A stretch of 64,000 nucleotides of DNA from Planctomycetota bacterium (GTDB lineage Bacteria > JAJVIF01 > JAPKYR01): contig JAUWTM010000001.1 in NCBI GenBank assembly GCA_030614715.1, positions 29,661 to 93,660 of the forward strand, written 5' to 3'. The first letter of the stretch is position 1; every line of letters starts with the position of its first letter. A model generated the notes under the pieces. That model saw only the letters and a program-made list of their open reading frames with translations. It did no database searches and had not been told where the DNA came from. This document shows, one piece after another, positions 1 through 64,000 of the stretch. Made by a program: the position numbers and the translations under genes.

Positions 1-2245
1 CTGTACCCTGGTCCAGGACTGTTTTTACAATGATCCCACCGAAGGTGGAAATATCCATGTTGATAGAGTTGACCGGGTTTAACAGGATAGTCTTGGGTAT
101 GACTGAATTCGGGTTTGAAACATCATAACAGCTCATGTTGCTTGACGTTATTGCTATGAGCCCGGGATCCCCTTCCGGATCAATCAGCCCCATTTTCATG
201 ACGTTGTGCTGGACACTGAAAGTATTCACCAGGGTCGGATTAAACGGATCCACCGAGTAATCGTAAATGTCTACATATGAGTTTGAACCGGTGTCATGGG
301 CGACATAAATATAGCTGTCGCTGACCGCAATCGCTTCGACAGAATCAGAAATCGAGATGATGTCTTCGTGATGGACCGGATTGGACCAGTCAGTGTAATC
401 GATAACGTCTATTCCGGCGGGCCCGGAGAAATTTTCCCAGTAATACAGGTATTGGTTATAAAGCACCGGTCGGGCGAACCCATCATCCTGAATAATGCTG
501 AGCAGGTTTGGCACCGGTACCCCCGATTCATAAGCATATGCGCCGTTAATGCCTGTCGTAACAATCCAGGGAGAGTTCACACCCACCCAGTCGGCTTCGC
601 AAGCCATGCTCTCTGGTGTAACATCCACGGGGCTGACGGGAGTAATATCTTCCACAGTAATATTAGTTTCGAGATAATATTTCAATGCTCCCGGACCGGC
701 CGGTGTGAACATGGTGGCTTCGACCTGCAGGTAATACTCCCCAGGATGAAGTTTATTAATTTCGAGATCTATTACTTCTATACCCGGGCTCACATTGTAA
801 CCCTGGACAACCAGTGACCCATCCGGCTCGGTCAGCGAAAGTTCGTGAGTGTCAGCGTCAATATTAAGTTTTATCGATCCCGTGGCTGTTGAGGAAGAGG
901 GTATCTCAAATCTGTACCAGTCCTCCTGGTCGGAGGTATAACACAGGTAATCAGCGACACTATCAATCAGATCTATGTCGACTGCCGACGCAAGGTCGTT
1001 ATTCAGATCGGTTTCGCACGGTGGGTCCTCGATGGTTATTTCCGATACCTGCCACGACGTGATTACATCCGTCGGGGACGGAGTCCCGAAACCCTGGTCA
1101 TATGAATTTCCGCCGGTAGTCTCAACCCGCGTGTAAATCAGGCGGGATTCAGTGCCTGTTATTACCGGTATTCCCGTAAGGTACGTATTGTATCTGAAGT
1201 ACGTCCCGATCTCACCGAAATCAAAACCTGTGACAGGCCCGTTGAACAACGACGGGGAGTACAGCTGCACCATGTTGATCTCAGCACCTACATTATTATT
1301 GAGCTGGCCCTGCCAGTCGTAGATATCCGTGTTCATGACCAGCGTCCCACCGTACAAACCCGATTCAGAATCGTAAAACAGTGTGTTTACAGCCGGTTCA
1401 GTTTCAACATAGTAAGGCTCCGGCTGGTTTGCATTAATCGGAAAATCATCGGGAAGTTCGGCTGGCGGGTTCACAGTTGGAGTTGCCCATGACGCGTCGA
1501 TCGCGTAGCCGTATGTAATTTGCGGACCCGGATTCATGGGAAACTTGATCGTGTACCGCCTGGTGTTACTGCTGGTATTTGTGAATATTCCCCGCCCGCC
1601 GTCAGCATCCATAGCGGTTGTCAGTACTGGATTCATAGACGACGTCGCGTCGAGCACATCCGCAAAATACTTGAAGGGATTTATCAGCGCGGTTAATTCA
1701 TTCGCGGACGTTGAAGCCAGTGTCCCCTGCGTGTAACCGAAAAATCCCGATTCAGTAAATTCGGTTGGATTCCACCACCTCGTGTAACCATCGGCATTTA
1801 ACAACCTTGGTTCATCGAGTCCGGCGAAACCAAAACCGCCGATGCTTAATGTCCCCGGTGTTATCAGAATTCCTTTAACATCGAACCCGCTTAACTGCGG
1901 TTTTGTTCCGAACGGATGAGTCAGGGTGACATCGAACGTAAAAATCCCGTTTGGAGGATCATGCTCAGACGGCACACCCACGGCGGAGACTCCCATTGTT
2001 GCATTGAGAGTTCCGGTAACATTCAGGTGCAGATTGGCGTCTCTCAAGGGAGTTACATCAATTCCCTTTGTCCCGGGATTTACATTGATGATGTAGTACC
2101 CGAGACAGGCATGTCCCGCGCCTGACTGGTCCACAACCCTTGATTCATCAGGATAAATGTCCGGTGTACCGGGTGCAGTCACCACTGAACTGCAGCCGTA
2201 CAGAAACATGATCGATACGGAAATCAGTACGAAGAATTTTTTCAT
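1..2245 (-). CDS. Secreted lipoprotein, N-terminal 748 codons (runs off the left edge); tandem paralog of the 2345..5824 gene (family N-module + PPC-like + LVIVD-like repeats)
   Basis: Absent from the ORF track because it has no in-window stop. I checked the minus-strand frame from ATG 2245..2243 codon by codon down to position 1 and found no stop. Translation starts MKKFFVLISVSIMFLYGCSS (signal peptide + Cys). It continues LHLNVTGTLNATMGVSAVGVPSEHDPPNGIFTFDVTLTHPFGTKPQL, NADGYTRWWNP, NTRRYTIKF, YGYAIDASW and YDWQG, in the same motif order as the 1159-aa neighbour. Confidence 0.8.
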   Translation of the reverse strand, partial: MKKFFVLISVSIMFLYGCSSVVTAPGTPDIYPDESRVVDQSGAGHACLGYYIINVNPGTKGIDVTPLRDANLHLNVTGTLNATMGVSAVGVPSEHDPPNGIFTFDVTLTHPFGTKPQLSGFDVKGILITPGTLSIGGFGFAGLDEPRLLNADGYTRWWNPTEFTESGFFGYTQGTLASTSANELTALINPFKYFADVLDATSSMNPVLTTAMDADGGRGIFTNTSSNTRRYTIKFPMNPGPQITYGYAIDASWATPTVNPPAELPDDFPINANQPEPYYVETEPAVNTLFYDSESGLYGGTLVMNTDIYDWQGQLNNNVGAEINMVQLYSPSLFNGPVTGFDFGEIGTYFRYNTYLTGIPVITGTESRLIYTRVETTGGNSYDQGFGTPSPTDVITSWQVSEITIEDPPCETDLNNDLASAVDIDLIDSVADYLCYTSDQEDWYRFEIPSSSTATGSIKLNIDADTHELSLTEPDGSLVVQGYNVSPGIEVIDLEINKLHPGEYYLQVEATMFTPAGPGALKYYLETNITVEDITPVSPVDVTPESMACEADWVGVNSPWIVTTGINGAYAYESGVPVPNLLSIIQDDGFARPVLYNQYLYYWENFSGPAGIDVIDYTDWSNPVHHEDIISISDSVEAIAVSDSYIYVAHDTGSNSYVDIYDYSVDPFNPTLVNTFSVQHNVMKMGLIDPEGDPGLIAITSSNMSCYDVSNPNSVIPKTILLNPVNSINMDISTFGGIIVKTVLDQGT

Positions 2246-2344
2246 CACTTTCGATTCACCTGCTTAGTTTGTCCCCCGACACTGGAATTTAAAGTAAATT
2301 TGTATTCGAGTAAGTTTTATCTCACGACAAAGGCAGCCTGTGCC

Positions 2345-5300
2345 TTAATAAAGCTTGAAAACTCTCAGACCAATGGAATCGTATAACTCGTACATGTACC
2401 TTCCATCCATGATCACGTCCCTGAGCCGCCATACCGGGTCACCCTCGACTGGCTGGCCGGAAACTTCGGGTGCTGAGGGATCGGTGATATCTATGAACCA
2501 TGGATGGTCGTTGTCACCGCCGCAGACCGCGTACTGCTCCCATAGAGTAAGGAAATAGATTCCTGTAACAGGGAGGGGTGTCGACGATATCAGTTGCGGG
2601 TCAACCAGGGGGTCGGATATATCGTAAATCTTGAGCTGGAAGAGATCTATTATATAAAGATAACCGTCCCGTATTTCAAAATCCCTGAAATACAAGCTCA
2701 TCGGGAATACTTTAATCAATTGCGGCTCGTCCGGATTCAGAAGGCTGTACTTGAATAGCGATCCAACATGTCCACCATACATCATGGGTCCATAAACCAG
2801 GTTCTTCACAGCGACATCGGCAACAGGTGCTTCGGTAATAAATGTAGGAAAATCACTCGGGAATCCGGAAATGTCATATGACCTTACAGTCGGACCTGTT
2901 CCCAGAAACACGTACATACGTGTATCGGACAGGCCGATTCCGGTTATATATTCACCGAGGGTTGCTGTCCACGCATAGGACCAGTTGCCGTTCTGGGGAT
3001 TCCCCACGTATAAACGGTCATCATTACGCGCCCAGGCGTATATTTTGTCGGTGTACGTTAACCTCTCATTACCCGCGGGAGACCCGTATTGGGATATTAC
3101 GGACACGTTTTCAGGATCGGAAATATCGATAACATTTCGCTGTGAACAGGAACCGTGGTTTCCCATCAGCAGCATGCGGTCGTCATACGCGAATCCCTGG
3201 TCCGGATAATTTACTACCTGTGGATTTTCCCACCCGAAACTCGGAACCGTGTCGGGAGCGAGTTCCGCGTACCGCGGTTTGTAATACCTCTGGATGAAAT
3301 ACAGGTCCCATATGTAATTGTCCATGAACGTAACGCGGGACCTGGTCATAAATGTGTCCAGCAGGACGACATTTGTCGGATCGCTTACGTCGTAGCAGTT
3401 CATATACATGTTGGAGTTTTGATACCCGCAGATCAGAACGATACTGGAGTACGCCACAATGGAGGTCGCGGTATTCGGGTAGTTCAGGACACCCTCAAAT
3501 TTGAAAGTGTCGTCAGGATTGAAGGTATAAATGGGCATTGTATATGCGTTGGTTACCGTGTTCCGTCTGATAATGTATGTTTCCGGTCCGAGTACCGACA
3601 TGCCCTCGATCTCAATGCCGGGGACATAATTAAGCCCGTCAAGTTGAGTAATGCTGGCATGGTCGTATGTTGAGTAGGAATACAAGCCGTCCCTGTAACC
3701 AATAATTACTCTCTCGTTGATCATTCCCTTGAACAGGATATCCATCGCGATAATCTCAGAGGGCTGAATATAAGTCCCGCCAACAAATTCCGGAAGATAC
3801 GGATTTGACTGGTAATCCAGCAGGTTCAGAATCTGCTGACCGTTATTCAATGTCGTAAGAAAAATGTGATCGTAGGTCATCTCGATCGCAGTATATTCCG
3901 TGTCGACCGTCCAGATGCTGTCGGTTACATACGGTGCCGCGGGATCGGTGAAATCGATGAATTTCAATGTCGACTGGACACCGTCGTAATCAACCAGGTA
4001 CATGTAATCGTTAAACATGGCTGGAGTACCGGTATTTGAAATTTCAATCCGCTTGACAAACGCCGGGTCTGTTTTATCTGTTACGTCATACACCCAGACA
4101 AAATACTCATTCGCCATGTAGAGATAATCGGGGCTTGCATAAAGCCAGGTCGGATCCAGCGACAGGTCCTCCGGGGTAACTTCCACGGCAGTGGTAATGA
4201 CAATCTCTTTAATCTGAAAATCGGGAACGATTGCGTAAAGCCCGGGGGTATTCTGGACCGATGTTTCAACGCTGAAGTAATAAGTACCGGAGGTCACAAT
4301 GTTATCGGTGAACAGGGGAGAATAAAGTCCGTTCGGGTAGCCGAAGGTAATTACTGTGCCGTTTTTATCAAGGACCGTAACAAGCGTACCGGGGATATCG
4401 CTGTAGAAGCGGATTTCACCTTCAAGATATGATCCATAGGGAATATCAAGGCGGAAGAAATCCGCATCGTCCGTTCCCCCACAGAGCTGCCCGGTCTCCG
4501 GAGTGTCAATTTCGAGAATAACCGCTTCACTCATTGAATTGTTGTCATCGGAGGAACAATCCGGATCGATGACCTCGACATCGATCCTGTGCCACGATTC
4601 GAGTGAAACATCCGGTGCATCAGCGGCGGTTTGTTTGTATGTGCTGCCATCGCTTGATACAACGCGGCAATAGACCGGAACCGTTCCGGCGTCTTCAGGC
4701 GAGGTTTGAGCAAACACTCCCTCGAACTTCGCCATGAATTCATCTTCCCATAGAAAGTCGGCGCTAACCGGGTCCGGGCTGATATCTGGACAATAGAACT
4801 CCACGCTGGATGTTTCATCGAGGAAATTACCGCTCTCTTTCCCCTGCCAGTCGTAATAATTCATCCTCATTATGAGGTTTCCACCTGAGGACCCGCTTCC
4901 ACTGTCGTGATAGAGCGTATTGACGCGTGGGGCAAGCTTGATCCAGTACGGCTCAGGCTGATTCGCAGCAATTGGGAAATCATCGGGAATCTCAACTGGT
5001 GGATTTACATCGGGTGGGGTCCACGAACAGTCAATCGCGTAGCCGTAAATTATCTGGGGACCGCCCTGCATCTCGAACTGAATGGTGTAACGGCGTGTGT
5101 TTTCGGATCCTGCCCTGAAAACGGCCCTCGCATTGTCAGTATCAAGCGGTTCGAAGGTCAGATCCGATACTGAATCGGTCGGACCTAGAAAATCAGCAAA
5201 AAGCTTATACGGGTTAACAGTGGCTGTGAGGTTTATTTTCGGTCCAACCGCAAAATTTCCCTGGGAGTAACCGAATAATCCGGGTTGTGTGAACTCAATC

Positions 5301-5824
5301 GGATTCCACCATCGCGTGTAACCATCAGCGTTCAATATTGTAGTTTCACCTGATGCCGGGAGGACAACATCCCCTGCTGCGAGACCTCCGGGAACCATTA
5401 AAATTCCCTTCACATCGAATCCTGAAAGTTGTGGTTTGTCCGGAAATGGATGGGTGAGTGTGATGTCGAATGTGAAAATCCCATTCTGGGGATCGTGCTC
5501 GGACGGCACTCCCTGTGCTGAAACACCCATCGTCGAATTTAAAATCGATGTTGCATTAAGATGCAGCATCCCTGACCTGACGGGTGAAATTTCGATATCC
5601 TGATTCTCGGTATCTATAACAATATAGAAAAGGCCAAGGTTGTTATGGGCAGAACCCTCACCACCATTGGTGACAGCCTCCTGATCTAACCCCGGACTGG
5701 ATGGGAGAGTCGAATGATCGGAACAGCCTGAGAGTGTGATGAAAACAAATGTGCAAAGAAAAAATAGCTTGAACCGAATGAATTTCAAGACAGGTCTCCT
5801 CTTGGTGTTTTCCCCCTTCGACAA
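2345..5824 (-). CDS. Secreted lipoprotein: family N-module + PPC-like (pre-peptidase C-terminal type) domain + LVIVD-type beta-propeller repeats
   Basis: 1159-aa ORF with lipobox ITLSGC. N-module motifs: THPFPDKPQLSGFDVKGI, NADGYTRWWNP, NPYKLFAD, TRRYTIQF, YGYAIDCSW, YDWQG. PPC-like stretch: GGTDDADFFRLDIP...VTVLDKNG. At least 7 repeats of the pattern hydrophobic-x-(Y/I)D(I/V)(S/T)DPxxP, for example VYDVTDKTDPAF, IDFTDPAAPY, YDVSDPTNV, IDISDPENV, YDISDPLVDP, IDITDPSAPE. The listed start is TTG. A TTG at 5788 preceded by AGGAG gives MKFIRFKLFFLC... and may be the real start. Confidence 0.85.
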   Translation of the reverse strand: MSKGENTKRRPVLKFIRFKLFFLCTFVFITLSGCSDHSTLPSSPGLDQEAVTNGGEGSAHNNLGLFYIVIDTENQDIEISPVRSGMLHLNATSILNSTMGVSAQGVPSEHDPQNGIFTFDITLTHPFPDKPQLSGFDVKGILMVPGGLAAGDVVLPASGETTILNADGYTRWWNPIEFTQPGLFGYSQGNFAVGPKINLTATVNPYKLFADFLGPTDSVSDLTFEPLDTDNARAVFRAGSENTRRYTIQFEMQGGPQIIYGYAIDCSWTPPDVNPPVEIPDDFPIAANQPEPYWIKLAPRVNTLYHDSGSGSSGGNLIMRMNYYDWQGKESGNFLDETSSVEFYCPDISPDPVSADFLWEDEFMAKFEGVFAQTSPEDAGTVPVYCRVVSSDGSTYKQTAADAPDVSLESWHRIDVEVIDPDCSSDDNNSMSEAVILEIDTPETGQLCGGTDDADFFRLDIPYGSYLEGEIRFYSDIPGTLVTVLDKNGTVITFGYPNGLYSPLFTDNIVTSGTYYFSVETSVQNTPGLYAIVPDFQIKEIVITTAVEVTPEDLSLDPTWLYASPDYLYMANEYFVWVYDVTDKTDPAFVKRIEISNTGTPAMFNDYMYLVDYDGVQSTLKFIDFTDPAAPYVTDSIWTVDTEYTAIEMTYDHIFLTTLNNGQQILNLLDYQSNPYLPEFVGGTYIQPSEIIAMDILFKGMINERVIIGYRDGLYSYSTYDHASITQLDGLNYVPGIEIEGMSVLGPETYIIRRNTVTNAYTMPIYTFNPDDTFKFEGVLNYPNTATSIVAYSSIVLICGYQNSNMYMNCYDVSDPTNVVLLDTFMTRSRVTFMDNYIWDLYFIQRYYKPRYAELAPDTVPSFGWENPQVVNYPDQGFAYDDRMLLMGNHGSCSQRNVIDISDPENVSVISQYGSPAGNERLTYTDKIYAWARNDDRLYVGNPQNGNWSYAWTATLGEYITGIGLSDTRMYVFLGTGPTVRSYDISGFPSDFPTFITEAPVADVAVKNLVYGPMMYGGHVGSLFKYSLLNPDEPQLIKVFPMSLYFRDFEIRDGYLYIIDLFQLKIYDISDPLVDPQLISSTPLPVTGIYFLTLWEQYAVCGGDNDHPWFIDITDPSAPEVSGQPVEGDPVWRLRDVIMDGRYMYELYDSIGLRVFKLY

Positions 5825-6008
5825 ATTATATTTTACTTAAGTTAAATTTTATCACAAACACCGCAGAGTGCAATAGCAAAGCGCCATCCACGAGAATCAG
5901 TTCTCATTTTAACCTCATCGATATGGATTAGACCTGGGTAAGTAATTAATGACTCTGGTGATTCATCCTGAAGCAGCGTGTAGAAAGCCCGTATTAAGTA
6001 CTATAGAT

Positions 6009-7436
6009 TCACAGCCTCATGACCAAAACCCGTTCCTCGGTCATCTCGTGCATCGTGCACTTGATCCCCTCCCGACCCTGTCCGGAGTCCTTTGTGCCAC
6101 CGTACGGGTAATTATCAACTCGGATGGTCGGGATATCGTTCGCGATGATGCCCCCGACCTCAAGTTCCTCGTACGCGTTCATAATTCGCCCGACATCCTT
6201 CGTGAAAACACCTGCCTGGAGGCCGTAGCGTGAGTCATTCACCTTGTTCATGGCTTCATCCCATGTTTTATATGTCTCAATGACCATTACCGGGCCGAAA
6301 ATCTCCTCCGCGACCACTTTTGAATCCGGTGGTGCGTCGGTCAGGACGGTTGGGGTCAGGACATTGCCCTTGCTCCGCCCCTTCAACAGATATTTTGCAC
6401 CTGCATCGACCGCTTCCTTCACCCACGACTGAACACGGTCGACCTCGTCCGATCGGATCATCGGTCCGATGATGATTTTCTCATCTGATGGGTCGCCGGA
6501 CTTTAGCTTTTTGATCTCCTTCAACAGTATGGGCAGGAATGTGTCGTGAATCGGCTCGTGGATGAAGACTCGCTGAACCGAAATACAGATCTGTCCAGCG
6601 TGCGCGTATCCACCGAACGCGATTCTGTTTGCCGCGAACTTAAGATCGGCGTCCTCATGCACGACAACTGCGGCATTACCACCAAGTTCGAGCGCTACGC
6701 GTTTCCGTCCCGCGATTACATTTAGTTTCAGCCCGACCGTGTCACTTCCGGTGAAAGAGAGCATCTTCGGACGGTTATCGAAAACGAGATGCTCGAATGC
6801 TGCGCCCCTGCACGGAACAACCTGGACTGTACCCGGAGGTAGACCCGCGTCATGGCAGACCTCGGCAAGCATCAGGGCTGTGAGGGGCGTGTCGCTGGCC
6901 GGTTTGATGATGGTCGGGCATCCGACCGCTATCGCAGGCGCCAGCTTGTGCATGATGAGATTGAGGGGAAAATTAAACGGGCTGATCGCTAGTGTCGGGC
7001 CGAGCGGGACCCGTCCGACCAGCCCGGTGTAATCCTTTCCGCCGGGATGTATGTCCAGCGCAAGCCACTCGCCACCGAATCGGGTCGCTTCCTCGGCTGC
7101 TAATTTACTCGTAAGCTGGGCTCGATTGACCTCCCCGCGCGCAAGTGCGATGGGTTTTCCGCCCTCGCGACGTATCATCTGTGAGAATTCCTCCCCGCGC
7201 TTCGCGATACCCTTCGAGATCGCGTGAAGCATTTCCGCGCGTTCGTAGCGTTTCAGTGATGCAAACGGCTTGAATGCACGATCGGCAGACACCATTGCTT
7301 TATCGAGCAGTTTTACGTCTGCTATCGGGCTGTGAGCGATGATCTCATTGTTGTAAGGGTCGTGTACGGGAAAGTGTTTACTCGTCGCGACAAATTTACC
7401 GTCGATGTAGCACTTTTCTTTCTTAATTCGAGCCAT
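6009..7436 (-). CDS. NAD(P)+-dependent aldehyde dehydrogenase family protein
   Basis: 475 aa with the ALDH hallmarks FTGSDTVG, ELGGNAAVVV and catalytic-Cys motif GQICISVQRV. Substrate cannot be assigned from sequence. Confidence 0.9.
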   Translation of the reverse strand: MARIKKEKCYIDGKFVATSKHFPVHDPYNNEIIAHSPIADVKLLDKAMVSADRAFKPFASLKRYERAEMLHAISKGIAKRGEEFSQMIRREGGKPIALARGEVNRAQLTSKLAAEEATRFGGEWLALDIHPGGKDYTGLVGRVPLGPTLAISPFNFPLNLIMHKLAPAIAVGCPTIIKPASDTPLTALMLAEVCHDAGLPPGTVQVVPCRGAAFEHLVFDNRPKMLSFTGSDTVGLKLNVIAGRKRVALELGGNAAVVVHEDADLKFAANRIAFGGYAHAGQICISVQRVFIHEPIHDTFLPILLKEIKKLKSGDPSDEKIIIGPMIRSDEVDRVQSWVKEAVDAGAKYLLKGRSKGNVLTPTVLTDAPPDSKVVAEEIFGPVMVIETYKTWDEAMNKVNDSRYGLQAGVFTKDVGRIMNAYEELEVGGIIANDIPTIRVDNYPYGGTKDSGQGREGIKCTMHEMTEERVLVMRL

Positions 7437-7468
7437 TATGTTTGTCCTTGCAGAGGAGTATCAGGATC

Positions 7469-7497
7469 ACAATATTTGATGAATGAGAATGTGTCAA
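7469..7497 (-). promoter_or_regulatory. Sigma70-like promoter for the 6009..7436 aldehyde dehydrogenase
   Basis: The minus strand reads TTGACA (7497..7492), a 17-nt spacer, then TATTGT (7474..7469). This sits ~35 nt upstream of the ATG at 7436, which is preceded by AAGGA. Confidence 0.45.
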
Positions 7498-7547
7498 TCG
7501 AAAAGGGGACTGAATCGAAAAGGGGACTGAATCGAAATGGGGACTGT
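7497..7547. repeat. Three tandem 17-bp iterons (ATCGAAAAGGGGACTGA x2, ATCGAAATGGGGACTGT), plus an inverted partial copy at 7610..7620
   Basis: Direct reading of the sequence. Units occupy 7497-7513, 7514-7530 and 7531-7547. TGTCCCCTTTT at 7610-7620 is the reverse complement of the iteron core. The array abuts the -35 box of the putative promoter. Confidence 0.85.
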
Positions 7548-7664
7548 CACCTTTTTGCGTTAACCAATCTTCCCAGTGCGCCCACTTTTTCTTAAGCAAA
7601 AAGGATGCCTGTCCCCTTTTCCAAAATAACTGGGACACCTCAGGCATCAGCCGCCAAGTGTCCC

Positions 7665-7886
7665 ATTATTGCATTCACGGAGGGGTAACGTCCGCGTCAC
7701 CCGGCGTGAGCACGTCCCGTCCTCACTTTATTCATCACCCGATAAATTTTATCGCCAGTTTAAGTAGTTTTTCATTATTGATTGCATGCACGGAGGGGTA
7801 ACGTCCACGTCACCCGGCATGAGCACGTCCCGTCCTCACTTTAATCATTACCTGAAAAATTTTACCGCAAGCTTAAGGAGATTTTC
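7665..7886. repeat. Tandem ~110-bp duplication covering the last 39 nt of the 7848..9080 CDS plus its downstream GC-rich region
   Basis: Copy I (7665..7773) and copy II (7774..7886) align end to end at roughly 85% identity, both running ATTATTG..CACGGAGGGGTAACGTCC(G/A)CGTCACCCGGC(G/A)TGAGCACGTCCCGTCCTCACTTTA.... Copy I retains a decayed gene end that translates as EKLLKLAIKFIG*, versus ENLLKLAVKFFR* in the real gene. Confidence 0.85.
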
Positions 7887-9080
7887 TTTCGCCTTTGTGT
7901 ACGGATACCACCATGTGCGGGGTTTCGACGGGGATGCGCTCTGTATCGACGTCCAGCGGACATTGCACGCTTCATGGAGCGAGTATTCCGAAAAAATAGT
8001 GCCGGATCCAGCCGTGCCGCGACCACCCCATGGAAGGCATGGGAGCCCGACGCTGATATCGTTGATCCATGACATCGTTACGGGTATCGATCTCGCCAGA
8101 TTCTGGGCTCTACTCAGGTCCTTTGACCAGATTGAAATGCCGAGAGGATCGGTTCCGTCCAGGTCGGATATTGATGACTCCGCGTTATCCACGGTTATGA
8201 CCATTGTCAGTGGATCGGTTGTGCTTTCGGGTATGTCTGAACTGGGAAGGTCTTTCAGGTAATTTTTAAGAGCCTCGATGAACTCGTCTGCAATGCCGGA
8301 CTCGACGACTATCCTGTTGGCCGCGATGCACGCTTCACCGTGCGCGTAGCATGCGCTCCAGGCTATTCCCCGCACAGCGTCGTCGACATTCGCATCGTTA
8401 AGGACAATGACAGTCGTACCGCCGCCAAGTTCAAGGACGTAAGGTTTCCCGACGGCGTGACATTGTTTCGCGACTTGATCACCATTAGTGCTGCTTCCGA
8501 AGAAGAATATTTTGCGGACTGTTTCCTCGTTTATCAGCCACTGCGACGCCTCAGGTCCTCCGTAAAGCGTGTCAGCGAACTCACCACGAATGCCCGTTTC
8601 CGCCAGCAGCTCAGTTATCAATGGGGCAACCAGGCTGGATTTTTCTGATGGCTTGATTACCACTGTGTTACCGGCGAGAAGGAGCCATGTAAGGCTCATC
8701 ATGCCGAGTGAGAACGGGAAATTGGCTGGCGTGATGACCGCGACGAGACCTATTGGGTCCCATTCAATGATGTTTTTTTTGTTGAAGAAGCCGGGGCGGG
8801 GATAGCGGAGATTTACAGGCGCGAGCCACTTCGGGAACATCTTTTCACAGTAACTCGACATTTCGAGGGCAGGGAGGACCTCCTGCGCGAGTGCTTCCGC
8901 GTATGGACGAGAGGTCTCCTCAACGATCACTTTGGCTATGTGATCGGCACGTCGGGCGATGGTTTTACGGAGCTTCCGGGCAATCTTAACCCGCTCACGG
9001 ACATTCCGATCTGCCCGGATTTTAAAATTGTCAGAGAGACTGCGTGTAATGTCGCAAGCTGTCGCGGGATCGAATCGCAT
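7848..9080 (-). CDS. Aldehyde dehydrogenase family protein (short form, 410 aa)
   Basis: Motifs FFGSSTNG, LELGGGTTVIV and catalytic-Cys region HGEACIAANRIVV. It lies in tandem with the first ALDH. Confidence 0.8.
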   Translation of the reverse strand: MRFDPATACDITRSLSDNFKIRADRNVRERVKIARKLRKTIARRADHIAKVIVEETSRPYAEALAQEVLPALEMSSYCEKMFPKWLAPVNLRYPRPGFFNKKNIIEWDPIGLVAVITPANFPFSLGMMSLTWLLLAGNTVVIKPSEKSSLVAPLITELLAETGIRGEFADTLYGGPEASQWLINEETVRKIFFFGSSTNGDQVAKQCHAVGKPYVLELGGGTTVIVLNDANVDDAVRGIAWSACYAHGEACIAANRIVVESGIADEFIEALKNYLKDLPSSDIPESTTDPLTMVITVDNAESSISDLDGTDPLGISIWSKDLSRAQNLARSIPVTMSWINDISVGLPCLPWGGRGTAGSGTIFSEYSLHEACNVRWTSIQSASPSKPRTWWYPYTKAKENLLKLAVKFFR

Positions 9081-9157
9081 CAGGGGAATGATAACCTATT
9101 GCCGGTAAAAAAATGCGCGTTTCCGCGCATTTATGAAATCCAGGTTGCTACGAGCTG

Positions 9158-9523
9158 CTATTCCTTAATCGGTTCCTTTATCCACTCCGGCTTGAACCAG
9201 TAATGATTCACGATCGCGCCCGGATTACGTTCCGACCTGATCAGCATATAGCAGAAAGTGCCGTCTGACTTTGGATTGTAGTACGGTTCGAGGTCGAACC
9301 GGCATTTTGCCGTGCAGTCCACCACCCTCGGAGCTCCCTTGTCGGCTTGAGGATTTCGCGAGATCTGCTCGAGTCCCTCAACGACGTGCAGCGTCTCCTT
9401 GAAGCCAAGGTCGGCGCATATCGGGCAGAACGGCTCATCGACGGCGAAACCAAGCACTTTCCCGAGTGCTTTTCGGGCTTTAGTTTTAGGTTTTTTGGAC
9501 TCTTCCTTTTTATCTTCATTCAT
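9158..9523 (-). CDS. Hypothetical small protein with a Lys-rich N-terminus and a CxxC motif
   Basis: 121-aa ORF divergent from the TPR gene, containing PFCPICADLG. No family recognised. The overlapping 92-aa ORF in another frame is less plausible. Confidence 0.5.
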   Translation of the reverse strand: MNEDKKEESKKPKTKARKALGKVLGFAVDEPFCPICADLGFKETLHVVEGLEQISRNPQADKGAPRVVDCTAKCRFDLEPYYNPKSDGTFCYMLIRSERNPGAIVNHYWFKPEWIKEPIKE

Positions 9524-9699
9524 GGTCCAGAAAGTCTAAGAGCCACCTTTACCATGTGTCAAGCGTTATGAAGAATAATCTGATACCTGAATATTGGGAG
9601 TTTGGTCGGTTAGACAGTTTATATAATTAATAATGATTACCAGTTTGTCCCGGTTTTTATACACGTGAGGTTGTTTTCTTCTGATATAATAGCCGCTTC

Positions 9700-12600
9700 G
9701 TGAGTCCCCTGGGTCGCATATTTGGGCATGGGCGCGCAATAGAAAACCTGCTCAAAAAGGCTGAGGAATCTTTTGGCAAAGGTGAATGGGAAAACTGCGC
9801 GCACTTTGTCAGTGACGTTCGCGGTAAGATTAAACCGGATAATCCCGGGAAATTCGCGAACGAGCTTTTGCGTGCCTATTACCTTGAAGCCGCTGCATAC
9901 TTCAAGATTAACAGGATCGACGCTTCACTCGATGTCATCGAGGAAGCTTTCAAACAGCCGCAGGGGCTTGCCGATGTCGCCAAGCTGCTCTCCGAAATCG
10001 CCGCTGTTAATGCGGATGATCGAGTAATTAAACTGCTCGAACAGGTTATAAAGAAGCTCCCGGACAACAATTTTGTCGCTCTCGCACTGGCTTATCACTA
10101 CGTCGACATTGAAAAATTCGACGATGAAGCGCTGACGTTGTTCAGGAAAATTAACCAGCGTGCGCCGGATAACTCAAAGGTGATCTACGGCCTTGCAAGG
10201 AGCCTTCATAACCAGAAGAAGTACGACAGGACGTCACTCGCGATATATCGACGTGCATTTCACGATTACTCCACGAACGATGAGATCCTGTTCGCCCTTG
10301 CCAAAACCTATGCAAGCCAGACCCCGCCGGTCAGCGAAGCCCTACCGGTTATCGAACGTGCGCTAAAGTTCTTCCCGGACGAGAAATCGTTCCAGGTCGC
10401 TAAAATCCACATCCTTGCAGACCTGCCGAGCCTGCTTGCCGACCAGGTGAAAATTCTGCTCGAGCATTACAAGAAGACAAAGGATTCCAGCCTGGCAAAC
10501 AAGCTGGTTAATCACCTTCTCGCTGCTCATGCCGATGATGAGGATGCGTGCAGGGTGTACGAGACGGTCTGGGAGGATCATCCCAAGATGACCACCCTTC
10601 TCAGCATCCTTGCTGAGAGGTACCGTCTCGCAGGACGTCGCGACCCGGAAGCCGTGGAGATCTTCCAGGCTTTCTTCGATGAAATGCCGCGCGAGCGTGA
10701 GAACACTCTTTATCTTGCGCGACGATACGCGGAGAAGAAACAAAAAAGTCAGGAAGCAATTCTCGTTTACCAGCAGGCCCTCAGGGATAACGCGGGAATG
10801 GAACTGAATGACGTAACCCTCGCTCTCGCTGATGCTTACCTCGCATCGAAACAGAAAAACGAGGAATCAGCCCGGGTCTACCGATTGGCTCATGCTATTG
10901 CACCAGAGGATTACACTTACCTCGAAGCCCTGAAAGGTGTTGCTCTGGCGGGTGGACGCATGGACGGTAATCGTGCCGACCCGCTCATCGAGTACATCAA
11001 GCACTCGGGTACGTCTGAAAAGGATGCACAAAAGTTAAGCCAGAAACTCGGACAGGTGCTCGCGAATGAAAAACGGAACGATACTGCGGCATGCGAAGTC
11101 TACCGGTTGAATGTCGAGAAGAAATGGGCATCCGACCGCGAAGAGGACCTGCTTGTTGCTGCTCTCGTAAGGGATGACGCTGCTAAAATTCGCGATATTC
11201 CGCTGCTCGAGCGTGTGTACGAGCGCGACGAATCCGACCACCTTGCGAGCGTGCTTTCAAATATCTATCGCGAGACCGGTGATCCATCCGAAAAATGGCT
11301 CCCGATTGTTATACGTGCGCTAAAATCAGATCCTTCGAACAAAAAACTCGCCGGATGGGCACTCGGGTACCTTCTCAATCAGCACGGTCAGGACGATAAA
11401 TACTTTCCGCTCTTCACCGAGCTCATAGCGCGGGGTTACCTCGCTTCGGCTAAGAATCTCCGCTCGGGAGTAGTGGCATCCACAGCTACACGAATCGCAC
11501 GCGACCTGATCAGGGAGCAGAACTTCAAGGAAGCAATATCTGTCCTGTCGGAAGCATTCAAGGTCGATAAGACAGCAATCATCCAGACGCTTCTTGGCGT
11601 AAGTTACCAGGGCAGCGGTGATTACCAGACCGGCCTGGGCGTGTTCAAGGACCTCCAGAAAGGTGATAAGCAGAACCCTGCGTTCAGCTATCGGATCGGT
11701 GTCCTGAAACTATTGAGCGGCGATGTCAGGAGCGCGGAGAAGGAATTCAAGGCACTTGAGAAAATCCACCCGAAACATCCAATGGTCCACCTCAGGCTTG
11801 GGATGGTTCTGGAGACAAACGGCCAATCGGATGCCGCCCTTGAGGAGTACACGAAGGTAAAATCAGGCGACAAGGCAGTCGTGGCGTTCGCTGACTACCG
11901 TAAGGGAATTATCCTCTGCTCACAGGGAGAATACGCAAAGGGCTTGAAACTTCTCGAACGTGCATCGGGCGGCGGAGTGGTATCGGAAGACCTTGATAGT
12001 GCAGTGCTTCTGGCCCGGTTGACCCTTGCCGACGCCGACATCGGAGGACTTGCTCTCGACGCGGCCGAGCGGCGTCTGATGAAACTCTGCGAAACCACAC
12101 GTGCGCCGTGGACGATGGCGGTTGTCGAAAGAATTTTCAGACTTGCTGTCATCCACCTGCAGCAGGGCCATGACAAGATAGCGAGACGGGTCCTGGAAGT
12201 TGCTGCAAGGACGGGTATACGCGACGCTCGCGTGGCGAGTATGCTTTCAATGCTGGACATTAACGAGGGACGTCCCAAGGCTGCTATCGAGCGCATGGAA
12301 AACGTGCTCGGACTGCGCGACAAGGCCGGTGCGGAACTCGCCCACAGAATCTGGTCGATAATAAGCCTGAGACTTGGAAAACTCGAAGACGCTAGGAACG
12401 CTGCGGACTGGCTCATTGCGAATAAATCCCCCGATGGTCCCAGGATGCGATTTCTCAACGTCTGGCGCGATCCCCTTGCTGTCGACTGGCCGGTCGCACT
12501 GGAGAATTTCACATACGATGACCTGGAAGTTGATCTCGGCTTCCCTGTCGGGCTTATCGGACGTATGGCGTACAAACGTGCGGATTATGAAGGCGGCGCC

Positions 12601-13644
12601 AAATACCTCGAGAAGTACATCAAGGATAAAAAAAGACCCGACCGTGTAGAGGCGGAGTTCCTTCTCGGCCTGATGTACATCAAGCTGAAGAAACCCAACC
12701 TCGGGCTTCATTACTGGAGCCAGATTCTCAGCGAGGGTCACAGGGAACTGTCCGGAAAACAGAGGATCGATGGCCTGATGCTCCTCGGCCTCCATTTCAT
12801 GGAGCACGGCGAGACGGAAAAGAGTCGCGAGGCATTCAAACTCGCCCAGGCAGCGGGATCGAGCGATGAGGAGATCCAGGCGGCGGTTGCATACTCGCAC
12901 CTTCAGGCGGGATATCTCCAGGCGAAGGTTGACAACATGCTGGGCGCAATACGTGAATGGGAGAAAATACTCGAGGACAATCCCGATCACTGGCAGGCGC
13001 TTCAGAACCTGGGTATTGCGTATTTCTGGAACGGCGATGACGATAAAGCGATGGATTACTTCGACCGCCTGTACATAATATGCGAGGATAATCCTGATGC
13101 CATCGACCCGGAAAGCGTCACATTCGTCACCGAGGAAACTCGAAAGATGATCAACCAGCTGGTCGCGATGAAACAGGCGGAGAAAGCGCGGACCGACGTC
13201 AAACGCGAGATGCTGCTCGATGATATCATGGCAGCGAACCGCCATTACTGGACCCTCAACGTAAAGAAGGGCGTCTCGACCGAGGAAGCGCAGGCGAATT
13301 ACTTCCGTCTCATTAAAATCTACAACCCCGAAAAGTACCCACGCGACTTCATGGTCCTCGAAAAGGCATACGACTTCTTCAACAAACCGGGACTTCTCAA
13401 GAAAAACGAGCAGCTTGTATTCAACGCGTTCCATTTCCGCCAGTTATCTATGGAGGAAGCGGGTGGCTTGAGTGAAATTCCGCCGTCGCCGCAGGTGGTC
13501 GACTACCTCAAGCACGAGCTTGACCCTAAGAACCACGTAAACTTTACTGAACTGTTCGAGCTTTCACTTGCGCGCAAGGAAAAACTCCCCGTTGTAAGTA
13601 CTACCCCCGATCTGACCGTAGCGGATTACCTGTCGAGTTGGTAG
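9700..13644 (+). CDS. Giant TPR-repeat protein with a C-terminal degenerate J-domain-like segment
   Basis: 1314 aa with a GTG start and helical-repeat composition throughout (A/L/Y/E-rich 34-aa-type repeats). The C-terminal stretch HYWTLNVKKGVSTEEAQANYFRLIKIYNPEKYPRDFMVLEKAYDFFNKP follows the J-domain helix I-III layout, but has NPE where HPD is expected. Confidence 0.8.
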   Translation: MSPLGRIFGHGRAIENLLKKAEESFGKGEWENCAHFVSDVRGKIKPDNPGKFANELLRAYYLEAAAYFKINRIDASLDVIEEAFKQPQGLADVAKLLSEIAAVNADDRVIKLLEQVIKKLPDNNFVALALAYHYVDIEKFDDEALTLFRKINQRAPDNSKVIYGLARSLHNQKKYDRTSLAIYRRAFHDYSTNDEILFALAKTYASQTPPVSEALPVIERALKFFPDEKSFQVAKIHILADLPSLLADQVKILLEHYKKTKDSSLANKLVNHLLAAHADDEDACRVYETVWEDHPKMTTLLSILAERYRLAGRRDPEAVEIFQAFFDEMPRERENTLYLARRYAEKKQKSQEAILVYQQALRDNAGMELNDVTLALADAYLASKQKNEESARVYRLAHAIAPEDYTYLEALKGVALAGGRMDGNRADPLIEYIKHSGTSEKDAQKLSQKLGQVLANEKRNDTAACEVYRLNVEKKWASDREEDLLVAALVRDDAAKIRDIPLLERVYERDESDHLASVLSNIYRETGDPSEKWLPIVIRALKSDPSNKKLAGWALGYLLNQHGQDDKYFPLFTELIARGYLASAKNLRSGVVASTATRIARDLIREQNFKEAISVLSEAFKVDKTAIIQTLLGVSYQGSGDYQTGLGVFKDLQKGDKQNPAFSYRIGVLKLLSGDVRSAEKEFKALEKIHPKHPMVHLRLGMVLETNGQSDAALEEYTKVKSGDKAVVAFADYRKGIILCSQGEYAKGLKLLERASGGGVVSEDLDSAVLLARLTLADADIGGLALDAAERRLMKLCETTRAPWTMAVVERIFRLAVIHLQQGHDKIARRVLEVAARTGIRDARVASMLSMLDINEGRPKAAIERMENVLGLRDKAGAELAHRIWSIISLRLGKLEDARNAADWLIANKSPDGPRMRFLNVWRDPLAVDWPVALENFTYDDLEVDLGFPVGLIGRMAYKRADYEGGAKYLEKYIKDKKRPDRVEAEFLLGLMYIKLKKPNLGLHYWSQILSEGHRELSGKQRIDGLMLLGLHFMEHGETEKSREAFKLAQAAGSSDEEIQAAVAYSHLQAGYLQAKVDNMLGAIREWEKILEDNPDHWQALQNLGIAYFWNGDDDKAMDYFDRLYIICEDNPDAIDPESVTFVTEETRKMINQLVAMKQAEKARTDVKREMLLDDIMAANRHYWTLNVKKGVSTEEAQANYFRLIKIYNPEKYPRDFMVLEKAYDFFNKPGLLKKNEQLVFNAFHFRQLSMEEAGGLSEIPPSPQVVDYLKHELDPKNHVNFTELFELSLARKEKLPVVSTTPDLTVADYLSSW

Positions 13645-13665
13645 GAATTTATAAATCAAGGCAAG

Positions 13666-13830
13666 TCAGCCTGCAGACCTGAGTTTCCCTGTAGAATCGC
13701 ATCCACCGTTCAATCTCGACTCTATCTTCGCCTGCTTCAGGATAATCGCTGACGCCAGCGTCCTGATATAAGCTCCCCACGCTCTCGCCAGTCCAAGCAG
13801 GTTCTTCCCTGTATTTTCTTCACAGTTCAT
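13666..13830 (-). CDS. Small hypothetical protein (54 aa), last ORF of the phage-like cluster
   Basis: Below the ORF-track size cutoff. ATG at 13830 is preceded by AAGGAG with 5-nt spacing. Translation begins MNCEENTGKNLLGLARAWGAYIRTLASAIILKQAKIESRL.... Confidence 0.4.
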   Translation of the reverse strand: MNCEENTGKNLLGLARAWGAYIRTLASAIILKQAKIESRLNGGCDSTGKLRSAG

Positions 13831-13878
13831 TTTTTCTCCTTCATGAAAAATTTGTTTTCCATCTAAAAAAAATATATA

Positions 13879-13955
13879 CCAATGCCGCCCTTAAGCGCAC
13901 GAAGACGTTCACTTTCCCTGTTCATAGATGGCGCTTAAGGGTGTCTCATCTAATG
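13879..13955 (-). repeat. Structured hairpin element, copy A (11-bp stem, 32-nt loop, conserved flanks)
   Basis: Stem arms CCCTTAAGCGC (13888-13898) and GCGCTTAAGGG (13931-13941). Flanks are CCAATGCC on one side and TGTCTCATCTAATG on the other. The element starts 12 nt after the stop of the 13967..14329 ORF. Related copies lie at 26095..26170 and 26211..26289. Confidence 0.75.
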
Positions 13956-13966
13956 CACACTCTTTC

Positions 13967-14329
13967 TCAGCCTTCCCCGTTCTCATCTTCCATCCGGTGC
14001 AGCCGATTATTCAAAGCCAGGTGCACAAGCGTTTCGACGCTGTCCAGCGTTCCCTCCATCGCTGACATTGCCGACGCAACATCCTGGAGCACGCTGAACG
14101 CCTCACGGCTGATCCCCGCGACCTCCTCGTCCTTCTGCGTCAGGCATTCGAGGAACGACGTCTCTCGCTGGATCCATTCCGCTCGAAGTACATCGCCCCT
14201 CAGCGCATGCGACTGCTCACGTCGCCACCATCCCCATGCAAGTGCGATGTTGAGCGCAAGCGATATGATGACTGCAGCATGCGTGCTCGTCGCAGCCGAC
14301 TCAATTATTTGAAAAAGTTGCTCAATCAT
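13967..14329 (-). CDS. Membrane-anchored coiled-coil protein (i-spanin- or holin-like topology, function unproven)
   Basis: 120 aa with one N-terminal hydrophobic helix (AAVIISLALNIALAWGWW), followed by a charged helical region. It sits at the distal end of the phage-like operon. Confidence 0.5.
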   Translation of the reverse strand: MIEQLFQIIESAATSTHAAVIISLALNIALAWGWWRREQSHALRGDVLRAEWIQRETSFLECLTQKDEEVAGISREAFSVLQDVASAMSAMEGTLDSVETLVHLALNNRLHRMEDENGEG

Positions 14330-14360
14330 TTTTATTTATAAAGAATTTAGTTTTGAACTA

Positions 14361-14428
14361 CAGAGACACAGAGACACAGAGGAAGAAAAATTCTTATCTC
14401 TTTCTTCTCTGTGTCTCTGTGCCTCTGT
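14361..14428. repeat. Long near-perfect inverted repeat built from a CAGAGA/CACAGAG microsatellite-like sequence
   Basis: Left arm CAGAGACACAGAGACACAGAGGAAGAAA. Right arm TTTCTTCTCTGTGTCTCTGTGCCTCTG. This gives a stem of about 28 bp with 2 mismatches and a loop of about 12 nt. It lies between the 14473..14955 and 13967..14329 ORFs and is followed on the plus strand by a T-rich tract. Confidence 0.85.
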
Positions 14429-14472
14429 GGTGAATCTTTTTCTTCTGCTTTTCTTTTCTATTCTTTTTTTTC

Positions 14473-14955
14473 TTATTCCTCAGCATACAACCAGACTACA
14501 TCCTCACTCATACATCCTGCCTGCACAATCACACTCGGTATACCCGACACCTCCATCTCACCCGGTATATCGATAATGAAAATCAGACGTCGCGCGCAGT
14601 TCGACAGTATCTCGCCGATCGAATGATATTTTGTGTCATCAAGAAGCGCCCCGCCGATCGATGTGAACTCTGTCTCCTCGTCGTCCACAATCCCGACTTC
14701 ATCGGGATCCATCACACCGTCGGATTTAACCATCACGTACTCATTCTCCACGATCTCTTCAGCATAGGGGTTAGCAGCGCGAACCGCTATACGGACGTCC
14801 GTTGCGGACGGCGCGTCTGTGAAATCCTTCTTATTCCACAGCCAGACCTCGAGCTCCTGTGTCGATGAGCCGGTGCGTATAGTCCCGAAATCAAGTGAGG
14901 AGATTCGCTCATCGTTCAATCTGTCATATACAACCAGGTGCGGCCCTTTTTTCAT
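14473..14955 (-). CDS. Phage-cluster hypothetical protein
   Basis: 160-aa ORF, co-directional and 12 nt downstream of the preceding ORF. No family recognised. Confidence 0.65.
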   Translation of the reverse strand: MKKGPHLVVYDRLNDERISSLDFGTIRTGSSTQELEVWLWNKKDFTDAPSATDVRIAVRAANPYAEEIVENEYVMVKSDGVMDPDEVGIVDDEETEFTSIGGALLDDTKYHSIGEILSNCARRLIFIIDIPGEMEVSGIPSVIVQAGCMSEDVVWLYAEE

Positions 14956-14967
14956 TGAATTTCTCCT

Positions 14968-16017
14968 TCACAAAATCGGTACGAACGGCTGGTTGAATTC
15001 CAGCGGGGGGTACGTCCCGGGTCCGTAATCCTTATGAAATTCAAACAGCGTATGAGCATTATGCAGGAACGGGCCGACCAGCCTGTATTCATCGCCTTCA
15101 ACTGCCCCGAATTCACCCGGTGACGGCATGGAGGGACTCGTAATAAAACAGATTGTGTCCTGGGGGTAATCGGGAGGTGGGTTCGATCCGGTGTAAAAGG
15201 TCCCGATCACCGGAAAATCATGTCCGGCAGCCATTCCAGTGAGAAAAGTCAGCGTCCCCGGAGTCGCAGCCGTGCCCCATTGGTAGCCGTCCCATGTCAG
15301 ATTCTTCTCGCCGACAACGTGATCCGCTGCCTCTATGAAATCCGCTGCGCCTGTGTACACGCAGCTCCGGCCCTGCTGGACGCGGATCGTGATGTAGGTA
15401 AACTGCGGCGGTTCCGGATCGACCGTGAATCCGCTGATTCGTGCCTTCAGATTCCATGCCCCTTCAGGCGCTTTGGGTTTCAGCATCCCGTAAAGTTCAT
15501 CCTCACTCGGAACTTCCTCCCAGCCAGGTCGAAACAGATCCTCGATAGGGTAATTGACTCCCATGTAGGCCACCGTGGTTCCTTGCCGCGTGTTGTTGGG
15601 AATCGGTTTCTGCTCCATTCGCATCGACCATCCGAAATAAAAATACGGGTCAGGCTCGTCAAATGCGTCGAGTAATGCGAAAGTCGTGAATTCGGTATGA
15701 TCCGGAAGAAACTGGAGTTTGTTCGGCTTGTAGATGTCCGTGTTCCCGTTCGTCTTCCAGTATTGCCAGCCCTCGGATTTTCCCACGTAGTTCCCGACCT
15801 CTGCCGGGACAGCCAGCTCGATATTTTCCAGGATCATGAAACCGCCGGTGTCATATTCACGAAAATGGAGAATGTCGACATTGACACGTATCCCGGCGAT
15901 CAGTGTCTCCGCTCCCATGGGGTGAAGTCCGATGTTTCCGCCGACAGGCCTGATCCCGATTGCGTGGTTATCGTAAAGCGGGATCAACCCTTTCAGGTTG
16001 ATTTCATGCTCAGACAT
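14968..16017 (-). CDS. Phage-cluster hypothetical protein (putative tail or baseplate component)
   Basis: The ORF track gives 14968..16062. The ATG at 16017 (MSEHEINLKG...) is preceded by GAGGAG and overlaps the upstream stop as ATGTCTGA, which suggests translational coupling. The protein is beta-rich and aromatic-rich. Confidence 0.65.
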   Translation of the reverse strand: MSEHEINLKGLIPLYDNHAIGIRPVGGNIGLHPMGAETLIAGIRVNVDILHFREYDTGGFMILENIELAVPAEVGNYVGKSEGWQYWKTNGNTDIYKPNKLQFLPDHTEFTTFALLDAFDEPDPYFYFGWSMRMEQKPIPNNTRQGTTVAYMGVNYPIEDLFRPGWEEVPSEDELYGMLKPKAPEGAWNLKARISGFTVDPEPPQFTYITIRVQQGRSCVYTGAADFIEAADHVVGEKNLTWDGYQWGTAATPGTLTFLTGMAAGHDFPVIGTFYTGSNPPPDYPQDTICFITSPSMPSPGEFGAVEGDEYRLVGPFLHNAHTLFEFHKDYGPGTYPPLEFNQPFVPIL

Positions 16018-18394
16018 AGCAGATCCTCTCCTCGCCGAACACCTCTGTGGTCCGTGCGACAATCAGGTAATTCAACGCACTGCGTGACGCCCTCGCGATC
16101 TGCACCGTCTCACCGATCATCAGCTCCCCGAGTACCGGGTGCGCCTTCAGACCGTACAGGATCCGTCCGGCAGCCGCGACGTCATAGACTCGTCCGCCAA
16201 GTTCGTTCCTGTAAACCGCGACAACAGCACCAACACGTGTGTCCAGCGGATCATCTGCAAACCTGCGCATGAAAAACGCCCCGACTTTCTCCGGGGCGCT
16301 CGAAACGAGATCGAAGGCGATACCAGCTTCCGGTTCGATCACCTTCCTGACTTCGGTTGCCTGAAATGGACTGCTGTCGGGCAGAGGAAGATCGAATAGA
16401 TCGCCTGTAACACGAATTCCGTCACCCGCTTTCAGCCATCTATTAATTGGAAGCCTGAGCTGAACCGATGGCGATGCCTGTATCGATCCCGCAAGCATTA
16501 ATTGTCCGATCCTTCGTGCCATGACCTCTGTTGTTATCCTTTCGTCCCTGATTGACGGTCCGTATACCAGCGGATCGCCTGTTTTTGTGCCTTCATCACG
16601 TACTTCGAGAAGCACCTGGCTGACTGTCAGGTCCGCAAGCGGTCCCGGTGAGATAACCGGACGGGCCCAGACCAGCACATGGTACGTGGTGGGTTTCTTC
16701 TCGTACCGACCGTCCTCGATCTCAGCCTCGTACTCGACAAGTTCCTCGTATAGATCCCTTATTTCATCGTTTTCCGGATCGTCATCCTCGAAGTTGTCGA
16801 GATAGCCGGGTGAACTTGCGATTATCTTGTATGTACCCAGCTGGACCGCCTCAAAGACGTAATAACCGTCGACATCAGCGGTAACATCGAACGTTTCATC
16901 CAGTTCATCACCTGCGATGCACTCACGCTGTACTCCTGCATGTGGAATCGGAAGGTTCTCATCATCGGAGTTCGGGATTGCATCGTAAACCCGACCTAGA
17001 ATCCTGAAGAGCTTATTGCCCTCCTCGTCCTCGATATACTGACAATCCCCTGTTTTATCCTCGACATTCCAGTCGATCAGGACCGTCACGTTGATTATTT
17101 TACTTCCTTCGATGATCTCAACCGTCGGGGCATGCGCGAGTTCACCACCGAGGACACGAATCGACGACGGATCGTACAATTCGCCGTCAAGCTGGAAATG
17201 AAGCTCCGCAGGTTGAGGGTATTCATCGCTTCTTTCAGGCTTAGACGGTTCCAGAGTGTCCTCCTCATCAACTACCCTGCACCATCCGGGTTGCGAAAAA
17301 TCAGTGGGTGGAATGTAAATCGACCTGGTCGGCAGCCTGCTCGTTTCGCTGTGACCGAAAATCTGAACTGCGGTGAAATCGTCGGAAAGACGGTTGGTTT
17401 CGCTCTCGTCAAGGACCGCTATTGCATCGTAGATCCAGGCCGTTTTAAATCCACCGGGAAATCCGCACTCCGATACCACAAGTGTGTTCCCTTCCGCCTT
17501 GACACTCGCACCTGCAAGCGACGCCAGTTCACGTATAACATCACCGGGCGTTTTCTCCCGTGCATCGAGGTAAACGACTGGATAGTCAAGACAGTCGATC
17601 ATGAGATCGGTCAGGTACGGACCTGCCGATTCTATGAAACACTCCCTGATAATGTCGTGTGCCCGTGGATGCTCCTTCGCGAAATTGAGCTCAAGTACAT
17701 CATCGAAGTCAACAGTGTCGAAAAGCCCGGAAGATCTGATCCTCCGGTAGTCATCAGCGATTATCACACCGTTTTTGATTACTTCACGTCTCAGCCTTGG
17801 ATGCCACGTACGTCCCATGGCTTCCTGACGGGGTCCATCGAGAGTTACAGAAAAATCCTGTACGGTAATTTTCACATGATGCGCACCGTCCGGGCTCGAT
17901 GCGAATTCCCTCGATGTTACCAGTCCGCGAAAACATTCCGTGTAATGAACGACTCCCTCAGTGTCCACTTCACCGATTGCAGCACTGATCACGACATCGT
18001 CGTCCGGGTCGCAATCGGAGTAAAAATCGGGATCTGCAACGGTCAATTCAAGTCTGTCCGGCTTAACGCCGATTCCCTGCAGGAGTTCCAGACGCACAGT
18101 GATATCGCTGATATCCAATCCTGATTCGAACAAGTCTGCGCTAGCGGTTGGAAGTACCTTCACAGGTGCGCGGACAGGCCTGAGCACCGCTGATCCATCA
18201 TCGATAAGGTCTTCAAGTACATCCCCCGGAATTCCCTTCGCGTAACGAACCTTTACCGTGCCGCCGTCAGGGATGCTCCCTCCGGGAAGGCGTACGATCG
18301 TGTCATTCTCGTTGTCGATTTCATAATCGATACCTTCCTGGTACGTGGTCGTGCCGTCCTGCGATGTTACCTCAATGCCGTCCCAGATACTCAT
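16010..18394 (-). CDS. Large phage tail-associated protein (794 aa) with a carboxypeptidase-regulatory-like beta-sandwich segment
   Basis: Largest ORF of the cluster. It is acidic and beta-rich, not the helical composition of a tape measure. The segment YYVFEAVQLGTYKIIASSPGY resembles CarboxypepD_reg-type domains. Its start overlaps the upstream stop as TGATG. Confidence 0.7.
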   Translation of the reverse strand: MSIWDGIEVTSQDGTTTYQEGIDYEIDNENDTIVRLPGGSIPDGGTVKVRYAKGIPGDVLEDLIDDGSAVLRPVRAPVKVLPTASADLFESGLDISDITVRLELLQGIGVKPDRLELTVADPDFYSDCDPDDDVVISAAIGEVDTEGVVHYTECFRGLVTSREFASSPDGAHHVKITVQDFSVTLDGPRQEAMGRTWHPRLRREVIKNGVIIADDYRRIRSSGLFDTVDFDDVLELNFAKEHPRAHDIIRECFIESAGPYLTDLMIDCLDYPVVYLDAREKTPGDVIRELASLAGASVKAEGNTLVVSECGFPGGFKTAWIYDAIAVLDESETNRLSDDFTAVQIFGHSETSRLPTRSIYIPPTDFSQPGWCRVVDEEDTLEPSKPERSDEYPQPAELHFQLDGELYDPSSIRVLGGELAHAPTVEIIEGSKIINVTVLIDWNVEDKTGDCQYIEDEEGNKLFRILGRVYDAIPNSDDENLPIPHAGVQRECIAGDELDETFDVTADVDGYYVFEAVQLGTYKIIASSPGYLDNFEDDDPENDEIRDLYEELVEYEAEIEDGRYEKKPTTYHVLVWARPVISPGPLADLTVSQVLLEVRDEGTKTGDPLVYGPSIRDERITTEVMARRIGQLMLAGSIQASPSVQLRLPINRWLKAGDGIRVTGDLFDLPLPDSSPFQATEVRKVIEPEAGIAFDLVSSAPEKVGAFFMRRFADDPLDTRVGAVVAVYRNELGGRVYDVAAAGRILYGLKAHPVLGELMIGETVQIARASRSALNYLIVARTTEVFGEERICYV

Positions 18395-19107
18395 CAGTCA
18401 AGCTCCTCCGGGGTAGTGCCGTTCAAAGTGACCTGCTTCTGCTTATGCACCGCAACCTCCGTACACAACGCGTCGAGAGCCGCGTCATCAAGCAGCAGAA
18501 GATCGACAGCCGTTTCTGTAAGCCCCATGATTGATGCTCCCACACACGCGTACCTTGATTCGCCTGTACCGAGTCCGAACCCGATCTTAATTCTGCCGTC
18601 ATGTGGGTTCGCGATATAAAAATTCGCCGGGGCATTTGACGTTGCCGGGCACTTGATCAGGTGTCCGACAGGATGGTTGATCAACGATCCACCGCGGATC
18701 GGATACCCGGCTCCAATGAGAGACTTATGCTCTGAGCCTGTCTGCCATCCGATGGGAATCGGTTTCGGATCAACGCCCTCAATAATCCATCCGACATAAA
18801 CCCGGTCATACCTTGTGAGCTCGTATCCGACACCAATTATCTCGCCTGAAGGGCTGAAAAATGCGAGCAGCAATGGATCCTCGATATCAAACAGCAGCTC
18901 GACATAGAGAACATTCAACGGTGCATCGAAACACGAGAGGATATCCGGGTCCGTTAGCTTCTGCCAGTTCAGACCATCATCATCGCTCGTCCAGATCTCG
19001 ACAAGCTCTGACGGCCAGCTGGCTAAACGGAAACGGGCACGAAGGAAATCATCTGTGTTCGCCGCGCCCCTGTGCGGATCGAGTTTTATGCGTACCAGGT
19101 TTTCCAT
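18394..19107 (-). CDS. Phage-cluster hypothetical protein
   Basis: 237-aa co-directional ORF; no family recognised. Confidence 0.65.
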   Translation of the reverse strand: MENLVRIKLDPHRGAANTDDFLRARFRLASWPSELVEIWTSDDDGLNWQKLTDPDILSCFDAPLNVLYVELLFDIEDPLLLAFFSPSGEIIGVGYELTRYDRVYVGWIIEGVDPKPIPIGWQTGSEHKSLIGAGYPIRGGSLINHPVGHLIKCPATSNAPANFYIANPHDGRIKIGFGLGTGESRYACVGASIMGLTETAVDLLLLDDAALDALCTEVAVHKQKQVTLNGTTPEELD

Positions 19108-19131
19108 GATTTGAGTTCCGATCGGGACACG

Positions 19132-19992
19132 TCACTGAGCTGTTACTTTGTATGCTGCAAGTTCCTCGTCGAATGATCCCTCAGAGCCGTGTATGACCTC
19201 CCCGCAATCGGGAGAGCCATCTAATGGATCGGGATTTGTGTAATCGGCCGACAGCGCATCGCCGCGTTTCTGGAAATCGAGAGCGGTGGCGCAGTCTCCC
19301 CAGCTGCCCGCGACGGCGAAGCTGACCAGGAATTCTCGCGTCAGATCCGTGTCGTTCAGCCAGTCCACCGATTCCCTGTAGATCCTGTTGGTGTTACCAG
19401 ATTCTCCGTAGGTGTCGAAGACGTCATCCCACGGCACTACAACACAGTCATGCGACAGGTCATTCTCTCCGGTCCCCGCATTTCCGGAGTAGTACCCGAA
19501 CCATTCAAGGTACGGTGCTCCATCCCGATCGAGTTCGATGTCCGGGTCGTCGGACGGATTCAGGCGATACGCCTCCTCGGTCAGCGTGACAGTATCTCCC
19601 GACTGGTTCTCCGACAGTATCCGGCATGCGATCAATCCCGACGGCCAGACTCTCCAGGTCACTTCGATTGGAAAGTCAGTGCTTTCTGAAAGAGATTCAT
19701 TTCTCAGGTATCCTGCCTGCGCAATCTCAACGAACCACTCATTTTCAATTAAAAGATCTAACGTCGTTCCCCCCGACGGATACAGCACTCCACCCTCTAC
19801 TGAACTCGATGTAAAGTACGGATGAAACAGCGTCGGTGGGACCGTCGATGCTTCCACACCTTCGTGCCAGGTTCCATCTGTTTCGTACCGATACGATGAG
19901 ATACCGACATGGTCCTTATCAAACACCAATGTGAACGACTCAGCCTTCAGCGTAAGCGAGTTATCGCCTTCTGTAATTTGAAAACCGGACAT
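19132..19992 (-). CDS. Phage-cluster hypothetical protein
   Basis: 286-aa co-directional ORF; no family recognised. Confidence 0.65.
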   Translation of the reverse strand: MSGFQITEGDNSLTLKAESFTLVFDKDHVGISSYRYETDGTWHEGVEASTVPPTLFHPYFTSSSVEGGVLYPSGGTTLDLLIENEWFVEIAQAGYLRNESLSESTDFPIEVTWRVWPSGLIACRILSENQSGDTVTLTEEAYRLNPSDDPDIELDRDGAPYLEWFGYYSGNAGTGENDLSHDCVVVPWDDVFDTYGESGNTNRIYRESVDWLNDTDLTREFLVSFAVAGSWGDCATALDFQKRGDALSADYTNPDPLDGSPDCGEVIHGSEGSFDEELAAYKVTAQ

Positions 19993-20018
19993 TTTGGGAA
20001 CCTGACCTTCGCTGGTGG

Positions 20019-20459
20019 TTAAATGGTGGTAATTCTCGCCTGGAGATTTGCGTGACGGGGATTCCCGGTGGGCGTATCACCGGAAAGCGTTACGATCCGT
20101 ACCCAGAAGCTCTCAACATCATCAATATCCATGTTTCCGAAAACCACGTCTGATGAGCTGAAGGTACCTGGTGTACCGCTGTTGTCCTCTGCGATCTGAA
20201 CTCTCGTCTTTCCGTCCGAGATGTAGATATTCGCCTCGTCGTCTTCAGACGGATCCGCGTTGAATATCACGTAAAGCCCGGTTGCGAGCTCATTTTCCGT
20301 TGATCCATCAGCTACTATGGTCTTTTCAACCGGATCGTTGCCCTCGTACGATACATCAACCTTTTCCGTATCGGCCTTTACCTTGACATTGAATGTCCCG
20401 ATCGGGGTGGTCAGCATGTACTTCGTTTCCTTAATGCCTCGAATCGGTGTATTGGTCAC
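20019..20459 (-). CDS. Phage-cluster hypothetical protein
   Basis: 146-aa co-directional ORF with a 3-nt gap to the upstream ORF. Confidence 0.65.
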   Translation of the reverse strand: MTNTPIRGIKETKYMLTTPIGTFNVKVKADTEKVDVSYEGNDPVEKTIVADGSTENELATGLYVIFNADPSEDDEANIYISDGKTRVQIAEDNSGTPGTFSSSDVVFGNMDIDDVESFWVRIVTLSGDTPTGNPRHANLQARITTI

Positions 20460-20462
20460 GTT

Positions 20463-20927
20463 TTAGAAATCACCATCGGGGAGAATCCTTATACGGGCAT
20501 CGTAACCGTCGGCATCCCCGATATTTTTGACCCACATCTGCTTGTTGGCGGACTGGTTCCCCGCGACAATGATCCCCGGATTCCACCCGACATATACGAT
20601 CGCCTGGTACGACTGGCCCGTATCGAGATCCGCAACCGCAAGTGTGACACCCGGCACGATGTAATTCACATCGGTTCCATTCGTCGTGACATCGTCCAGG
20701 TGGTACGAGCTTCCATCCACACGGGTCACATCGCAGTCCCAGTGAGAATTCCCAGAGTCGTACGTGAAATCCAGAGTCAATTCATCAGGCGGTGCGTTTC
20801 CGGCACCCTGGTTCGGGGATTCGATCACCGACGCTCCCGACAATGGAGCTCCGGTTGTATTTTCATAGCGTATAAGCGTCTCAACCGTGCATGGTTCGTT
20901 TTCATACACCTTCAATTCTGCTGCCAT
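20463..20927 (-). CDS. Phage-cluster hypothetical protein
   Basis: 154-aa ORF preceded by AGGAGA. Confidence 0.65.
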   Translation of the reverse strand: MAAELKVYENEPCTVETLIRYENTTGAPLSGASVIESPNQGAGNAPPDELTLDFTYDSGNSHWDCDVTRVDGSSYHLDDVTTNGTDVNYIVPGVTLAVADLDTGQSYQAIVYVGWNPGIIVAGNQSANKQMWVKNIGDADGYDARIRILPDGDF

Positions 20928-20982
20928 CTTGATTCTCCTGGTACTTTATCTGATCCGTAGGTTCTTTCTGCAGTAATTAATT

Positions 20983-21029
20983 CGTAGCGCGGGCGTCTCG
21001 CCGGCTGTCTTGCGGACGTCCCGTCCGCA
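20983..21029 (-). repeat. 47-nt double-hairpin intergenic element, identical copy at 22494..22540
   Basis: CGTAGCGCGGGCGTCTCGCCGGCTGTCTTGCGGACGTCCCGTCCGCA occurs twice with 47/47 identity. It contains the 8-bp-stem hairpin TGCGGACG-TCC-CGTCCGCA and a second imperfect hairpin GCGGGCG-TCT-CGCCGGC. It starts 1 nt after the stop of the 21031..21378 ORF. Confidence 0.85.
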
Positions 21030-21030
21030 C

Positions 21031-21378
21031 TTAAACCACAACCAACTCAATCCGAAACGAATACCCCTCGGTCTTCCCGACAATTGGCGACGTCTCGAAG
21101 CCTTTAATCAGCACATCACACTCCGTATAACCGTCATCAAGAACAACACTTGCACCGGTGTCGCAACATCCCTCGAACAGAGTTTCGATCGCATTTTTTA
21201 CCGCGACCGTCATGTACTTTCCGACCAGCACGATGTTCTCGCGTCCCGTGCCCACCGAATGAACGATTCCACGTGCCAGCGTCGATTCAGACGTCACCGG
21301 CAGCTCGCGCTTCAGATCCAGGCTTTCCGGGACAGCATCGAAACTGGTCTCCCCGAGACTGTATGTGATATTCGGCAT
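21031..21378 (-). CDS. Phage-cluster hypothetical protein
   Basis: 115-aa co-directional ORF. Confidence 0.6.
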   Translation of the reverse strand: MPNITYSLGETSFDAVPESLDLKRELPVTSESTLARGIVHSVGTGRENIVLVGKYMTVAVKNAIETLFEGCCDTGASVVLDDGYTECDVLIKGFETSPIVGKTEGYSFRIELVVV

Positions 21379-21393
21379 AGATTTTCACCTTTC

Positions 21394-21756
21394 TTACACT
21401 GCTTCCTCGCAGCTGAGTGCTACATGCTCGATCATCTCTTCGCCAAGTTTGCCCGATATCCGCCATTCCAGTACCTGCGCCTGGTTGTACTGGTGTGTTT
21501 CTCCGTTCTGCTCGAACACCAGCGTCATCGGGTTTCCATCCAGGGCACTGTGAAGCGGGCTCTCCGGCTGGTACCTTCGCTTCACGTGAGCGATGATCCG
21601 TTTTACCGTCGGTAACGTGCGTGCCATTGGCTGATCGAGATAAATCGGAAACGTAAGGCTCTCCCAGCTTTCATCAATGCTCGCTTCAACTACAAACGTA
21701 ATGTTGTCATCTCCGAACGTCATCTTTGCAGTCCGGAATTCCGAAAAATCTACCAT
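21394..21756 (-). CDS. Phage-cluster hypothetical protein
   Basis: 120-aa co-directional ORF. Confidence 0.6.
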   Translation of the reverse strand: MVDFSEFRTAKMTFGDDNITFVVEASIDESWESLTFPIYLDQPMARTLPTVKRIIAHVKRRYQPESPLHSALDGNPMTLVFEQNGETHQYNQAQVLEWRISGKLGEEMIEHVALSCEEAV

Positions 21757-21767
21757 GGGGAAACTCC

Positions 21768-21893
21768 TTAGACCTCAACCAGATCGCGTTTCTCCGGCTT
21801 CTCTTCGGCCATCAGTATTGTTAATTTCTGTTCCAGGTCGGTTAACTCACGGGTTAATTCCTGTAACGTTTCTATGAGGCTATCCAGGCTCAT
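21768..21893 (-). CDS. Small coiled-coil protein (41 aa)
   Basis: Below the track cutoff. ATG at 21893 is preceded by GAGGT ~9 nt upstream. Translation is MSLDSLIETLQELTRELTDLEQKLTILMAEEKPEKRDLVEV. It exactly fills the gap between neighbouring ORFs. Confidence 0.45.
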   Translation of the reverse strand: MSLDSLIETLQELTRELTDLEQKLTILMAEEKPEKRDLVEV

Positions 21894-21920
21894 TTGTTAC
21901 TACCTCGCTTTCAAAAAATA

Positions 21921-22454
21921 TTAGATTTCCGCCACCACGACGATTTCGACATCAATCACGTAGCCCGTAATACGCCCTTCGGCATGCGCATCACCGGAGC
22001 TTTTCCAGACAGTTCCCTCTGAACTCCTACCGCCACCCCAGATTGGTGTAAACGTACCCTTGCCGGGCCTGATGAGCATCGACCCGATCTCAACCGGACT
22101 CTCGGGATCGGCATAGCTGTAGAGTAGTACAGTCACCGTCTCCCCGATGACAACCAGCTTATCGACCATCCCACCCAGTACTGCACGCTGCAGATCGTCC
22201 CTAGTCCATGCGCTTAATTCTGTTCGCAGCACATGGTAGCGACCCTTTTTCTCTGTGTCTTCGTCGATCAATTCGCTCATACCGGTCGACTCAGTCGAGT
22301 ATCCTGAGTATCGGACCGAGTACCACGAGTCAAGGCCTGACGTATCGTACGGATCCTGGTCGAAATTGACCGTTGATCCACTCAGCTCCGTTGACAGGAA
22401 CGCGTTAAACGACCGCTTCATATTGTTGATTATCTGTGATGGGTCTAGAGACAT
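21921..22454 (-). CDS. Phage-cluster protein, possibly a neck or tail-completion type
   Basis: 177 aa, positioned after the connector-sized ORFs. The assignment rests on position and size only. Confidence 0.55.
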   Translation of the reverse strand: MSLDPSQIINNMKRSFNAFLSTELSGSTVNFDQDPYDTSGLDSWYSVRYSGYSTESTGMSELIDEDTEKKGRYHVLRTELSAWTRDDLQRAVLGGMVDKLVVIGETVTVLLYSYADPESPVEIGSMLIRPGKGTFTPIWGGGRSSEGTVWKSSGDAHAEGRITGYVIDVEIVVVAEI

Positions 22455-22476
22455 TTTATATTCCTTGCAATACCTC

Positions 22477-22787
22477 TTCCTTACGATTTCTTACGTAGCG
22501 CGGGCGTCTCGCCGGCTGTCTTGCGGACGTCCCGTCCGCAATCTCAACCAATCCTCCTCGCCAACACCACCCACACCGAAAAACTCCCCATCACCTTCTC
22601 AAGCACCGATTCAACCTCGTGCTCGACCTTTTATTTTCCTTACGATTCCTCACGTAGCGCAGGCTGCCAGCTTGCAGTACCGCGGACAGCATGTCCGCAA
22701 CCTCAACCAATCCTCCTTGCCAACACCACCCACACCGAAAAACTCCCCATCACCTTCTCAAGCACCGATTCAACCTCGTGCTCGACC
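22477..22787. repeat. Tandem 152-bp duplication (period 159 bp) covering the last ~85 nt of the 22703..23095 CDS plus its downstream hairpins
   Basis: Copy 1 is 22477..22628 and copy 2 is 22636..22787. The coding-derived ~90 nt differ at only 2 positions. The hairpin part has diverged: TGCGGACGTCCCGTCCGCA in one copy versus GCGGACAGCATGTCCGC in the other, and both still fold. Confidence 0.9.
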
Positions 22788-23095
22788 CCATTCATCTTAA
22801 TCCGGTCCGTTTCATGTATTGAATCGATAAACTCAAGCCGCAGCCTGTCGGTTTCGATTTCTCCACCCCTGTCGTGTAGCAATCCGTCATCACGACCCAC
22901 CAGGATTGACGGCACTAATGGAATCGTCGTGACGGTAATATCCGGCGATATCATTTTTCCGGGATCTCCACCCGATTCCTCACGCCTGAGAATATCAACC
23001 CTCAGACGTCCGGTCAGCTCCCAGAAGTCGTGCCAGATGTTAAGCGCATCGTGACTTATGTTCTCATCAAGGTGTGGTTCAAGCGGTGCCATCAC
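22703..23095 (-). CDS. Putative head-tail adaptor / head-closure protein
   Basis: 130 aa. The start overlaps the upstream stop (ATGA). The C-terminal pattern DRIKMNGVEHEVESVLEKV resembles phage head-tail joining proteins. This is a weak, position-supported call. Confidence 0.45.
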   Translation of the reverse strand: MMAPLEPHLDENISHDALNIWHDFWELTGRLRVDILRREESGGDPGKMISPDITVTTIPLVPSILVGRDDGLLHDRGGEIETDRLRLEFIDSIHETDRIKMNGVEHEVESVLEKVMGSFSVWVVLARRIG

Positions 23096-23610
23096 ACGAC
23101 CTCCTCCCAGTTAACCTCATCCGACCTCGCTCCGCCCGACTCACTCGCGCCCCTCGCATAAAACCGCCTGGCCACGTCGGCGAGATCCCGTCTGAGACGG
23201 TCGTAATCGATCTTCGCGTCTCCGCGACTCCACGTAACCAGCCTGGACCGATCGGCTACCAGTGATGTCAGGGCTTCACCGGCAGCTAAAGCGAGGTTTC
23301 CGCCGGCTGAATCCAGAAATTCCGTCAGATCCTCATCGGTGAACGCTGCGAATTCGTATTCTGCCCTGATCGAATCGCCGTCGTCTGGCGCGGCTGTAAA
23401 TGTCAGTTTCCCGGTCTGGCAGTCGAGTGTGTAGTCATCGCCTACCGTCTGCGCGACATTTTCCACATATATCACTGCAGTCCCAGACATCACCGGGCAG
23501 TGACGGAGTTTATACACCTTCGTGCTGCCGTCACCTGTTCCGACACGCTCTCCGATCACGATCTGCGGACGGTCGAGTATTTTCAGCCTGAGTTCATTAA
23601 CTGTGGCCAT
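23092..23610 (-). CDS. Phage head-associated hypothetical protein (connector or decoration candidate)
   Basis: 172-aa ORF immediately downstream of the capsid-sized gene. Confidence 0.55.
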   Translation of the reverse strand: MATVNELRLKILDRPQIVIGERVGTGDGSTKVYKLRHCPVMSGTAVIYVENVAQTVGDDYTLDCQTGKLTFTAAPDDGDSIRAEYEFAAFTDEDLTEFLDSAGGNLALAAGEALTSLVADRSRLVTWSRGDAKIDYDRLRRDLADVARRFYARGASESGGARSDEVNWEEVV

Positions 23611-23705
23611 TTCATAACCTCGCTGGTTTTATAAATTCTCCGGCAGGCCCGGAATGAGCCTGCCGGAGATGAAGGGTGAGTGAGTAGTATGGAAGGAGGC
23701 TATTG

Positions 23706-24710
23706 TCAGCTTACAATTGCTCCGTAGAATCCTCGATAATCCAGCACCGCACCGCCGAACACGACCCGGCCCTTGTACCAGATCACATCCCTGTCGAAAT
23801 CCTCCTTGACCAGGATCTCCGGCGTCTCCCGACCGTTCAGGAAACCGATTTCCATGGTCTGGATACTCGACGGTTTCGCGACCAGGTACCAGTTGTTCGA
23901 GTCCGTGAGAAGCGGCTCGACCAGCACTTCGACCATTCCTCTGAGGACGTTCACATCGTTCAGAGAACCTCCCGGCACGAGTGTCGAATTCACAAGTTTC
24001 CGAGCGGTGAATTCAAGTTCCGGGGGTACAAGAAGGAATCCCGGCTCGATTTTGAGCGGATTGCCCTTCTCGCTTGTCTGAGACCGCATCGCGGTGATAC
24101 CGGCTGCAAGCGTGGCCTCGTCTAGCGCTGCCGATCCGATATTGCTGTGGTCGGCATGGATCAGGGCAGTACCATCATAGATAACCGAGTTGTCGCGGAT
24201 GAATCCGATCGCGAAATCGTTGATCGTGTTCTGAGACGCGATTCCCAGCTCACGTCCAATGTTCCTGAACGCGCCCAGGTCATCGTTGATCAGCATCTCC
24301 CAGGTGAAATTCACTCCGCGCTCATACTTCTGCGGTGTGTACGTCACCTTGTAACTTGAGAAATCGCCCTGCTCGTGCTCTCCACCCTCGGGAACGACCT
24401 CGAACCGGTCGGTGTCACTCCTCCGAAGGCGTGTGACGATTTTCATGTCCTTCAGCGGTAACGTCTCGACAATTTTCTGCCAGTTGCCGGACGCAATGTT
24501 GTACGACTTGAGTAGATCGCGCTCAACGCCGGTTGAATCTCCGACAAAATCCGCGAAATCGCTCGTTGTCGCCTCTCTGAGTGTTGACGCTTCGATTAAT
24601 CCCTCGATTGCGTGCTTCTCAAAGTCCGGATCGGCCAGGATCCTCTCGATAAGGCGACCGTAATGTCCCTGTTCACGGGCTTTCTCAGCCCACTGTTTGA
24701 TTAAGCTCAT
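23706..24710 (-). CDS. Putative major capsid protein (HK97-fold type)
   Basis: 334 aa, in the canonical position after protease/scaffold and a DUF2190-like gene. Size and mixed alpha/beta composition fit a capsid protein. No motif-level proof. Confidence 0.6.
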   Translation of the reverse strand: MSLIKQWAEKAREQGHYGRLIERILADPDFEKHAIEGLIEASTLREATTSDFADFVGDSTGVERDLLKSYNIASGNWQKIVETLPLKDMKIVTRLRRSDTDRFEVVPEGGEHEQGDFSSYKVTYTPQKYERGVNFTWEMLINDDLGAFRNIGRELGIASQNTINDFAIGFIRDNSVIYDGTALIHADHSNIGSAALDEATLAAGITAMRSQTSEKGNPLKIEPGFLLVPPELEFTARKLVNSTLVPGGSLNDVNVLRGMVEVLVEPLLTDSNNWYLVAKPSSIQTMEIGFLNGRETPEILVKEDFDRDVIWYKGRVVFGGAVLDYRGFYGAIVS

Positions 24711-24723
24711 TCTGTCCTCCTTA

Positions 24724-25047
24724 TCACGAACCGTAGCTCTGTGCGATCCGGCAGTAGAATTTGTTGTTGGAATCGGACGACGTAACTGCGCGTCCGTAAA
24801 GATCGTTTGCCGTTGATGTCAACGTCAGGTCGTCATTTGAATCGATGTAAATCAGGTCTCCGGCGGTGACACTCGCAAGGGTGAATTCGAAAATCCCCTC
24901 GAGCTGGAAGCTCATCAGGTCTCCGGATGAGACCGTCAGCAGCGCTACACCGTTGAAACCGTCGATCCTGTACGGACTTCCCGACGTGTAGCTTGCCCCT
25001 GCGGTGAGAGTGATTACCTCACCGCGGGAAATATAGTTCTGCGCCAT
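24724..25047 (-). CDS. DUF2190-like small phage head protein
   Basis: 107 aa with the pattern RGEVITLTAG...G.PYRIDGFNGVAL....GD..SFQLEGIFE. Length and position (between protease and capsid) are typical of the DUF2190 family. Confidence 0.6.
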   Translation of the reverse strand: MAQNYISRGEVITLTAGASYTSGSPYRIDGFNGVALLTVSSGDLMSFQLEGIFEFTLASVTAGDLIYIDSNDDLTLTSTANDLYGRAVTSSDSNNKFYCRIAQSYGS

Positions 25048-25098
25048 ATTGGCACCTCTGTTCTGAAATTGGGTATTAGAATTAACGGATGATCGGGA

Positions 25099-26031
25099 TC
25101 AACCGTTCAGCATAAGGCTGATAGTCCTGATCTCTTCCACATCCCGACGCTTCACGTTACCTTTCTCGGATCCCATCCCCTGGATGAGCCCCTCCGATGC
25201 CAGTCCTGCAAGGTAATCGCGTTGTCGCTCTATTAAGCCCGTCACTACGTCCCCGTATGAATCCTCCGATTCAACCTGGAGAGTAAGTGCCTCGGTTAAA
25301 AGGAACTGCCGCGACCTTGCAGGCAGCCTTGAAGCGTCGATCAGGTTACTGGCAGTTACCTCTCTACTGAGCGCGATCCTTCTCCGGTCAAGCTCATCCT
25401 CAAGTGCTTTGATCTCGCTGATGCCTTCATCGTTCTCGTTGAGAAGCTCGTCCCTGACCTGTTCTTTCAGCTTATCGTAAAGATCGGGACGCGCTTCCCT
25501 GAGCTCTGCGGGCTGCAGTTGCTCGAGAAGCTTCAATCCTTCGCAGTAAACCGCACTTTCCTGAAGAACTTTCTCGACCCGTCCACCCGCTGCCGCCCTT
25601 GCGACGAAATCGACCGAATGAGCCTTCGAGATCTCCAGGACCTCCCTGACAACGCGCCCGTCGCGCCTTGAAACCCGTGTCTTACCGAGCGCATTGATAG
25701 ATAGATCCCCGACCAGGTCCTCGCTGATCATTGTCATCAACCAGTCGTGTGCGCGACTTAACCTGATCGTCGCTCTTAACTGACCGTCGTCGGCCCATAC
25801 ATCCTCGATGATCCCGACGACGTCACGCACGCTGCGCTCTGTCTCTCCGGTCTGCGGATGGTCCGCGTAGCACTGCACTCCCTTGAAAACCTCCGTCGAT
25901 GCGTTCACCACATCGGGTGGGTAATATGTTCCGTTCTCCGACAGCCCGGAACAAAGGATGATTCCCTGCACCATGCAGGCATCATGATCAACACGAGCCT
26001 CCTGGAGTTTCGTGATTATCGGTATATTCAT
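25099..26031 (-). CDS. Putative prohead protease / scaffolding fusion protein
   Basis: 310 aa. The N-terminal half (...CYADHP..., GDLSINALGK, SVDFVARAAAGG) resembles HK97-type prohead serine proteases. The C-terminal half is a charged coiled coil (LREARPDLYDKLKEQVRDELLNENDEGISEIKALEDELDRRR), as in scaffolds. Confidence 0.55.
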   Translation of the reverse strand: MNIPIITKLQEARVDHDACMVQGIILCSGLSENGTYYPPDVVNASTEVFKGVQCYADHPQTGETERSVRDVVGIIEDVWADDGQLRATIRLSRAHDWLMTMISEDLVGDLSINALGKTRVSRRDGRVVREVLEISKAHSVDFVARAAAGGRVEKVLQESAVYCEGLKLLEQLQPAELREARPDLYDKLKEQVRDELLNENDEGISEIKALEDELDRRRIALSREVTASNLIDASRLPARSRQFLLTEALTLQVESEDSYGDVVTGLIERQRDYLAGLASEGLIQGMGSEKGNVKRRDVEEIRTISLMLNG

Positions 26032-26094
26032 GTTTTCCTCTTCAGTTTGATTTAATCCGAACTGCAGTCTTGGCTTTCGATATCAATATATTTT

Positions 26095-26170
26095 CCAATG
26101 CCTCCCTCAAGCACATAACGCGATTCACTTTCCTTTCGCGTAGCTGGTGCTTGAGGGTGTTTCATATAAT
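26095..26170 (-). repeat. Structured hairpin element, copy B
   Basis: Stem arms CCCTCAAGCAC (26104-26114) and GTGCTTGAGGG (26147-26157), with a 32-nt loop of the same length as copy A. The loop shares TTCACTTTCC with copy A. Flanks are CCAATGCC and TGTTTCATATAAT. Confidence 0.75.
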
Positions 26171-26210
26171 CTGCAATTCCCTTACCAATCACCTGTAATA
26201 ATTTATAATC

Positions 26211-26289
26211 TCAGTGCCGCCCTCAAGCGTATGATTGCCTGCCAATTCTGCAGTAAAACTCGGGAGCTTGAGGGTGTATCATCTAATGG
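26211..26289 (-). repeat. Structured hairpin element, copy C
   Basis: Stem arms CCCTCAAGC (26220-26228) and GCTTGAGGG (26266-26274), with a 37-nt loop. Flanks are CAGTGCC and TGTATCATCTAATGG. The element begins 24 nt after the portal stop codon. Confidence 0.75.
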
Positions 26290-26312
26290 AGAAGCTTCCT
26301 TAGAATTTATAA

Positions 26313-27731
26313 TTACTCTTCCTCCTCAACTGCTTCTCCCTCCCGTGAAGCATCCCCAATCCACGGTATCATCCTTCGCGCGCTCTCCTTCGACAGCAAT
26401 CCTGCCTCGACCTGCTTTACCAGCGTCTTCGTCAGAAGTGCGACATCCTCCGGTACGATCGGCGGGAAACTGACCTCAACAGTCTTGTCAACATCTCTCG
26501 GAAGCACTCCCGCACTGACTGCTGACTCGATTACCCGTCCGAATATCTTCCGGAATACTCCCTCGAACAATCGCTGACGGTCCTCGAACTTTTTGACCAT
26601 CGGAAGTTCCATCGACCTTGTCGTTGCGAGGTTTCCCGTGGACGGATCACCAAAATAGTGTTCGAAAATTCCCGATCCAGCTGCGATCATCAGCTTGATC
26701 GCCCGACCGTCCTCTTTCGCGTCATCCGCTCCAATTGACGGTGACAGCACGTCCCATTCCTCGCTCTCATGAACGACCAGGATACTTCCCGACTTCGGAA
26801 CTACATACTTCCCGCTTGAATCTGTCTGGAACGGGCCTGACGCCTTCGACGGTACAGTCGGGACCTTCCTCAGGAACGCAAACGTCCCTCGTGCCTTGTT
26901 AATGTTTATCCGGTCTTCCAACCAGCGCTCATGGGCATCCAGCCATGGAAGCACCCTGTAGAGCTCCGACAGTCCACGCTTTCGATTCGAAACATTATTT
27001 ACTTTCACATGAAGTATCTCGCTGGAATCGATTACCTCGTGGACTGTTTCGGAATCCAGCGGGTAAACAGCCGAATTTCCCTGGCTTTTGTAGGAATCGA
27101 TCCATTCCGACGGAACCGCTCGATTTCGGTACTCGCGCAGGTACGCGACAGGTTTACGGATATCGTCAGGGTCGGTCACGATATCCCTGATCTCGAGCGG
27201 ATCGACCATAGCCATCCGCACCGAACCATCAACCGGATTCGTGAAGAACCTGATGAAAATTTCACCGTAGATCTGGAGCTCATTGGACATCCAGTGCTGG
27301 GCAGCAGACAGATCGTTCTCGACGTGATTCCAGAACGTGTTGAGTATATCCTGGACTCGTGAATCCCTTGCGGAGTAACCGACGCCTTTTCCCATGACGA
27401 ACCATGTGGTGATATTTACGATCTGACCGGCAAGAGGGCTGCGGCACCACGCGGCATATGCACGCCGAAGTATCGATGCATGACCCTCGGAATCAAGGTC
27501 ATCGCCGGCAGCGACATCCCTCGAAATATTGCGCCAGTCCCAGCGGCTGGACGGACCATAATCACCTGCAAGCTCAGCTCCTTCCAGGGGGTGATAGCTC
27601 TCCACGATGCGATCATTCACTATTGCGTCCCGGACACGTCTGAGAAACGGCGGGACAAGCATACCGACCAGTTCTTTCAGGCCCATTAAACTCTCCAAAT
27701 ACGATTTTAGAATCAGCACATACCCTTCCAC
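26313..27731 (-). CDS. Putative phage portal protein
   Basis: 472 aa, the first gene of the cluster, with size and position typical of a portal directly upstream of protease/scaffold. The listed start is GTG. The ATG at 27686 (MGLKELVG...) is preceded by GGAGAG and is an alternative start. Confidence 0.6.
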   Translation of the reverse strand: MEGYVLILKSYLESLMGLKELVGMLVPPFLRRVRDAIVNDRIVESYHPLEGAELAGDYGPSSRWDWRNISRDVAAGDDLDSEGHASILRRAYAAWCRSPLAGQIVNITTWFVMGKGVGYSARDSRVQDILNTFWNHVENDLSAAQHWMSNELQIYGEIFIRFFTNPVDGSVRMAMVDPLEIRDIVTDPDDIRKPVAYLREYRNRAVPSEWIDSYKSQGNSAVYPLDSETVHEVIDSSEILHVKVNNVSNRKRGLSELYRVLPWLDAHERWLEDRININKARGTFAFLRKVPTVPSKASGPFQTDSSGKYVVPKSGSILVVHESEEWDVLSPSIGADDAKEDGRAIKLMIAAGSGIFEHYFGDPSTGNLATTRSMELPMVKKFEDRQRLFEGVFRKIFGRVIESAVSAGVLPRDVDKTVEVSFPPIVPEDVALLTKTLVKQVEAGLLSKESARRMIPWIGDASREGEAVEEEE

Positions 27732-27893
27732 CTACTAAACGGACCTTATTCACGATGTCTGGCGAATATACACGTAAAAAATTCCGAAAAATTGCTTGAT
27801 TTAAGCGAACCGTATGGCGAACGGACCGTCATATTGGGTGGTATACTTATTTAATGTTACGGACTGCCTGACAGCAGCCGTGTTATCGGTTGA

Positions 27894-30233
27894 GTGAAGC
27901 CTATGACCCCGGGAATCAGGAAAAAACTCCAGCAGGTTCAGACCACATTGCAGATCCAGTGGATTTTTAACTGGGCTGCGAAAGGCCTTATCGCCGGAGC
28001 ACTGATCTCAATCATCCTTCTTGTTGTCTCCAAATTCACACCGCTCGGATTCGACCTCCTCAGGACATCCATTTCAATCCTGATCGCCTGTGGCGCAATC
28101 GGAGCCATCCTTGCCTGTATCAGGCCGATTAACGCATTCGACGCTGCCTTCGCATGCGATGTGAAACTCGGGCTGAAGGAGCGAATCACCAGCGCTATTG
28201 AATTCGCAAAGTCAAAGGACTCAAATCCACTCATCCCGGCATTGATAACCGATGCTGAACGTCACGCGGTCAGGATTCGACCCGTTCGCGATTTCCCCCT
28301 GCGCTTCCCCAGGGAAATCCTTTATTCAATTATCCTTGTGGCTGTTGCAGTCGGACTCTATTTCGTTCCGCCCTGGCAGTACGTTTTCGCCTCCGAAGAA
28401 GAGAAAACTGAATACGAGCTTGTCCAGGCTGAAGCCGACAGGATGAGGGAGCTTGCCCAGGAAATCCAGCTCAACCTTCCTGAAGAACGATCCGACCTTG
28501 CCGAGGAGGTCGCGCGTGAGCTCCAGGAACTGGCTCGCGACATGGATTTCGGTACTCTCTCGCGTCGCGAAGCACTCGAGCGTCTGAACGCACTCGAGGA
28601 GAGAATCGATGAGAGCCAGGAGGAGTCAGGTTACAACGAGCTGCAGCGTCAACTCGATGAACTCGCGCGTGAGCTTGGCCTCAGTGAAAACCTGAGAGAC
28701 GCCGCCGAAGCATTGGCCGAAGGCGATGCTGAGGAAGCCCGTCAGGCTCTCGAACAGCTCGCAGAACAACTCGAACAGGGACGGGTGCCTGCAGAAAACA
28801 TGGCGGATATGGCCGACGCTCTCGAACGCGCGGCCAATTCCCTCGGCGACAATCCCGATATGGCTGGCATACGTGACAGCCTGTCCCAGGCAAGCGACGA
28901 ACTGCGTTCGGCTTCGGAATCCGGTGGTCAAAACAGCCAGATGACACCTGAGGAACAGGCTCAGCAGCTTATCGAAGCATTAAACGCCGCAATCCCGGAA
29001 CTCGATTCACTCGATGTCCCGGACGAAATCAGAGAGCAGGCGGCTGAAATGCTTGAGGAGATCCGCGACGACCTCCAGCAGGCTCTGGACAGCGGTAACG
29101 TCACTCAGCAGGACATAAATGACGCCCGTCAGCGAATTCAGGACGTCAAGCGTATGCTTGAACAGGCTGGTGCTGACTTCAGCGGTACGCAGCAGACACC
29201 CGAAGAAATCGCGGAGCAGCTTATCCAGGAAGCCCAGCGACTCGAACAGCTTGCAGGGGAGGCCGGTGAGCTCGACGAAAGCACCCGTTCCGAACTTCAA
29301 TCCTCATGCCAGAACGTAGAGCAGAGCCTGTCCGACCAGATTGAACAGGGTTCATGTTCGACCCCGTCGAACGAGGAGGCTCGTCGACAGCTTGATGAAA
29401 TCCGTCAGCAGCTGGAGGACGCTGGAGTGACAGAGGAGCAGATGGGTGAAAAGACCGACTGCTCCGGTGGCAGTTGCGATAACCCGGGACAGAGTGGGAG
29501 CCAGAGCTCATCAGGCGGGGCGAGTGGGATGCAGGGCCTCTTCGGAAGCCAGTCTGGAAGCTCAGGAAACCCGAGCCAGTCAGGTCAGTCCGGTCAACCC
29601 GGACAGTCAGGTCAGCCCGGAAACTGCGAAGCTGCTGGCCGGAGCCTCAGAAATGCCGCGGAATCAATGTCGCAGTGTGGAAACACGTTAAACAGCGGTC
29701 AATGCTTCAATAAAATCAAGCAGGGACTGTGTAACTCAAGATCGTGCATGTCCGGTGGTTCATGTAACAGCCCGGGTTCAGGCAGTGGATCTTCCACGCA
29801 GAGCGGTAGTGGTGGTGGAGTTGGCGGACAGGGATGGGGCACCGGAACCAGCTCTACCGGTGGTGTCGGAGGAGCGGTTAATCCCGGGCTCCAGAACAAT
29901 GACTCTAACGATCCCAACGCGACACCAGACGATCTCAGGGATTACGACCAGATCTATAAGCCATTCATCGCCTCTGGAAGCAATTACGACGTTCAGCTCG
30001 AGGGAAAATTCACCGATGTCGGTGGCAGTTACTTTTTCACGGAGATCACCGACCCGGACACCGGCGAAACCAGCTACGTGCCCTACTTCACGCTGGAACC
30101 GACCGATGTAGCTGCCCTTATGGACTCAATCGAGGATCAGGACATCCCGCGGTCCTATGCTGATTTCGTCAGGCTCTATTTCGAGCAGCTTGCTGCCAAC
30201 GATAATGTTGAAATTGTTGAGGAAACCGAGTAA
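27894..30233 (+). CDS. Membrane-anchored protein with a very acidic coiled-coil region and a Ser/Gly/Gln low-complexity region (possibly DUF4175-like)
   Basis: 779 aa. It has N-terminal hydrophobic helices (LIAGALISIILLVV, ILIACGAIGAILACI, ILYSIILVAVAVGLYFV). A ~350-aa E/Q/A/L-rich segment follows, then SGQ/SGS tracts with spaced Cys residues. The DUF4175 resemblance is from memory of architecture only. Confidence 0.6.
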   Translation: MKPMTPGIRKKLQQVQTTLQIQWIFNWAAKGLIAGALISIILLVVSKFTPLGFDLLRTSISILIACGAIGAILACIRPINAFDAAFACDVKLGLKERITSAIEFAKSKDSNPLIPALITDAERHAVRIRPVRDFPLRFPREILYSIILVAVAVGLYFVPPWQYVFASEEEKTEYELVQAEADRMRELAQEIQLNLPEERSDLAEEVARELQELARDMDFGTLSRREALERLNALEERIDESQEESGYNELQRQLDELARELGLSENLRDAAEALAEGDAEEARQALEQLAEQLEQGRVPAENMADMADALERAANSLGDNPDMAGIRDSLSQASDELRSASESGGQNSQMTPEEQAQQLIEALNAAIPELDSLDVPDEIREQAAEMLEEIRDDLQQALDSGNVTQQDINDARQRIQDVKRMLEQAGADFSGTQQTPEEIAEQLIQEAQRLEQLAGEAGELDESTRSELQSSCQNVEQSLSDQIEQGSCSTPSNEEARRQLDEIRQQLEDAGVTEEQMGEKTDCSGGSCDNPGQSGSQSSSGGASGMQGLFGSQSGSSGNPSQSGQSGQPGQSGQPGNCEAAGRSLRNAAESMSQCGNTLNSGQCFNKIKQGLCNSRSCMSGGSCNSPGSGSGSSTQSGSGGGVGGQGWGTGTSSTGGVGGAVNPGLQNNDSNDPNATPDDLRDYDQIYKPFIASGSNYDVQLEGKFTDVGGSYFFTEITDPDTGETSYVPYFTLEPTDVAALMDSIEDQDIPRSYADFVRLYFEQLAANDNVEIVEETE

Positions 30234-30237
30234 TTAC

Positions 30238-31056
30238 CTACTGCTCGGGGCGATTCTCCATTAAATAATCGATCATTCTCTCGGCAAGATTCCACCTGAT
30301 ATGAAGCGGTGCGCCAGTCTGTTTCACCATCGACGTCTTACCGTCCCGGCCCTGCTTGTACCCGAATATCCCAGGATTGTCGACATTCTGACCGGGTTGT
30401 TTCTCATCCAGCATCTCAATCAATTTATCTGTGATCTCGATCCCTTTGGTTTGAGCGAAAAACAAATTCTCGCAGAGGAAACAGCAGTCCCTGTTGAATA
30501 CCTTGGTCCTCTGCGACAGGTCCTCCAGCAACACCTGGTCCTTCGTGATTGTTACATTACCCTTTTCCCTGGGGTCCATAACGTCCTTGACCCAGTGGGG
30601 AATACCATCCTTCCCGACCTTGCTGTTGTGGTCTGACCTGTGGATGTAACCCGACAGGTTCCCCATCAGAACCAGCGGATGCAGGTGCAGCGGTGACAGG
30701 TTCTTCCCCGGCTCTTTCTCCGATTTTACCTCTTCAAGAGATTCGAAGGCTGGATCATCAAGAAGACGGGAGGCGATTGCGAACGTCATGACCTTTATCA
30801 TCTTCCCGATCCAGATGACTTTCCTTTGCGGGTTCTTGGCGGGAAGATCGTTGACCCCCACCACGTAGATTTCAGTTTCCGGAACTGCCTCGTGATCGTA
30901 CCTGAGGTACCTTTTTCTCAGATCCTTCCTGAATGCCGTGTTCCCACCTCCGTAAAAAATGTATTCGTCGTTCACACGGAACGGCACCTGGCATTCAATT
31001 GTGTCGTGGTTTTTACAGCCCTTTTCAACGGTTAAGAATATCTCTGTGTTTGCCAT
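30238..31056 (-). CDS. Hypothetical cytoplasmic protein
   Basis: 272-aa ORF convergent with the previous gene. It has no signal peptide and I recognise no family. Confidence 0.6.
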   Translation of the reverse strand: MANTEIFLTVEKGCKNHDTIECQVPFRVNDEYIFYGGGNTAFRKDLRKRYLRYDHEAVPETEIYVVGVNDLPAKNPQRKVIWIGKMIKVMTFAIASRLLDDPAFESLEEVKSEKEPGKNLSPLHLHPLVLMGNLSGYIHRSDHNSKVGKDGIPHWVKDVMDPREKGNVTITKDQVLLEDLSQRTKVFNRDCCFLCENLFFAQTKGIEITDKLIEMLDEKQPGQNVDNPGIFGYKQGRDGKTSMVKQTGAPLHIRWNLAERMIDYLMENRPEQ

Positions 31057-31163
31057 AACTCAGCCATGCAATAGGTATATTGAGGAACATGTTATTATAA
31101 TACGGATATCGAGTCATGCTACAATAATAGGTCCGCTAATCGAATTATTGTGCGGATACCTGT

Positions 31164-32417
31164 ATGAAAAAAATCCCGACATTTCTCCTGCTGGCAATTT
31201 TAATGCTTCTAACGGTTGCCTGCCCGGATTCCGGAGTCGAGGAACCAGCAGGGGATGACGATCCCGTTATCGCTGAGGACCGTCCTCTCTGGGAATCACC
31301 CGGACTTCGTCTGATTTATACGGTCAACGACCCCCGGGCTGGAACATTCGGTGTCGATCGCATCGCTCGGGTCCTCATCGCTGAGCCGGTCATTAATACT
31401 GATGATACGGATGCTGAAGAACCCCGTAGAGACGTCCTGTTCAGCTTTCCAGGTCACATTTTTCATATATCCCCGTCCCCGGCGGGCACGCATGTAGCAT
31501 TTGTCGGGAGCGCACTCGGCGAGACAGGCGAGGATGAACGGCACCTTTTCATTTACGATCTTGAGTCGAGATCTTACCGCGACGTATCCTCCACCGGGTT
31601 CTACTCCCGTGCTGTGAGAACAGCCCCGGTTTTCACCCCTGAGGGTGATCAGGTCGTATTTCTCTCACGCTGGTCGACTGAATCCGGTGAATTCAATATT
31701 TTCAGGTGCGAAGTTGAGACCGGACGGATTTCCGGATTATACACCGAGCCGGTAGAGGATGTTCCCCTTACCCTGATGCCGGACGGGCGACATTGCGTGT
31801 CGGTTATCCGCGACCTTACAATTTTGGGAGTCTTTTATTACCAGTCCATTAATATTGATACAGGCGATATCGATATCCTCCACAGGTTTGAAAATGTTAC
31901 CAAGGTCGGTCCGGCATTCGTTAACGACAATGCTTCGCGAATCTATTGCGATCTCAAACCGCTCGACGACACGGCAAGCCCTCTTGGCGGTGTCAGGTCG
32001 CGGCTGGTTGTTGAGTTAAATCTTGAAGACCAGACCGAAACCAGTCTTCTGGATCCCAATACCGTCACTTACGTTTACCAGATTTTCAGTACCGCTGACG
32101 AACAGCGCCTGGTACTCAGGCGGCAGGAGGATATTTCCGGTGAGGATACCCCCATGACCCGTATAGCCACCTGTCGTTTGAACGGAGACGATTTTCAGTA
32201 TCTCACAGACACCTCTGCCAGATCCTACCTCCTTCCACCGGTTTCGAATATCCGTCACATTTCTCCGGACCACTCCCTGATCTTCTTCTTCCGCCAGGAC
32301 CCGGTCTTCGAGCATGAGGACATCTGGGTAATGCGTCCGGACGGTTCAGACGAGGTAAATATCAGTAATACAGCGGGCTACGCTGAGGGTTCCGCTGGCT
32401 GGCTTGTTATCCAATGA
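31164..32417 (+). CDS. Lipoprotein with TolB-like (PD40/WD40-like) beta-propeller repeats
   Basis: Lipobox LLTVAC. Repeated motifs of the PD40 type: HLFIYDLESRSYRDVS, PVFTPEGDQVVFLS, IWVMRPDGSDEVNISNT. Confidence 0.65.
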   Translation: MKKIPTFLLLAILMLLTVACPDSGVEEPAGDDDPVIAEDRPLWESPGLRLIYTVNDPRAGTFGVDRIARVLIAEPVINTDDTDAEEPRRDVLFSFPGHIFHISPSPAGTHVAFVGSALGETGEDERHLFIYDLESRSYRDVSSTGFYSRAVRTAPVFTPEGDQVVFLSRWSTESGEFNIFRCEVETGRISGLYTEPVEDVPLTLMPDGRHCVSVIRDLTILGVFYYQSINIDTGDIDILHRFENVTKVGPAFVNDNASRIYCDLKPLDDTASPLGGVRSRLVVELNLEDQTETSLLDPNTVTYVYQIFSTADEQRLVLRRQEDISGEDTPMTRIATCRLNGDDFQYLTDTSARSYLLPPVSNIRHISPDHSLIFFFRQDPVFEHEDIWVMRPDGSDEVNISNTAGYAEGSAGWLVIQ

Positions 32418-32622
32418 CCGTCCTGGTACTCCCCTTGCGTATTTGCCAGTATTAATACAGGCCTGATTCAAACTGATTAAGTGTCACCCCTCACAGTTGA
32501 CGATCTTATATATGGTCGCCTGCAAGGCGATCCTGAATTTTCCGCTTCGGAGGCCGGGTGGATCAGACTTCGTAGCTTTTAGAATCTGCGAACTCTGTAA
32601 GTAATGCTAATGACACAATCAG

Positions 32623-35600
32623 ATGTGTGCTTCAGCAGGAACTGGAAAAATGTCTGATTCGAATATACAAATATCGGGTGGAAGTAAAGCTGGATTTGCT
32701 GACGTGATCATGGAATCCATCGCGAATCTTGTTCTGGTGAGCGATTGTGAAGGCAGGATAATATTCGCCAATCGTGCCCTTGAGAAACTTCTGGGGGTGG
32801 ACAGCAGCGAGATTATCGGTGTCCCGTCCTGGGAAGTGGTCACTGAACCTGAAGAATTTGATGATGCCCGGGCCATTTTCAATGGGATCTCCCGGGGTGA
32901 AACACCCGATGAGATGGTTCGCACGATTGTTTCCAGCTCAGGTGAAAGGCACATACTTAATATTAAGATCACTATTCTGAATGACTCCGACGGTCAGCTT
33001 AAATATATCATCGGGAGCGCAACGGACATTACGGCACAGGTTCAGGCCGAGAGGTCTATGATAGCAGTAAACAAGTGCCTGCTCAGCCTCGGTACGGACT
33101 ACCCCCGTAATATTGAAACCATCGTCGCTGCAGTCAAAGATATCCTGGGAGCTGACTTCGCAGGTTATAACCGCTGTATGCAACGGACGGAATCCGGTAA
33201 GGATGTATTTTCATGCCCGAATTTCAAAGCTAAAGAGGGCATTGATCCAGTTGGATACCTCTGCTACGAGGTTATCAAGGCTAATAAGGATGAATGCCTC
33301 ATAGTCAGCGACATCCAGACCTCTGAATTCGTTAATACCGACCCTTGTGCACCATTACACGGCTACCAGACATTCATCGGCCATATCGTCAAGGCTGACG
33401 GCAGACCTGTCGGCTCTCTCAGTCTTGCTTTTACAGGTAATTGCGTGATTTCTGATACAGATTTAACTGCAGTCAGTACCCTTGCCACCGCCTGGGGCAG
33501 GGAAGAAGAAAGGTTCTTGTCAGAGCAGCGTCTTCTCGAGAGCAAAGAAAAATACAAGAGTATCTTCACCAATATTCAGGACATTTACTTTGAATCAAGT
33601 GTCGATGGGAAGATTCTGGAGCTGAGCCCGTCGATTGAGCAGTTATGTTCTTATAATCGTACCGAGCTTATTGGCAGGTCGTTCGAGCAGACCCTGGTAA
33701 ATCCCGCAGACGGCGTTGGTTACCTGTTGGCACTTGCATCACGTGGGTTCGTTACTGACTATGAGCTGATGTTCAGGGATAAAGATGGCTCCGAAAGGCT
33801 TGCCTCAATTAATGCCACTTTGATTCGAAATGATGATGGTGATCCGGTAAAAATAGTCGGCACCATGCGTGATGTCGGCGAAAGGGCACAGTTTGTCGAG
33901 GAACTGAAGCTGAGCGGGAAGAAATACCATGAACTGGTTGACTCCCTTCCAGAGGTAATATTTGAGCTCGATATGAAGGGGAAGCTCACGTACGTGAATG
34001 ACAGGGCTTTTCAGCTGTTCCGGTACAAGAGGGAGGATTACGAAGAGGGTATCCTGTCAGCTACTGATATGCTCGCACCGGAGGACCGTCAGAGAGCCGC
34101 AGCCAACCTGGGTAAAATACTCTCGGGTGAGCTGGAAACAGATACCAGCTTTAATGAATACCGTGCCATGAGAGCAGATGGCTCCACATTCCCGGTTGTC
34201 ATCAGTTCCACTCCCATTATGAAAAATAACCGCCTCGCTGGTCTCCGGGGCATTATCATGGATATCTCTGAGCGTAAAGCCGCCGAGGAGTTAATGCGTC
34301 TCGAAGAGGCACGGTTGGAATCCCTGCTGCAGCTTAACCAGATGTCCGACGCGGACGAAGGAGAAATCTGCGTCTACACACTGGCTCAGGCAAACAAACT
34401 TACCGGATCAGCAATCGGATTCCTTGCTTTCGTCCATGAAAGCAGGAACGACCTTGTTATGTACACCTGGCCCGGTGACACTGAAGCCCAACACTACAGT
34501 AGTGCCCAGGGCATGGACCTGCCTCTGGGCAACAGCGGGCTGCTCTTCGAGGTGATCAACGGACGTAAACCGCTGTTGATTAACGACCTTGCCCGGCACT
34601 GTGATGGTGCACAGGGTCTGCCGCAGGGCCAGGAAGCTGTTAACAGGGTGATTCTCGCGCCAATCGTCGATAACGACCAGACAGTTGCATTGATCGGGGT
34701 TGGGAATAAGGATTCTGACTATACTGAATTCGATGTTCGTCAACTCACACTGCTGATGGAAGGTATGTGGAACCTGATCCAGCGTATTCGTGCAGCGAAG
34801 GCGCTACGTGAATCCGAGGAGCTTTTTTCAAAGGTGTTTTACACCGGTCCCGTCGGTACAGTGCTAAGCATGCTTGATGACGGTACCATTTTAAGGGTCA
34901 ACGACGCTGCTGCTGGCCTGCTCGGATATGACGTCGACGAACTCCTCGGCTTGACTACTGAGGAATTAAATATCTGGGACTCACCTGATGATAGGACCCG
35001 GGTGAAAGAAATTCTCATGAAGGGTTCACCCGTTGCTAATGTTGAGGTCAGGCTCAGGAAGAAATCCGGTGAGGTCCGTAACTTCCTGGGATCAGCAGAT
35101 GTCGTCGAAATCGGTGGAAAGCATCATATGCTTTCCCAGCTTATCGACATCACTGACCGGAGACAGGCTGAGCGCGAACTTGCCCGAAGGAACGTTGAGC
35201 TGAGGGAAGCCATGGCAGTCAAAACCGAGTTCTTATCCATGGTTTCTCACGAGCTGAGAACTCCTCTCGTTCCGATCATCGGCTACTCCGAGCTGATACT
35301 CGACGGTACATACGGTGACCTGTCAGATGATCTCCGGCAGCCCATCGGGATGATCTACTCCCGTGCTGATGCACTTCGTAACCTGATTGAGGACCTTCTC
35401 CAGCTTTCAAGGCTGGAACGCGGCAGCATGAGCCTCAGTCGGGAAGAAGTCCCAATCGACGCGTTTCTGATGGAAATTGTTTCGACATATGGACAACTCG
35501 ATCACGGTAAACCGGTCGACCTGTCATGGGAGGGTGACCTGTTCTCTCTCTATGCAGATCCCAATCGTCTCAAGCAGGTAGTGCAGAACCTTGTTAACAA

Positions 35601-36351
35601 CTCAATTAAATACTCCAGCTCGAATGTGAAAATTACAATTCAAACTTCTTTGAACGGTCACATGGGGGAAATCGCGGTCATTGATGATGGTATCGGTATT
35701 TCGGAAGATGAGCTGCCTCATATCTTCGATCGGTTCTATCAGGTGGAACCGATCAACACCAGGTCGCACGATGGCTCCGGGTTAGGTCTCGCCATCTCAA
35801 AGGAACTGGTCACCATGATGGGTGGCGACATTGCAGTTGAGAGTACTGTAGGGATTGGAACAGGATTTTCAATCCGATTACCTCTTTATAAAACTGACAG
35901 GATACAAAAGGACGATACAACTGAAATGGATACCAGTGTGCCGACCGTCCGGAAATCTATGGTTCAGGAAGTTGATCAGCAGAAAATAGCAAGCATTCTT
36001 GTTGTCGATGACGATGAGTTTACGATCAGGCTTCTCGAGGTTATGCTTGGTGGTGAATTCGAAATACTTCCAGCGATCAGCAGCGATGAAGGCCTTAAGA
36101 TGCTTAAAGATAACACTGTCGATCTGATCCTCCTCGACTGGATGATGCCTGGTATGGATGGACTCTCATTGCTGAAACTGCTGAGGGAAAACAATGCCAC
36201 TGAAGACATCCCCGTGATTTTCGTTTCAGGGAAGGCTGAGCAGGAATCCATCGATACTGCGATGAATGAAGGCGCGAACGGATTCATCACCAAGCCCTTC
36301 AGAAAATCCGACCTCATGAAAGCCCTCAGCGACATAATAAAAACCGGCTGA
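32623..36351 (+). CDS. Multi-PAS/GAF sensor hybrid histidine kinase with a C-terminal receiver domain
   Basis: H-box SMVSHELRTPL, N-box VQNLVNNSIKYS, G1 DDGIGI, G2 GSGLGLAISK. Receiver motifs ILVVDDDEF, DLILLDWMMPGMDG and GFITKPF. Several PAS-like modules are present (e.g. ERKAAEE and TDRRQAE linkers). The ATG at 32650 (MSDSNIQ...) is the more likely start. Confidence 0.9.
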   Translation: MCASAGTGKMSDSNIQISGGSKAGFADVIMESIANLVLVSDCEGRIIFANRALEKLLGVDSSEIIGVPSWEVVTEPEEFDDARAIFNGISRGETPDEMVRTIVSSSGERHILNIKITILNDSDGQLKYIIGSATDITAQVQAERSMIAVNKCLLSLGTDYPRNIETIVAAVKDILGADFAGYNRCMQRTESGKDVFSCPNFKAKEGIDPVGYLCYEVIKANKDECLIVSDIQTSEFVNTDPCAPLHGYQTFIGHIVKADGRPVGSLSLAFTGNCVISDTDLTAVSTLATAWGREEERFLSEQRLLESKEKYKSIFTNIQDIYFESSVDGKILELSPSIEQLCSYNRTELIGRSFEQTLVNPADGVGYLLALASRGFVTDYELMFRDKDGSERLASINATLIRNDDGDPVKIVGTMRDVGERAQFVEELKLSGKKYHELVDSLPEVIFELDMKGKLTYVNDRAFQLFRYKREDYEEGILSATDMLAPEDRQRAAANLGKILSGELETDTSFNEYRAMRADGSTFPVVISSTPIMKNNRLAGLRGIIMDISERKAAEELMRLEEARLESLLQLNQMSDADEGEICVYTLAQANKLTGSAIGFLAFVHESRNDLVMYTWPGDTEAQHYSSAQGMDLPLGNSGLLFEVINGRKPLLINDLARHCDGAQGLPQGQEAVNRVILAPIVDNDQTVALIGVGNKDSDYTEFDVRQLTLLMEGMWNLIQRIRAAKALRESEELFSKVFYTGPVGTVLSMLDDGTILRVNDAAAGLLGYDVDELLGLTTEELNIWDSPDDRTRVKEILMKGSPVANVEVRLRKKSGEVRNFLGSADVVEIGGKHHMLSQLIDITDRRQAERELARRNVELREAMAVKTEFLSMVSHELRTPLVPIIGYSELILDGTYGDLSDDLRQPIGMIYSRADALRNLIEDLLQLSRLERGSMSLSREEVPIDAFLMEIVSTYGQLDHGKPVDLSWEGDLFSLYADPNRLKQVVQNLVNNSIKYSSSNVKITIQTSLNGHMGEIAVIDDGIGISEDELPHIFDRFYQVEPINTRSHDGSGLGLAISKELVTMMGGDIAVESTVGIGTGFSIRLPLYKTDRIQKDDTTEMDTSVPTVRKSMVQEVDQQKIASILVVDDDEFTIRLLEVMLGGEFEILPAISSDEGLKMLKDNTVDLILLDWMMPGMDGLSLLKLLRENNATEDIPVIFVSGKAEQESIDTAMNEGANGFITKPFRKSDLMKALSDIIKTG

Positions 36352-36360
36352 ACAGCCGGT
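36336..36360 (-). terminator. Rho-independent terminator for the 36391..37596 gene, embedded in the 3' end of the kinase gene
   Basis: The minus strand reads ACCGGCT-GTTC-AGCCGGT (7-bp GC-rich stem) followed by TTTTTATTAT. It lies 31 nt downstream of the minus-strand stop at 36391. Confidence 0.55.
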
Positions 36361-36390
36361 CTGCAATCGCATAGTTAATAGTACTATTTC

Positions 36391-37596
36391 TTAGTCACTG
36401 ACCACCGGCTCACCGATACCCGTACCCGGCACTTCACCACCCTCGACCTCCGCTTCCTCAATTGGAACCATGTCCAGCATCTGAAGCTCAAGGTCTTCCT
36501 CCTGGTCCGACGGCCAGTAAATCCTTATCACATTGTCGCCCTGCCTCAGCAGCCGTTCCAGTGAGTAATACGCGAACGGGTCCGAGGTCCAGTACTCACC
36601 CCAGCCGATAGCGGCAGTAAAATAGATACTCGATTGCACCAGTGTCCCGTTTATCTCGACCATCAGGTTCATGTACGACGTGTTCTCCCTGACAAGATAG
36701 GGTAGAACCCTCAGGTAGTAATCGAGATACGGATCGTCTGCATAGAACGTTCCTTGCCAGTGACCTCCGGGTGGAATCACCCATATTCCGTTATCAATCC
36801 ATCCAGTGGTCGTGTAGTCCCAGAAATTGTTTTGGAATGTGTTCCCGACTGGGATAACATACCAGTTCTTTGAAAATGGTCCGTACTGCTCCATGTAGAC
36901 AGTCGGCCTGAACCGCGCGTACGGGTAAAGATACATGTACTGCCATGGATTGTACGGGTAAGTGTTCAGAGGATAATCCAGGAATTCCGCAAATTCAGCC
37001 AGCTCGATGAACTCACCAACCGGTGGACCATCCAGGCTCTCAGCCCAGTCGATTACCCTGTTCGGATTGCCCTCGACGGCTCTGACTGTGAAATCATTCA
37101 CCGAAACCGACAGGATCAGGTCGTCCAGTTCGATTTCATCCGGTGCCAGCGCGATATCCTCGAGCTGTGAATCAGTCAGAGGAAGCGATGACACCACCAT
37201 AAGTACATATTCCTTCCCAATTGCGTCACCGACCGTCCCATAGTACATCCTCTCCAGCCCACCGTCTGTCAGACGGGTCTGGTTGTTCATTACGAGAGGT
37301 TTAACTATCCGGTCCGGTGAGAAATCCAGAATGCTTACCCACCTGTCGTGCTGACCCTGGTACCTGATGGTAATTTCTTCGCCTGGATAGAGCATCCCGC
37401 CACGCGACACGTTGAACGTGAGCCCTATGGGCGAGAACATATCCGCCGCGTTCTCGATCACGCTGATGTCGATGATCTCCATCGATCCGTATTCATCGTT
37501 GTTGAGGATCTCCGCTGACGCGGGAAGTGCAAAGGTCATGACGACAATAAATGCTATCACGACACCTGGTGCCAGAACAGGAAATATCTTGTTCAT
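36391..37596 (-). CDS. Secreted hypothetical protein
   Basis: The track ORF extends to 37635. The ATG at 37596 is preceded by GAGGGA and gives MNKIFPVLAPGVVIAFIVVMTFALPASA-EIL, a typical signal peptide. The C-terminal half is aromatic-rich (Y/W/P). Confidence 0.7.
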   Translation of the reverse strand: MNKIFPVLAPGVVIAFIVVMTFALPASAEILNNDEYGSMEIIDISVIENAADMFSPIGLTFNVSRGGMLYPGEEITIRYQGQHDRWVSILDFSPDRIVKPLVMNNQTRLTDGGLERMYYGTVGDAIGKEYVLMVVSSLPLTDSQLEDIALAPDEIELDDLILSVSVNDFTVRAVEGNPNRVIDWAESLDGPPVGEFIELAEFAEFLDYPLNTYPYNPWQYMYLYPYARFRPTVYMEQYGPFSKNWYVIPVGNTFQNNFWDYTTTGWIDNGIWVIPPGGHWQGTFYADDPYLDYYLRVLPYLVRENTSYMNLMVEINGTLVQSSIYFTAAIGWGEYWTSDPFAYYSLERLLRQGDNVIRIYWPSDQEEDLELQMLDMVPIEEAEVEGGEVPGTGIGEPVVSD

Positions 37597-37760
37597 TTTT
37601 TCATCCCTCTGTACTAATAAGGAATAGAGAAACACTCGTATTTATCTACGATAATCTTACCACGTTACAGGTTCACTTTGTGATTCACTCTTTGACTTTA
37701 ACGTGGTCACCCCGGGCGATTGGTTGTTCCATCTCCACCATTACGCTTATACTTGCCGTA

Positions 37761-38627
37761 ATGCCGGACACGGTAAACATCTGGAATTTCGTAAACCATT
37801 CAATCGACTGCTCACGGCCCATCATCATGGGCATCATCAACACGACCCCCGACAGCTTCTCCGATGGTGGTCAATTCCTTGAGCCTGACGTGGCCATTGA
37901 ACAGGCAGTACGTATGGTCGATGAAGGCGTCGACATCCTCGACATCGGCGGTGAATCTACCCGTCCCGGATCAGATGCCGTCCCCGTCGACGAGGAATTA
38001 AACCGTGTGATTCCCGTGATCGAGGGAATCCGCGACGCTGGAATCGCAATCCCGATCTCGATCGACACCCGCAGGCTCGAAGTCGCTGAACCAGCGGTCG
38101 AATCCGGCGCTGTTATTGTCAATGACGTGTCCGGACTGCGTGATTCACCCTACATGGCTGACTTCATTGCTGAAAAGAACCTCGGGATCGTCATTATGCA
38201 CATGCTCGGACGTCCCCGGTCGATGCAGGTATCTCCGGGTTATGAGGACGTAATCAACGAAATCGGACAGTTTTTCGGTGACCAGATCGATTTCGCCGAG
38301 AGCCGGGGGATTCCTCACGAAAATATTGCCCTCGATCCCGGCATCGGATTCGGAAAACACCTCGAGCACAACCTGACGATTCTCAGGGATTGCAGCGAAT
38401 GGCTGAAATATCATAGACCGCTGGTCATTGGCCCGTCACGCAAGCGGTTCATTGGTGAGATCCTGGACAACGACGTAACCGACCGCCTGAACGGGACAAT
38501 CGGTGCCTGTGTCGCATCCATGCTTTACGGTGGACGGATATTCCGTGTCCATGACGTCCGCCCGGTACGTGAAGCACTCGAGGTGGCATACAGGATCATG
38601 GGGGTTAAAACCGAGCACAATGCCTGA
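37761..38627 (+). CDS. folP: Dihydropteroate synthase
   Basis: Motifs IMGIINTTPDSFSDGG and DIGGESTRPG, plus the conserved C-terminal RVHDV. The track ORF (from 37551) has a 70-aa non-homologous extension. The ATG at 37761 gives a normal 288-aa DHPS. Confidence 0.9.
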   Translation: MPDTVNIWNFVNHSIDCSRPIIMGIINTTPDSFSDGGQFLEPDVAIEQAVRMVDEGVDILDIGGESTRPGSDAVPVDEELNRVIPVIEGIRDAGIAIPISIDTRRLEVAEPAVESGAVIVNDVSGLRDSPYMADFIAEKNLGIVIMHMLGRPRSMQVSPGYEDVINEIGQFFGDQIDFAESRGIPHENIALDPGIGFGKHLEHNLTILRDCSEWLKYHRPLVIGPSRKRFIGEILDNDVTDRLNGTIGACVASMLYGGRIFRVHDVRPVREALEVAYRIMGVKTEHNA

Positions 38628-39267
38628 AGAAGGATATACAAACGAGCCTTTGTACCGCTCTTTCCTGTCCGGGGAACCACTCACACTTCGTAAGTCCCGG
38701 TTGATAACAGTATCCCCTGGCGAAATTCCCAGACGTCCTCGCTTCCAGGGCACTATAGATGCTGCTGATCTAGGAAATCCGGATCAACTCCGCGCTGTTG
38801 AAGCCATTAACAAATTCTACTGGGACTCGATGGAGCAGGATGTGTTCGGAAGAACATGGAAAATCAGCGATTGCGAGAATTACATCGCCGTTCCCGACCC
38901 ACTGCTTATTGCCGAAGAGGAGGACGGTCCGGATACTCACGGTATAGCCGGGCATGTTGCACTGTTGGCGGAACCTGACTTCCTGCACATCGTTGTTTTC
39001 CACGTCTGGCCGCAGTGGCACGCACGAGGTGTCGGATGGGAGCTCGTGTACAAGTCGATCGAGGTCGCACGCTCGAGTAATCTTCCGTCAATCAAACTCG
39101 GCACCACGAACGATAACATCCCGGCACTTTATTTCTACCAGCGCATGGGATTTGTGATTGATAACATCCTTACCGGGGAAGTTGAACGCGAACACGGGCA
39201 TAGTCCGTTCGGATTTGCGGGAATCCCGGTACGTGATGAGATCCAGCTAAGACTTGATTTGACATAA
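38620..39267 (+). CDS. GNAT-family N-acetyltransferase
   Basis: Acetyl-CoA-binding motif-A-like WHARGVGWELV, then PALYFYQRMGF. The ATG at 38620 overlaps the folP stop (ATGCCTGA). The track ORF start at 38503 lies inside folP. Confidence 0.75.
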   Translation: MPEEGYTNEPLYRSFLSGEPLTLRKSRLITVSPGEIPRRPRFQGTIDAADLGNPDQLRAVEAINKFYWDSMEQDVFGRTWKISDCENYIAVPDPLLIAEEEDGPDTHGIAGHVALLAEPDFLHIVVFHVWPQWHARGVGWELVYKSIEVARSSNLPSIKLGTTNDNIPALYFYQRMGFVIDNILTGEVEREHGHSPFGFAGIPVRDEIQLRLDLT

Positions 39268-39289
39268 ACACCGCACGGAAGGCTTCTAC

Positions 39290-40576
39290 ATGCCGCGAAG
39301 GATCATCCTGTCAGTCCTGATCTTCGTCTCGACCGCATTAATCGTTCCGGTACTTCACGGCATGCTTGGCCTTTCCCTTGACCGTTGTGCGGGAAACCCT
39401 TTCAATTTAAGGCCCGACATTTGCAGGACATTCGGCTCGATGCTGGTCATGACAGGATCGGCTTTTCTTGTGGCCTCGGTGATAAAGATAAGGGTGACGG
39501 GCGGCGGGCTCCCAATCTCTCCACTCCCACCGTCGAAGCTTGTGACTGAAGGCTTATACAGGATGTCAAGGCACCCGATCTACTTCAGTGCTTCGTTAAC
39601 CTTCCTCGGTGTCAGCCTGATGATACCCTCGTTCTGGATGACCGTGCTCGCATGGCCGATGTTCACCATGTTTTACGCATGTTACGCGCGCATGATCGAG
39701 GAACCGGTCCTCGAGGCACGGTTCGGTGAGGAATACCAGCAGTACAAAGCGAGAGTTCCGTTGATTTATCCTATCCCGAAGATCAAATGGCTGGTGCATT
39801 TCGCCAAATCCTTTGGAAGAGGGCTAAGCGCGTGGGTAAATCACCCGAAAATTATCCGTTTTCGAGGGCGCAAGGACGGTCTGTACCTTGAGTACGGTGT
39901 TATTACAGCGACTGGAATGGTCGCTGCCATGATCCTGTTTGTTGGACTCCTTAATGTTCTGAAACCTGTGTCAATGCTGGAGTACCTCGATATCGGACTC
40001 ACATCGTTCATCGTGCTCTGGTCTTTCTGGTCATTCGCGAACGCTTTAACCAGTGCGGATCACGGCAAAGCGACTGATTCAGAGGTTGCCGTGATCTATT
40101 CGAATGACATACACAGGACTGTACGTGGATCATCGATGCTCAATAAACCTCTGTTTCCGATCCAGGTCGTGACTGCAGTGACAGGATTAATAATTCTGCA
40201 GGTTGTCCTGTTGATCTGGTCGTTGCGAATGCTCCATCATGGATTTCCCGGCGCGTTGATTATTAACCTGCTTGGCTGGTTCAGTTTCTCCCTGGACTGG
40301 TTCAGGTACCAGAGAAAGCTGGCAATCGGGCCACTGTCATGGGCACAACTGATCTGTATCGCCTGGATTCTCATTTCCACGCTTAAATTATCCTGGTTCA
40401 TTGAACCAAATGAACCCTGGTACTTAAAACTGATCGATTATCCACCCGGCAACCCTCTGACATGGGTTACCATCGGTGGTGCGTTACTCGTCTGGCTGAT
40501 CGCTTTGCCGGTTTTCAGCTATAATCGATTTGACCTCGAACCTGATCCGGACAGTAGATCCAAAGATGCATCCTGA
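39290..40576 (+). CDS. Polytopic membrane protein with an ICMT/PEMT-like methyltransferase domain and an extra C-terminal transmembrane region
   Basis: GLYRMSRHPIYFSASLTFLGVSLM...EEPVLEARFGEEYQQYKARVP matches the isoprenylcysteine carboxyl / phospholipid methyltransferase signature (RHPxY...EE..L...FG..Y..Y). About 250 further residues contain multiple hydrophobic helices. Confidence 0.7.
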   Translation: MPRRIILSVLIFVSTALIVPVLHGMLGLSLDRCAGNPFNLRPDICRTFGSMLVMTGSAFLVASVIKIRVTGGGLPISPLPPSKLVTEGLYRMSRHPIYFSASLTFLGVSLMIPSFWMTVLAWPMFTMFYACYARMIEEPVLEARFGEEYQQYKARVPLIYPIPKIKWLVHFAKSFGRGLSAWVNHPKIIRFRGRKDGLYLEYGVITATGMVAAMILFVGLLNVLKPVSMLEYLDIGLTSFIVLWSFWSFANALTSADHGKATDSEVAVIYSNDIHRTVRGSSMLNKPLFPIQVVTAVTGLIILQVVLLIWSLRMLHHGFPGALIINLLGWFSFSLDWFRYQRKLAIGPLSWAQLICIAWILISTLKLSWFIEPNEPWYLKLIDYPPGNPLTWVTIGGALLVWLIALPVFSYNRFDLEPDPDSRSKDAS

Positions 40577-41900
40577 GTACGAAAATAATCAACTTGTCTG
40601 GGACGGTTGCGAACTTTCCTCGATCGCAGCCCACTACTGCACTCCTCTCCATATCCTTTCCAGACCGGAAATTGATCGATCTATCCTTGCTTTCATCGAG
40701 CCATTCCGTAGTTCCGGCGTTAACCTTAGAATTCACTACTCTGTAAAAACCAACCCGATCCCGGAATACCTGAAGGTCCTGAAATCCCACGATCTCGGCG
40801 TAGAAATTGTACGACCGTGGGAGTTTCAACTCGTCCGCCAGCTTGGCTTTGACGGATCAGACATCGTAATCACAGGAATCGAGAGAGATGAGGACTTCTG
40901 TATCGATGTGGCGAAATCAAAGCCAAAAATGTGGAATCTGGAGTCACTCGACCAGCTTACGTTCATCGAAAACCTGTCAGGTAAGTTCCCGGACCGGGTG
41001 AACATCGGATTTCGTATCTGCCCGTCACTGAAAACCCCGGTACTCGATCAAACTCTTGCGAGCGGTTCTTCACGCTCACCCTACGGCTTCATGCAGGGCT
41101 CCGATGAACTCTCGCGGGCTTTCGATCTTATCTCAAAAAGCGGTAAACTTGAATTCGTCGGGTTCCATTTTCACATCGGCTCGGGAATCAGATCGCCTCG
41201 ACCTTACGCGAAGTCGTTTTCGATCATCCCAGACCTCGTAGCTGCCGCACAAGAAAGGGGATTGACCGTTAAAGTCCTCGACATCGGTGGTGGTTACGGA
41301 ATTTCGTCAGCACCAGTGCTCAATCCCATCGACCTTCTGCTCTCATGGCTCGGAAGAAGCAAACCTCAGTCCATTAAAGCTGATGCAAATGACCTGCTCG
41401 GTCAGGTTGCATTAGAGCTTCGCAACCTGACAACTGAACTGGCTAAGCGGGGAGTAAAAATCGATGAGTTAATCGCTGAACCGGGTCGGGCACTGTCTGC
41501 ATCGACCATGTTAATCTTACTTACCGTTCAGGAAGTGGTGAAACGTCCGGGAAATCGCAATTACATAATCTGCGACGCTGGCGCTATGAGCCTTTCAACA
41601 ATGTTGCTCGTCGAGAACCACCGCGTCCTTCCGCTCAGGCACTCATCAGGTCCGGGACAAACGTACACAATCCTCGGAAACATGCCGTCTGCCCTCGACC
41701 GGGTCTCATCAGCAGTCGAACTGCCCGAGGTTCGTCCCGGCGACCACCTCGCGATTCTCGATACAGGCGCCTATTTTTATAGTTTCGGAAACAACTTCGC
41801 CGGACCACGTCCCGGAATTGTCATGATAGACAAGGGAACCCACACGGAATTACGACGTCGTGAGACAATCGAAGATATTACCTCTCTGAATATCCCTTGA
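40566..41900 (+). CDS. PLP-dependent decarboxylase, Orn/DAP/Arg decarboxylase (fold-type III) family
   Basis: Motifs YSVKTNP (PLP lysine), DIGGGYG, EPGRAL and CDAG. The track start at 40530 is TTG. The ATG at 40566 (MHPEYENN...) overlaps the upstream gene by 11 nt. Substrate is unknown. Confidence 0.8.
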   Translation: MHPEYENNQLVWDGCELSSIAAHYCTPLHILSRPEIDRSILAFIEPFRSSGVNLRIHYSVKTNPIPEYLKVLKSHDLGVEIVRPWEFQLVRQLGFDGSDIVITGIERDEDFCIDVAKSKPKMWNLESLDQLTFIENLSGKFPDRVNIGFRICPSLKTPVLDQTLASGSSRSPYGFMQGSDELSRAFDLISKSGKLEFVGFHFHIGSGIRSPRPYAKSFSIIPDLVAAAQERGLTVKVLDIGGGYGISSAPVLNPIDLLLSWLGRSKPQSIKADANDLLGQVALELRNLTTELAKRGVKIDELIAEPGRALSASTMLILLTVQEVVKRPGNRNYIICDAGAMSLSTMLLVENHRVLPLRHSSGPGQTYTILGNMPSALDRVSSAVELPEVRPGDHLAILDTGAYFYSFGNNFAGPRPGIVMIDKGTHTELRRRETIEDITSLNIP

Positions 41901-41927
41901 ATTGTAACGCCGACAGTTTGTCCGGCC

Positions 41928-43598
41928 TCAATACACCCGATCCGGGAACGTAATCGTGATCTCCGTCTCCTCGTTTTCCCTGATCTCCACGTTTGTCATT
42001 ACCCTTATAATATTATCCACTTCAGCCTCGACCCGGTAAAATCCGGCCGGTATATCAGTCACGTACCAGTCCGGCGACTCTATCCGTTCGCGGTCGAACC
42101 TCTCGAGCACATGGCCGTCGCTGTTGTACACTCGCACCCATCCCCAGGCATCGCTGCCCGATTCCGTCCGGAGCAGGATGTAAAGATCACCAATGGCCAC
42201 ATCCAGATCGATTCCGAGCTGTGCCTGTTCACCAGAAAATAGCGTAATTGTTTCCTCGGCTATGTGACTCTCGAAGTTTGTCTGGACTCGATACGTGCCC
42301 GGCGGTAGGCGGGAGTACAGGTAGGATGAATACGGAGCCTCGTCCATGATCGTTCCGTCCATGTCGAAGATCTTGATCTCCGCGTTGAGAGGGAACCCGT
42401 AAATATTCGTGACCTCTACCTCGAGGATCGCGAGTTCCACGGGGATTTCGAGCTCGTAAAATTCCTCGTAGGCAGGACCGATCATGATGCCGCCGTACTG
42501 ATTTGTATAGTCGCCGACACGAATTTCTACGGAGTACGTGCCTGACGGGAGCTGGACCGTATGATATGCGCCGACCTCTGTTGTAAGAACGGGCTCCATT
42601 GCGGAATTCAAAAATGTGACCCTTGCTCTTAACGGCTCACCTGCGAGGTCCCGGAGCTGAAGGGTGAAATAGTTACGGTGCACATCGAACTCGAGGTTCA
42701 CGTTCTCGCTGGACGTTGAATCGATGGTGAAGGAGCCGCTGGTCATTTCAATTCCAAGGTAACGGCCTGTTACTTCGTAGCGTCCCGGGGCCAGTGTCAT
42801 AGCGTGGTCCGATAAATCGAGATGCTCCGCGACAATTACGTCCGTGTCCAGGTTCCTGACGATTATGTCACCCTCGATGGCCAATCCGGTTGAGTCGATC
42901 AGGTGTATCCTGAGGTTGCTGTTGAACTCCTCCGCGAAATTTACTAGTGCTGGTTCAAGATCCGAAATACTTTCCACGTCCGCTAGACGTCCACCTGACG
43001 CTGCCGCGACCTCCCCAAGTGTCTCCCGCACATCCATGCTCAGATCGAGCCCGATAATCACGATCCTTGGTACGCTCGACGTCCATGCCAGGGTGTTCAC
43101 AAGCGTTGTGAATTCCCGTCCACAGTCATCTCCTCCGTCTGTGATTACAAGGATCACCTTATCGGTGCCGTATTCGGCTGCCCCCATGTCGCCTATGCAA
43201 TCCTCGATTCCCTGCAGCAGTGCACGGGTTCCGGCAGGACGGGTTGCGACCATGTAATCCTGGAACTGGCTTCTCATCCCGGCGTTGGGTATGAAATACA
43301 GGTAGGTCGTGTAGCAATCCGATGTCGGCGACCCTCCCATGATCCTGAGTCCCACCCAGATGTCGGGAGCAAGCCCTGTCAGAAACTGGTTAACCGCCAG
43401 TGTGACTTCCTCGTACTTTGAATGGCTTGTTCCGGGGCTTCCGGGCGAGGCCAGGGAACTCGATGCATCGAGAAGCACCATCATTTCCGTGGTCGCATTG
43501 GCCGGGACCGCAATAAATAAAACAGCAAACGCGATAGCTGCCAGTATTTTAATTCGGGATCGTACAGGGACCATGACATACCCTCCGAAATATTTCAT
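41928..43598 (-). CDS. Secreted von Willebrand factor A (vWA) domain protein with C-terminal beta-sandwich repeats
   Basis: Signal peptide ...AVPANA. MIDAS motif LLDASSSL plus VILVITDGGDDC. Repeated segments of the type PGxYxV (APGRYEVTG, PSGTYSVEI, PPGTYRVQT, PAGFYRVEA) suggest carboxypeptidase-regulatory-like repeats. Confidence 0.8.
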   Translation of the reverse strand: MKYFGGYVMVPVRSRIKILAAIAFAVLFIAVPANATTEMMVLLDASSSLASPGSPGTSHSKYEEVTLAVNQFLTGLAPDIWVGLRIMGGSPTSDCYTTYLYFIPNAGMRSQFQDYMVATRPAGTRALLQGIEDCIGDMGAAEYGTDKVILVITDGGDDCGREFTTLVNTLAWTSSVPRIVIIGLDLSMDVRETLGEVAAASGGRLADVESISDLEPALVNFAEEFNSNLRIHLIDSTGLAIEGDIIVRNLDTDVIVAEHLDLSDHAMTLAPGRYEVTGRYLGIEMTSGSFTIDSTSSENVNLEFDVHRNYFTLQLRDLAGEPLRARVTFLNSAMEPVLTTEVGAYHTVQLPSGTYSVEIRVGDYTNQYGGIMIGPAYEEFYELEIPVELAILEVEVTNIYGFPLNAEIKIFDMDGTIMDEAPYSSYLYSRLPPGTYRVQTNFESHIAEETITLFSGEQAQLGIDLDVAIGDLYILLRTESGSDAWGWVRVYNSDGHVLERFDRERIESPDWYVTDIPAGFYRVEAEVDNIIRVMTNVEIRENEETEITITFPDRVY

Positions 43599-43788
43599 TC
43601 TACGAAATCAGTATACCATCACTGAATAACTAGTTGACGACACCAGGAGGACCATAAAAATTTGCTTGGGAATATTGCGGTATTGCAGTTCATATACTAC
43701 AATTTCAATTATTCCTAGTATTTACATCAATTGATGCGAGTCGGTATTCGAGGCAGCTTTACAATCAATATACAAGGTGGAAGATGCT

Positions 43789-46452
43789 ATGCGTCTCAGA
43801 CTATTCCCGCTATTGGTAATATTAGCCGGTATATTCGGTATCTTTAGTTGCACAGGTGGAGATTCACCTGTCACACCGGCGAATGAAGAATTGGTCCTGC
43901 AGAATTCAGCGACATCTGCAAACACACATCTATGGGGACTCTACGACTGCTGGATCGATGTCGAGACTGAAGAGGTTAAAGTAATACCGCTCAGAACCGC
44001 GATGTTCGCGTGCAACGTAACAAGCTTTGTCGACGGACCACCGTCAAACCTGATTATTGATATCAACTCTATCGACACTCAATCCGGCACAACGGACATC
44101 TCAGTCGATGTGGGACTCAGGCATCCTTTCCCGGGACTCAACATGTATACGGGCTTTGATGTAATCGGCGTTTTTATGGGAACCTATACGGACCTGTATC
44201 CGGGTCCGATTCAGTGGACAGTAACAGATCACAATGGGCAGCATATGCTTAATCCGGATGGGTACACAAGGTGGTTCAACAGGCTTGAATTCGGATCGGT
44301 CCCGTTGCCGTTACTGGGTTATACACCGGGTGTGCTGGGAAGTCCCGGCACTAGCTCCCCATCGATCGAAGACTTTCCGCCTGAGGCCAACGCTGATGAG
44401 GCGCTTGTTATCGATATCGTGGACTACAGCACCGTTTACATCATTAACCCGGCGGACTTCGGCGGTGAAGTACGACTGGAGCTGACAGTCTGGGACTGGT
44501 CGGCTGAGACATCGGGTGTGATGGGTGAATACGTGATCCGCTGTTATTCAGAAGCATGGTGGTTTGGTGGTGGAGTGGACATGACCCCCATCGCGAGTTC
44601 CGATCACTGCTACACATACCTGACGGAGATACCTGTCCAGTCGATTGAATCCACTGCTCCGTTGACCGTATGGATCGAAGTCAATTATCCACAACTCGAT
44701 TACTCCAATGAATTTGGGATTGAAAACGATGCTCAAGGTGAGCTTTGCAGTTATTTCATGACTGAGGTTGAGGTCTCCACGGAACCGCCGTCATATATCG
44801 AAGTTCTCACGCCGAACGGTGGCGAGGAATGGGACGTCGGGGCAACCGAGGACATCACGTGGGACTCTGAGTATATTACGGGAACAGTGTTCATTGAGTA
44901 CTCGAAAGACGGCTTCGTGTCTGATATCCATACGATCGCTGTCGATGAAGACAACGACGGATCATACACGTGGGACATTCCCTGCGATGAATCCGATGCA
45001 GTTCGCGCTCGGGTAACATCAACCGATGACCCGTTGGTTACTGATACTTCCGATGGCGATTTCGCGATTGTCGGTGCTGGATGGGCCGGAACTTGGGGTG
45101 GAATCAGCCTCGATGCAAGCTACGAAACAGCGACCGATGAATCGGGGAGCGTGTACGTTACGGGTGAATTCAGGTATACGGTTGATTTCGATCCGGGTCC
45201 GGGGATTGACGAACATTCCGCTCTCGGCAGTAGTGATTCATTCCTGTCAAAATTCAATTCGTGTGGTGAGTTTGTATGGGCGTTGACATGGGGCGTGGCC
45301 GGTGGGAACGGCTGGGGAAATGGCGTATCGTGCGATAATGCTGGAAACGTGATTGTCATGGGCACTTTCAGGGGAGCGAATTGCGACTTCGATCCCGGTC
45401 CGGGTACCGATTATCACTCGACAACTGGCATGTACGATTGTTACCTGAGTAAATTCAACTCCGATGGCGACCTGTTATGGTGCAGGACTTGGGGCGGTAC
45501 ATACTATGAATCGAGCGGGTCGCCGCAGATCGACGGTTCGGACAACATCTACGTTATGGGTGGATTCAGATCAAGTTCGGTGGACTTCGACCCGGGTTCG
45601 GGAACAGACTGGCGGTTTAACGCCGGTGGCGACGACTGCTGGTTGAGTAAGTTTAATTCATCCGGAGAATTCCAGTGGGTCAGGACATGGGGTGCAGGGG
45701 GCTGGGACACGGCATACGACGGAGCTGCAGATTCGTCGGGGAATGTTTACGTAGCCGGACGGTTCCAGGGGACTGTTGATTTCGACCCGGGATCCGGAAC
45801 TGATAATCATACGGCTGTCGACTACGATCTCTTCCTGACTAAATTCGACACTAACGGCACTCACGAATGGGCCGCAACGTGGGACGGTATTGCGGGCTGG
45901 AACAGCGGTGCGACTGTCGCTCTTAACGGCACCAACGTGTACTGTGGCGGATATTTCATAGGTACAGTTGACTTTGATCCCGGAGTGGGAACGGATTATC
46001 ACACCTCTGCCGGGAACAACGACTGCTTCGTGAGCCGGTTCAATGTATCCGGTATTTTCCAGGAGGTTGCCGTGTGGGGAGGCACGGGTAATGATGTAGT
46101 TAACGGTCTCGCGATAGATAGCGTAGGTAACGTGCTGGTATGCGGTCAGTTCTTCGATTTCGCGGACTTCGACCCGGGAACGGGAACGGAGAATCGTACG
46201 TCCAACGGGTACTACGATATCTTCCTCAGCAAGCTTGATTCGTCGCTCGAGTATATCTGGGTTCAGACATGGGGCGGCAGCCAGAGTGATTACGGCGCCG
46301 ATTGTGCTGTTGGACCGGGTGACGTCGTGTACTCAACCGGATTTTTCAATGCCACGGTCGATTTCGATCCCGGACCCACCGTTGAAGATTGGACATCTAA
46401 CGGTAGTGCCGATGTTTATATCGTTAAAGTGATGGACGACGGGGAGTGGTAG
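43789..46452 (+). CDS. Secreted lipoprotein: family N-module (shorter variant) + SBBP-type beta-propeller repeats
   Basis: The ATG at 43789 follows AAGGTGG. Lipobox IFSCTG. N-module motifs HLWGLYD, RHPFPGLNMYTGFDVIGV, NPDGYTRWFN, VWDWS. The C-terminal half has about 8 repeats of DFDPGxGTD....D.(F/Y)LSKFN..G...W..TWGG. Confidence 0.85.
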   Translation: MRLRLFPLLVILAGIFGIFSCTGGDSPVTPANEELVLQNSATSANTHLWGLYDCWIDVETEEVKVIPLRTAMFACNVTSFVDGPPSNLIIDINSIDTQSGTTDISVDVGLRHPFPGLNMYTGFDVIGVFMGTYTDLYPGPIQWTVTDHNGQHMLNPDGYTRWFNRLEFGSVPLPLLGYTPGVLGSPGTSSPSIEDFPPEANADEALVIDIVDYSTVYIINPADFGGEVRLELTVWDWSAETSGVMGEYVIRCYSEAWWFGGGVDMTPIASSDHCYTYLTEIPVQSIESTAPLTVWIEVNYPQLDYSNEFGIENDAQGELCSYFMTEVEVSTEPPSYIEVLTPNGGEEWDVGATEDITWDSEYITGTVFIEYSKDGFVSDIHTIAVDEDNDGSYTWDIPCDESDAVRARVTSTDDPLVTDTSDGDFAIVGAGWAGTWGGISLDASYETATDESGSVYVTGEFRYTVDFDPGPGIDEHSALGSSDSFLSKFNSCGEFVWALTWGVAGGNGWGNGVSCDNAGNVIVMGTFRGANCDFDPGPGTDYHSTTGMYDCYLSKFNSDGDLLWCRTWGGTYYESSGSPQIDGSDNIYVMGGFRSSSVDFDPGSGTDWRFNAGGDDCWLSKFNSSGEFQWVRTWGAGGWDTAYDGAADSSGNVYVAGRFQGTVDFDPGSGTDNHTAVDYDLFLTKFDTNGTHEWAATWDGIAGWNSGATVALNGTNVYCGGYFIGTVDFDPGVGTDYHTSAGNNDCFVSRFNVSGIFQEVAVWGGTGNDVVNGLAIDSVGNVLVCGQFFDFADFDPGTGTENRTSNGYYDIFLSKLDSSLEYIWVQTWGGSQSDYGADCAVGPGDVVYSTGFFNATVDFDPGPTVEDWTSNGSADVYIVKVMDDGEW

Positions 46453-46526
46453 AGAATAAATGCCCTTTTATTAACAGTGCCCCGCGCGTAAGCAAGGGGG
46501 TAACTCTTACCGATTTCACCTTTCAC

Positions 46527-47393
46527 CTATGATTTTAACTCGAAACGGTAATTTGCTGCCTTTAAGAGGTTATCGAACAGGCATGCTGTCGTGACCGGAC
46601 CCACACCACCCGGAACTGGCGTGTACGCACCGGCTGTGGAAATGATGCTTTCAGTATCAACATCGCCGCAGAGTTTACCCTTGTCGTCGACATTGATCCC
46701 CACATCGATTACGGTCGCGCTGGGACGGATAAATTTCTCGTTCACCATTCTGGCGCGTCCGATCGCTACAATAAGGACCTCCGCACGCTTGCAGATTGCC
46801 GCAAGCGACTGCGTCCGGGAGTGACACCACGTTAGTGTCGCGTGACGTCCAAGCGCGAGAATACCTGCAGGTTTGCCGACAACGAGGCTCCTCCCGAGCA
46901 CTACAACTTCCTTGCCTTTCAGCCCGATGCGGCTGAAATCGAGTATTTCGAATATTGCGCGCGCGGTCGGTGGCAGCAGGGCTTTGTTTGAGCCCCTGAA
47001 CAACAGTCCGGACTGATACGGAGTAATCCCGTCGACATCCCTCGTCTGGTCGATCGCACGTCCGACTTCTTCCAGCTTGACGCCGTCAGGAAGTGGTTCC
47101 TGTACGAGGATTCCATCGATCAGCGGGTCGTCGTTCAGCTTAAAGACCTCCCGCTGAATAGCCATCAGGTCTGATTTGGGATTTACGGGGATCTCGACAA
47201 CCTCTGCAGAGACTTTTTTCGCCGTGATTCGGATGGTCTTGAGATAACTTTGTCCGGACGGATCCGGGGACGCCAAGACCGCGAGTCGCGGGGGACGGTC
47301 GTGTTTTGAGGCGAACTCTATACTTATTTCGCTGGTAGCTTCGTTAATCGCTTTCGCGACGGGTCTGCCCAGCAGCGTGCTTGCATCAGCCAT
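46527..47393 (-). CDS. folD: Bifunctional methylenetetrahydrofolate dehydrogenase / methenyl-THF cyclohydrolase
   Basis: 288 aa with GILVQEPLP, VVVLGRSLVVGKP and YTPVPGGVGPVTTACL, matching FolD signatures. Confidence 0.9.
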   Translation of the reverse strand: MADASTLLGRPVAKAINEATSEISIEFASKHDRPPRLAVLASPDPSGQSYLKTIRITAKKVSAEVVEIPVNPKSDLMAIQREVFKLNDDPLIDGILVQEPLPDGVKLEEVGRAIDQTRDVDGITPYQSGLLFRGSNKALLPPTARAIFEILDFSRIGLKGKEVVVLGRSLVVGKPAGILALGRHATLTWCHSRTQSLAAICKRAEVLIVAIGRARMVNEKFIRPSATVIDVGINVDDKGKLCGDVDTESIISTAGAYTPVPGGVGPVTTACLFDNLLKAANYRFELKS

Positions 47394-47463
47394 AAAAATA
47401 TCCTCTCAGGGAGAGGATGTTAGCATAAATGGACCGCATACGTCTTGTGAAGTAATCTCTGGT

Positions 47464-49737
47464 TTACCAATGGCCCCAGGCTACCCGAAGGTCATTAAGA
47501 CCGTCAGGACCAAGGTAAACGATTAACGGACGGTCCATCGAATCGAGTGCCAGAGCGATTTTTGCCCTGTCGAAGGAAGGTGCAACAAACTGGTCGTGCC
47601 AGCCGCCTTCATCCCTGTAGATATATGAAACACCATCATCATGGTTGTCCTTGTACGCGATGTGGGGTTGTCCATGTGAGTCAGTCCTGATATCCAGCTC
47701 GTCCAGAAAATTTATTGAACCGATCGCGGCACCAGGCACGATTGTTGATGTCATCCAGTTTAATTCACTACCATGCGAGAACTTGAGTCCGGGATCGTCG
47801 TAATATGTAACATACATTTCACCGGAAAGCCCGGCAGAGATTCTTGGGCATGTAACAGGCGATGCATAGATCACATGCATTTGCCAGGTTCCAGTTGTGT
47901 TGTACCAAACAGTCAGATTATTGACCGCCCATGGCTCTGTTGACACGATGTAAGGATTGCCAAAGGAGTCGAACGCAAAATCCATGCAGTTGTCGCCAAC
48001 AAGAGGTCCTACAGCTTCCTTTTCCCAGTCACCGGGCTGACCATACGCGAACCACAACGTATCGTCGTCAATGTTGAACGAAACCCCGTAATTTGTTCCG
48101 TCGTGATCGATTACGTTGAAATACCCGCCGCAGTAGGATGTATCTATCTCAGAGTAGTTCCAGTCCAGTGAGATGTGGTCGCGTATATTTATGACGCTGT
48201 CGCGATTCGCACCGTTCCAGTGGATGTTCGGCCAAACAGCAGCGAGGTTCCAGTCGGGATCGAAGCACATGCGGATCGAGCAGTGCGCACCCGTGTCTCC
48301 GTAACCGAACGGTGTGTCGTGATCCCAATCGATTCCGTTCCATGCATAAAAATGATACATGGCCCCGCCGTCCGCAGATGATACTGCCACAATCGGATTA
48401 TCGTCCTGGTCGAAAATACCGTTTGTCATCCAGATATCGTGCGGGTGGCCAAGGTTGATATGATCCCATGCGTAATTCACCTTTATTGGTACGTCGTATA
48501 TGTAATACGCTGCGAGATGTCCCTCGGGATAATCGATACCGCTTATTCCGGGAATCTGGGGTTCGTACGTTGCTGGATGAACCGAATTAACCGTGACCAG
48601 CAGCAGTTGATTGTTGAGGCCTGATGGGGTTACGTCTGGAATGTTAATATCGTACCTGCGCCTGGTTACGTTAACCGGGACCATATATCCATTTGCTGGA
48701 TCCAGGTAAATCGGACCCTGAAAAAGGGTCGGTGATTCAATTTTTATGGACTCGATCTCTTCGGTAGCTGCGATACTCATACCGTATAATTGCCAGTCAT
48801 AGATATCCAGCTTCAGATCCAGATCACCACCGTAATGCGATTGATCAAAGAACCACGCACTGCAACCAGTATCGATTACATCAAGCTTATATGCTTCCGG
48901 CATGTTTGCACTTATGGGAAAATGTTGAGGTAAATTGGGATTTTCAATGTCTTCGTAAGGTTGAGCCCATGACGCGCTTACTGCGTACTTGAAGTTAAAT
49001 ACGGGCGAACTATCTTCGACTTGGAATTGCAGTTCGTACCTTCGCTTGTTATTTGCGTTATTGTACGATGAAAAAAATCCGCGGTTGTTGATATTTACGA
49101 AAAAATCATCCTCGGCTGATAAACCATCGCAGAAGTACTTGAATGCATTAAGAGTATGCGTGCTCGTGAAATTCGGATTGGCTCTCGCACCCTCGATGTA
49201 TCCGAGCAGAGTTCCGTACGTTGTGAACTCGACCTGGTTCCACCATCTGGTCCATCCATCGGGATTTTGAAGGAGTGTGTTCGGTTGAATACTTGAGATT
49301 ATCGATGGATCTGTCGCCCACGGAACGCCATCGTGATCGTCCATTACGATACCCATCACGTCGAACCCGCAGAATATCGATCCAGGGAACGGGTGGTTGA
49401 GCGTAACATCGACATTGACCAGTCCAGATGGAAAGTCGGACGTGCCTGCATCGATGTTAATCGTCAGCATATGGATCGGTGATTGAGGTGGCTGGAGATG
49501 GTTGACAACATTCGCCTGAAAGTTGAGCGCCCTGAGCGGCACGATTTCCAGCGTTTCGTTCTCCGGATCGATGTAGACGTCCCACAATCCCCAGATCGTG
49601 CGATGATTTCCGACCTGATTAATTGAGTGAATATCCGGGGTACTGATATCAGGTGATACAGGGATTTGGGATTTACTGCATGAGCCAAAGGATACTGCAA
49701 CGATGGTCAGCAGGATGATCAGCTTGACACGGTGCAT
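47464..49737 (-). CDS. Secreted lipoprotein: family N-module + a distinct Trp/Asp-rich repeat (propeller-like) C-terminal domain
   Basis: Lipobox SFGSCS, with RBS GGGAGGG. N-module motifs IWGLWD, NHPFPGSIFCGFDVMGI, NPDGWTRWWN, FKYFCD, KRRYELQF, KYAVSASW, IYDWQ. Confidence 0.85.
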   Translation of the reverse strand: MHRVKLIILLTIVAVSFGSCSKSQIPVSPDISTPDIHSINQVGNHRTIWGLWDVYIDPENETLEIVPLRALNFQANVVNHLQPPQSPIHMLTINIDAGTSDFPSGLVNVDVTLNHPFPGSIFCGFDVMGIVMDDHDGVPWATDPSIISSIQPNTLLQNPDGWTRWWNQVEFTTYGTLLGYIEGARANPNFTSTHTLNAFKYFCDGLSAEDDFFVNINNRGFFSSYNNANNKRRYELQFQVEDSSPVFNFKYAVSASWAQPYEDIENPNLPQHFPISANMPEAYKLDVIDTGCSAWFFDQSHYGGDLDLKLDIYDWQLYGMSIAATEEIESIKIESPTLFQGPIYLDPANGYMVPVNVTRRRYDINIPDVTPSGLNNQLLLVTVNSVHPATYEPQIPGISGIDYPEGHLAAYYIYDVPIKVNYAWDHINLGHPHDIWMTNGIFDQDDNPIVAVSSADGGAMYHFYAWNGIDWDHDTPFGYGDTGAHCSIRMCFDPDWNLAAVWPNIHWNGANRDSVINIRDHISLDWNYSEIDTSYCGGYFNVIDHDGTNYGVSFNIDDDTLWFAYGQPGDWEKEAVGPLVGDNCMDFAFDSFGNPYIVSTEPWAVNNLTVWYNTTGTWQMHVIYASPVTCPRISAGLSGEMYVTYYDDPGLKFSHGSELNWMTSTIVPGAAIGSINFLDELDIRTDSHGQPHIAYKDNHDDGVSYIYRDEGGWHDQFVAPSFDRAKIALALDSMDRPLIVYLGPDGLNDLRVAWGHW

Positions 49738-49887
49738 AGTAAACCCTCCCTACTAATGCTAAACTTAATTATACCTGAATCAAGGTATGGTAATCAAGAC
49801 CCATTCATATAAAATGTAATGATTTTTGGGTATGGGTCCCTGATACGATATACTTGTAGTCGATCTGATCAAGCCGGAGGCCAACTT

Positions 49888-51804
49888 ATGCGGTCAAGAA
49901 TGTACTCGGTAGTCCTGTGCGGATTCGTGATGCTCCTGTTAATGAGCTGCTCAGGGGGTGAGCCGACCTCACCAGCCATTGAAAGACCGGCTGAATCCGG
50001 TTCTGCCCAGTCCGGACATCATCTTTGGGGACTCTGGGATTTCGTTTACGATCCCGACTCAAACTCAATCGATACACTCCCTCTGAGGACCGCTGAATTC
50101 AACGCGAACGTCGTCAGGTTCCTCCAGCCGCCATCATCCCCCATCCACCTCCTTACCGTAACCATCAACAGCGGTAGCGACCCCGTTAACGGCTACCTCG
50201 TCCTCGACATCAGCCTCCGTCACCCGTTCATCGGCGTCAACCTGTTCCGAGGATTCGATGTAAGGGGCATTATCATGTCCGAGGGCGGATCAATCGGCAT
50301 CCACGATCCTGAAATCAGCTACTTCCAGCCGACCGGTACGAGGGTTCTCAACCCCGATGGATACTCCCGCTGGTGGAATTACCAGGAATTTACATCCTAC
50401 GGTACCATCCTTGGTTACACCGACGGTGCTAAGACAACCCCGGGATTCGAGCCGGACGCAACGTTAAACCCGTACAAGGTTTTCAGCGACTCACTCGACG
50501 AGGAAGCGCCCATCTATTCGATGGATTTCGACCAGCGCGCGACTTTCGGGACATACCCGGGATTCAACACGCGACGGTACCGGATCCAGTTCAATATTAA
50601 TGGTGATCCTCCGTTCAGGTTCAAATATGCAATCGACGCGTCATGGTCGATGCCCGATCCTGCCTTCGAACCGGATTATCCTGTCGAGGCGTACGACCTC
50701 TCCGCGAACTGCCAGGAGCCGTATTTACTGAGAGTCCCGCTATTCGAGGATCGTCCATACTACGAGGACCCGTCCACCTACGGCGGTGACGCTGTTTTCC
50801 TCCTGACTATCGGCGACTGGCAGGTTGATTCGGGTGAAACCGTCCTCGACCAGCTGACACACATCTGGGTCGAGTCCCCAACGCTCATCGATAGCCCGAT
50901 GGATGTGATTTCATCCGCTGAATTTGTCAGCTCGATTCATCACACCCAGGCTACTTACAGAATAACCATCCCGAACTGCCATCCGACTGGTCTGGAAGGC
51001 CAGAAATTCCTGATCACCGCTGAAAGTGCGGATCCTGACACGTACGCACCTCAGATCGATGGTGATCCGAACCTTTTCGACTGGCCGGAAGCACCGCTTG
51101 CTGCATTTACAGTTGTCGATGTGCCCATCGATCCGGAGGGTCCGGTTGAGCCTGAGGAATATTATGTCGTGGGCCTTCCCGACTGGTGCGCATTGACCGA
51201 GCACTGCACGACTGGTGTCGATAACCTGCAATTGATCACGAACCTGATCGAGTGGGATCTCGATGGCCCTTACAACGATGAAATGACCGTCAAATGGTGG
51301 GGAGGCCATGTAATCCCGACCGCTCCGTACTCAACATCGGTGATTCAGACACACGTGCAGTCGCTTGGGTACACTTTTGTACGCTCACAGGAACCCGCTT
51401 TCGATCCCGCCGGATGCCGCATGATCATCGTGAATTTCGTCAGGAGCGGATTGGCACAGTACACACCGTTTACCGGACAGGAGATCCACGACATGAAGGA
51501 CTTCGTGTTCCACGGCGGTGTGCTCTGTTTCCTTATCGAAAATACGAACTACTTCGATCCGGTCGAGTTCGAACCGCTCATGGACGCACTTAGTGTGCCC
51601 CTGACTTACGGCGGTCCGGCTGAGCCACCCTCAACTGATACCCAGACAACCGACATCACCGATCATCTTCTGACAACGGGTGTAAATACGTTCCAGTACT
51701 GGACCTGCGGCGAGTTCCTACTCGAAAGCGAGGACTGCATATCACTCGTCCGCAGCCCAACCGGTGAGCATTTAGTGGTCCTTGCACCGATTGATCTCGG
51801 TTAG
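49888..51804 (+). CDS. Secreted lipoprotein: family N-module + a ~200-aa unrelated C-terminal domain
   Basis: The ATG at 49888 follows GGAGG and gives MRSRMYSVVLCGFVMLLLMSCSGG. Motifs HLWGLWD, RHPFIGVNLFRGFDVRGI, NPDGYSRWWN, NPYKVFSD, TRRYRIQF, KYAIDASW, IGDWQ. It is divergently arranged with the 47464..49737 paralog. Confidence 0.85.
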   Translation: MRSRMYSVVLCGFVMLLLMSCSGGEPTSPAIERPAESGSAQSGHHLWGLWDFVYDPDSNSIDTLPLRTAEFNANVVRFLQPPSSPIHLLTVTINSGSDPVNGYLVLDISLRHPFIGVNLFRGFDVRGIIMSEGGSIGIHDPEISYFQPTGTRVLNPDGYSRWWNYQEFTSYGTILGYTDGAKTTPGFEPDATLNPYKVFSDSLDEEAPIYSMDFDQRATFGTYPGFNTRRYRIQFNINGDPPFRFKYAIDASWSMPDPAFEPDYPVEAYDLSANCQEPYLLRVPLFEDRPYYEDPSTYGGDAVFLLTIGDWQVDSGETVLDQLTHIWVESPTLIDSPMDVISSAEFVSSIHHTQATYRITIPNCHPTGLEGQKFLITAESADPDTYAPQIDGDPNLFDWPEAPLAAFTVVDVPIDPEGPVEPEEYYVVGLPDWCALTEHCTTGVDNLQLITNLIEWDLDGPYNDEMTVKWWGGHVIPTAPYSTSVIQTHVQSLGYTFVRSQEPAFDPAGCRMIIVNFVRSGLAQYTPFTGQEIHDMKDFVFHGGVLCFLIENTNYFDPVEFEPLMDALSVPLTYGGPAEPPSTDTQTTDITDHLLTTGVNTFQYWTCGEFLLESEDCISLVRSPTGEHLVVLAPIDLG

Positions 51805-51884
51805 TGAAATCTCGGTCCTTATTCAATATTAACAAATGGGATTATAAACTGTACACCAGCCGTATGGTTGGTGGCGGATTTCAC

Positions 51885-52367
51885 TCAATCCTTCTTCTGC
51901 CTTAACTCATTCATCGCCTCAAGCAATACCTCTGTCGCGTGAATGACCTTTTCCCTTTCGTCCTGCGGGACATTTACCATCAACGCCTCATAGGAATCGA
52001 CACTCGCCTTGTCCAGATCCTCGAAAATCTGCTGCCCTTTTTCCGTCAGCGTTAACACAAGACGTCTGCGGTCTCGCTGATCTGTCTGCTTGTCGATTGC
52101 CTTTAACTCGATCAGCGAATTGACTATTTTCGTCAGGTGCGACTTCTCCAGCCTGAGGATCTTCGCGACCTCGCCGGGACTGATGCTTTCCTCGTCATGC
52201 ACAACCGTCAGCACGTACGACTGCTGAGGGGACAGGTAAAAGTCGGGATATCGCTTACGGGGGTCGGAAAGTGTGAATCCCCTGAGCAGCCATGCCATGC
52301 TGTCATGCAGCCGTCTGCTCTGAGATCTGATCTTAGATTCCCTGGGTTTACTGCGTTTGTCTGCCAA
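51885..52367 (-). CDS. MarR-family transcriptional regulator
   Basis: 160 aa with a winged-helix region: LSPQQSYVLTVVHDEESISPGEVAKILRLEKSHLTKIVNSLIELKAIDKQTDQRDRRRLVLTLTEKG. Confidence 0.85.
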   Translation of the reverse strand: MADKRSKPRESKIRSQSRRLHDSMAWLLRGFTLSDPRKRYPDFYLSPQQSYVLTVVHDEESISPGEVAKILRLEKSHLTKIVNSLIELKAIDKQTDQRDRRRLVLTLTEKGQQIFEDLDKASVDSYEALMVNVPQDEREKVIHATEVLLEAMNELRQKKD

Positions 52368-52441
52368 TTAAATCTGCCTCGGCTTCCCTCGCCCTGATTT
52401 TCATTATTGCAAAAAAAGTTGAATATTTCCACCAAAATTGG

Positions 52442-52478
52442 TTGACAATGGCAACTATTCCTGCTAAATAGTTACTAT
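52442..52478 (+). promoter_or_regulatory. Candidate promoter/operator in the marR-tldD divergent intergenic region
   Basis: TTGACA at 52442-52447. The best -10 at 17-nt spacing is only TAAATA. It overlaps the 11-bp palindrome ATAGT-T-ACTAT at 52468-52478, a plausible MarR-type operator. Confidence 0.3.
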
Positions 52479-52526
52479 ATTGCATAGTGTTAATGGGGCG
52501 AACAGGAATACCCAGAGAGGTGAATA

Positions 52527-53924
52527 ATGAGTAAAGAAGTCGCTCTACTGCCGAACGTACGCGAACGGCTGGACGAGGCTCTGAAGACCGGAGCCGACGC
52601 TGCCGAAGTTGAAATACGGCTGGAAGAGACAGAAAGTACAAATATTGCGTTCCAGAAGGATGCTCTCGAGACACTCGACAAGGGTGTCTCTGCGGGTGGA
52701 TGCGTCCGCGCGCTGGTCAACGGAAGCTGGGGATTCGCCAGTTTCAACTCGCTTGAGAACCTGCCCGGACGGGTGGAGCAGGCGATTTCAGTGGCGAAAG
52801 CTCTCGGATCCGGAACTGGAAAGCTGTTCCCGCATGAGCCGCACACGGATTCGATCCCGATCGTTATCAAACGCGATCCTCGCGATGTCCCGGTTACCGA
52901 GACACTTGACCTCATCAAGAACTACAACGAGATCATGCTGAAGAGCGAGGGAATTGTCTCGACTCTTTCCCGGTACATGCACTTCCACTACCGCAGGATA
53001 TTCGCGAACAAGTCGGGTAGTTTCATCGAGCAGGAGAAAATGCGTGCCACGATGGTTCTCCTTGCCATGGCTCCGGACCCTGACGGTATGATGCAGGACG
53101 CACGTAATTTCGCGAGCAGCTTAATTGATTACGATGTCATCCTCGGGAAGGAAGCCCTTGCCGATGAAGTCGCGAAGAGAGCGATCGAGGTCGCGAACGC
53201 GCCCAGGGTCAAGGGCGGGGTCTACCCCGTAATTGTCGATCCTGACCTGACCGGTACTTTCGTCCATGAGGCGTTCGGACATCTCAGCGAAGCCGATTTC
53301 GTGTACGAAAACAAGGACTGGCAGAAGATCCTGACGCTTGGTCGAAAAATGGGTCGCCCGATACTTAACATCACCGACGGAGCGACTGTCCCCGATCAGG
53401 GTGGGACGTACAAATTTGATGATGAAGGAACTCCGGCACAGCTGACATGGCTCGTTAAGGACGGAATTCTCAACGACAGGCTTCATTCGCGCGAGACAGC
53501 CGAAGCCCTTGGCGAAAAGCCGACCGGAAACGCGCGTGCGATCAACTACAGGCATGCACCGATCGTCCGTATGACTAATACCTCGATCGAGCCGGGTCCG
53601 AACACACTCGACGAGATGCTTGCCGACATAAAGTACGGTATCTATGCGGTACGTCCTCACGGCGGACAGACGTCGCTCGAGCAGTTCACATTCGGTGCCG
53701 ATGAGGGCTTTGAAATTGTCGACGGAAAGATAGGCAAGAGGCTCAGAAACGTGAGCATCTCCGGAAACCTCTTCAAAACGCTTGAAAATATCGACATGAT
53801 CTCCGATGACCGCAAGTGGGAGTCGGTCGGTGGATGCGGAAAGGGTGAGCAGGCTCCATTGCCGGTAGGAACCGGCGGACCGCACATCAGAATCCAGGAC
53901 TGCATTGTCGGAGGTGAGTCGTAA
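52527..53924 (+). CDS. tldD: TldD-family metalloprotease
   Basis: 465 aa with the metal-binding motif FVHEAFGHLSEAD. It is followed by the partner gene with a 1-nt overlap (TAATG). Confidence 0.9.
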   Translation: MSKEVALLPNVRERLDEALKTGADAAEVEIRLEETESTNIAFQKDALETLDKGVSAGGCVRALVNGSWGFASFNSLENLPGRVEQAISVAKALGSGTGKLFPHEPHTDSIPIVIKRDPRDVPVTETLDLIKNYNEIMLKSEGIVSTLSRYMHFHYRRIFANKSGSFIEQEKMRATMVLLAMAPDPDGMMQDARNFASSLIDYDVILGKEALADEVAKRAIEVANAPRVKGGVYPVIVDPDLTGTFVHEAFGHLSEADFVYENKDWQKILTLGRKMGRPILNITDGATVPDQGGTYKFDDEGTPAQLTWLVKDGILNDRLHSRETAEALGEKPTGNARAINYRHAPIVRMTNTSIEPGPNTLDEMLADIKYGIYAVRPHGGQTSLEQFTFGADEGFEIVDGKIGKRLRNVSISGNLFKTLENIDMISDDRKWESVGGCGKGEQAPLPVGTGGPHIRIQDCIVGGES

Positions 53925-55231
53925 TGACACTGATAGATGAAATTCTGAACAAGGCAAAGGCTGATTCTGACGCTGCAGAGGTATTCCAGACTTCCAGCGA
54001 GACCACTTCGTGCGCATGGAGCGCTGATAAGCTCAAACTTGCTGAAGCGAAGGAATCAAGCGGGATCGCTCTCAGGGTGCTGATCGATGGAAAGGTCGGG
54101 TTTTTCGCGACAAGTAAGATCGATGATCCCGATTTCATCGTAAAAACAGCCTGCGACCTTGCACCGCTCGGAAGCGAGTTCGCTGGTGAGCTCCCGGCTG
54201 AATTCAAGCCAGCAGACGTTGATTCATTTGATGAAGACACGGCGAAGGTCGATGCCGGCAAACTCGTGACAGTCGGTAACGATATGGTGGGGAAGGCCAG
54301 GGACGCCAACAGCGATGCGATTTACGATGCCAAGCTGGACAGGTCTGTAATAACCGCTGAGATCGCAAACTCAAACGGTGCCCGTGCTACGTTTGAAAAG
54401 ACAATTTTCTACGGGTACCTGTATGGATCGATTACTCGCGAGGGCGACGTGCTCGGTATATACGAATTCGATCATTCCGGTGCTTTCAGCTCCCAGCCTG
54501 ACGAATGGGTGGACCTGACAGTCCGGAAGCTGAAGGATGCATCCAACGTAGTTACAATTCCTGCTGGCGAGTACCCGTGCATTCTCACCCCGAAGGCACT
54601 TGATATCCTCGGACCACTACAGAGCGCCTTGAACGCGAGAATGGTCCTGAAGGACATGTCACCGTACAAGGATAAGGTCGGGGAGCAGGTTTTCGATCCC
54701 CGCATCAACATTGACGATGACGGTCTCTACGGAAATATGCCGGGGACACAACCAGTCGACGATGAAGGCATCACCTCACAGGTAACACCGCTCATTGAAA
54801 AGGGAGTCCTGAAGGGATTCATTCATGACCTTCATACCGCCAGTAAAATGGGTGTCGAGCCGACCGGTAACGGCATGAGAGCCGGGCTGTCGGCTAATCC
54901 GCGTGCAGGTTATTCTACCCTCGTCTTCAGGCCGGGAGACAAGACGCTGGAGGAGTTGATCGCTGGAATCGAGAAGGGGGTTCTGGTCGACCAGATCATG
55001 GGAGCACATCAGGCGTCGCCGTTCTCAGGTGATTTCTCGGTGTCCGTGAACCTCGGCTACGTTATCGAAAACGGCAAGATCATCGGACGGTTCAAGGACG
55101 GAATGCTGGCAGGTAACGTCTTCAGAATGCTGAAGGACCAGGTTTTGGAGATAGGAAGCGAGTTAAAGTACACGGGAGTACTCGCACCACCGATCCTCCT
55201 CGACAAAATGACCGTCGCGACCGGCGGTTAA
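53924..55231 (+). CDS. pmbA: PmbA/TldE-family protein (TldD partner)
   Basis: 435 aa, paralogous to TldD but lacking the HExxxH motif, and translationally coupled to tldD. Confidence 0.85.
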   Translation: MTLIDEILNKAKADSDAAEVFQTSSETTSCAWSADKLKLAEAKESSGIALRVLIDGKVGFFATSKIDDPDFIVKTACDLAPLGSEFAGELPAEFKPADVDSFDEDTAKVDAGKLVTVGNDMVGKARDANSDAIYDAKLDRSVITAEIANSNGARATFEKTIFYGYLYGSITREGDVLGIYEFDHSGAFSSQPDEWVDLTVRKLKDASNVVTIPAGEYPCILTPKALDILGPLQSALNARMVLKDMSPYKDKVGEQVFDPRINIDDDGLYGNMPGTQPVDDEGITSQVTPLIEKGVLKGFIHDLHTASKMGVEPTGNGMRAGLSANPRAGYSTLVFRPGDKTLEELIAGIEKGVLVDQIMGAHQASPFSGDFSVSVNLGYVIENGKIIGRFKDGMLAGNVFRMLKDQVLEIGSELKYTGVLAPPILLDKMTVATGG

Positions 55232-55294
55232 TGAAACGACTTATTAACACTGACAAATAGATAACACGATGGATCCGCCAGAGTGTTAATGAGG

Positions 55295-55330
55295 CCCGTC
55301 ATGCAAGCAGACATGGCGGGTTCTTTCTTA
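55295..55330 (+). terminator. Rho-independent terminator after tldD-pmbA
   Basis: CCCGTCATG-caagcaga-CATGGCGGG (9-bp stem with 1 mismatch) followed by TTCTTTCTTA, 64 nt after the pmbA stop. Confidence 0.5.
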
Positions 55331-55438
55331 TGTGTTGTATCCATAAGGTTCTTTGACAATTGCTCATATATTTCATCACGGTTTGTCTATCTGTTAAACT
55401 GTTCGTTATTGAAAACCAGCTTCCCGGGGAGGATCATC

Positions 55439-55831
55439 GTGGACTACTATTACGGCTGTACACTCTCATGTTCGTTTGACAAGGCTGTCGACGCAGTTAA
55501 ATCAGCTCTTGCCGCTGAAGGGTTCGGGATACTTACCGAGATCGATGTTAAATCGACACTGAAGAGTAAGCTCGATGTCGATTTTTACAATTACCTCATC
55601 CTTGGTGCCTGCAATCCCCCGTTTGCGTACAAGGCGCTGACAGTTGAAGACAAAATTGGCACAATGCTGCCCTGCAATGTGATCGTTCAGCAAAAACCCG
55701 GATGTGATGTCGAGGTCTCAGCCGTAAACCCGGTCGCATCAATGATGGGGATTGAGAACGACGAATTGTCGGCAATTGCAAACGAGATAAGGCAGAAACT
55801 GCGTAACGTTATCGACGCTCTGAAAGCCTGA
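55439..55831 (+). CDS. DUF302-domain protein
   Basis: The GTG at 55439 follows GGGGAGG. (M)DYYYGCTLSCSFDKAVDAVKSALAAEGFGILTEIDV matches the usual DUF302 N-terminus. The track start at 55283 would read through the terminator hairpin, so I reject it. Confidence 0.75.
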   Translation: MDYYYGCTLSCSFDKAVDAVKSALAAEGFGILTEIDVKSTLKSKLDVDFYNYLILGACNPPFAYKALTVEDKIGTMLPCNVIVQQKPGCDVEVSAVNPVASMMGIENDELSAIANEIRQKLRNVIDALKA

Positions 55832-55920
55832 TATCGCCAGCTTCATGTTATACTTTTACACTGTTGTATTACTTCTTCTTTTAACGATGTTTCAGGTTTC
55901 ACTCCGGAAGGTGATCACTC

Positions 55921-58875
55921 ATGAATCGGTGTTTACTTTGTTTACTGGCAGGACTGTGTGCAGGACTTATTCTTATCGGGTGTTCCGGGGGTGCCGATCC
56001 TGTCATCCCTGCTGAAAATCCGGATCCTGAACTGACACGCGATACTGTCTCGTCCGTATCCCATACACATCTCTGGGGTCTCTACGATGTTTATGTAGAT
56101 ATTGAGGAAATGGAAGTCACAGCTCTGCCGAGCCGAAGCGTGATGTTCACCTCAAATGTCGTGAATTTCATCAACAATAATCCCTCAAACCTGTCTTTTC
56201 ACATAAATGACGTGGAAACCACTCCGGACTGGATCGGCATCTATACCAGCATCACAGTCGGCCACCCCTTCCCCGGATTCCCCCAATACAACGGGTACGA
56301 TGTTCGCGGGATCTTCATGGGTAACGGTTCCGCTTCGATGGCCTACAACCCCGATCTCGTCTACCCTGTCAAGGGAACCGACCAGATGGTCCTTCCCAAT
56401 CATTGGAACGGCCTCGGCTATCCGGACGGTTACACGCGCTGGTTCAACTATTCGGAATTTTCAGAGGGTGGGATGCCACTGTTCCAGTACACTCAGGGTC
56501 ACTTCGCGACATCCGGGTTCTCAGGCTCCGCAACCCTCAATCCGTACGTGTATTTCGCGGACGGCCTTGATAAGTACGATTATCTGTTCGAGTGGCTCGA
56601 CTCTCACCCCGGCCAGCACGGCCAGTTCGCATCCGGCTCGTTGAACTCACGATATTACTACCTTCGATTCCCCCACACCGATGGTATCTATTACGGCTAC
56701 GCGATCATCGCCGACTGGGGGGGCATTGAACCGGAATTTCACCCGTCGAACGCACCTGAAGCAGTCGCGTGCAGGGTCGACGATAACAGCAATGTCTATT
56801 ACGTGAGCCCGACGGACAATGGCGGGAATCTGGTCCTCGATATCAGCGTCTGGGACTGGGATTCATCCGTGGAAAGCGTAGTCATGGAGGACTACCGGGT
56901 ATTTATCGAATCGACCGTCCTGAGTGGAGTGTATGAATTCGATTCTTCCGACATGACCCCGGTCGATGGCAGCGAAAATTACTCAACCTACCACGTGGAG
57001 ATACCGGCGGATGACGTCACCGGTGTCGATGACAACGAATACTGGGTGATTGTCGAACAGCAGGGACTCGATTACACGAACGATTTCGGGACTCCCAATC
57101 TCGCCGGTACGGATACCCTTGCAGCCTTCTTCCGCTACGATCTCGATGTTTCAGATAATCCCGGGAATACACCCCCGGTAATCATCGATATCACTGACGA
57201 TATCGAGCCCGACGGCCTGAATACTGCACTGACCGACGAGGACATCGCTGTCACTTACATCGTTGACTTCACCGATCCTGACACGGGTCAGACACACACG
57301 ATCGACTGGTACATCGAGAACTCTGGAACCGGTGCTCCGACCGATCCACCGGACGCAATGCCCTATGACTGGTCGCTCAAGGAAATTGGTGATTATGAGA
57401 TCTGGGTAAAGGTCGATGACGGCTACGGTGCTGTGCTCGGAGGTCCGTGGGTGGTCAGCAAGGCAGTCTACGGATGGGTCCGTACGTGGGGAGCAGGTAA
57501 CCAGGACCGTGGTTACGGCGTTGTTGTGGACAGCCAGGGCTATATCTATGTAGCGGGGAATTTCTACAGCACTGTGGACTTCGACCCCGGTCCGGGAACT
57601 GAGGAATATAACTCCGGTGGCAACAGGGACTCTTTCGTCAGCAAGTTCGACTCCGCAGGAAACTTCTACTGGGCACGAACGTGGGGAGGCAGCGAATCGT
57701 TTGGTGGCGGTGCGAGCGATATCACTGTCGACAGCAGCGACAACGTGATAATTTCCGGATATTTCTTCGGCACGGACGTCGATTTCGATCCCGACCCGGC
57801 TGGTGATGACCTTCATACTTCGGTTGGGTCGCAGGACGCTTATGTGACGGTCTTTGATCCCGATGGAGATCACCTGTGGGCAAATACCTGGGGCGGGACC
57901 CACGAATACGGTGATAACTGCATGGGTGTCGACGTCGATTCGTTCGACAACATATACGTTGCTGGCCAGTTCCTCGATACGGTGGACTTTGACCCCGATC
58001 CTGTCGATACCGATCCTCACACAGCGGTCGGATATTACGATTTTTACGTGTCCAGTTTCGACTCGACCGGAGATTTCCGGTGGGCAAACACATTCGGCGG
58101 TGACCTGTACGATTTCGCGTTCGGTTGCGAGGTCGACAGCCTTAACAATGTCTGTGTCGCGGGACGGTTCAACAACCTTCTCGATTTCGACCCGGGTCCG
58201 GGCGATGAAACTCACGATGAGGACGCCGAGGGCAACATGTACCTTGCGAAGTACGATTCGGACGGCGATTTCGTCTGGGTAAAGGTCTTTGGCAGAGGGG
58301 ACGCCTTCAGGATTGCGTTCGACAGCAATGACAACGTCTTCCTCTCAGGTGTCTGGGGCGGGGCATCTCAGTTCGATCCCGATAACCTGACTGAACTGCG
58401 GATCGCGAATGGTGCCCGTGACTGCTACCTGAGCAAATTCAGCTCAACGGGACTGTTCCAGTGGGTCCAGACGTGGGACTCGATCGCGATTACCGACATC
58501 ACATCTGGCTATATTGGCCATCATGTCACAATCGACAGCTCCGACAACATTTACACCACCGGACATTTCACCGGTACCGCGGACCTCGATCCGGATCCGG
58601 TGGATACAGACGATCACGTGTCGAACGGGCTTCGTGATACGTTTCTGAGCAGGTTTGATTCATCCGGAGACCTGGCATGGGCAAGGTCGTGGGGTGGAGA
58701 GTCCACAGACGACGGTGCGGGAATCGCGGTCGATAACGACAGCGGGAACATTTACGGTACCGGCTGGTTCTTCGGCACTGTCGATTTCAACCCCGGCCCG
58801 GACATCGAGGAGCGCACAGCATTAGGCTCACTCGACGCCTTCCTGATCCAGTTGAAACCGGATGGGTACTGGTGA
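55921..58875 (+). CDS. Secreted lipoprotein: family N-module + middle domain + SBBP-type beta-propeller repeats
   Basis: Lipobox LIGCSG. Motifs HLWGLYD, GHPFPGFPQYNGYDVRGI, YPDGYTRWFN, NPYVYFAD, SRYYYLRF, YGYAIIADW, VWDWDS. The C-terminal part has about 8 repeats of DFDP(G/D)P....D.(F/Y)(V/L)SKF...G...W..TWGG. Confidence 0.85.
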   Translation: MNRCLLCLLAGLCAGLILIGCSGGADPVIPAENPDPELTRDTVSSVSHTHLWGLYDVYVDIEEMEVTALPSRSVMFTSNVVNFINNNPSNLSFHINDVETTPDWIGIYTSITVGHPFPGFPQYNGYDVRGIFMGNGSASMAYNPDLVYPVKGTDQMVLPNHWNGLGYPDGYTRWFNYSEFSEGGMPLFQYTQGHFATSGFSGSATLNPYVYFADGLDKYDYLFEWLDSHPGQHGQFASGSLNSRYYYLRFPHTDGIYYGYAIIADWGGIEPEFHPSNAPEAVACRVDDNSNVYYVSPTDNGGNLVLDISVWDWDSSVESVVMEDYRVFIESTVLSGVYEFDSSDMTPVDGSENYSTYHVEIPADDVTGVDDNEYWVIVEQQGLDYTNDFGTPNLAGTDTLAAFFRYDLDVSDNPGNTPPVIIDITDDIEPDGLNTALTDEDIAVTYIVDFTDPDTGQTHTIDWYIENSGTGAPTDPPDAMPYDWSLKEIGDYEIWVKVDDGYGAVLGGPWVVSKAVYGWVRTWGAGNQDRGYGVVVDSQGYIYVAGNFYSTVDFDPGPGTEEYNSGGNRDSFVSKFDSAGNFYWARTWGGSESFGGGASDITVDSSDNVIISGYFFGTDVDFDPDPAGDDLHTSVGSQDAYVTVFDPDGDHLWANTWGGTHEYGDNCMGVDVDSFDNIYVAGQFLDTVDFDPDPVDTDPHTAVGYYDFYVSSFDSTGDFRWANTFGGDLYDFAFGCEVDSLNNVCVAGRFNNLLDFDPGPGDETHDEDAEGNMYLAKYDSDGDFVWVKVFGRGDAFRIAFDSNDNVFLSGVWGGASQFDPDNLTELRIANGARDCYLSKFSSTGLFQWVQTWDSIAITDITSGYIGHHVTIDSSDNIYTTGHFTGTADLDPDPVDTDDHVSNGLRDTFLSRFDSSGDLAWARSWGGESTDDGAGIAVDNDSGNIYGTGWFFGTVDFNPGPDIEERTALGSLDAFLIQLKPDGYW

Positions 58876-58889
58876 TTTTCGTCACGCTG

Positions 58890-59448
58890 ATCGCGCAACC
58901 TGGGAGCGGCTCACAATCAGGACGCTGATATCCTCGTGTTTCTGAACAATGACCGCTATGTGGATCCTGGGTGGCTGGATCCGATGGTGCAATGTATCAG
59001 CGACGGGCACACAATAGTCGGGGCACGTCTGCTGTATCCTGACGGTATGGTTCAGCATGCAGGTGGATGGCTCGGGCCAACATGGAACAATGTATTTCAC
59101 AGGTACCTCCATGACGTCCATCTAAAGGGTGACGATCCCAGGGTGTTAGAAAGTTGTGTTGTCTCCTGGGTTACAGGTGCGCTGTTAGCCATCCCGGCAT
59201 CTGATTTCAGGGAGCTTGGTGGGTTTGATACCGGTTTCAGGAACGGCGGTGAGGATGTCGACCTTTGCCTTAAAGCTCAACTGAAAAACAAGTCCGTGTA
59301 TTACTGTGCTGAAGCGACCGCGATACACGAGGAGGCCCAGACACCCGGACGTCACGATCACTTCACACCTAACACTGCTCGATTTCTTAAACGCTGGGGG
59401 AATACCGACATTAACAGATTCATACCGGATACCGATCAATCAGATTGA
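58890..59448 (+). pseudogene. 5'-truncated family-2 glycosyltransferase fragment
   Basis: The open frame begins right after an in-frame TGA at 58887-58889, 12 nt after the stop of the 984-aa gene. It encodes ...DADILVFLNNDRYVDPGWLDPMV...GARLLYPDGMVQHAGG...VTGALLAI...GFRNGGEDVDLCLK. That is the GT2 core from the DxD-proximal region onward. The N-terminal ~80-aa nucleotide-binding part is missing. Confidence 0.65.
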
Positions 59449-59875
59449 ATATATTGTGCTTTATGATATCGAGCCGAACAGACCACCACCGGGGACGTCC
59501 GCCTGGCACTCCAGGTTGTATCTCGTTAGGGATGTCGCAGATCGCGGTCATCTGGCCGATCCCCACGAACGCACCGACCGAGTTCCCGAGACCCGTAGAC
59601 GGATCATCGTACCCCACGCTCATCATCGAGGCTCCGTGATGATCATCACCCGGTGCCCCGAAGAAATCCTCGGGGGTCGGCTCGGGATTCGGCATCCTGG
59701 GATCGGAATCCCCCCACGGCGACCTGGGCCAGTTGCCCGTGTTCCACCACGACGAGCCGCGTCCGCCCTGCGGGATCAACATCTTCCCGCCGACCGTGTC
59801 ACTCGACGGCGCCGACGAGGTCTCGCCCGTGTCGTAATCGATTTGCTCCATGTGCTCCAGGAACATATCGATCAT
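59420..59875 (-). pseudogene. Truncated orphan copy of the conserved N-terminal region of the 419-aa toxin-like gene
   Basis: Residues ~55-130 of this 151-aa ORF (WGDSDPRMPNPEPTPEDFFGAPGDDHHGASMMSVGYDDPSTGLGNSVGAFVGIGQMTAICDIPNEIQPGVPGG) are nearly identical to the first 66 aa, plus the upstream 7 codons, of the 60548..61807 ORF. The ORF then diverges and ends after 25 aa. Its 3' end overlaps the GT2 fragment tail-to-tail by 29 nt. Confidence 0.5.
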
Positions 59876-59881
59876 CCCTTT

Positions 59882-60520
59882 TTATTCTTGAATTTCTATC
59901 TCACAGATTGCTAAAACTGCGAACGGAGAATGCTCTTCCACAAGTTCATCAGCTACACTCCTGAATTTCAAAGCATCCGCGTAGTTATTAAATAAATGAT
60001 ATTTATTAAGTTCGCCGCTTTCCTCTATAATTGTCCAGTCAATACCACAATTCGTTATCGCAGAAATCCATAAATTTGCATCTATTACATCAAATCCACG
60101 TAACTCGCCATACTCCTCTATGATGTAATTAAATGCATAGAGATATTTATAAAATGAGTATGCAGTTTCTACTCCATCATCAATGCTGCGAGTTCTTTTA
60201 AATTTTAAGATCCTCTCTAATTCAAGTGCCAATCCAAATATCGATGTTACTGGGAATTCCTTATCTAGACCTCCGTATACAACCTTCTTAATTCCCTCTA
60301 ATGAAGTGATCATTTCAAAAGGATGATCTCTTGGTTTGAGTTTTTCATCAGGAGCTATTCTTTCTAAAAATTCAGAATCAGGAGGATGAAGGAAATCCGC
60401 GGTAATAATATAGCAATCAGGTTTATGTTGACCTTGCAGATAGAACTCGTACCCTCGTACTGAGTAGCCGATAAAGATAAATTCATCAAGTACAGAAAAA
60501 ATTTTGCTATCCTTGCGCAT
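59882..60520 (-). CDS. Candidate immunity protein (AT-rich cytoplasmic protein downstream of the toxin-like gene)
   Basis: 212 aa with no signal peptide. Sampled 60-nt blocks are ~37% GC, versus 50-60% in flanking genes. It lies 27 nt downstream of the 419-aa ORF on the same strand. The function is inferred from context only. Confidence 0.5.
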   Translation of the reverse strand: MRKDSKIFSVLDEFIFIGYSVRGYEFYLQGQHKPDCYIITADFLHPPDSEFLERIAPDEKLKPRDHPFEMITSLEGIKKVVYGGLDKEFPVTSIFGLALELERILKFKRTRSIDDGVETAYSFYKYLYAFNYIIEEYGELRGFDVIDANLWISAITNCGIDWTIIEESGELNKYHLFNNYADALKFRSVADELVEEHSPFAVLAICEIEIQE

Positions 60521-60547
60521 TACTCCACTCCATGTGTATTTTAAGTC

Positions 60548-61807
60548 TTAATATCTCCATAATCCTTGATCTTGCAGATAACGAACGACTTCCATCATTT
60601 CATCCCACGTTACTGCCCAACCTTCATCCACCCACTTTCCTTTATACCATTCTTTACGATGTATATGAGGATTATCAATAAATTCCTGTAAGATTTTGTT
60701 AAAGTGCATGCTCCGTTCAGGATTTCTTACTAAATCTATAAATCTACCACCGGATAACGGCACTCTATTTTTTCCCCACAATCTTCGACACACCTTGGCT
60801 AGCCTTTGTAGAGTAACTACTGCAGGTGAAAAATTTGCAAATCCCCGCTCATTTTTCAACATTTTACTGCCACGTGCAAGCCATATACCGATTTTCCCGG
60901 ATTTTGCCAGGATACCGGCCAACTTGAATACCTTTGTCGCACCACCAAACACTAGCTCGCCAGCAAGGATGTGAACCGTGTCCCTCCAAAAATCTCTGAG
61001 GATATTAGCGGCTTCTAATTCCCACATGGCCGCTTCAGCACGGTATCCCGCTATCGTCTCCCTTGCAGCATCGAAATCAAATGGTTTCCCACTGGATTGG
61101 ATTGGATTCATAACACCATCACGAGCCCGGTATCCACCCCGATGAGCTTGGTGATTATAACTGGGATCGTCACCGCGCCAGTTTCCGCCGCCGCGCTGGT
61201 AGGAGTAGTACTCATCCCACGTCATGTTTTCCGTAGTAATGGGCTGTAGTCTTTCATCCCTGGCTCGTGCTGCTGCCTCCTCGTTGATGCCGGTCATTAC
61301 CATGCACCCGGCGTAAATGATGTCCTGTCCTGTTTTATGCCGCCAATGTTCTTCAATCCTGGCTTGAATATTGGCTTCGAGATCCGCAAGCGGGTCCGTT
61401 TCAGGAGGTGCGGTGCCCTCTATCGGACTCGGTACGGGGTTCGGCATAATGGGCGGTCCGCCAGCGATCGGATTACTCGGCATTCCCCCGCCCAGCCTGG
61501 GATCGAAATCTATCCACGGACGCGGCATTCCCGGATTTGTCGTGGGTTTTTCGGGCTTGTATCCGGGCATCGTGCCCCACGGAACGATTCCGTCTGGTCC
61601 GAACAGGCCTCCGCCGGGAACCCCGGGTTGGATTTCATTAGGAATATCGCAGATAGCGGTCATCTGACCGATCCCCACGAACGCACCGACCGAGTTCCCG
61701 AGTCCCGTCGACGGATCGTCATACCCCACACTCATCATCGAGGCTCCGTGATGATCATCACCCGGTGCCCCAAAGAAATCCTCGGGGGTCGGCTCGGGAT
61801 TCGGCAT
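60548..61807 (-). CDS. Candidate polymorphic-toxin-like protein: conserved Gly/Pro-rich N-region + AT-rich variable C-terminal domain
   Basis: 419 aa with no signal peptide. The N-terminal 66 aa are duplicated in the orphan ORF. Pro/Gly linkers are present (GGPPIMPNPVPSPIEGTAPPETDP). GC drops from ~60% (61000-61800) to ~33-47% (60548-60900). The RBS is weak, and homology to the orphan extends upstream of the ATG to a TAG stop. Confidence 0.55.
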   Translation of the reverse strand: MPNPEPTPEDFFGAPGDDHHGASMMSVGYDDPSTGLGNSVGAFVGIGQMTAICDIPNEIQPGVPGGGLFGPDGIVPWGTMPGYKPEKPTTNPGMPRPWIDFDPRLGGGMPSNPIAGGPPIMPNPVPSPIEGTAPPETDPLADLEANIQARIEEHWRHKTGQDIIYAGCMVMTGINEEAAARARDERLQPITTENMTWDEYYSYQRGGGNWRGDDPSYNHQAHRGGYRARDGVMNPIQSSGKPFDFDAARETIAGYRAEAAMWELEAANILRDFWRDTVHILAGELVFGGATKVFKLAGILAKSGKIGIWLARGSKMLKNERGFANFSPAVVTLQRLAKVCRRLWGKNRVPLSGGRFIDLVRNPERSMHFNKILQEFIDNPHIHRKEWYKGKWVDEGWAVTWDEMMEVVRYLQDQGLWRY

Positions 61808-61829
61808 CCTGGGATCGTAATCCCCCCAC
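61601..61829. repeat. ~230-bp direct repeat, partner at 59477..59717 (about 88-90% identity by eye)
   Basis: Both copies read (plus strand) GAACAG...ATCGCAGAT(C/A)GCGGTCATCTG(G/A)CCGATCCCCACGAACGCACCGACCGAGTTCCCGAG...CTCATCATCGAGGCTCCGTGATGATCATCACCCGGTGCCCC(G/A)AAGAAATCCTCGGGGGTCGGCTCGGGATTCGGCATCCTGGGATCG. Confidence 0.9.
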
Positions 61830-61853
61830 TACCAGGCCATTAATCACCTAATA

Positions 61854-63134
61854 TTAATCCCACGGTTCGTCCGACTTATCCAGTTCGAAACAGAACCATG
61901 CTGCAAGGTCCTCACCGACCATTTCGTTGGGAACACCGAACGGATTCGAGTAATCGTAGCCGGGATACCTGGGTATTACCCAGAAATCGTACGCATTATC
62001 TATCTGCAGAATCGCTGTGGGGATCTCGTGATGGAATATCGCGTAATTATCCCCGACTTCCATCGGCACCATATTAAATTCCTGCAGAAATGTACCGCCG
62101 GTCCCGTGATTGGAGACAATGACGAGATGCAGGATGTAATCATCCATGATCCCTGTGTCCAGGTCGACATCCGACAGGGGATCGATCACCTTGAACTCGA
62201 AAACGAAGTAATCCGGATGCTCGGTGGCGTATATTTTCTCGCACGCGATCGCCTCGCGCTGGTTCGACGGGTGAACGTCCGCGGCTTCCCAGTTCGCTGT
62301 CACCGAGTACGCAAATTCAACCGCTGTTTTTGAAAATCGCACGTAGTAATTGCGCGTGTTGGTCGCACCGGATGAAAACACACGGTCGGTGGTCGGGTTT
62401 GCATCGAGCCATTCAATAATTCCGTCGTGCACTCCGAGCCCGTCGGCAAACAACTTGTACGGATTGAGCACTGAAGCCCAGTAGTAGAATTCTGCGTACT
62501 TGTCAGATGCGAAAATCCCCTGCGTGTAACCGAACAGCCCTTCAGTAGTGAAGAACTTCGGATTGTACCACCGCGTGTAACCGTCAGGACCACCGCCGTC
62601 AAGGTTTACCGGATCGTCCATCATTTCCTGGCTGCCGGGATAACCCGGCTGACCATCGTAAAACGTTGATGGCTGGTAGTGCGGATACCCGTTGAATCCC
62701 ATGTTGACGCCGAAATCCGGGAAGCACGTCGCTCCCTCGTTGCCAATGAAAATTCCCCGGACATCGTAGACATTCAGGTGTGGTGCCCCGTAGATCGGGT
62801 GCGTTATGCTGACATCGAAATCGACATCCACGTAATCAACATCGGGGGTGAAATTGTTTACATGGATCGCAAGCGCAGATGGGTTGTTGTTCAGCATCTG
62901 AACAAGATTCATCGTGAACATTGCATGACGGTTTGGGGTAACCGAAATTGTCCCGGCTTGCGGATCGAGTACACACTCGTAGTATCCCCAGAGACGTGTC
63001 GAGTTTCGATGCAACAGCGACTGGTTACGTACAGCAGGATCAGGGGAAACAGGATTCTCTGCTCCCGAAGAGCAGGACATTGTAAACGCCGTGCAAATTA
63101 GACATAGAATTGCGATGAGATTGATGCGCGTCAT
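61854..63134 (-). CDS. Secreted lipoprotein consisting of the family N-module only
   Basis: The ATG at 63134 follows GGAGG and gives MTRINLIAILCLICTAFTMSCSSG. Motifs RLWGYYE, THPIYGAPHLNVYDVRGI, GPDGYTRWYN, NPYKLFADGLG, TRNYYVRF, FAYSVTANW. The ORF stops (..FELDKSDEPWD*) at the boundary where paralogs continue into their C-terminal domains. The track start at 63218 adds 28 non-signal residues. Confidence 0.8.
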   Translation of the reverse strand: MTRINLIAILCLICTAFTMSCSSGAENPVSPDPAVRNQSLLHRNSTRLWGYYECVLDPQAGTISVTPNRHAMFTMNLVQMLNNNPSALAIHVNNFTPDVDYVDVDFDVSITHPIYGAPHLNVYDVRGIFIGNEGATCFPDFGVNMGFNGYPHYQPSTFYDGQPGYPGSQEMMDDPVNLDGGGPDGYTRWYNPKFFTTEGLFGYTQGIFASDKYAEFYYWASVLNPYKLFADGLGVHDGIIEWLDANPTTDRVFSSGATNTRNYYVRFSKTAVEFAYSVTANWEAADVHPSNQREAIACEKIYATEHPDYFVFEFKVIDPLSDVDLDTGIMDDYILHLVIVSNHGTGGTFLQEFNMVPMEVGDNYAIFHHEIPTAILQIDNAYDFWVIPRYPGYDYSNPFGVPNEMVGEDLAAWFCFELDKSDEPWD

Positions 63135-63341
63135 GACACTCCTCCGATTACCGCTTAAATTCGTCGGATTTACTGCCTGATCTCCTGTCCCGGATTCATT
63201 ATAGCATAGCCGCAGCATGCGGTATCAACCGGTCTATATACCCTTGAATTTCCTTGCAGCTCTTCTCATCATATACATGATAATCGGGCGTGATAATAGC
63301 CATCGAAATGAATGGCAGACCAGTGAAAATTATCTAAAAAC

Positions 63342-63369
63342 TTGACAGGGAGTCATGGGGTTGTATAAT
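63342..63369 (+). promoter_or_regulatory. Consensus sigma70-type promoter upstream of carA
   Basis: TTGACA (63342-63347), a 16-nt spacer, then TATAAT (63364-63369), 52 nt upstream of the carA ATG. Confidence 0.6.
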
Positions 63370-63420
63370 GCCGTTGATTTTTTGCCTCGACATAATTCAG
63401 GAGAGGCGGAAAGAGTAGAC

Positions 63421-64000
63421 ATGACAAAAGTTTTGGAGTCGGGCTATATCATACTTGAAGACGGTCGATTATTTCCCGGCCGGTTATACGGATATCTATC
63501 ACAAACCTCCCCATCAATCGGGGAGGTTGTTTTTAATACGGCTATGAGCGGTTACCAGGAGGTTCTCTACGATCCATCATACTGGGGACAGGTAGTTGTA
63601 ATGACAGCCGCTCACATCGGTAACACCGGGATTAACAAAACCGACGATGAATCGGACCGCGTTTACCCGACTGGTTTCGCTGCACGGTCCTTCGAGGAGC
63701 CATCGAATTGGCGTTCCGAGGGTTCACTCTCTGAACACCTGGTGAAAAATCATACACCCGCAATCGAGGACCTCGATACTCGTGCGATCACTCGTCACCT
63801 CCGCTCCATTGGGAGCATGCGCGGTGGTATCTTTGCCGATTCAACACCACGTCACAAGGCACTGGACCTGGTACTCGCACATCCACCGATGGCCGGCCTC
63901 GACGGTGCCAGCAGGGTCACCTGCTCCGAGGCTTACGATTGGGATTCCGGCAGCGAAGCTCGCTGGCTCGGGAGTACGGAGTTCTCTACTAATGACAGTC
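63421..64000 (+). CDS. carA: Carbamoyl-phosphate synthase small subunit, N-terminal 193 codons (runs off the right edge)
   Basis: Not in the ORF track because it has no stop. Hand translation gives MTKVLESGYIILEDGRLFPG...GEVVFNTAMSGYQEVLYDPSYWGQVVVMTAAHIGNTGINKTDDES...PSNWRSEGSLSEHL...DLDTRAITRHLRSIGSMRG. This matches the conserved CarA N-terminal domain. Confidence 0.85.
   Translation, partial: MTKVLESGYIILEDGRLFPGRLYGYLSQTSPSIGEVVFNTAMSGYQEVLYDPSYWGQVVVMTAAHIGNTGINKTDDESDRVYPTGFAARSFEEPSNWRSEGSLSEHLVKNHTPAIEDLDTRAITRHLRSIGSMRGGIFADSTPRHKALDLVLAHPPMAGLDGASRVTCSEAYDWDSGSEARWLGSTEFSTNDS

Follow-up and report, generated by a model that had tools for sequence, protein, structure and literature searches.

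A multi-copy lipoprotein family with a conserved N-terminal domain and exchangeable C-termini in uncultivated bacteria

The stretch of DNA analysed here (64,000 nucleotides from a Planctomycetota bacterium; referred to as the window) carries seven lipoprotein genes, g1 to g7, whose products share an N-terminal module and differ in their C-termini, which raises the question of what this module is and what it might do. We report that the conserved N-domain within the module has no Pfam or NCBIfam entry and no structural relative in the PDB, and that the family is restricted to a small number of uncultivated bacteria, with 40 or more copies per genome. The family appears to be among the largest gene families of an uncultivated bacterial lineage.

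Seven related lipoprotein genes in the window

Together the seven genes cover 16,816 nt, corresponding to 26% of the window, and their layout is as follows:

1..2245 (-), g1: module at approximately 986-2245, then a candidate PPC-like domain and the first part of a putative LVIVD-like propeller; the 3' end lies beyond the window
2345..5824 (-), g2: 1159 aa, TTG start; module at approximately 4505-5824; C-terminus of ~650 aa with apparently LVIVD-like repeats
43789..46452 (+), g3: 887 aa; module at 43789-44808, then an Ig domain of Kre9/KNH-like type, followed by an SBBP propeller
47464..49737 (-), g4: 757 aa; module at 48463-49737; W/D-rich C-terminal domain of ~335 aa
49888..51804 (+), g5: 638 aa; module at 49888-51147; C-terminal domain of ~220 aa
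55921..58875 (+), g6: 984 aa; the modelled paralogue
61854..63134 (-), g7: 426 aa; module alone, without a C-terminal domain

The ORFs were checked and translated, and all seven were present with the coordinates and reading frames given in the first-pass annotation; g4 and g5 are divergently transcribed. For g7, the database gene call places the start at 63218, and the orthologues favour 63134. A lipoprotein signal had been proposed for every gene, and a lipobox-type signal peptide was indeed seen in 7 of 7 translations (lipoboxes LYGC, LSGC, IFSC, FGSC, LMSC, LIGC and TMSC). All seven have a hydrophobic core followed by the lipobox Cys and are thus predicted bacterial lipoproteins (Lgt/LspA substrates). 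The strict lipobox regular expression matched 146 of 172 relatives, and most of the remaining ones have FGC- or IGC-type boxes.

Pairwise BLASTP comparisons gave E-values from 2e-9 to 4e-135, far beyond chance, and the alignments span 190-680 residues, i.e., the similarity is not limited to signal peptides. The paralogues in the window are 27-46% identical, and an HMM built from g1-g7 retrieves exactly these seven window ORFs. The ordered set of eight motifs described earlier is visible in the alignment with some exceptions: three of the eight are missing in g3, LWG is replaced by LGYY/LGLF in g1 and g2, and the DW motif is absent from g7. Moreover, the module length, previously given as ~350 aa, was corrected to ~400 aa, with the end at approximately residue 415-425 of the precursor; the common region thus comprises ~370 folded residues (Ig-like domain included), a tether and the signal peptide. 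Inspection by eye of the 150 nt preceding each of g1-g7 revealed no shared element or motif, and an Rfam search of the window gave no match.

The N-terminal module and its predicted structure

The module consists of four parts: the lipobox Cys, a tether of 23-40 aa, an N-domain of ~230 aa and an Ig-like domain of ~130 aa. The tether is of low complexity, is predicted to be disordered and carries a conserved PxxP; its length range refers to 154 of 173 proteins, those in which both motifs could be located. The module is present as a single copy per protein, always N-terminal and adjoining the lipid tether, an arrangement that fits a membrane-proximal base. Members of the family are acidic (pI ~4.1), and the C-terminal extension is absent in 8 of 167. 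The parts of g6 are:

55921-55983: signal peptide and lipobox Cys21
55984-56070: tether
56071-56760: conserved N-domain
56761-57159: Ig-like domain
57160-58872: linker domain and SBBP propeller

Across 150 sequences, 48 residues of the N-domain are at least 90% conserved, half of them (24) polar; the Ig-like domain is weakly conserved, with only 7 such residues. Specifically, N58, H94, D106 and D148 (mature g6 numbering) are invariant in the 150 sequences, and this N/H/D/D set is accompanied by ~20 further conserved polar residues. R51 of mature g6, positioned after the first two strands, is nearly invariant, and g7 has an insertion of ~30 aa that is specific to its subgroup. The conserved polar residues would be equally compatible with a catalytic site and with the docking of a protein partner.

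The first-pass annotation had been unable to place the module in a known family, and the profile searches agree: no module match was obtained for g1-g7 in Pfam-A or NCBIfam, choice-of-anchor domains included, at E ≤0.1, and in 111 relatives Pfam gave none inside the module (E ≤1e-3). In PDB sequence-profile searches the module was without a match; the downstream PKD region alone matched (to the PKD domain of the ColH collagenase). The family clusters that were looked up are named only "hypothetical protein [bacterium]", and a literature search on SBBP/LVIVD lipoproteins gave nothing relevant.

An AF2 model of g6 based on 101 sequences had a pLDDT of 86.9 and a pTM of 0.84. In this model the N-domain is predicted to be beta-rich with long ordered loops; pLDDT is 90-98 in the loop region 113-185 and below 50 in the tether. 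Foldseek searches with the g6 model gave no match in BFVD and none in the PDB, where the best hits (E 6.7e-3, TM ≤0.20) were generic Ig-like pieces only. An earlier AF2 model, of g7 and based on 24 sequences, was mediocre (pLDDT 73), and its Foldseek matches were rejected as noise.

C-terminal domains, family distribution and gene context

The SBBP propeller assigned to g3 and g6 was borne out by Pfam SBBP repeats, with scores of 38 bits for g6 (above cutoff) and 16.7 bits for g3 (below cutoff), and by matches to NF047494; the g3 propeller has six (V/A)DFDPG repeats. For PPC (PF04151), g1 scored 17 bits (E 0.011, full model length; cutoff 25.9 bits) and g2 gave no Pfam match, and LVIVD (PF08309) was not matched in g1 or g2. 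The motif xD(I/V)(S/T)DPxxP is present in at least six copies in g2 and in one copy (DVSNP) in g1 before the window ends, and one family member in L080 carries PF08309 according to precomputed Pfam data. The C-terminal domain of g4, described as a W/D-rich repeat domain, does have a high W and D content, but a check for internal repeats detected none; the domain is unassigned, with a weak BNR_4 match (E 0.0055). The C-terminus of g5, described as an unrelated domain, has no Pfam or meaningful PDB sequence match, and it is homologous to the C-terminus of the family member P0006. The C-termini of g2, g4 and g5 were all searched against PDB sequences, with nothing meaningful returned. That one member has no C-terminal domain was also correct (g7).

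Across the family the C-terminal region varies between 0 and 940 aa in length. Among module pairs with at least 50% identity, 1,211 have non-homologous and 448 have homologous C-termini, in support of the earlier suggestion that the C-termini are interchangeable; P0006, for example, combines a g3-like module with a g5-like C-terminus. Judged from such sequence pairs, C-termini have been swapped freely over evolutionary time, and many times. The only Pfam domains in the C-termini of 111 members were PKD, SBBP, Kre9_KNH, Sde0182_C, PQQ_2, DUF5122, NIDO, NHL, beta-helix and SH3b; Pfam gave none of the peptidase, glycosidase or nuclease kind in these members. The C-termini with a Pfam match are of the binding type (for example SBBP, PQQ and NHL propellers, PKD, Ig-like domains and a beta-helix), with no classical catalytic domain. 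Most C-terminal regions are without a Pfam assignment, and unrecognised enzymes could therefore sit among them. P0005 and P0012 have an apparent cupredoxin C-terminus, as read from sequence only.

In metagenomes the family comprises at least 1,254 clusters at 50% identity, and the best 79 loci in species-representative genomes come from only ~10 MAGs. Two of these MAGs have no fewer than 41 and 49 copies, respectively, and the genes are grouped with 2-7 copies per locus. A full-length orthologue of g6 (P0111) is 59% identical, and g7 orthologues in other MAGs are 50-68% identical (56-68% for P0002, P0004 and P0024). The paralogues are old: orthologues of g6 and g7 in other assemblies share 56-59% identity, against 27-46% between paralogues of the window. 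No family member was present in IMG/VR, and on this ground a phage-borne origin was rejected.

To look for the conserved partner (secretion, sortase-like or protease gene) raised by the first-pass annotation, ORFs from the 79 loci and the window were clustered, and none was found within 10 kb in the 79 related loci. Large ORF clusters that came up as candidates were shadow ORFs overlying the family genes. The genuine recurrent neighbours, each at no more than 7 loci, encode IleRS, HtrA and GGDEF (syntenic housekeeping genes), other PKD/SBBP proteins and an SLH protein.

Possible roles of the N-domain

We favour, with a probability of roughly 40%, the reading that these are lineage-specific modular envelope lipoproteins in which the N-domain supplies a shared, probably metal- or ligand-binding function and the C-termini supply specificity. 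The lipidated protein would be held at a membrane surface of the envelope. The N-domain would do a job common to all paralogues, most likely to bind, in a metal-dependent way, a single shared ligand or partner (for instance an envelope component or a substrate class), and possibly to catalyse a reaction. The Ig-like domain would act as a spacer, and the C-terminal domain would set the target specificity of the individual paralogue. With 40-50 such paralogues per genome, old and individually conserved, the family would constitute a capture or adhesion repertoire, not a fast-switching antigen family. The 24 conserved polar residues, the conserved stand-alone form seen in g7 and the binding-type C-termini suggest a module with a biochemical function of its own rather than a passive handle; moreover, the lipid anchor by itself would anchor the protein. 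We also propose, tentatively, that the N-domain has a fold not described before, in which Asn, His, Asp and Asp form an invariant site, and that it would define a lineage-specific envelope system of 40-50 genes per genome in a deep-branching uncultivated lineage. This system would be a new enzyme class or the recognition handle of a dedicated pathway for surface display of lipoproteins.

The ligand or reaction of the N-domain, once known, would provide a function for well over 1,000 protein clusters, all labelled hypothetical, and would also reveal how the cell surface is organised in these organisms. The family lends itself well to a new domain definition and to structure determination, and the stand-alone form in g7, with its 426 aa, is a convenient expression target.

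A new catalytic function for the N-domain (as, for example, a hydrolase, lyase or metal-dependent enzyme), with C-terminal PKD, propeller and Ig domains targeting it to its substrate, is somewhat unlikely. The invariant His, two Asp and Asn, together with conserved Arg, Glu and Gln, are located in confidently predicted long loops, the stand-alone module is conserved, and the 111 members have no other recognisable catalytic domain. PPC-like and PKD domains are typically found downstream of peptidase domains, and a conserved core with invariant His/Asp followed by PKD or PPC-like domains recalls multi-domain secreted peptidases and carbohydrate-active enzymes, in which a catalytic domain is combined with PKD, PPC, CBM or a propeller; however, neither sequence nor fold links the core of the window family to a catalytic family. 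Enzymes with accessory modules do not usually have so strict an N-terminal position beside a tether, P0005 and P0012 have cupredoxin-type C-termini (as read from sequence), which are not modules for substrate binding, and the gene context shows nothing substrate-related.

The first-pass annotation had read the module as a passive common handle for a dedicated export, flipping or docking machinery, with the C-terminus as the functional cargo, a reading by analogy that we consider unlikely. The invariant N-terminal position, the conserved PxxP in the tether and the extensive cargo exchange are compatible with a handle, a docking interface would also explain the conserved polar residues, and SLH-domain proteins are present in some related loci. 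Display systems based on dockerin, SLH or T9SS-CTD likewise combine a conserved module with many unrelated partner domains in dozens of copies per genome. In contrast, the module of the window family is N-terminal, ~370 aa and lipid-anchored, has no sequence or fold similarity to theirs, and its cargo is without recognisable enzymes, which are typical of display systems. The lack of a conserved partner gene within 10 kb in the 79 loci and the conservation of members without cargo also argue against a handle, as does the absence of a Slam (DUF560) barrel from the window, where the TPR protein encoded at 9700-13644 matches generic TPR and DnaJ only.

That the proteins are polymerising fibre subunits, similar to type V pili, in which strand exchange assembles a lipoprotein precursor once it has been cut behind a conserved Arg, is very improbable. 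They share with the type V pilins of Bacteroidota (FimA/Mfa) the lipoprotein precursor and the beta-sandwich domains, some with tip-like C-terminal domains comparable to the C-terminal adhesin domain added in some pilins, and they have the nearly invariant R51 after the first two strands; however, no FimA- or Mfa-type pilin was among the top PDB Foldseek matches, though many are in the PDB, there was no Pfam fimbrillin match, and usher, protease or other assembly genes are absent nearby. With neither the fimbrillin fold nor its Pfam domains in the family, membership of the type V pilins was rejected. A contingency or antigenic-variation family diversifying rapidly against phages or predators, which the high copy number, the 2-7 copies per locus and the variable C-termini might suggest, is also highly unlikely given the full-length orthologues of individual paralogues in other MAGs (i.e., old and stable paralogues), the lack of a common upstream element by eye (150 nt, seven genes) and the lack of any IMG/VR member.

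Other known systems were considered as well. Among paralogous families of modular surface lipoproteins, the SBBP lipoproteins of Leptospira (LipL53 family, NF047494) resemble the window family in that the N-terminus has a lipobox, the genome encodes many paralogues and the C-termini are SBBP beta-propellers, but they have no counterpart of the N-terminal module; membership was rejected, as g3 and g6 scored 95.7 and 111.8 bits, respectively, on the propeller repeats only, far under the equivalog cutoff of 400 bits. Slam-dependent lipoproteins have a C-terminal 8-stranded barrel and a neighbouring Slam (TPR plus DUF560 barrel); this assignment was rejected with DUF560 absent from the window and the conserved part of the family N-terminal, not C-terminal. 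Polymorphic toxins have a variable C-terminal toxin domain and an adjacent immunity gene, and were likewise rejected: the C-termini here are propellers, PKD and Ig domains, and there is no recurrent small downstream gene.

Finally, the g3 module has lost ~85 aa in frame near nt 44,350 (alignment columns ~245-325), and with them three core strands and the motifs NPYKxFAD, NTRxY and YAxxAxW. The g3 ORF is intact despite the missing strands, and either g3 is decaying or the function of the N-domain is dispensable in this paralogue.

The seven lipoprotein genes

Family genes of the window
1-2245, minus strand: g1, in the orientation of g2 and starting 99 bp after g2 ends
2345-5824, minus strand: g2
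43789-46452, plus strand: g3; module at 43789-44808, with a deletion near nt 44,350 (≈85 aa lost from the module core)
47464-49737, minus strand: g4
49738-49887: g4/g5 intergenic region, 150 bp from which the two genes are divergently transcribed
49888-51804, plus strand: g5
55921-58875, plus strand: g6
61854-63134, minus strand: g7

The positions given in the first-pass annotation were correct, as was its figure of 26% of the window (16,816 nt in total), and all seven translations have the lipoprotein start that it described, with the Cys after the hydrophobic stretch lying in a lipobox; their N-termini are also positively charged. The proteins are acidic (pI ≈4.1), show only 27-46% identity to one another and form three paralogue groups (g1/g2, g4/g5 and g3/g6/g7). 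The similarity of their modules (the common N-terminal part, comprising lipobox Cys, tether, N-domain and Ig-like domain) is real: all-against-all BLASTP alignments span 190-680 residues at E-values of 2e-9 to 4e-135, so it is neither due to chance nor limited to the signal peptides, and a profile HMM of these modules matched exactly seven ORFs in the window. Housekeeping genes, coding for FolD, a PF00809 pterin-binding enzyme (dihydropteroate synthase-type), CarA and TldD/PmbA, surround the family genes.

The ordered motif series reported at first pass is seen in the alignment of the seven, except in g3, where a clean in-frame deletion takes out NPYKxFAD, NTRxY and YAxxAxW. Despite this loss, the g3 ORF is intact and its SBBP propeller is kept. 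The closest g3 relative in another MAG, an ORF of locus L054 (≈50% identity), is ≈70 residues longer at the deletion site and appears to be without most or all of the deletion; g3 may thus be decaying or have taken on another role.

Module architecture and comparison with known folds

The AlphaFold2 model of the mature g6 module (101 sequences, pLDDT 86.9, pTM 0.84; for g7, 24 sequences and pLDDT 73) predicts a disordered tether (residues 1-33 of mature g6, pLDDT <50), a beta-rich N-domain (≈34-255) and a separate Ig-like sandwich of eight strands (≈262-390). In the N-domain, the stretch 113-185 (70 residues) has almost no regular secondary structure, yet its pLDDT is 90-98. Residues N58, H94, P95, D106, D148, G149 and F159 are invariant in an alignment of 150 sequences, in which 48 N-domain residues, half of them (24) polar, are ≥90% conserved (counting N256 and E259 at the domain edge); the corresponding number for the Ig-like domain is only seven, and tether conservation is limited to a PxxP. 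Across 173 retrieved family proteins the module is single and always N-terminal, with 23-40 residues (median 29) between the lipobox Cys and the first conserved strand in the 154 that allowed both motifs to be located. The length after the module varies between 0 and 939 residues (median 411), and eight of 167 proteins end with the module. Family members are lipoproteins in which a flexible tether precedes an N-domain under strong constraint; the Ig-like spacer is only loosely constrained, and the C-termini are swappable.

The claim that the module is unassigned survived searches against Pfam, NCBIfam and PDB sequence profiles, and Foldseek on the AlphaFold2 model. Specifically, there was no Pfam or NCBIfam match in the module at E ≤0.1 for the seven window proteins and no Pfam match at E ≤1e-3 for 111 relatives, while the PDB profiles returned only collagenase PKD domains, which match downstream of the module. 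Foldseek with the g6 model gave no match in BFVD and, in PDB, only short generic Ig-like pieces, e.g. from MtrC, NPC2 and ApaG-like proteins (best E 6.7e-3, TM 0.20); lack of a known fold here refers to solved structures and viral models. Expanded modular lipoprotein families are of a known kind; the domain on which the present one is based has no family or structural assignment. This makes the module a strong candidate both for the definition of a new domain family and for structure determination.

Distribution of the family and exchange of C-termini

Searched exhaustively with the HMM, 1.84 billion cluster representatives yielded 1,254 family clusters at E ≤1e-30 and 2,313 at E ≤1e-3, the weakest of which may be due to PKD columns in the profile; IMG/VR had no family member. 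Relatives are encoded by 480 stretches in GTDB contigs (one genome per species), and the best 79 of these loci come from only ≈10 MAGs, labelled 'uncultured Planctomycetota bacterium', 'Planctomycetota bacterium', 'uncultured bacterium' or 'bacterium'. Two MAGs have at least 49 and at least 41 copies, going by the module ORFs of the loci that were retrieved. Many loci have 2-6 copies, and one 21-kb locus (L080/L081) of a 159-kb contig (JGI 3300031949) has four, at 1-16671, encoding 523 to 1,438 aa; these flank a small polysaccharide-biosynthesis cluster (flippase, GT4, hexapeptide transferase). This is a large and old family, restricted to a single lineage. A single window gene, FolD, with ≈40 relatives at 53-69% identity and the next ones at 47% or less, suggests that the window comes from the same deep lineage as the expanded MAGs.

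The C-termini are interchangeable, as first proposed: among pairs with modules ≥50% identical over ≥300 aa, 1,211 have no detectable C-terminal homology and 448 are homologous. The relative P0006 joins a module nearest that of g3 (48%) to a C-terminus with homology to the g5 one (33%), g4 and g5 have unrelated C-termini at 40% module identity, and g7 is without the SBBP propeller that its nearest paralogue, g6, possesses. Judging from orthologue identities of 59% (full-length g6), 56-68% (g7) and ≈50% (g3) against 27-46% between window paralogues, the paralogues are old and stable despite this swapping.

In the C-termini of 111 members Pfam recognised only PKD, SBBP, Kre9/KNH Ig-like, Sde0182_C, PQQ_2, DUF5122, NIDO, NHL, beta-helix and SH3b, i.e. 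predicted binding-type domains wherever assignable; no classical catalytic domain was seen, with most C-terminal sequence having no Pfam assignment. P0005 and P0012 read, from their sequences, as ending in a type-1 copper cupredoxin motif; P0012, 'plastocyanin' in JGI, is the only relative whose source name is other than 'hypothetical protein'.

Possible function and genomic surroundings

All ORFs of the 79 loci and the window were clustered, and no secretion, sortase-like or protease partner of the sort considered at first pass was conserved near the family genes. Clusters that were both large and recurrent consisted entirely of shadow ORFs on top of family genes; genuine neighbours, recurring in ≤7 loci each, encode IleRS, HtrA, a GGDEF protein, further proteins with PKD/SBBP and one with an SLH domain. 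SLH-domain proteins recur in related MAGs (locus L024, at 18595-20481, plus three further related loci); the lineage may accordingly have a system for anchoring to an S-layer or cell-wall polymer, a possible partner of the family.

The conserved polar residues of the N-domain (Asn, His and two Asp, plus Arg, Glu, Gln and Asn) lie in well-ordered loops. Since these include invariant ones, the cargo-less form is conserved and the lipid alone would anchor the protein, the N-domain is probably not a purely passive handle, and we infer that it has a function shared by the paralogues as a whole. Tentatively (probability ≈0.4), we favour metal-dependent binding, in which the N-domain would bind a ligand or partner common to the paralogues and the C-termini would provide specificity. 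A less likely reading, a new catalytic domain with targeting modules, would also fit this conservation and the lack of other recognised enzymes in the family. A passive export or docking handle, the display idea of the first-pass annotation, agrees with the constant N-terminal placement of the module and with the exchange of cargo but is unlikely given the missing partner, the invariant polar residues and the conserved cargo-less form. Pilus-like polymerisation and antigenic variation are both very improbable.

Other features of the window
6009-9080, minus strand: two genes of the aldehyde dehydrogenase family, same strand, separated by ≈0.4 kb
9700-13644, plus strand: 1,314-aa protein, almost all TPR repeats, weak C-terminal DnaJ-like match
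14473-27731, minus strand: phage-like structural block, from portal to large unassigned proteins (down to ≈14.4 kb)
23092-23610, minus strand: DUF2460-like virion protein of the block
23706-24710, minus strand: major capsid protein of the block
25099-26031, minus strand: head maturation protease of the block
26313-27731, minus strand: SPP1-type portal of the block
31164-32417, plus strand: 417-aa protein with its own lipobox (LLTVAC), no family match
32623-36351, plus strand: hybrid sensor kinase, 1,242 aa (several PAS, GAF, HisKA/HATPase, receiver)
41928-43598, minus strand: 556-aa protein, CarboxypepD_reg and PEGA repeats
59882-60520 and 60548-61807, minus strand: two unassigned proteins just downstream of g7, same strand

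No terminase or integrase was recognised in the phage-like block, which may represent either a remnant prophage or a cluster of GTA-like type. The TPR protein was rejected as a Slam: TPR_Slam exceeded its cutoff only through summed generic TPR matches, and there is no DUF560 barrel. Some of the proteins encoded at 31164-32417, 41928-43598, 59882-60520 and 60548-61807 are probably envelope proteins. The second aldehyde dehydrogenase gene also gave a weak LuxC-like acyl-CoA reductase signal.

Follow-up and report, generated by a model that had tools for sequence, protein, structure and literature searches.

The locus described here probably forms the decayed terminus of a tandem gene array from a polymorphic interbacterial toxin family that is in no curated database. 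It lies in a 64-kb window (the whole stretch of DNA analysed) and carries on the minus strand, in this order, a 426-aa lipoprotein, a 419-aa ORF (p419), an AT-rich 212-aa ORF (p212), and a cut-short repeat of the p419 start. The four ORFs have the coordinates given in the preliminary description and are separated by exactly 46, 27, and 6 nt. A MAG contig at NCBI (GCA_048633415.1, 99.98% identity) has the same arrangement. The features of the locus are as follows.

58936..59448, plus strand: family-2 glycosyltransferase (GT2) fragment, C-terminal half only (Pfam PF13632, E 7.5e-8)
59420..59875, minus strand: 151-aa ORF, remnant of the next family gene; module (G)MIDxFLExMEQ...GKMxxP...W, then core
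59498..59717, minus strand: direct repeat copy R2, from nucleotide comparison with R1
59880..60900, no strand assigned: AT-rich cassette (GC ~0.35), putatively toxin tip plus immunity gene
59882..60520, minus strand: p212, 212 aa, putative cognate immunity protein; strong RBS GGAGTGGAG, acidic pI of 4.7
60548..61807, minus strand: p419, 419 aa, intact ORF, putative polymorphic toxin; HMMER relatives share its N-region
60548..60829, minus strand: variable C-terminal tip of p419, residues 327-419 and stop codon, putative toxin domain; no relative matches
60830..61240, minus strand: middle "pre-toxin" region, residues 190-326, common to P0003, P0005, P0006, and P0007
61427..61768, minus strand: conserved family N-region, residues 14-127, defined by HMMER relatives and a core motif
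61610..61829, minus strand: direct repeat copy R1, from nucleotide comparison with R2
61808..61853, minus strand: 46-nt spacer with the p419 5' breakpoint; TAG at 61829-61831, then W-G-D-Y-D-P-R codons
61854..63134, minus strand: module-only lipoprotein, 426 aa; signal peptide and Cys MTRINLIAILCLICTAFTMSC

An exhaustive HMMER search recognized 37 relatives of p419, including the window's own orphan ORF. They align to residues ~14-127 only, apart from four that extend to residues 211-326, and none of the 37 matches residues 327-419. For the 26 members whose sequence includes a C-terminus, tip clustering gave 18 unrelated groups. Family proteins are about 420-590 aa long, the largest being 590 aa, and their genes are arranged in arrays with GC of 0.45-0.63. 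Downstream of each, at most about 100 nt away or slightly overlapping it, lies a gene of low GC (0.29-0.49). Across 13 mapped pairs of toxin gene and downstream gene, like tips are accompanied by like downstream proteins (44% and 54% identity between L004 and L015, 56% and 61% between L010 and L016), and different tips are paired with different downstream proteins. The conserved N-region, hypervariable and compositionally foreign tip, and linked gene changing with the tip are thus those of a polymorphic-toxin-type locus, as had been proposed from the window sequence; the conserved segment, when searched as suggested there, was found fused to many C-termini that each precede a downstream gene of their own. 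Pfam and NCBIfam gave no match for this N-region, in p419 or in any of the 38 members, and the absence of known pre-toxin motifs and domains noticed earlier was also seen in Pfam, NCBIfam, and motif searches. Judged by sequence, the family is probably a polymorphic toxin-immunity system whose N-terminal module is missing from Pfam and NCBIfam. Its members come only from uncultivated bacteria known through metagenomes, at least one host being a diderm with LPS-biosynthesis genes; most of the sister contigs are short, and complete arrays and flanking genes are thinly sampled on them.

Known domains were identified in several sister loci. Immunity genes are represented by DUF1963 (E 1e-11, above cut-off) and, as precomputed hits, by Imm11 and Imm32; a second Imm11 match scored 21.8 bits, just under the cut-off of 22.1. 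One tip is DUF2380/AHH-like, with the motif EAHHIFP and 29.1 bits, above the gathering score. Two further tips are DUF4258-like, with full-length but sub-threshold matches (E 2e-4 and 0.059). The AHH-like tip is followed by an Imm11-like gene, which fits a toxin-immunity pair that Zhang et al. 2012 (PMC3482391) list.

p419 itself has no match in Pfam, NCBIfam, PADLOC, PHROGs, or PDB sequences. The core of its N-region, GYxxPxxGLGxxxGxFxGxGxxxxxC(N/D)IPNExQPxxPxGGLFGPD...PGY, contains an invariant cysteine, Cys53. The region is acidic and rich in Pro and Gly (38% in residues 1-138), its pLDDT is low even with a 38-sequence alignment, and ~135 N-terminal residues are predicted to be disordered. 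Residues 1-40 are acidic; they include no basic residue and lack a hydrophobic stretch fit for a signal peptide. The pre-toxin region comprises the module TTxxM(S/T)WDEYYSYQxGGxNWxG...H and an amphipathic/hydrophobic stretch, and ends in ...KNERGF; a long helix is predicted there at residues 245-287 (pLDDT 85-94), and every relative has a hydrophobic segment in this region. The tip is predicted to be helical and has GC3 of ~0.3; Pfam, plasmid tblastn, and Foldseek returned nothing for it. Its basic charge (pI 9.7) contrasts with that of the acidic p212, in which no signal peptide, TM segment, or known toxin or immunity domain was identified. The sole homologue of p212 is an ORF at positions 1-483 of L011 (35% identity over 80 aa, 46.6 bits), which stops 14 nt short of a further family copy, and so occupies the same slot as p212. 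By these comparisons, the tip and p212 themselves are novel. It is the position of the tip that suggests toxicity, since neither it nor p212 has a recognizable fold or family.

p419 and p212 lie on the sole AT-rich island of the window (~59880-60900), with GC of 0.35 versus 0.52 for the whole window. Inside p419, GC3 falls from ~0.6 to ~0.3 at about residue 300, close to residue 326, where the homology with P0003 ends. The GC step of the cassette occurs twice in tandem in L028 and is present in all other arrays. In L028, P0018 is the first gene after a housekeeping gene. The exchangeable C-terminal tip would be the toxin and the gene directly downstream its cognate immunity gene, both forming a horizontally acquired AT-rich cassette of ~1 kb that was probably attached to the family backbone through a recombination event within the conserved part. 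The N-region, disordered and Pro/Gly-rich around its invariant-Cys core, may act in delivery or import, and the helical and hydrophobic pre-toxin segment in membrane passage. p419 carries a novel basic tip of 93 residues, which the acidic cytoplasmic p212 may neutralize by binding.

The repeats R1 and R2 are 220 nt long and 92% identical, far above chance, and contain 22 nt 5' of the p419 ATG and 66 codons. The repeat first noticed as ~73 codons of p419 is therefore real but shorter, as 73 is reached only with 7 codons 5' of the ATG. The 66 shared codons differ at 17 sites, every one of them third-position and synonymous (pS 0.37, pN 0), a pattern with P of about 2e-11 if neutral, and both copies thus appear to have evolved as coding sequence under purifying selection. 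Past the 66 codons there are an indel and a frameshift, and homology then continues to about residue 70. The 60 residues before the repeat in the 151-aa ORF are not unique; they represent another conserved module of the toxin family, with homology at 59729-59878 to P0023, P0037, L003, L010, and L014. This copy is cut at both ends: its 5' side is cut at 59878, a frameshift is located at ~59497, and homology is over by ~59473. It had been compared with the orphan repeats of Rhs and CDI loci; a partial family copy it is, but instead of a classical orphan it represents the leftover 5' part of the next array gene, and the 151-aa ORF would be what is left of that member. Next copies truncated at the 3' end also occur at array ends in L010/L017 and L028. 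Comparable repeats were found in every other array examined (145-747 nt, 81-95% identity), and arrays of this type would recombine on homology such as that between the two 220-nt repeats. The GT2 fragment, which also matches positions 160-282 of 467 of the NCBIfam MftF model, abuts and overlaps the end of the 151-aa remnant and marks the rearranged edge of the locus. An intact similar GT2 gene adjoins a family copy in L009.

The other breakpoint lies in the 46-nt spacer upstream of p419. The TAG there is in frame, and the W-G-D-Y-D-P-R codons after it are homologous to the coding sequence of the downstream copy, which is translated as SPWGDSDPR at this place; relatives, aligned by eye, have a PWGxGG(L/I/V)DPGF-like sequence at the same position. 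Since coding homology reaches upstream of the p419 ATG, this ATG is internal to the ancestral ORF, and p419 is, as far as its sequence tells, a 5'-truncated copy. It is without the N-terminal module of the family, has an in-frame stop just upstream and a weak RBS, and for these reasons may be silent or non-exported. It is possible, though on balance doubtful, that the whole locus is a dead relic, an array decayed at both ends in which p419 would be a silent pseudogene and p212 maybe an orphan immunity gene against the toxins of neighbours. Such decay is consistent with coding homology closed by TAG 22 nt 5' of the ATG, with the weak RBS of p419 and the strong one of p212's own, with the frameshifted downstream copy, and with the adjacent GT2 gene being likewise a fragment. 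Nevertheless, the ORFs of 419 and 212 codons are both intact, dN of 0 in the repeat speaks against long neutral decay, and the short form may be functional, as several relatives that head arrays or follow other genes also begin just before the core (P0003 and P0018).

Polymorphic toxin systems were defined by Zhang et al. 2012 (PMC3482391) and reviewed by Jamet & Nassif 2015 (PMC4436062). The family resembles them in the conserved N-terminal backbone with exchangeable tips and a cognate immunity gene directly downstream, in AT-rich foreign cassettes, tandem arrays with truncated copies, and recombination-permitting repeats, and in the immunity (Imm11, Imm32, DUF1963) and tip (AHH/DUF2380-like, DUF4258-like) domains of the sister loci. 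It differs in its backbone, for which neither Pfam nor NCBIfam has a matching trafficking or pre-toxin domain, and in its short proteins without signal peptide and repeats. No N-terminal secretion or trafficking domain (signal peptide, PAAR, LXG/WXG, TPS, MafB-N) was identified in p419, and neither a secretion system nor a lysis gene or signal peptide was found for the family loci examined. In Rhs and CDI (CdiA-CT/CdiI) systems, cassettes are exchanged by homologous recombination on a conserved segment adjacent to the tip, and recombination or duplication can switch on orphan modules and silent copies (PMC3150448, PMC3967940). Cassette exchange on a conserved segment beside the tip and orphan modules are shared with these systems, but the family backbone is about ten times smaller and the arrays consist of near-complete genes with variable 5' truncation. 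Rhs markers (Pfam RHS match, RHS/YD repeats, PxxxxDPxGL) are missing from the p419 family, as are the CDI markers, namely TPS/FHA domains in Pfam, VENN, and a cdiB-like gene in any locus map. Domains of T6SS or T7SS (PAAR, MIX-type, LXG, WXG) were not found, nor were apparatus genes of these systems in the part of the window examined and in the gene lists of L001-L004 and L027/L028.

Nuclease colicins have a conserved N-terminal part, a variable cytotoxic C-terminus, and an acidic immunity gene immediately downstream. The present locus has the same layout and shares with nuclease colicins and S-type pyocins a disordered Gly/Pro-rich N-terminus (~135 predicted disordered residues), a basic C-terminus, a small acidic gene directly downstream, and the lack of a signal peptide and any known secretion marker. 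p419 could in that case be a colicin- or S-pyocin-like bacteriocin released by lysis or in vesicles, its N-region being a domain for import through hijacked envelope proteins of the target cell, and the diderm host with LPS genes would suit this. We consider this explanation unlikely, because neither a lysis gene nor a colicin or pyocin domain was found (Pfam, NCBIfam), the hydrophobic pre-toxin segment of every member is absent from nuclease colicins, and chromosomal tandem arrays in which some copies are truncated are seen more typically at CDI, Rhs, or Maf loci.

A further reading, of rather low probability, is that the family represents a new delivery route in LPS-bearing uncultivated bacteria and that the window holds a silent cassette. 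The signal-less disordered N-region with the invariant-Cys core C(N/D)IPNExQP..PPGGLFGPD would then be a new export or import module. The locus would be permuted, with truncated core, tip, and immunity gene followed by N-module and core, and unequal recombination or duplication between the 220-nt repeats would rebuild a full-length gene of N-module, core, and tip beside its immunity gene. Such rebuilding would be a recombinational ON switch like that selected in Salmonella orphan Rhs loci (PMC3967940).

The lipoprotein adjacent to p419 had been taken for the putative carrier of the toxin. Its ORF is open back to 63218 (61854-63218, 454 aa), and the inner start at 63134, giving 426 aa, is favoured by the length of its orthologues. 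As described earlier, it is an N-module only, ending with ...FELDKSDEPWD and the stop codon exactly where the paralogues at 55921-58875 and 43777-46452 continue, and it has no Pfam match. The orthologues P0042-P0047 are 422-427 aa long and 48-57% identical, with 99-100% coverage; P0041 is a partial orthologue of 355 aa with 68% identity, and the orthologue in L023 shares the stop position, ending with ...FELDQSNENWK. Module-only lipoproteins of 422-427 aa are, in this comparison, a conserved subfamily, and the protein has all its features: ~425 aa, signal peptide and Cys, N-module alone, and a stop after ...ELDxS(D/N)E....

In Neisseria Maf islands, the lipoprotein gene mafA is followed by toxin mafB, immunity gene mafI, and then orphan mafB-CT cassettes (PMC4287609, PMC7738311). 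The order of lipoprotein, toxin, immunity gene, and partial toxin copy is superficially identical here, and the toxins are likewise of moderate size with variable C-termini. MafB secretion requires MafA (PMC7738311), and the lipoprotein gene, 46 nt upstream of p419 on the same strand, could by this precedent encode a protein that carries p419 or aids its export at the outer membrane; P0003, the closest relative, likewise sits 34 nt after a lipoprotein gene, but that one codes for an SBBP propeller without N-module. This role is nevertheless very improbable. No family toxin gene was found near lipoprotein orthologues in the six contexts retrieved (eight loci), and no N-module gene at 17 other toxin loci (L002-L018), nor was an in-frame fusion seen, so that the adjacency is conserved in neither direction. 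The lipoprotein family is merely very abundant, with at least seven paralogues in 64 kb, and the lipoprotein/p419 junction is a truncation scar. Moreover, MafB has a DUF1020 N-domain and a signal peptide, on which its secretion depends (PMC4287609), whereas p419 has neither signal peptide nor Pfam match, and Maf orphans retain the C-terminal tip, while the partial copy in the window retains the N-terminal part. On sequence and gene context, the lipoprotein is an independent conserved neighbour outside the toxin system, and the tempting assignment of it as the carrier is corrected here as wrong.

An intracellular toxin-antitoxin or abortive-infection module, in place of an interbacterial weapon, would agree with the two-gene layout of toxin and neutralizer on an AT-rich island and with a phage portal gene elsewhere in the window, but it has very little probability, as PADLOC and PHROGs gave no matches, the toxin gene precedes the neutralizer, tips are swapped on a common backbone, sister loci carry immunity families of interbacterial type, and the conserved disordered N-region and hydrophobic pre-toxin segment have no role in such modules.

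Polymorphic toxins shape competition within microbial communities. To our knowledge, almost all known families of them are defined by an N-terminal delivery module, which indicates the secretion system used. The family of p419, with its backbone outside Pfam and NCBIfam and with no signal peptide or known secretion marker, offers a new delivery module for study. Its arrays display cassette exchange on a short backbone, and it offers many new putative pairs of toxin and immunity protein, including the p419 tip and p212.

The four minus-strand ORFs of the locus follow one another with spacers of 46, 27, and 6 nt, in the positions proposed in the preliminary description:

61854-63218, minus strand, lipoprotein ORF of 454 aa, or 426 aa from an inner ATG at 63134
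60548-61807, minus strand, p419, the ORF of the putative polymorphic toxin (419 aa)
59882-60520, minus strand, p212, the ORF of the putative immunity protein (212 aa)
59420-59875, minus strand, ORF of 151 aa

The p419/p212 pair quite probably represents a polymorphic interbacterial toxin with its immunity cassette, belonging to a new family. A locus of polymorphic-toxin type had been suspected before, and its modularity, the co-variation of tips with downstream genes, and known domains in sister loci support this. The sole AT-rich island of the window lies at about 59880-60900 (GC 0.35 vs. 0.52 overall), and near residue 300 of p419 the GC3 steps down from about 0.6 to 0.3. A 220-nt direct repeat with 92% identity is present at 61610-61829 (R1, at p419) and 59498-59717 (R2, in the 151-aa ORF), and covers 66 p419 codons plus 22 nt upstream of the p419 ATG. 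All 17 codon differences between the copies are third-position synonymous (pS 0.37, pN 0; about 2e-11 if neutral), so both diverged as coding sequences under purifying selection and do not represent a fresh duplication. The identical arrangement is found in NCBI MAG contig JAIWCF010000019.1 (GCA_048633415.1), with 99.98% identity.

In an exhaustive HMMER search of 1.84 billion representatives, 37 relatives of p419 were counted at E<1e-3, including the window's own 148-aa orphan product (P0004). The N-region of p419 (approximately residues 14-127) is matched by all of them, and the match is longer in four, reaching residue 326 in P0003, 272 in P0006, 227 in P0007, and 211 in P0005; residues 327-419, the tip, are matched by none of the 37. 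The shared core reads GYxNPxYGLGDxxGGxFxGxGxxxxxCNIPNExQPxxPPGGLFGPD...PGY, with the Cys and several Pro and Gly invariant. Behind a second shared module, TTxxMSWDEYYSYQKGGxNWGG...H(T)GG, come a long helix, modelled from the alignment with pLDDT 85-94, then a hydrophobic stretch and the variable tip. As expected for such a locus, the conserved segment is fused to many C-termini with different downstream genes: the last 120 residues of the 26 members having a C-terminus form 18 unrelated clusters, and the downstream gene is mostly tip-specific.

The N-region of all 38 members is free of Pfam and NCBIfam matches, and nothing credible was found for p419 or p212 in Pfam, NCBIfam, PADLOC, PHROGs, or PDB sequences; DNAJC11 and Tad2-like matches were sub-threshold and due to chance. 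Word-indexed protein searches with p419 and with p212 each recovered the query only, for p419 as an artefact, because the low-complexity N-region swamped the candidates, and plasmid tblastn with the p419 tip and with p212 gave only noise at E>1. The AlphaFold2 model of p419 from the single sequence was unusable (pLDDT 38). The model from the 38-sequence alignment has a mean pLDDT of 55, is confident only in the helix at 245-287, and is moderate in the tip (67-80); a Foldseek comparison with PDB gave only coiled-coil noise (E>1). The N-region is unlikely to be the tail of a giant Rhs-like main gene, as the longest relative among the 1.84 billion representatives has 590 aa, although repeat-linked assembly breaks could hide one. 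The invariant Cys is not supported as an internal lipobox, with the strict lipobox pattern and a basic n-region both absent. Some members carry a further upstream module, LHYGY..GDNxWWDWGF...SYxxDSWD (L028 14166-14459; N-terminus of P0037), so the full-length gene may reach further upstream.

Nineteen loci carrying family sequence were retrieved (L002-L004, L005-L006, L007-L018, and L027/L028), L005 and L006 being the only two found in the GTDB genome scan, each with gene fragments. The picture is uniform: the family genes (GC 0.45-0.63) stand in tandem, and behind each, at a distance of up to about 100 nt or with a slight overlap, comes a low-GC gene (0.29-0.49). The GC step of the window occurs twice in succession in L028. 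Direct DNA repeats of 145-747 nt with 81-95% identity lie over the conserved region in every array examined. Similar tips are followed by similar downstream proteins (tips 44% and downstream proteins 54% identical in L004/L015, 56% and 61% in L010/L016), and dissimilar tips mostly by unrelated ones. Exceptions are TPR membrane proteins, a group that stands behind hydrophobic tips, and the proteins downstream of P0023 and P0031, which are related but follow tips that do not cluster with each other.

Known domains among the downstream or neighbouring genes are DUF1963 (E 1e-11, above the cut-off), Imm11 (one precomputed match, and one at 21.8 bits with a cut-off of 22.1), and a weakly matched Imm32. 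One tip matches DUF2380 above the gathering score (29.1 bits) and has an EAHHIFP motif, and two have full-length, sub-threshold matches to DUF4258 (E 2e-4 and 0.059). A sister locus with an AHH-like tip followed by an Imm11-like gene agrees with Zhang et al. 2012 (PMC3482391), who list Tox-AHH in association with Imm11. The AT-rich tip and immunity unit of the window would be an import, fused to the family backbone through recombination inside the conserved region.

The downstream proteins of L010 (1845-3104, a TPR protein according to Pfam), L013 (1511-2749), L014 (1514-2575), and L016 (1152-2411) are related, with 24-61% pairwise identity. On reading of their sequences, all start with a signal-like segment and have a TM helix at the C-terminus. 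They come after family toxins whose C-terminal regions are strongly hydrophobic, a combination suggestive of tips that act on membranes and of immunity proteins anchored there. In L002, a 476-aa SBBP-propeller lipoprotein (2395-3825) occupies the immunity slot behind a family toxin of 484 aa with a tip of the type also present in P0024 and P0025. The lipoprotein gene immediately precedes P0003, the nearest relative of p419 as well, and its product may confer immunity to a tip that acts on the envelope. Two family-core fragments of L006 (5516-5878 and 9302-9436) lie around a stretch of about 3.4 kb with genes of 323, 89, and 613 aa; the arrangement resembles the insertion of an island into a family gene, or recombination between the two. 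At L010 4090-4740 and L017 320-970 the array ends, and a small two-gene pair and two larger opposite-strand genes follow. Judged by their translations, the pair looks DUF433-like/PIN-like and the larger genes ParB/ParA-like; if the partition-gene reading is true, the array may be close to a replication origin or belong to a mobile replicon.

A single homologue of p212 was found, a 5'-partial ORF at L011 1-483 (35% identity over 80 aa, 46.6 bits), which ends 14 nt before the next family copy, in the place corresponding to that of p212 here. A basic p419 tip (pI 9.7) thus stands beside an acidic p212 (pI 4.7), and neither a signal peptide nor a TM segment was found in p212. The 93-residue tip would be toxic, and p212 would neutralise it by binding.

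The short ORF behind p212 had been described as a truncated ORF repeating the start of p419. The repeat is real, and the description is incomplete, as the first approximately 50 residues, (G)MIDMFLEHMEQIDYDTG...GKMLIPQGG...W, are a conserved family module that stands upstream of the core in P0023, P0026, P0031, P0034, P0036, P0037, L003, L010, L014, and L015. Homology to this module starts at 59878, right after the p212 stop. The relatives extend further upstream (...MQRSxDAD..FYTL...) and the frame shifts after the core, so the 151-aa remnant is cut at its 5' side and after the core; it is the stump of the next array member. Array-end stumps are also seen in L010/L017, where a 242-aa copy precedes unrelated genes, and in L028, with a 97-aa far-N-terminal fragment after the second immunity gene. 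The adjoining gene of a family-2 glycosyltransferase (GT2; 58936-59448, plus strand), starting 60 nt past the stop of the 984-aa lipoprotein gene, overlaps the end of the remnant. Only its C-terminal half is present, and this edge of the locus has been rearranged. An intact similar GT2 at L009 3-755 (minus strand) adjoins a degenerate family copy.

The upstream module of the 151-aa ORF is missing from p419. In-frame coding homology continues before the p419 ATG (W-G-D-Y-D-P-R vs. SPWGDSDPR of the other copy, the latter resembling by eye PWGxGG(L/I/V)DPGF in relatives), up to a TAG at 61829-61831, the upstream repeat edge. The p419 gene is thus 5'-truncated and retains its tip and immunity cassette in full, and the copy in the window is partly decayed. 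It is possible that p419 is a silent relic rather than an expressed gene. Short forms starting just before the core are common (P0003, P0012, P0018, P0019, P0024, P0027, and P0029), and P0018, the first gene of its array, comes right behind a gene for methylmalonyl-CoA mutase, so truncation need not equal loss of function. Unequal recombination between R1 and R2 that rebuilds a full-length gene could, speculatively, act as a switch, for which orphan Rhs loci offer a precedent (PMC3967940).

The lipoprotein at 61854-63218 aligns with the N-modules of paralogues 55921-58875 and 43777-46452 and ends in ...FELDKSDEPWD, exactly where these continue into Ig-like and SBBP propeller parts (SBBP by Pfam and NCBIfam), as had been noticed before. 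A search with the 426-aa form gave seven relatives with 48-68% identity, plus longer paralogue-like proteins. Six of the seven are full-length (422-427 aa, 99-100% coverage), and P0041 (68% identity) is partial, with 355 aa. In L023, the closest relative, the stop position is identical (...FELDQSNENWK*). Because orthologues share the stop position and length, the module-only form is a conserved subfamily and not a truncation, and truncation by cassette insertion is rejected.

The lipoprotein had also been proposed as carrier of the toxin. This idea fails: in the eight loci obtained from six retrieved orthologue contexts, no family toxin was found by the core HMM or by BLAST with the 38 family proteins, and the genes downstream of the orthologues are unrelated and often convergent. 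No N-module is present in toxin loci L002-L018, with SBBP proteins only in L002 and L006. Adjacency to p419 by chance is plausible, because the window has at least seven N-module paralogues: 1466-2230(-), 2345-5824(-), 43777-46452(+), 47464-49737(-), 49819-51804(+), 55921-58875(+), and 61854-63218(-). Several are fused to SBBP beta-propellers, and the N-module of 61854-63218, the member scanned alone, has no Pfam or NCBIfam match. These paralogues are a large lineage-specific surface-protein expansion. Elsewhere in the window, an SPP1-type phage portal protein (26313-27731, minus strand; PF05133, E 5.6e-14) points to a prophage, or what is left of a phage, between 14 and 30 kb; the large ORFs 16010-18394 and 27894-30233 near it have no Pfam match.

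The family shares its working logic with polymorphic toxins of Rhs, CDI, and Maf type, and belongs to none of them. RHS/YD repeats of Rhs, the VENN, TPS, and FHA domains of CDI, and DUF1020 and the signal peptide of Maf are absent, and the initial impression of no known pre-toxin motifs was correct for PAAR, PxxxxDPxGL, VENN, LXG, and WXG. MafB needs the protein MafA for its export (PMC7738311), and its secretion is signal-peptide-dependent (PMC4287609). The lipoprotein as a MafA-like partner fails, as p419, unlike MafB, has no signal peptide; its first 40 residues contain seven acidic and no basic residues.

Delivery would be mediated by the disordered N-region and the hydrophobic pre-toxin segment. 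A serious alternative for this step is colicin-like release and import. The proteins and loci examined showed neither a signal peptide nor a secretion marker, and neither apparatus nor lysis genes. One host of the family has LpxK, KdtA-like, and KdsB-like genes and is therefore a diderm with LPS. The backbone, the p419 tip, and p212 are new here, and the logic is familiar. The value of the family lies in a new delivery module from uncultivated bacteria and in many new toxin/immunity pairs, built on an unsurprising principle.
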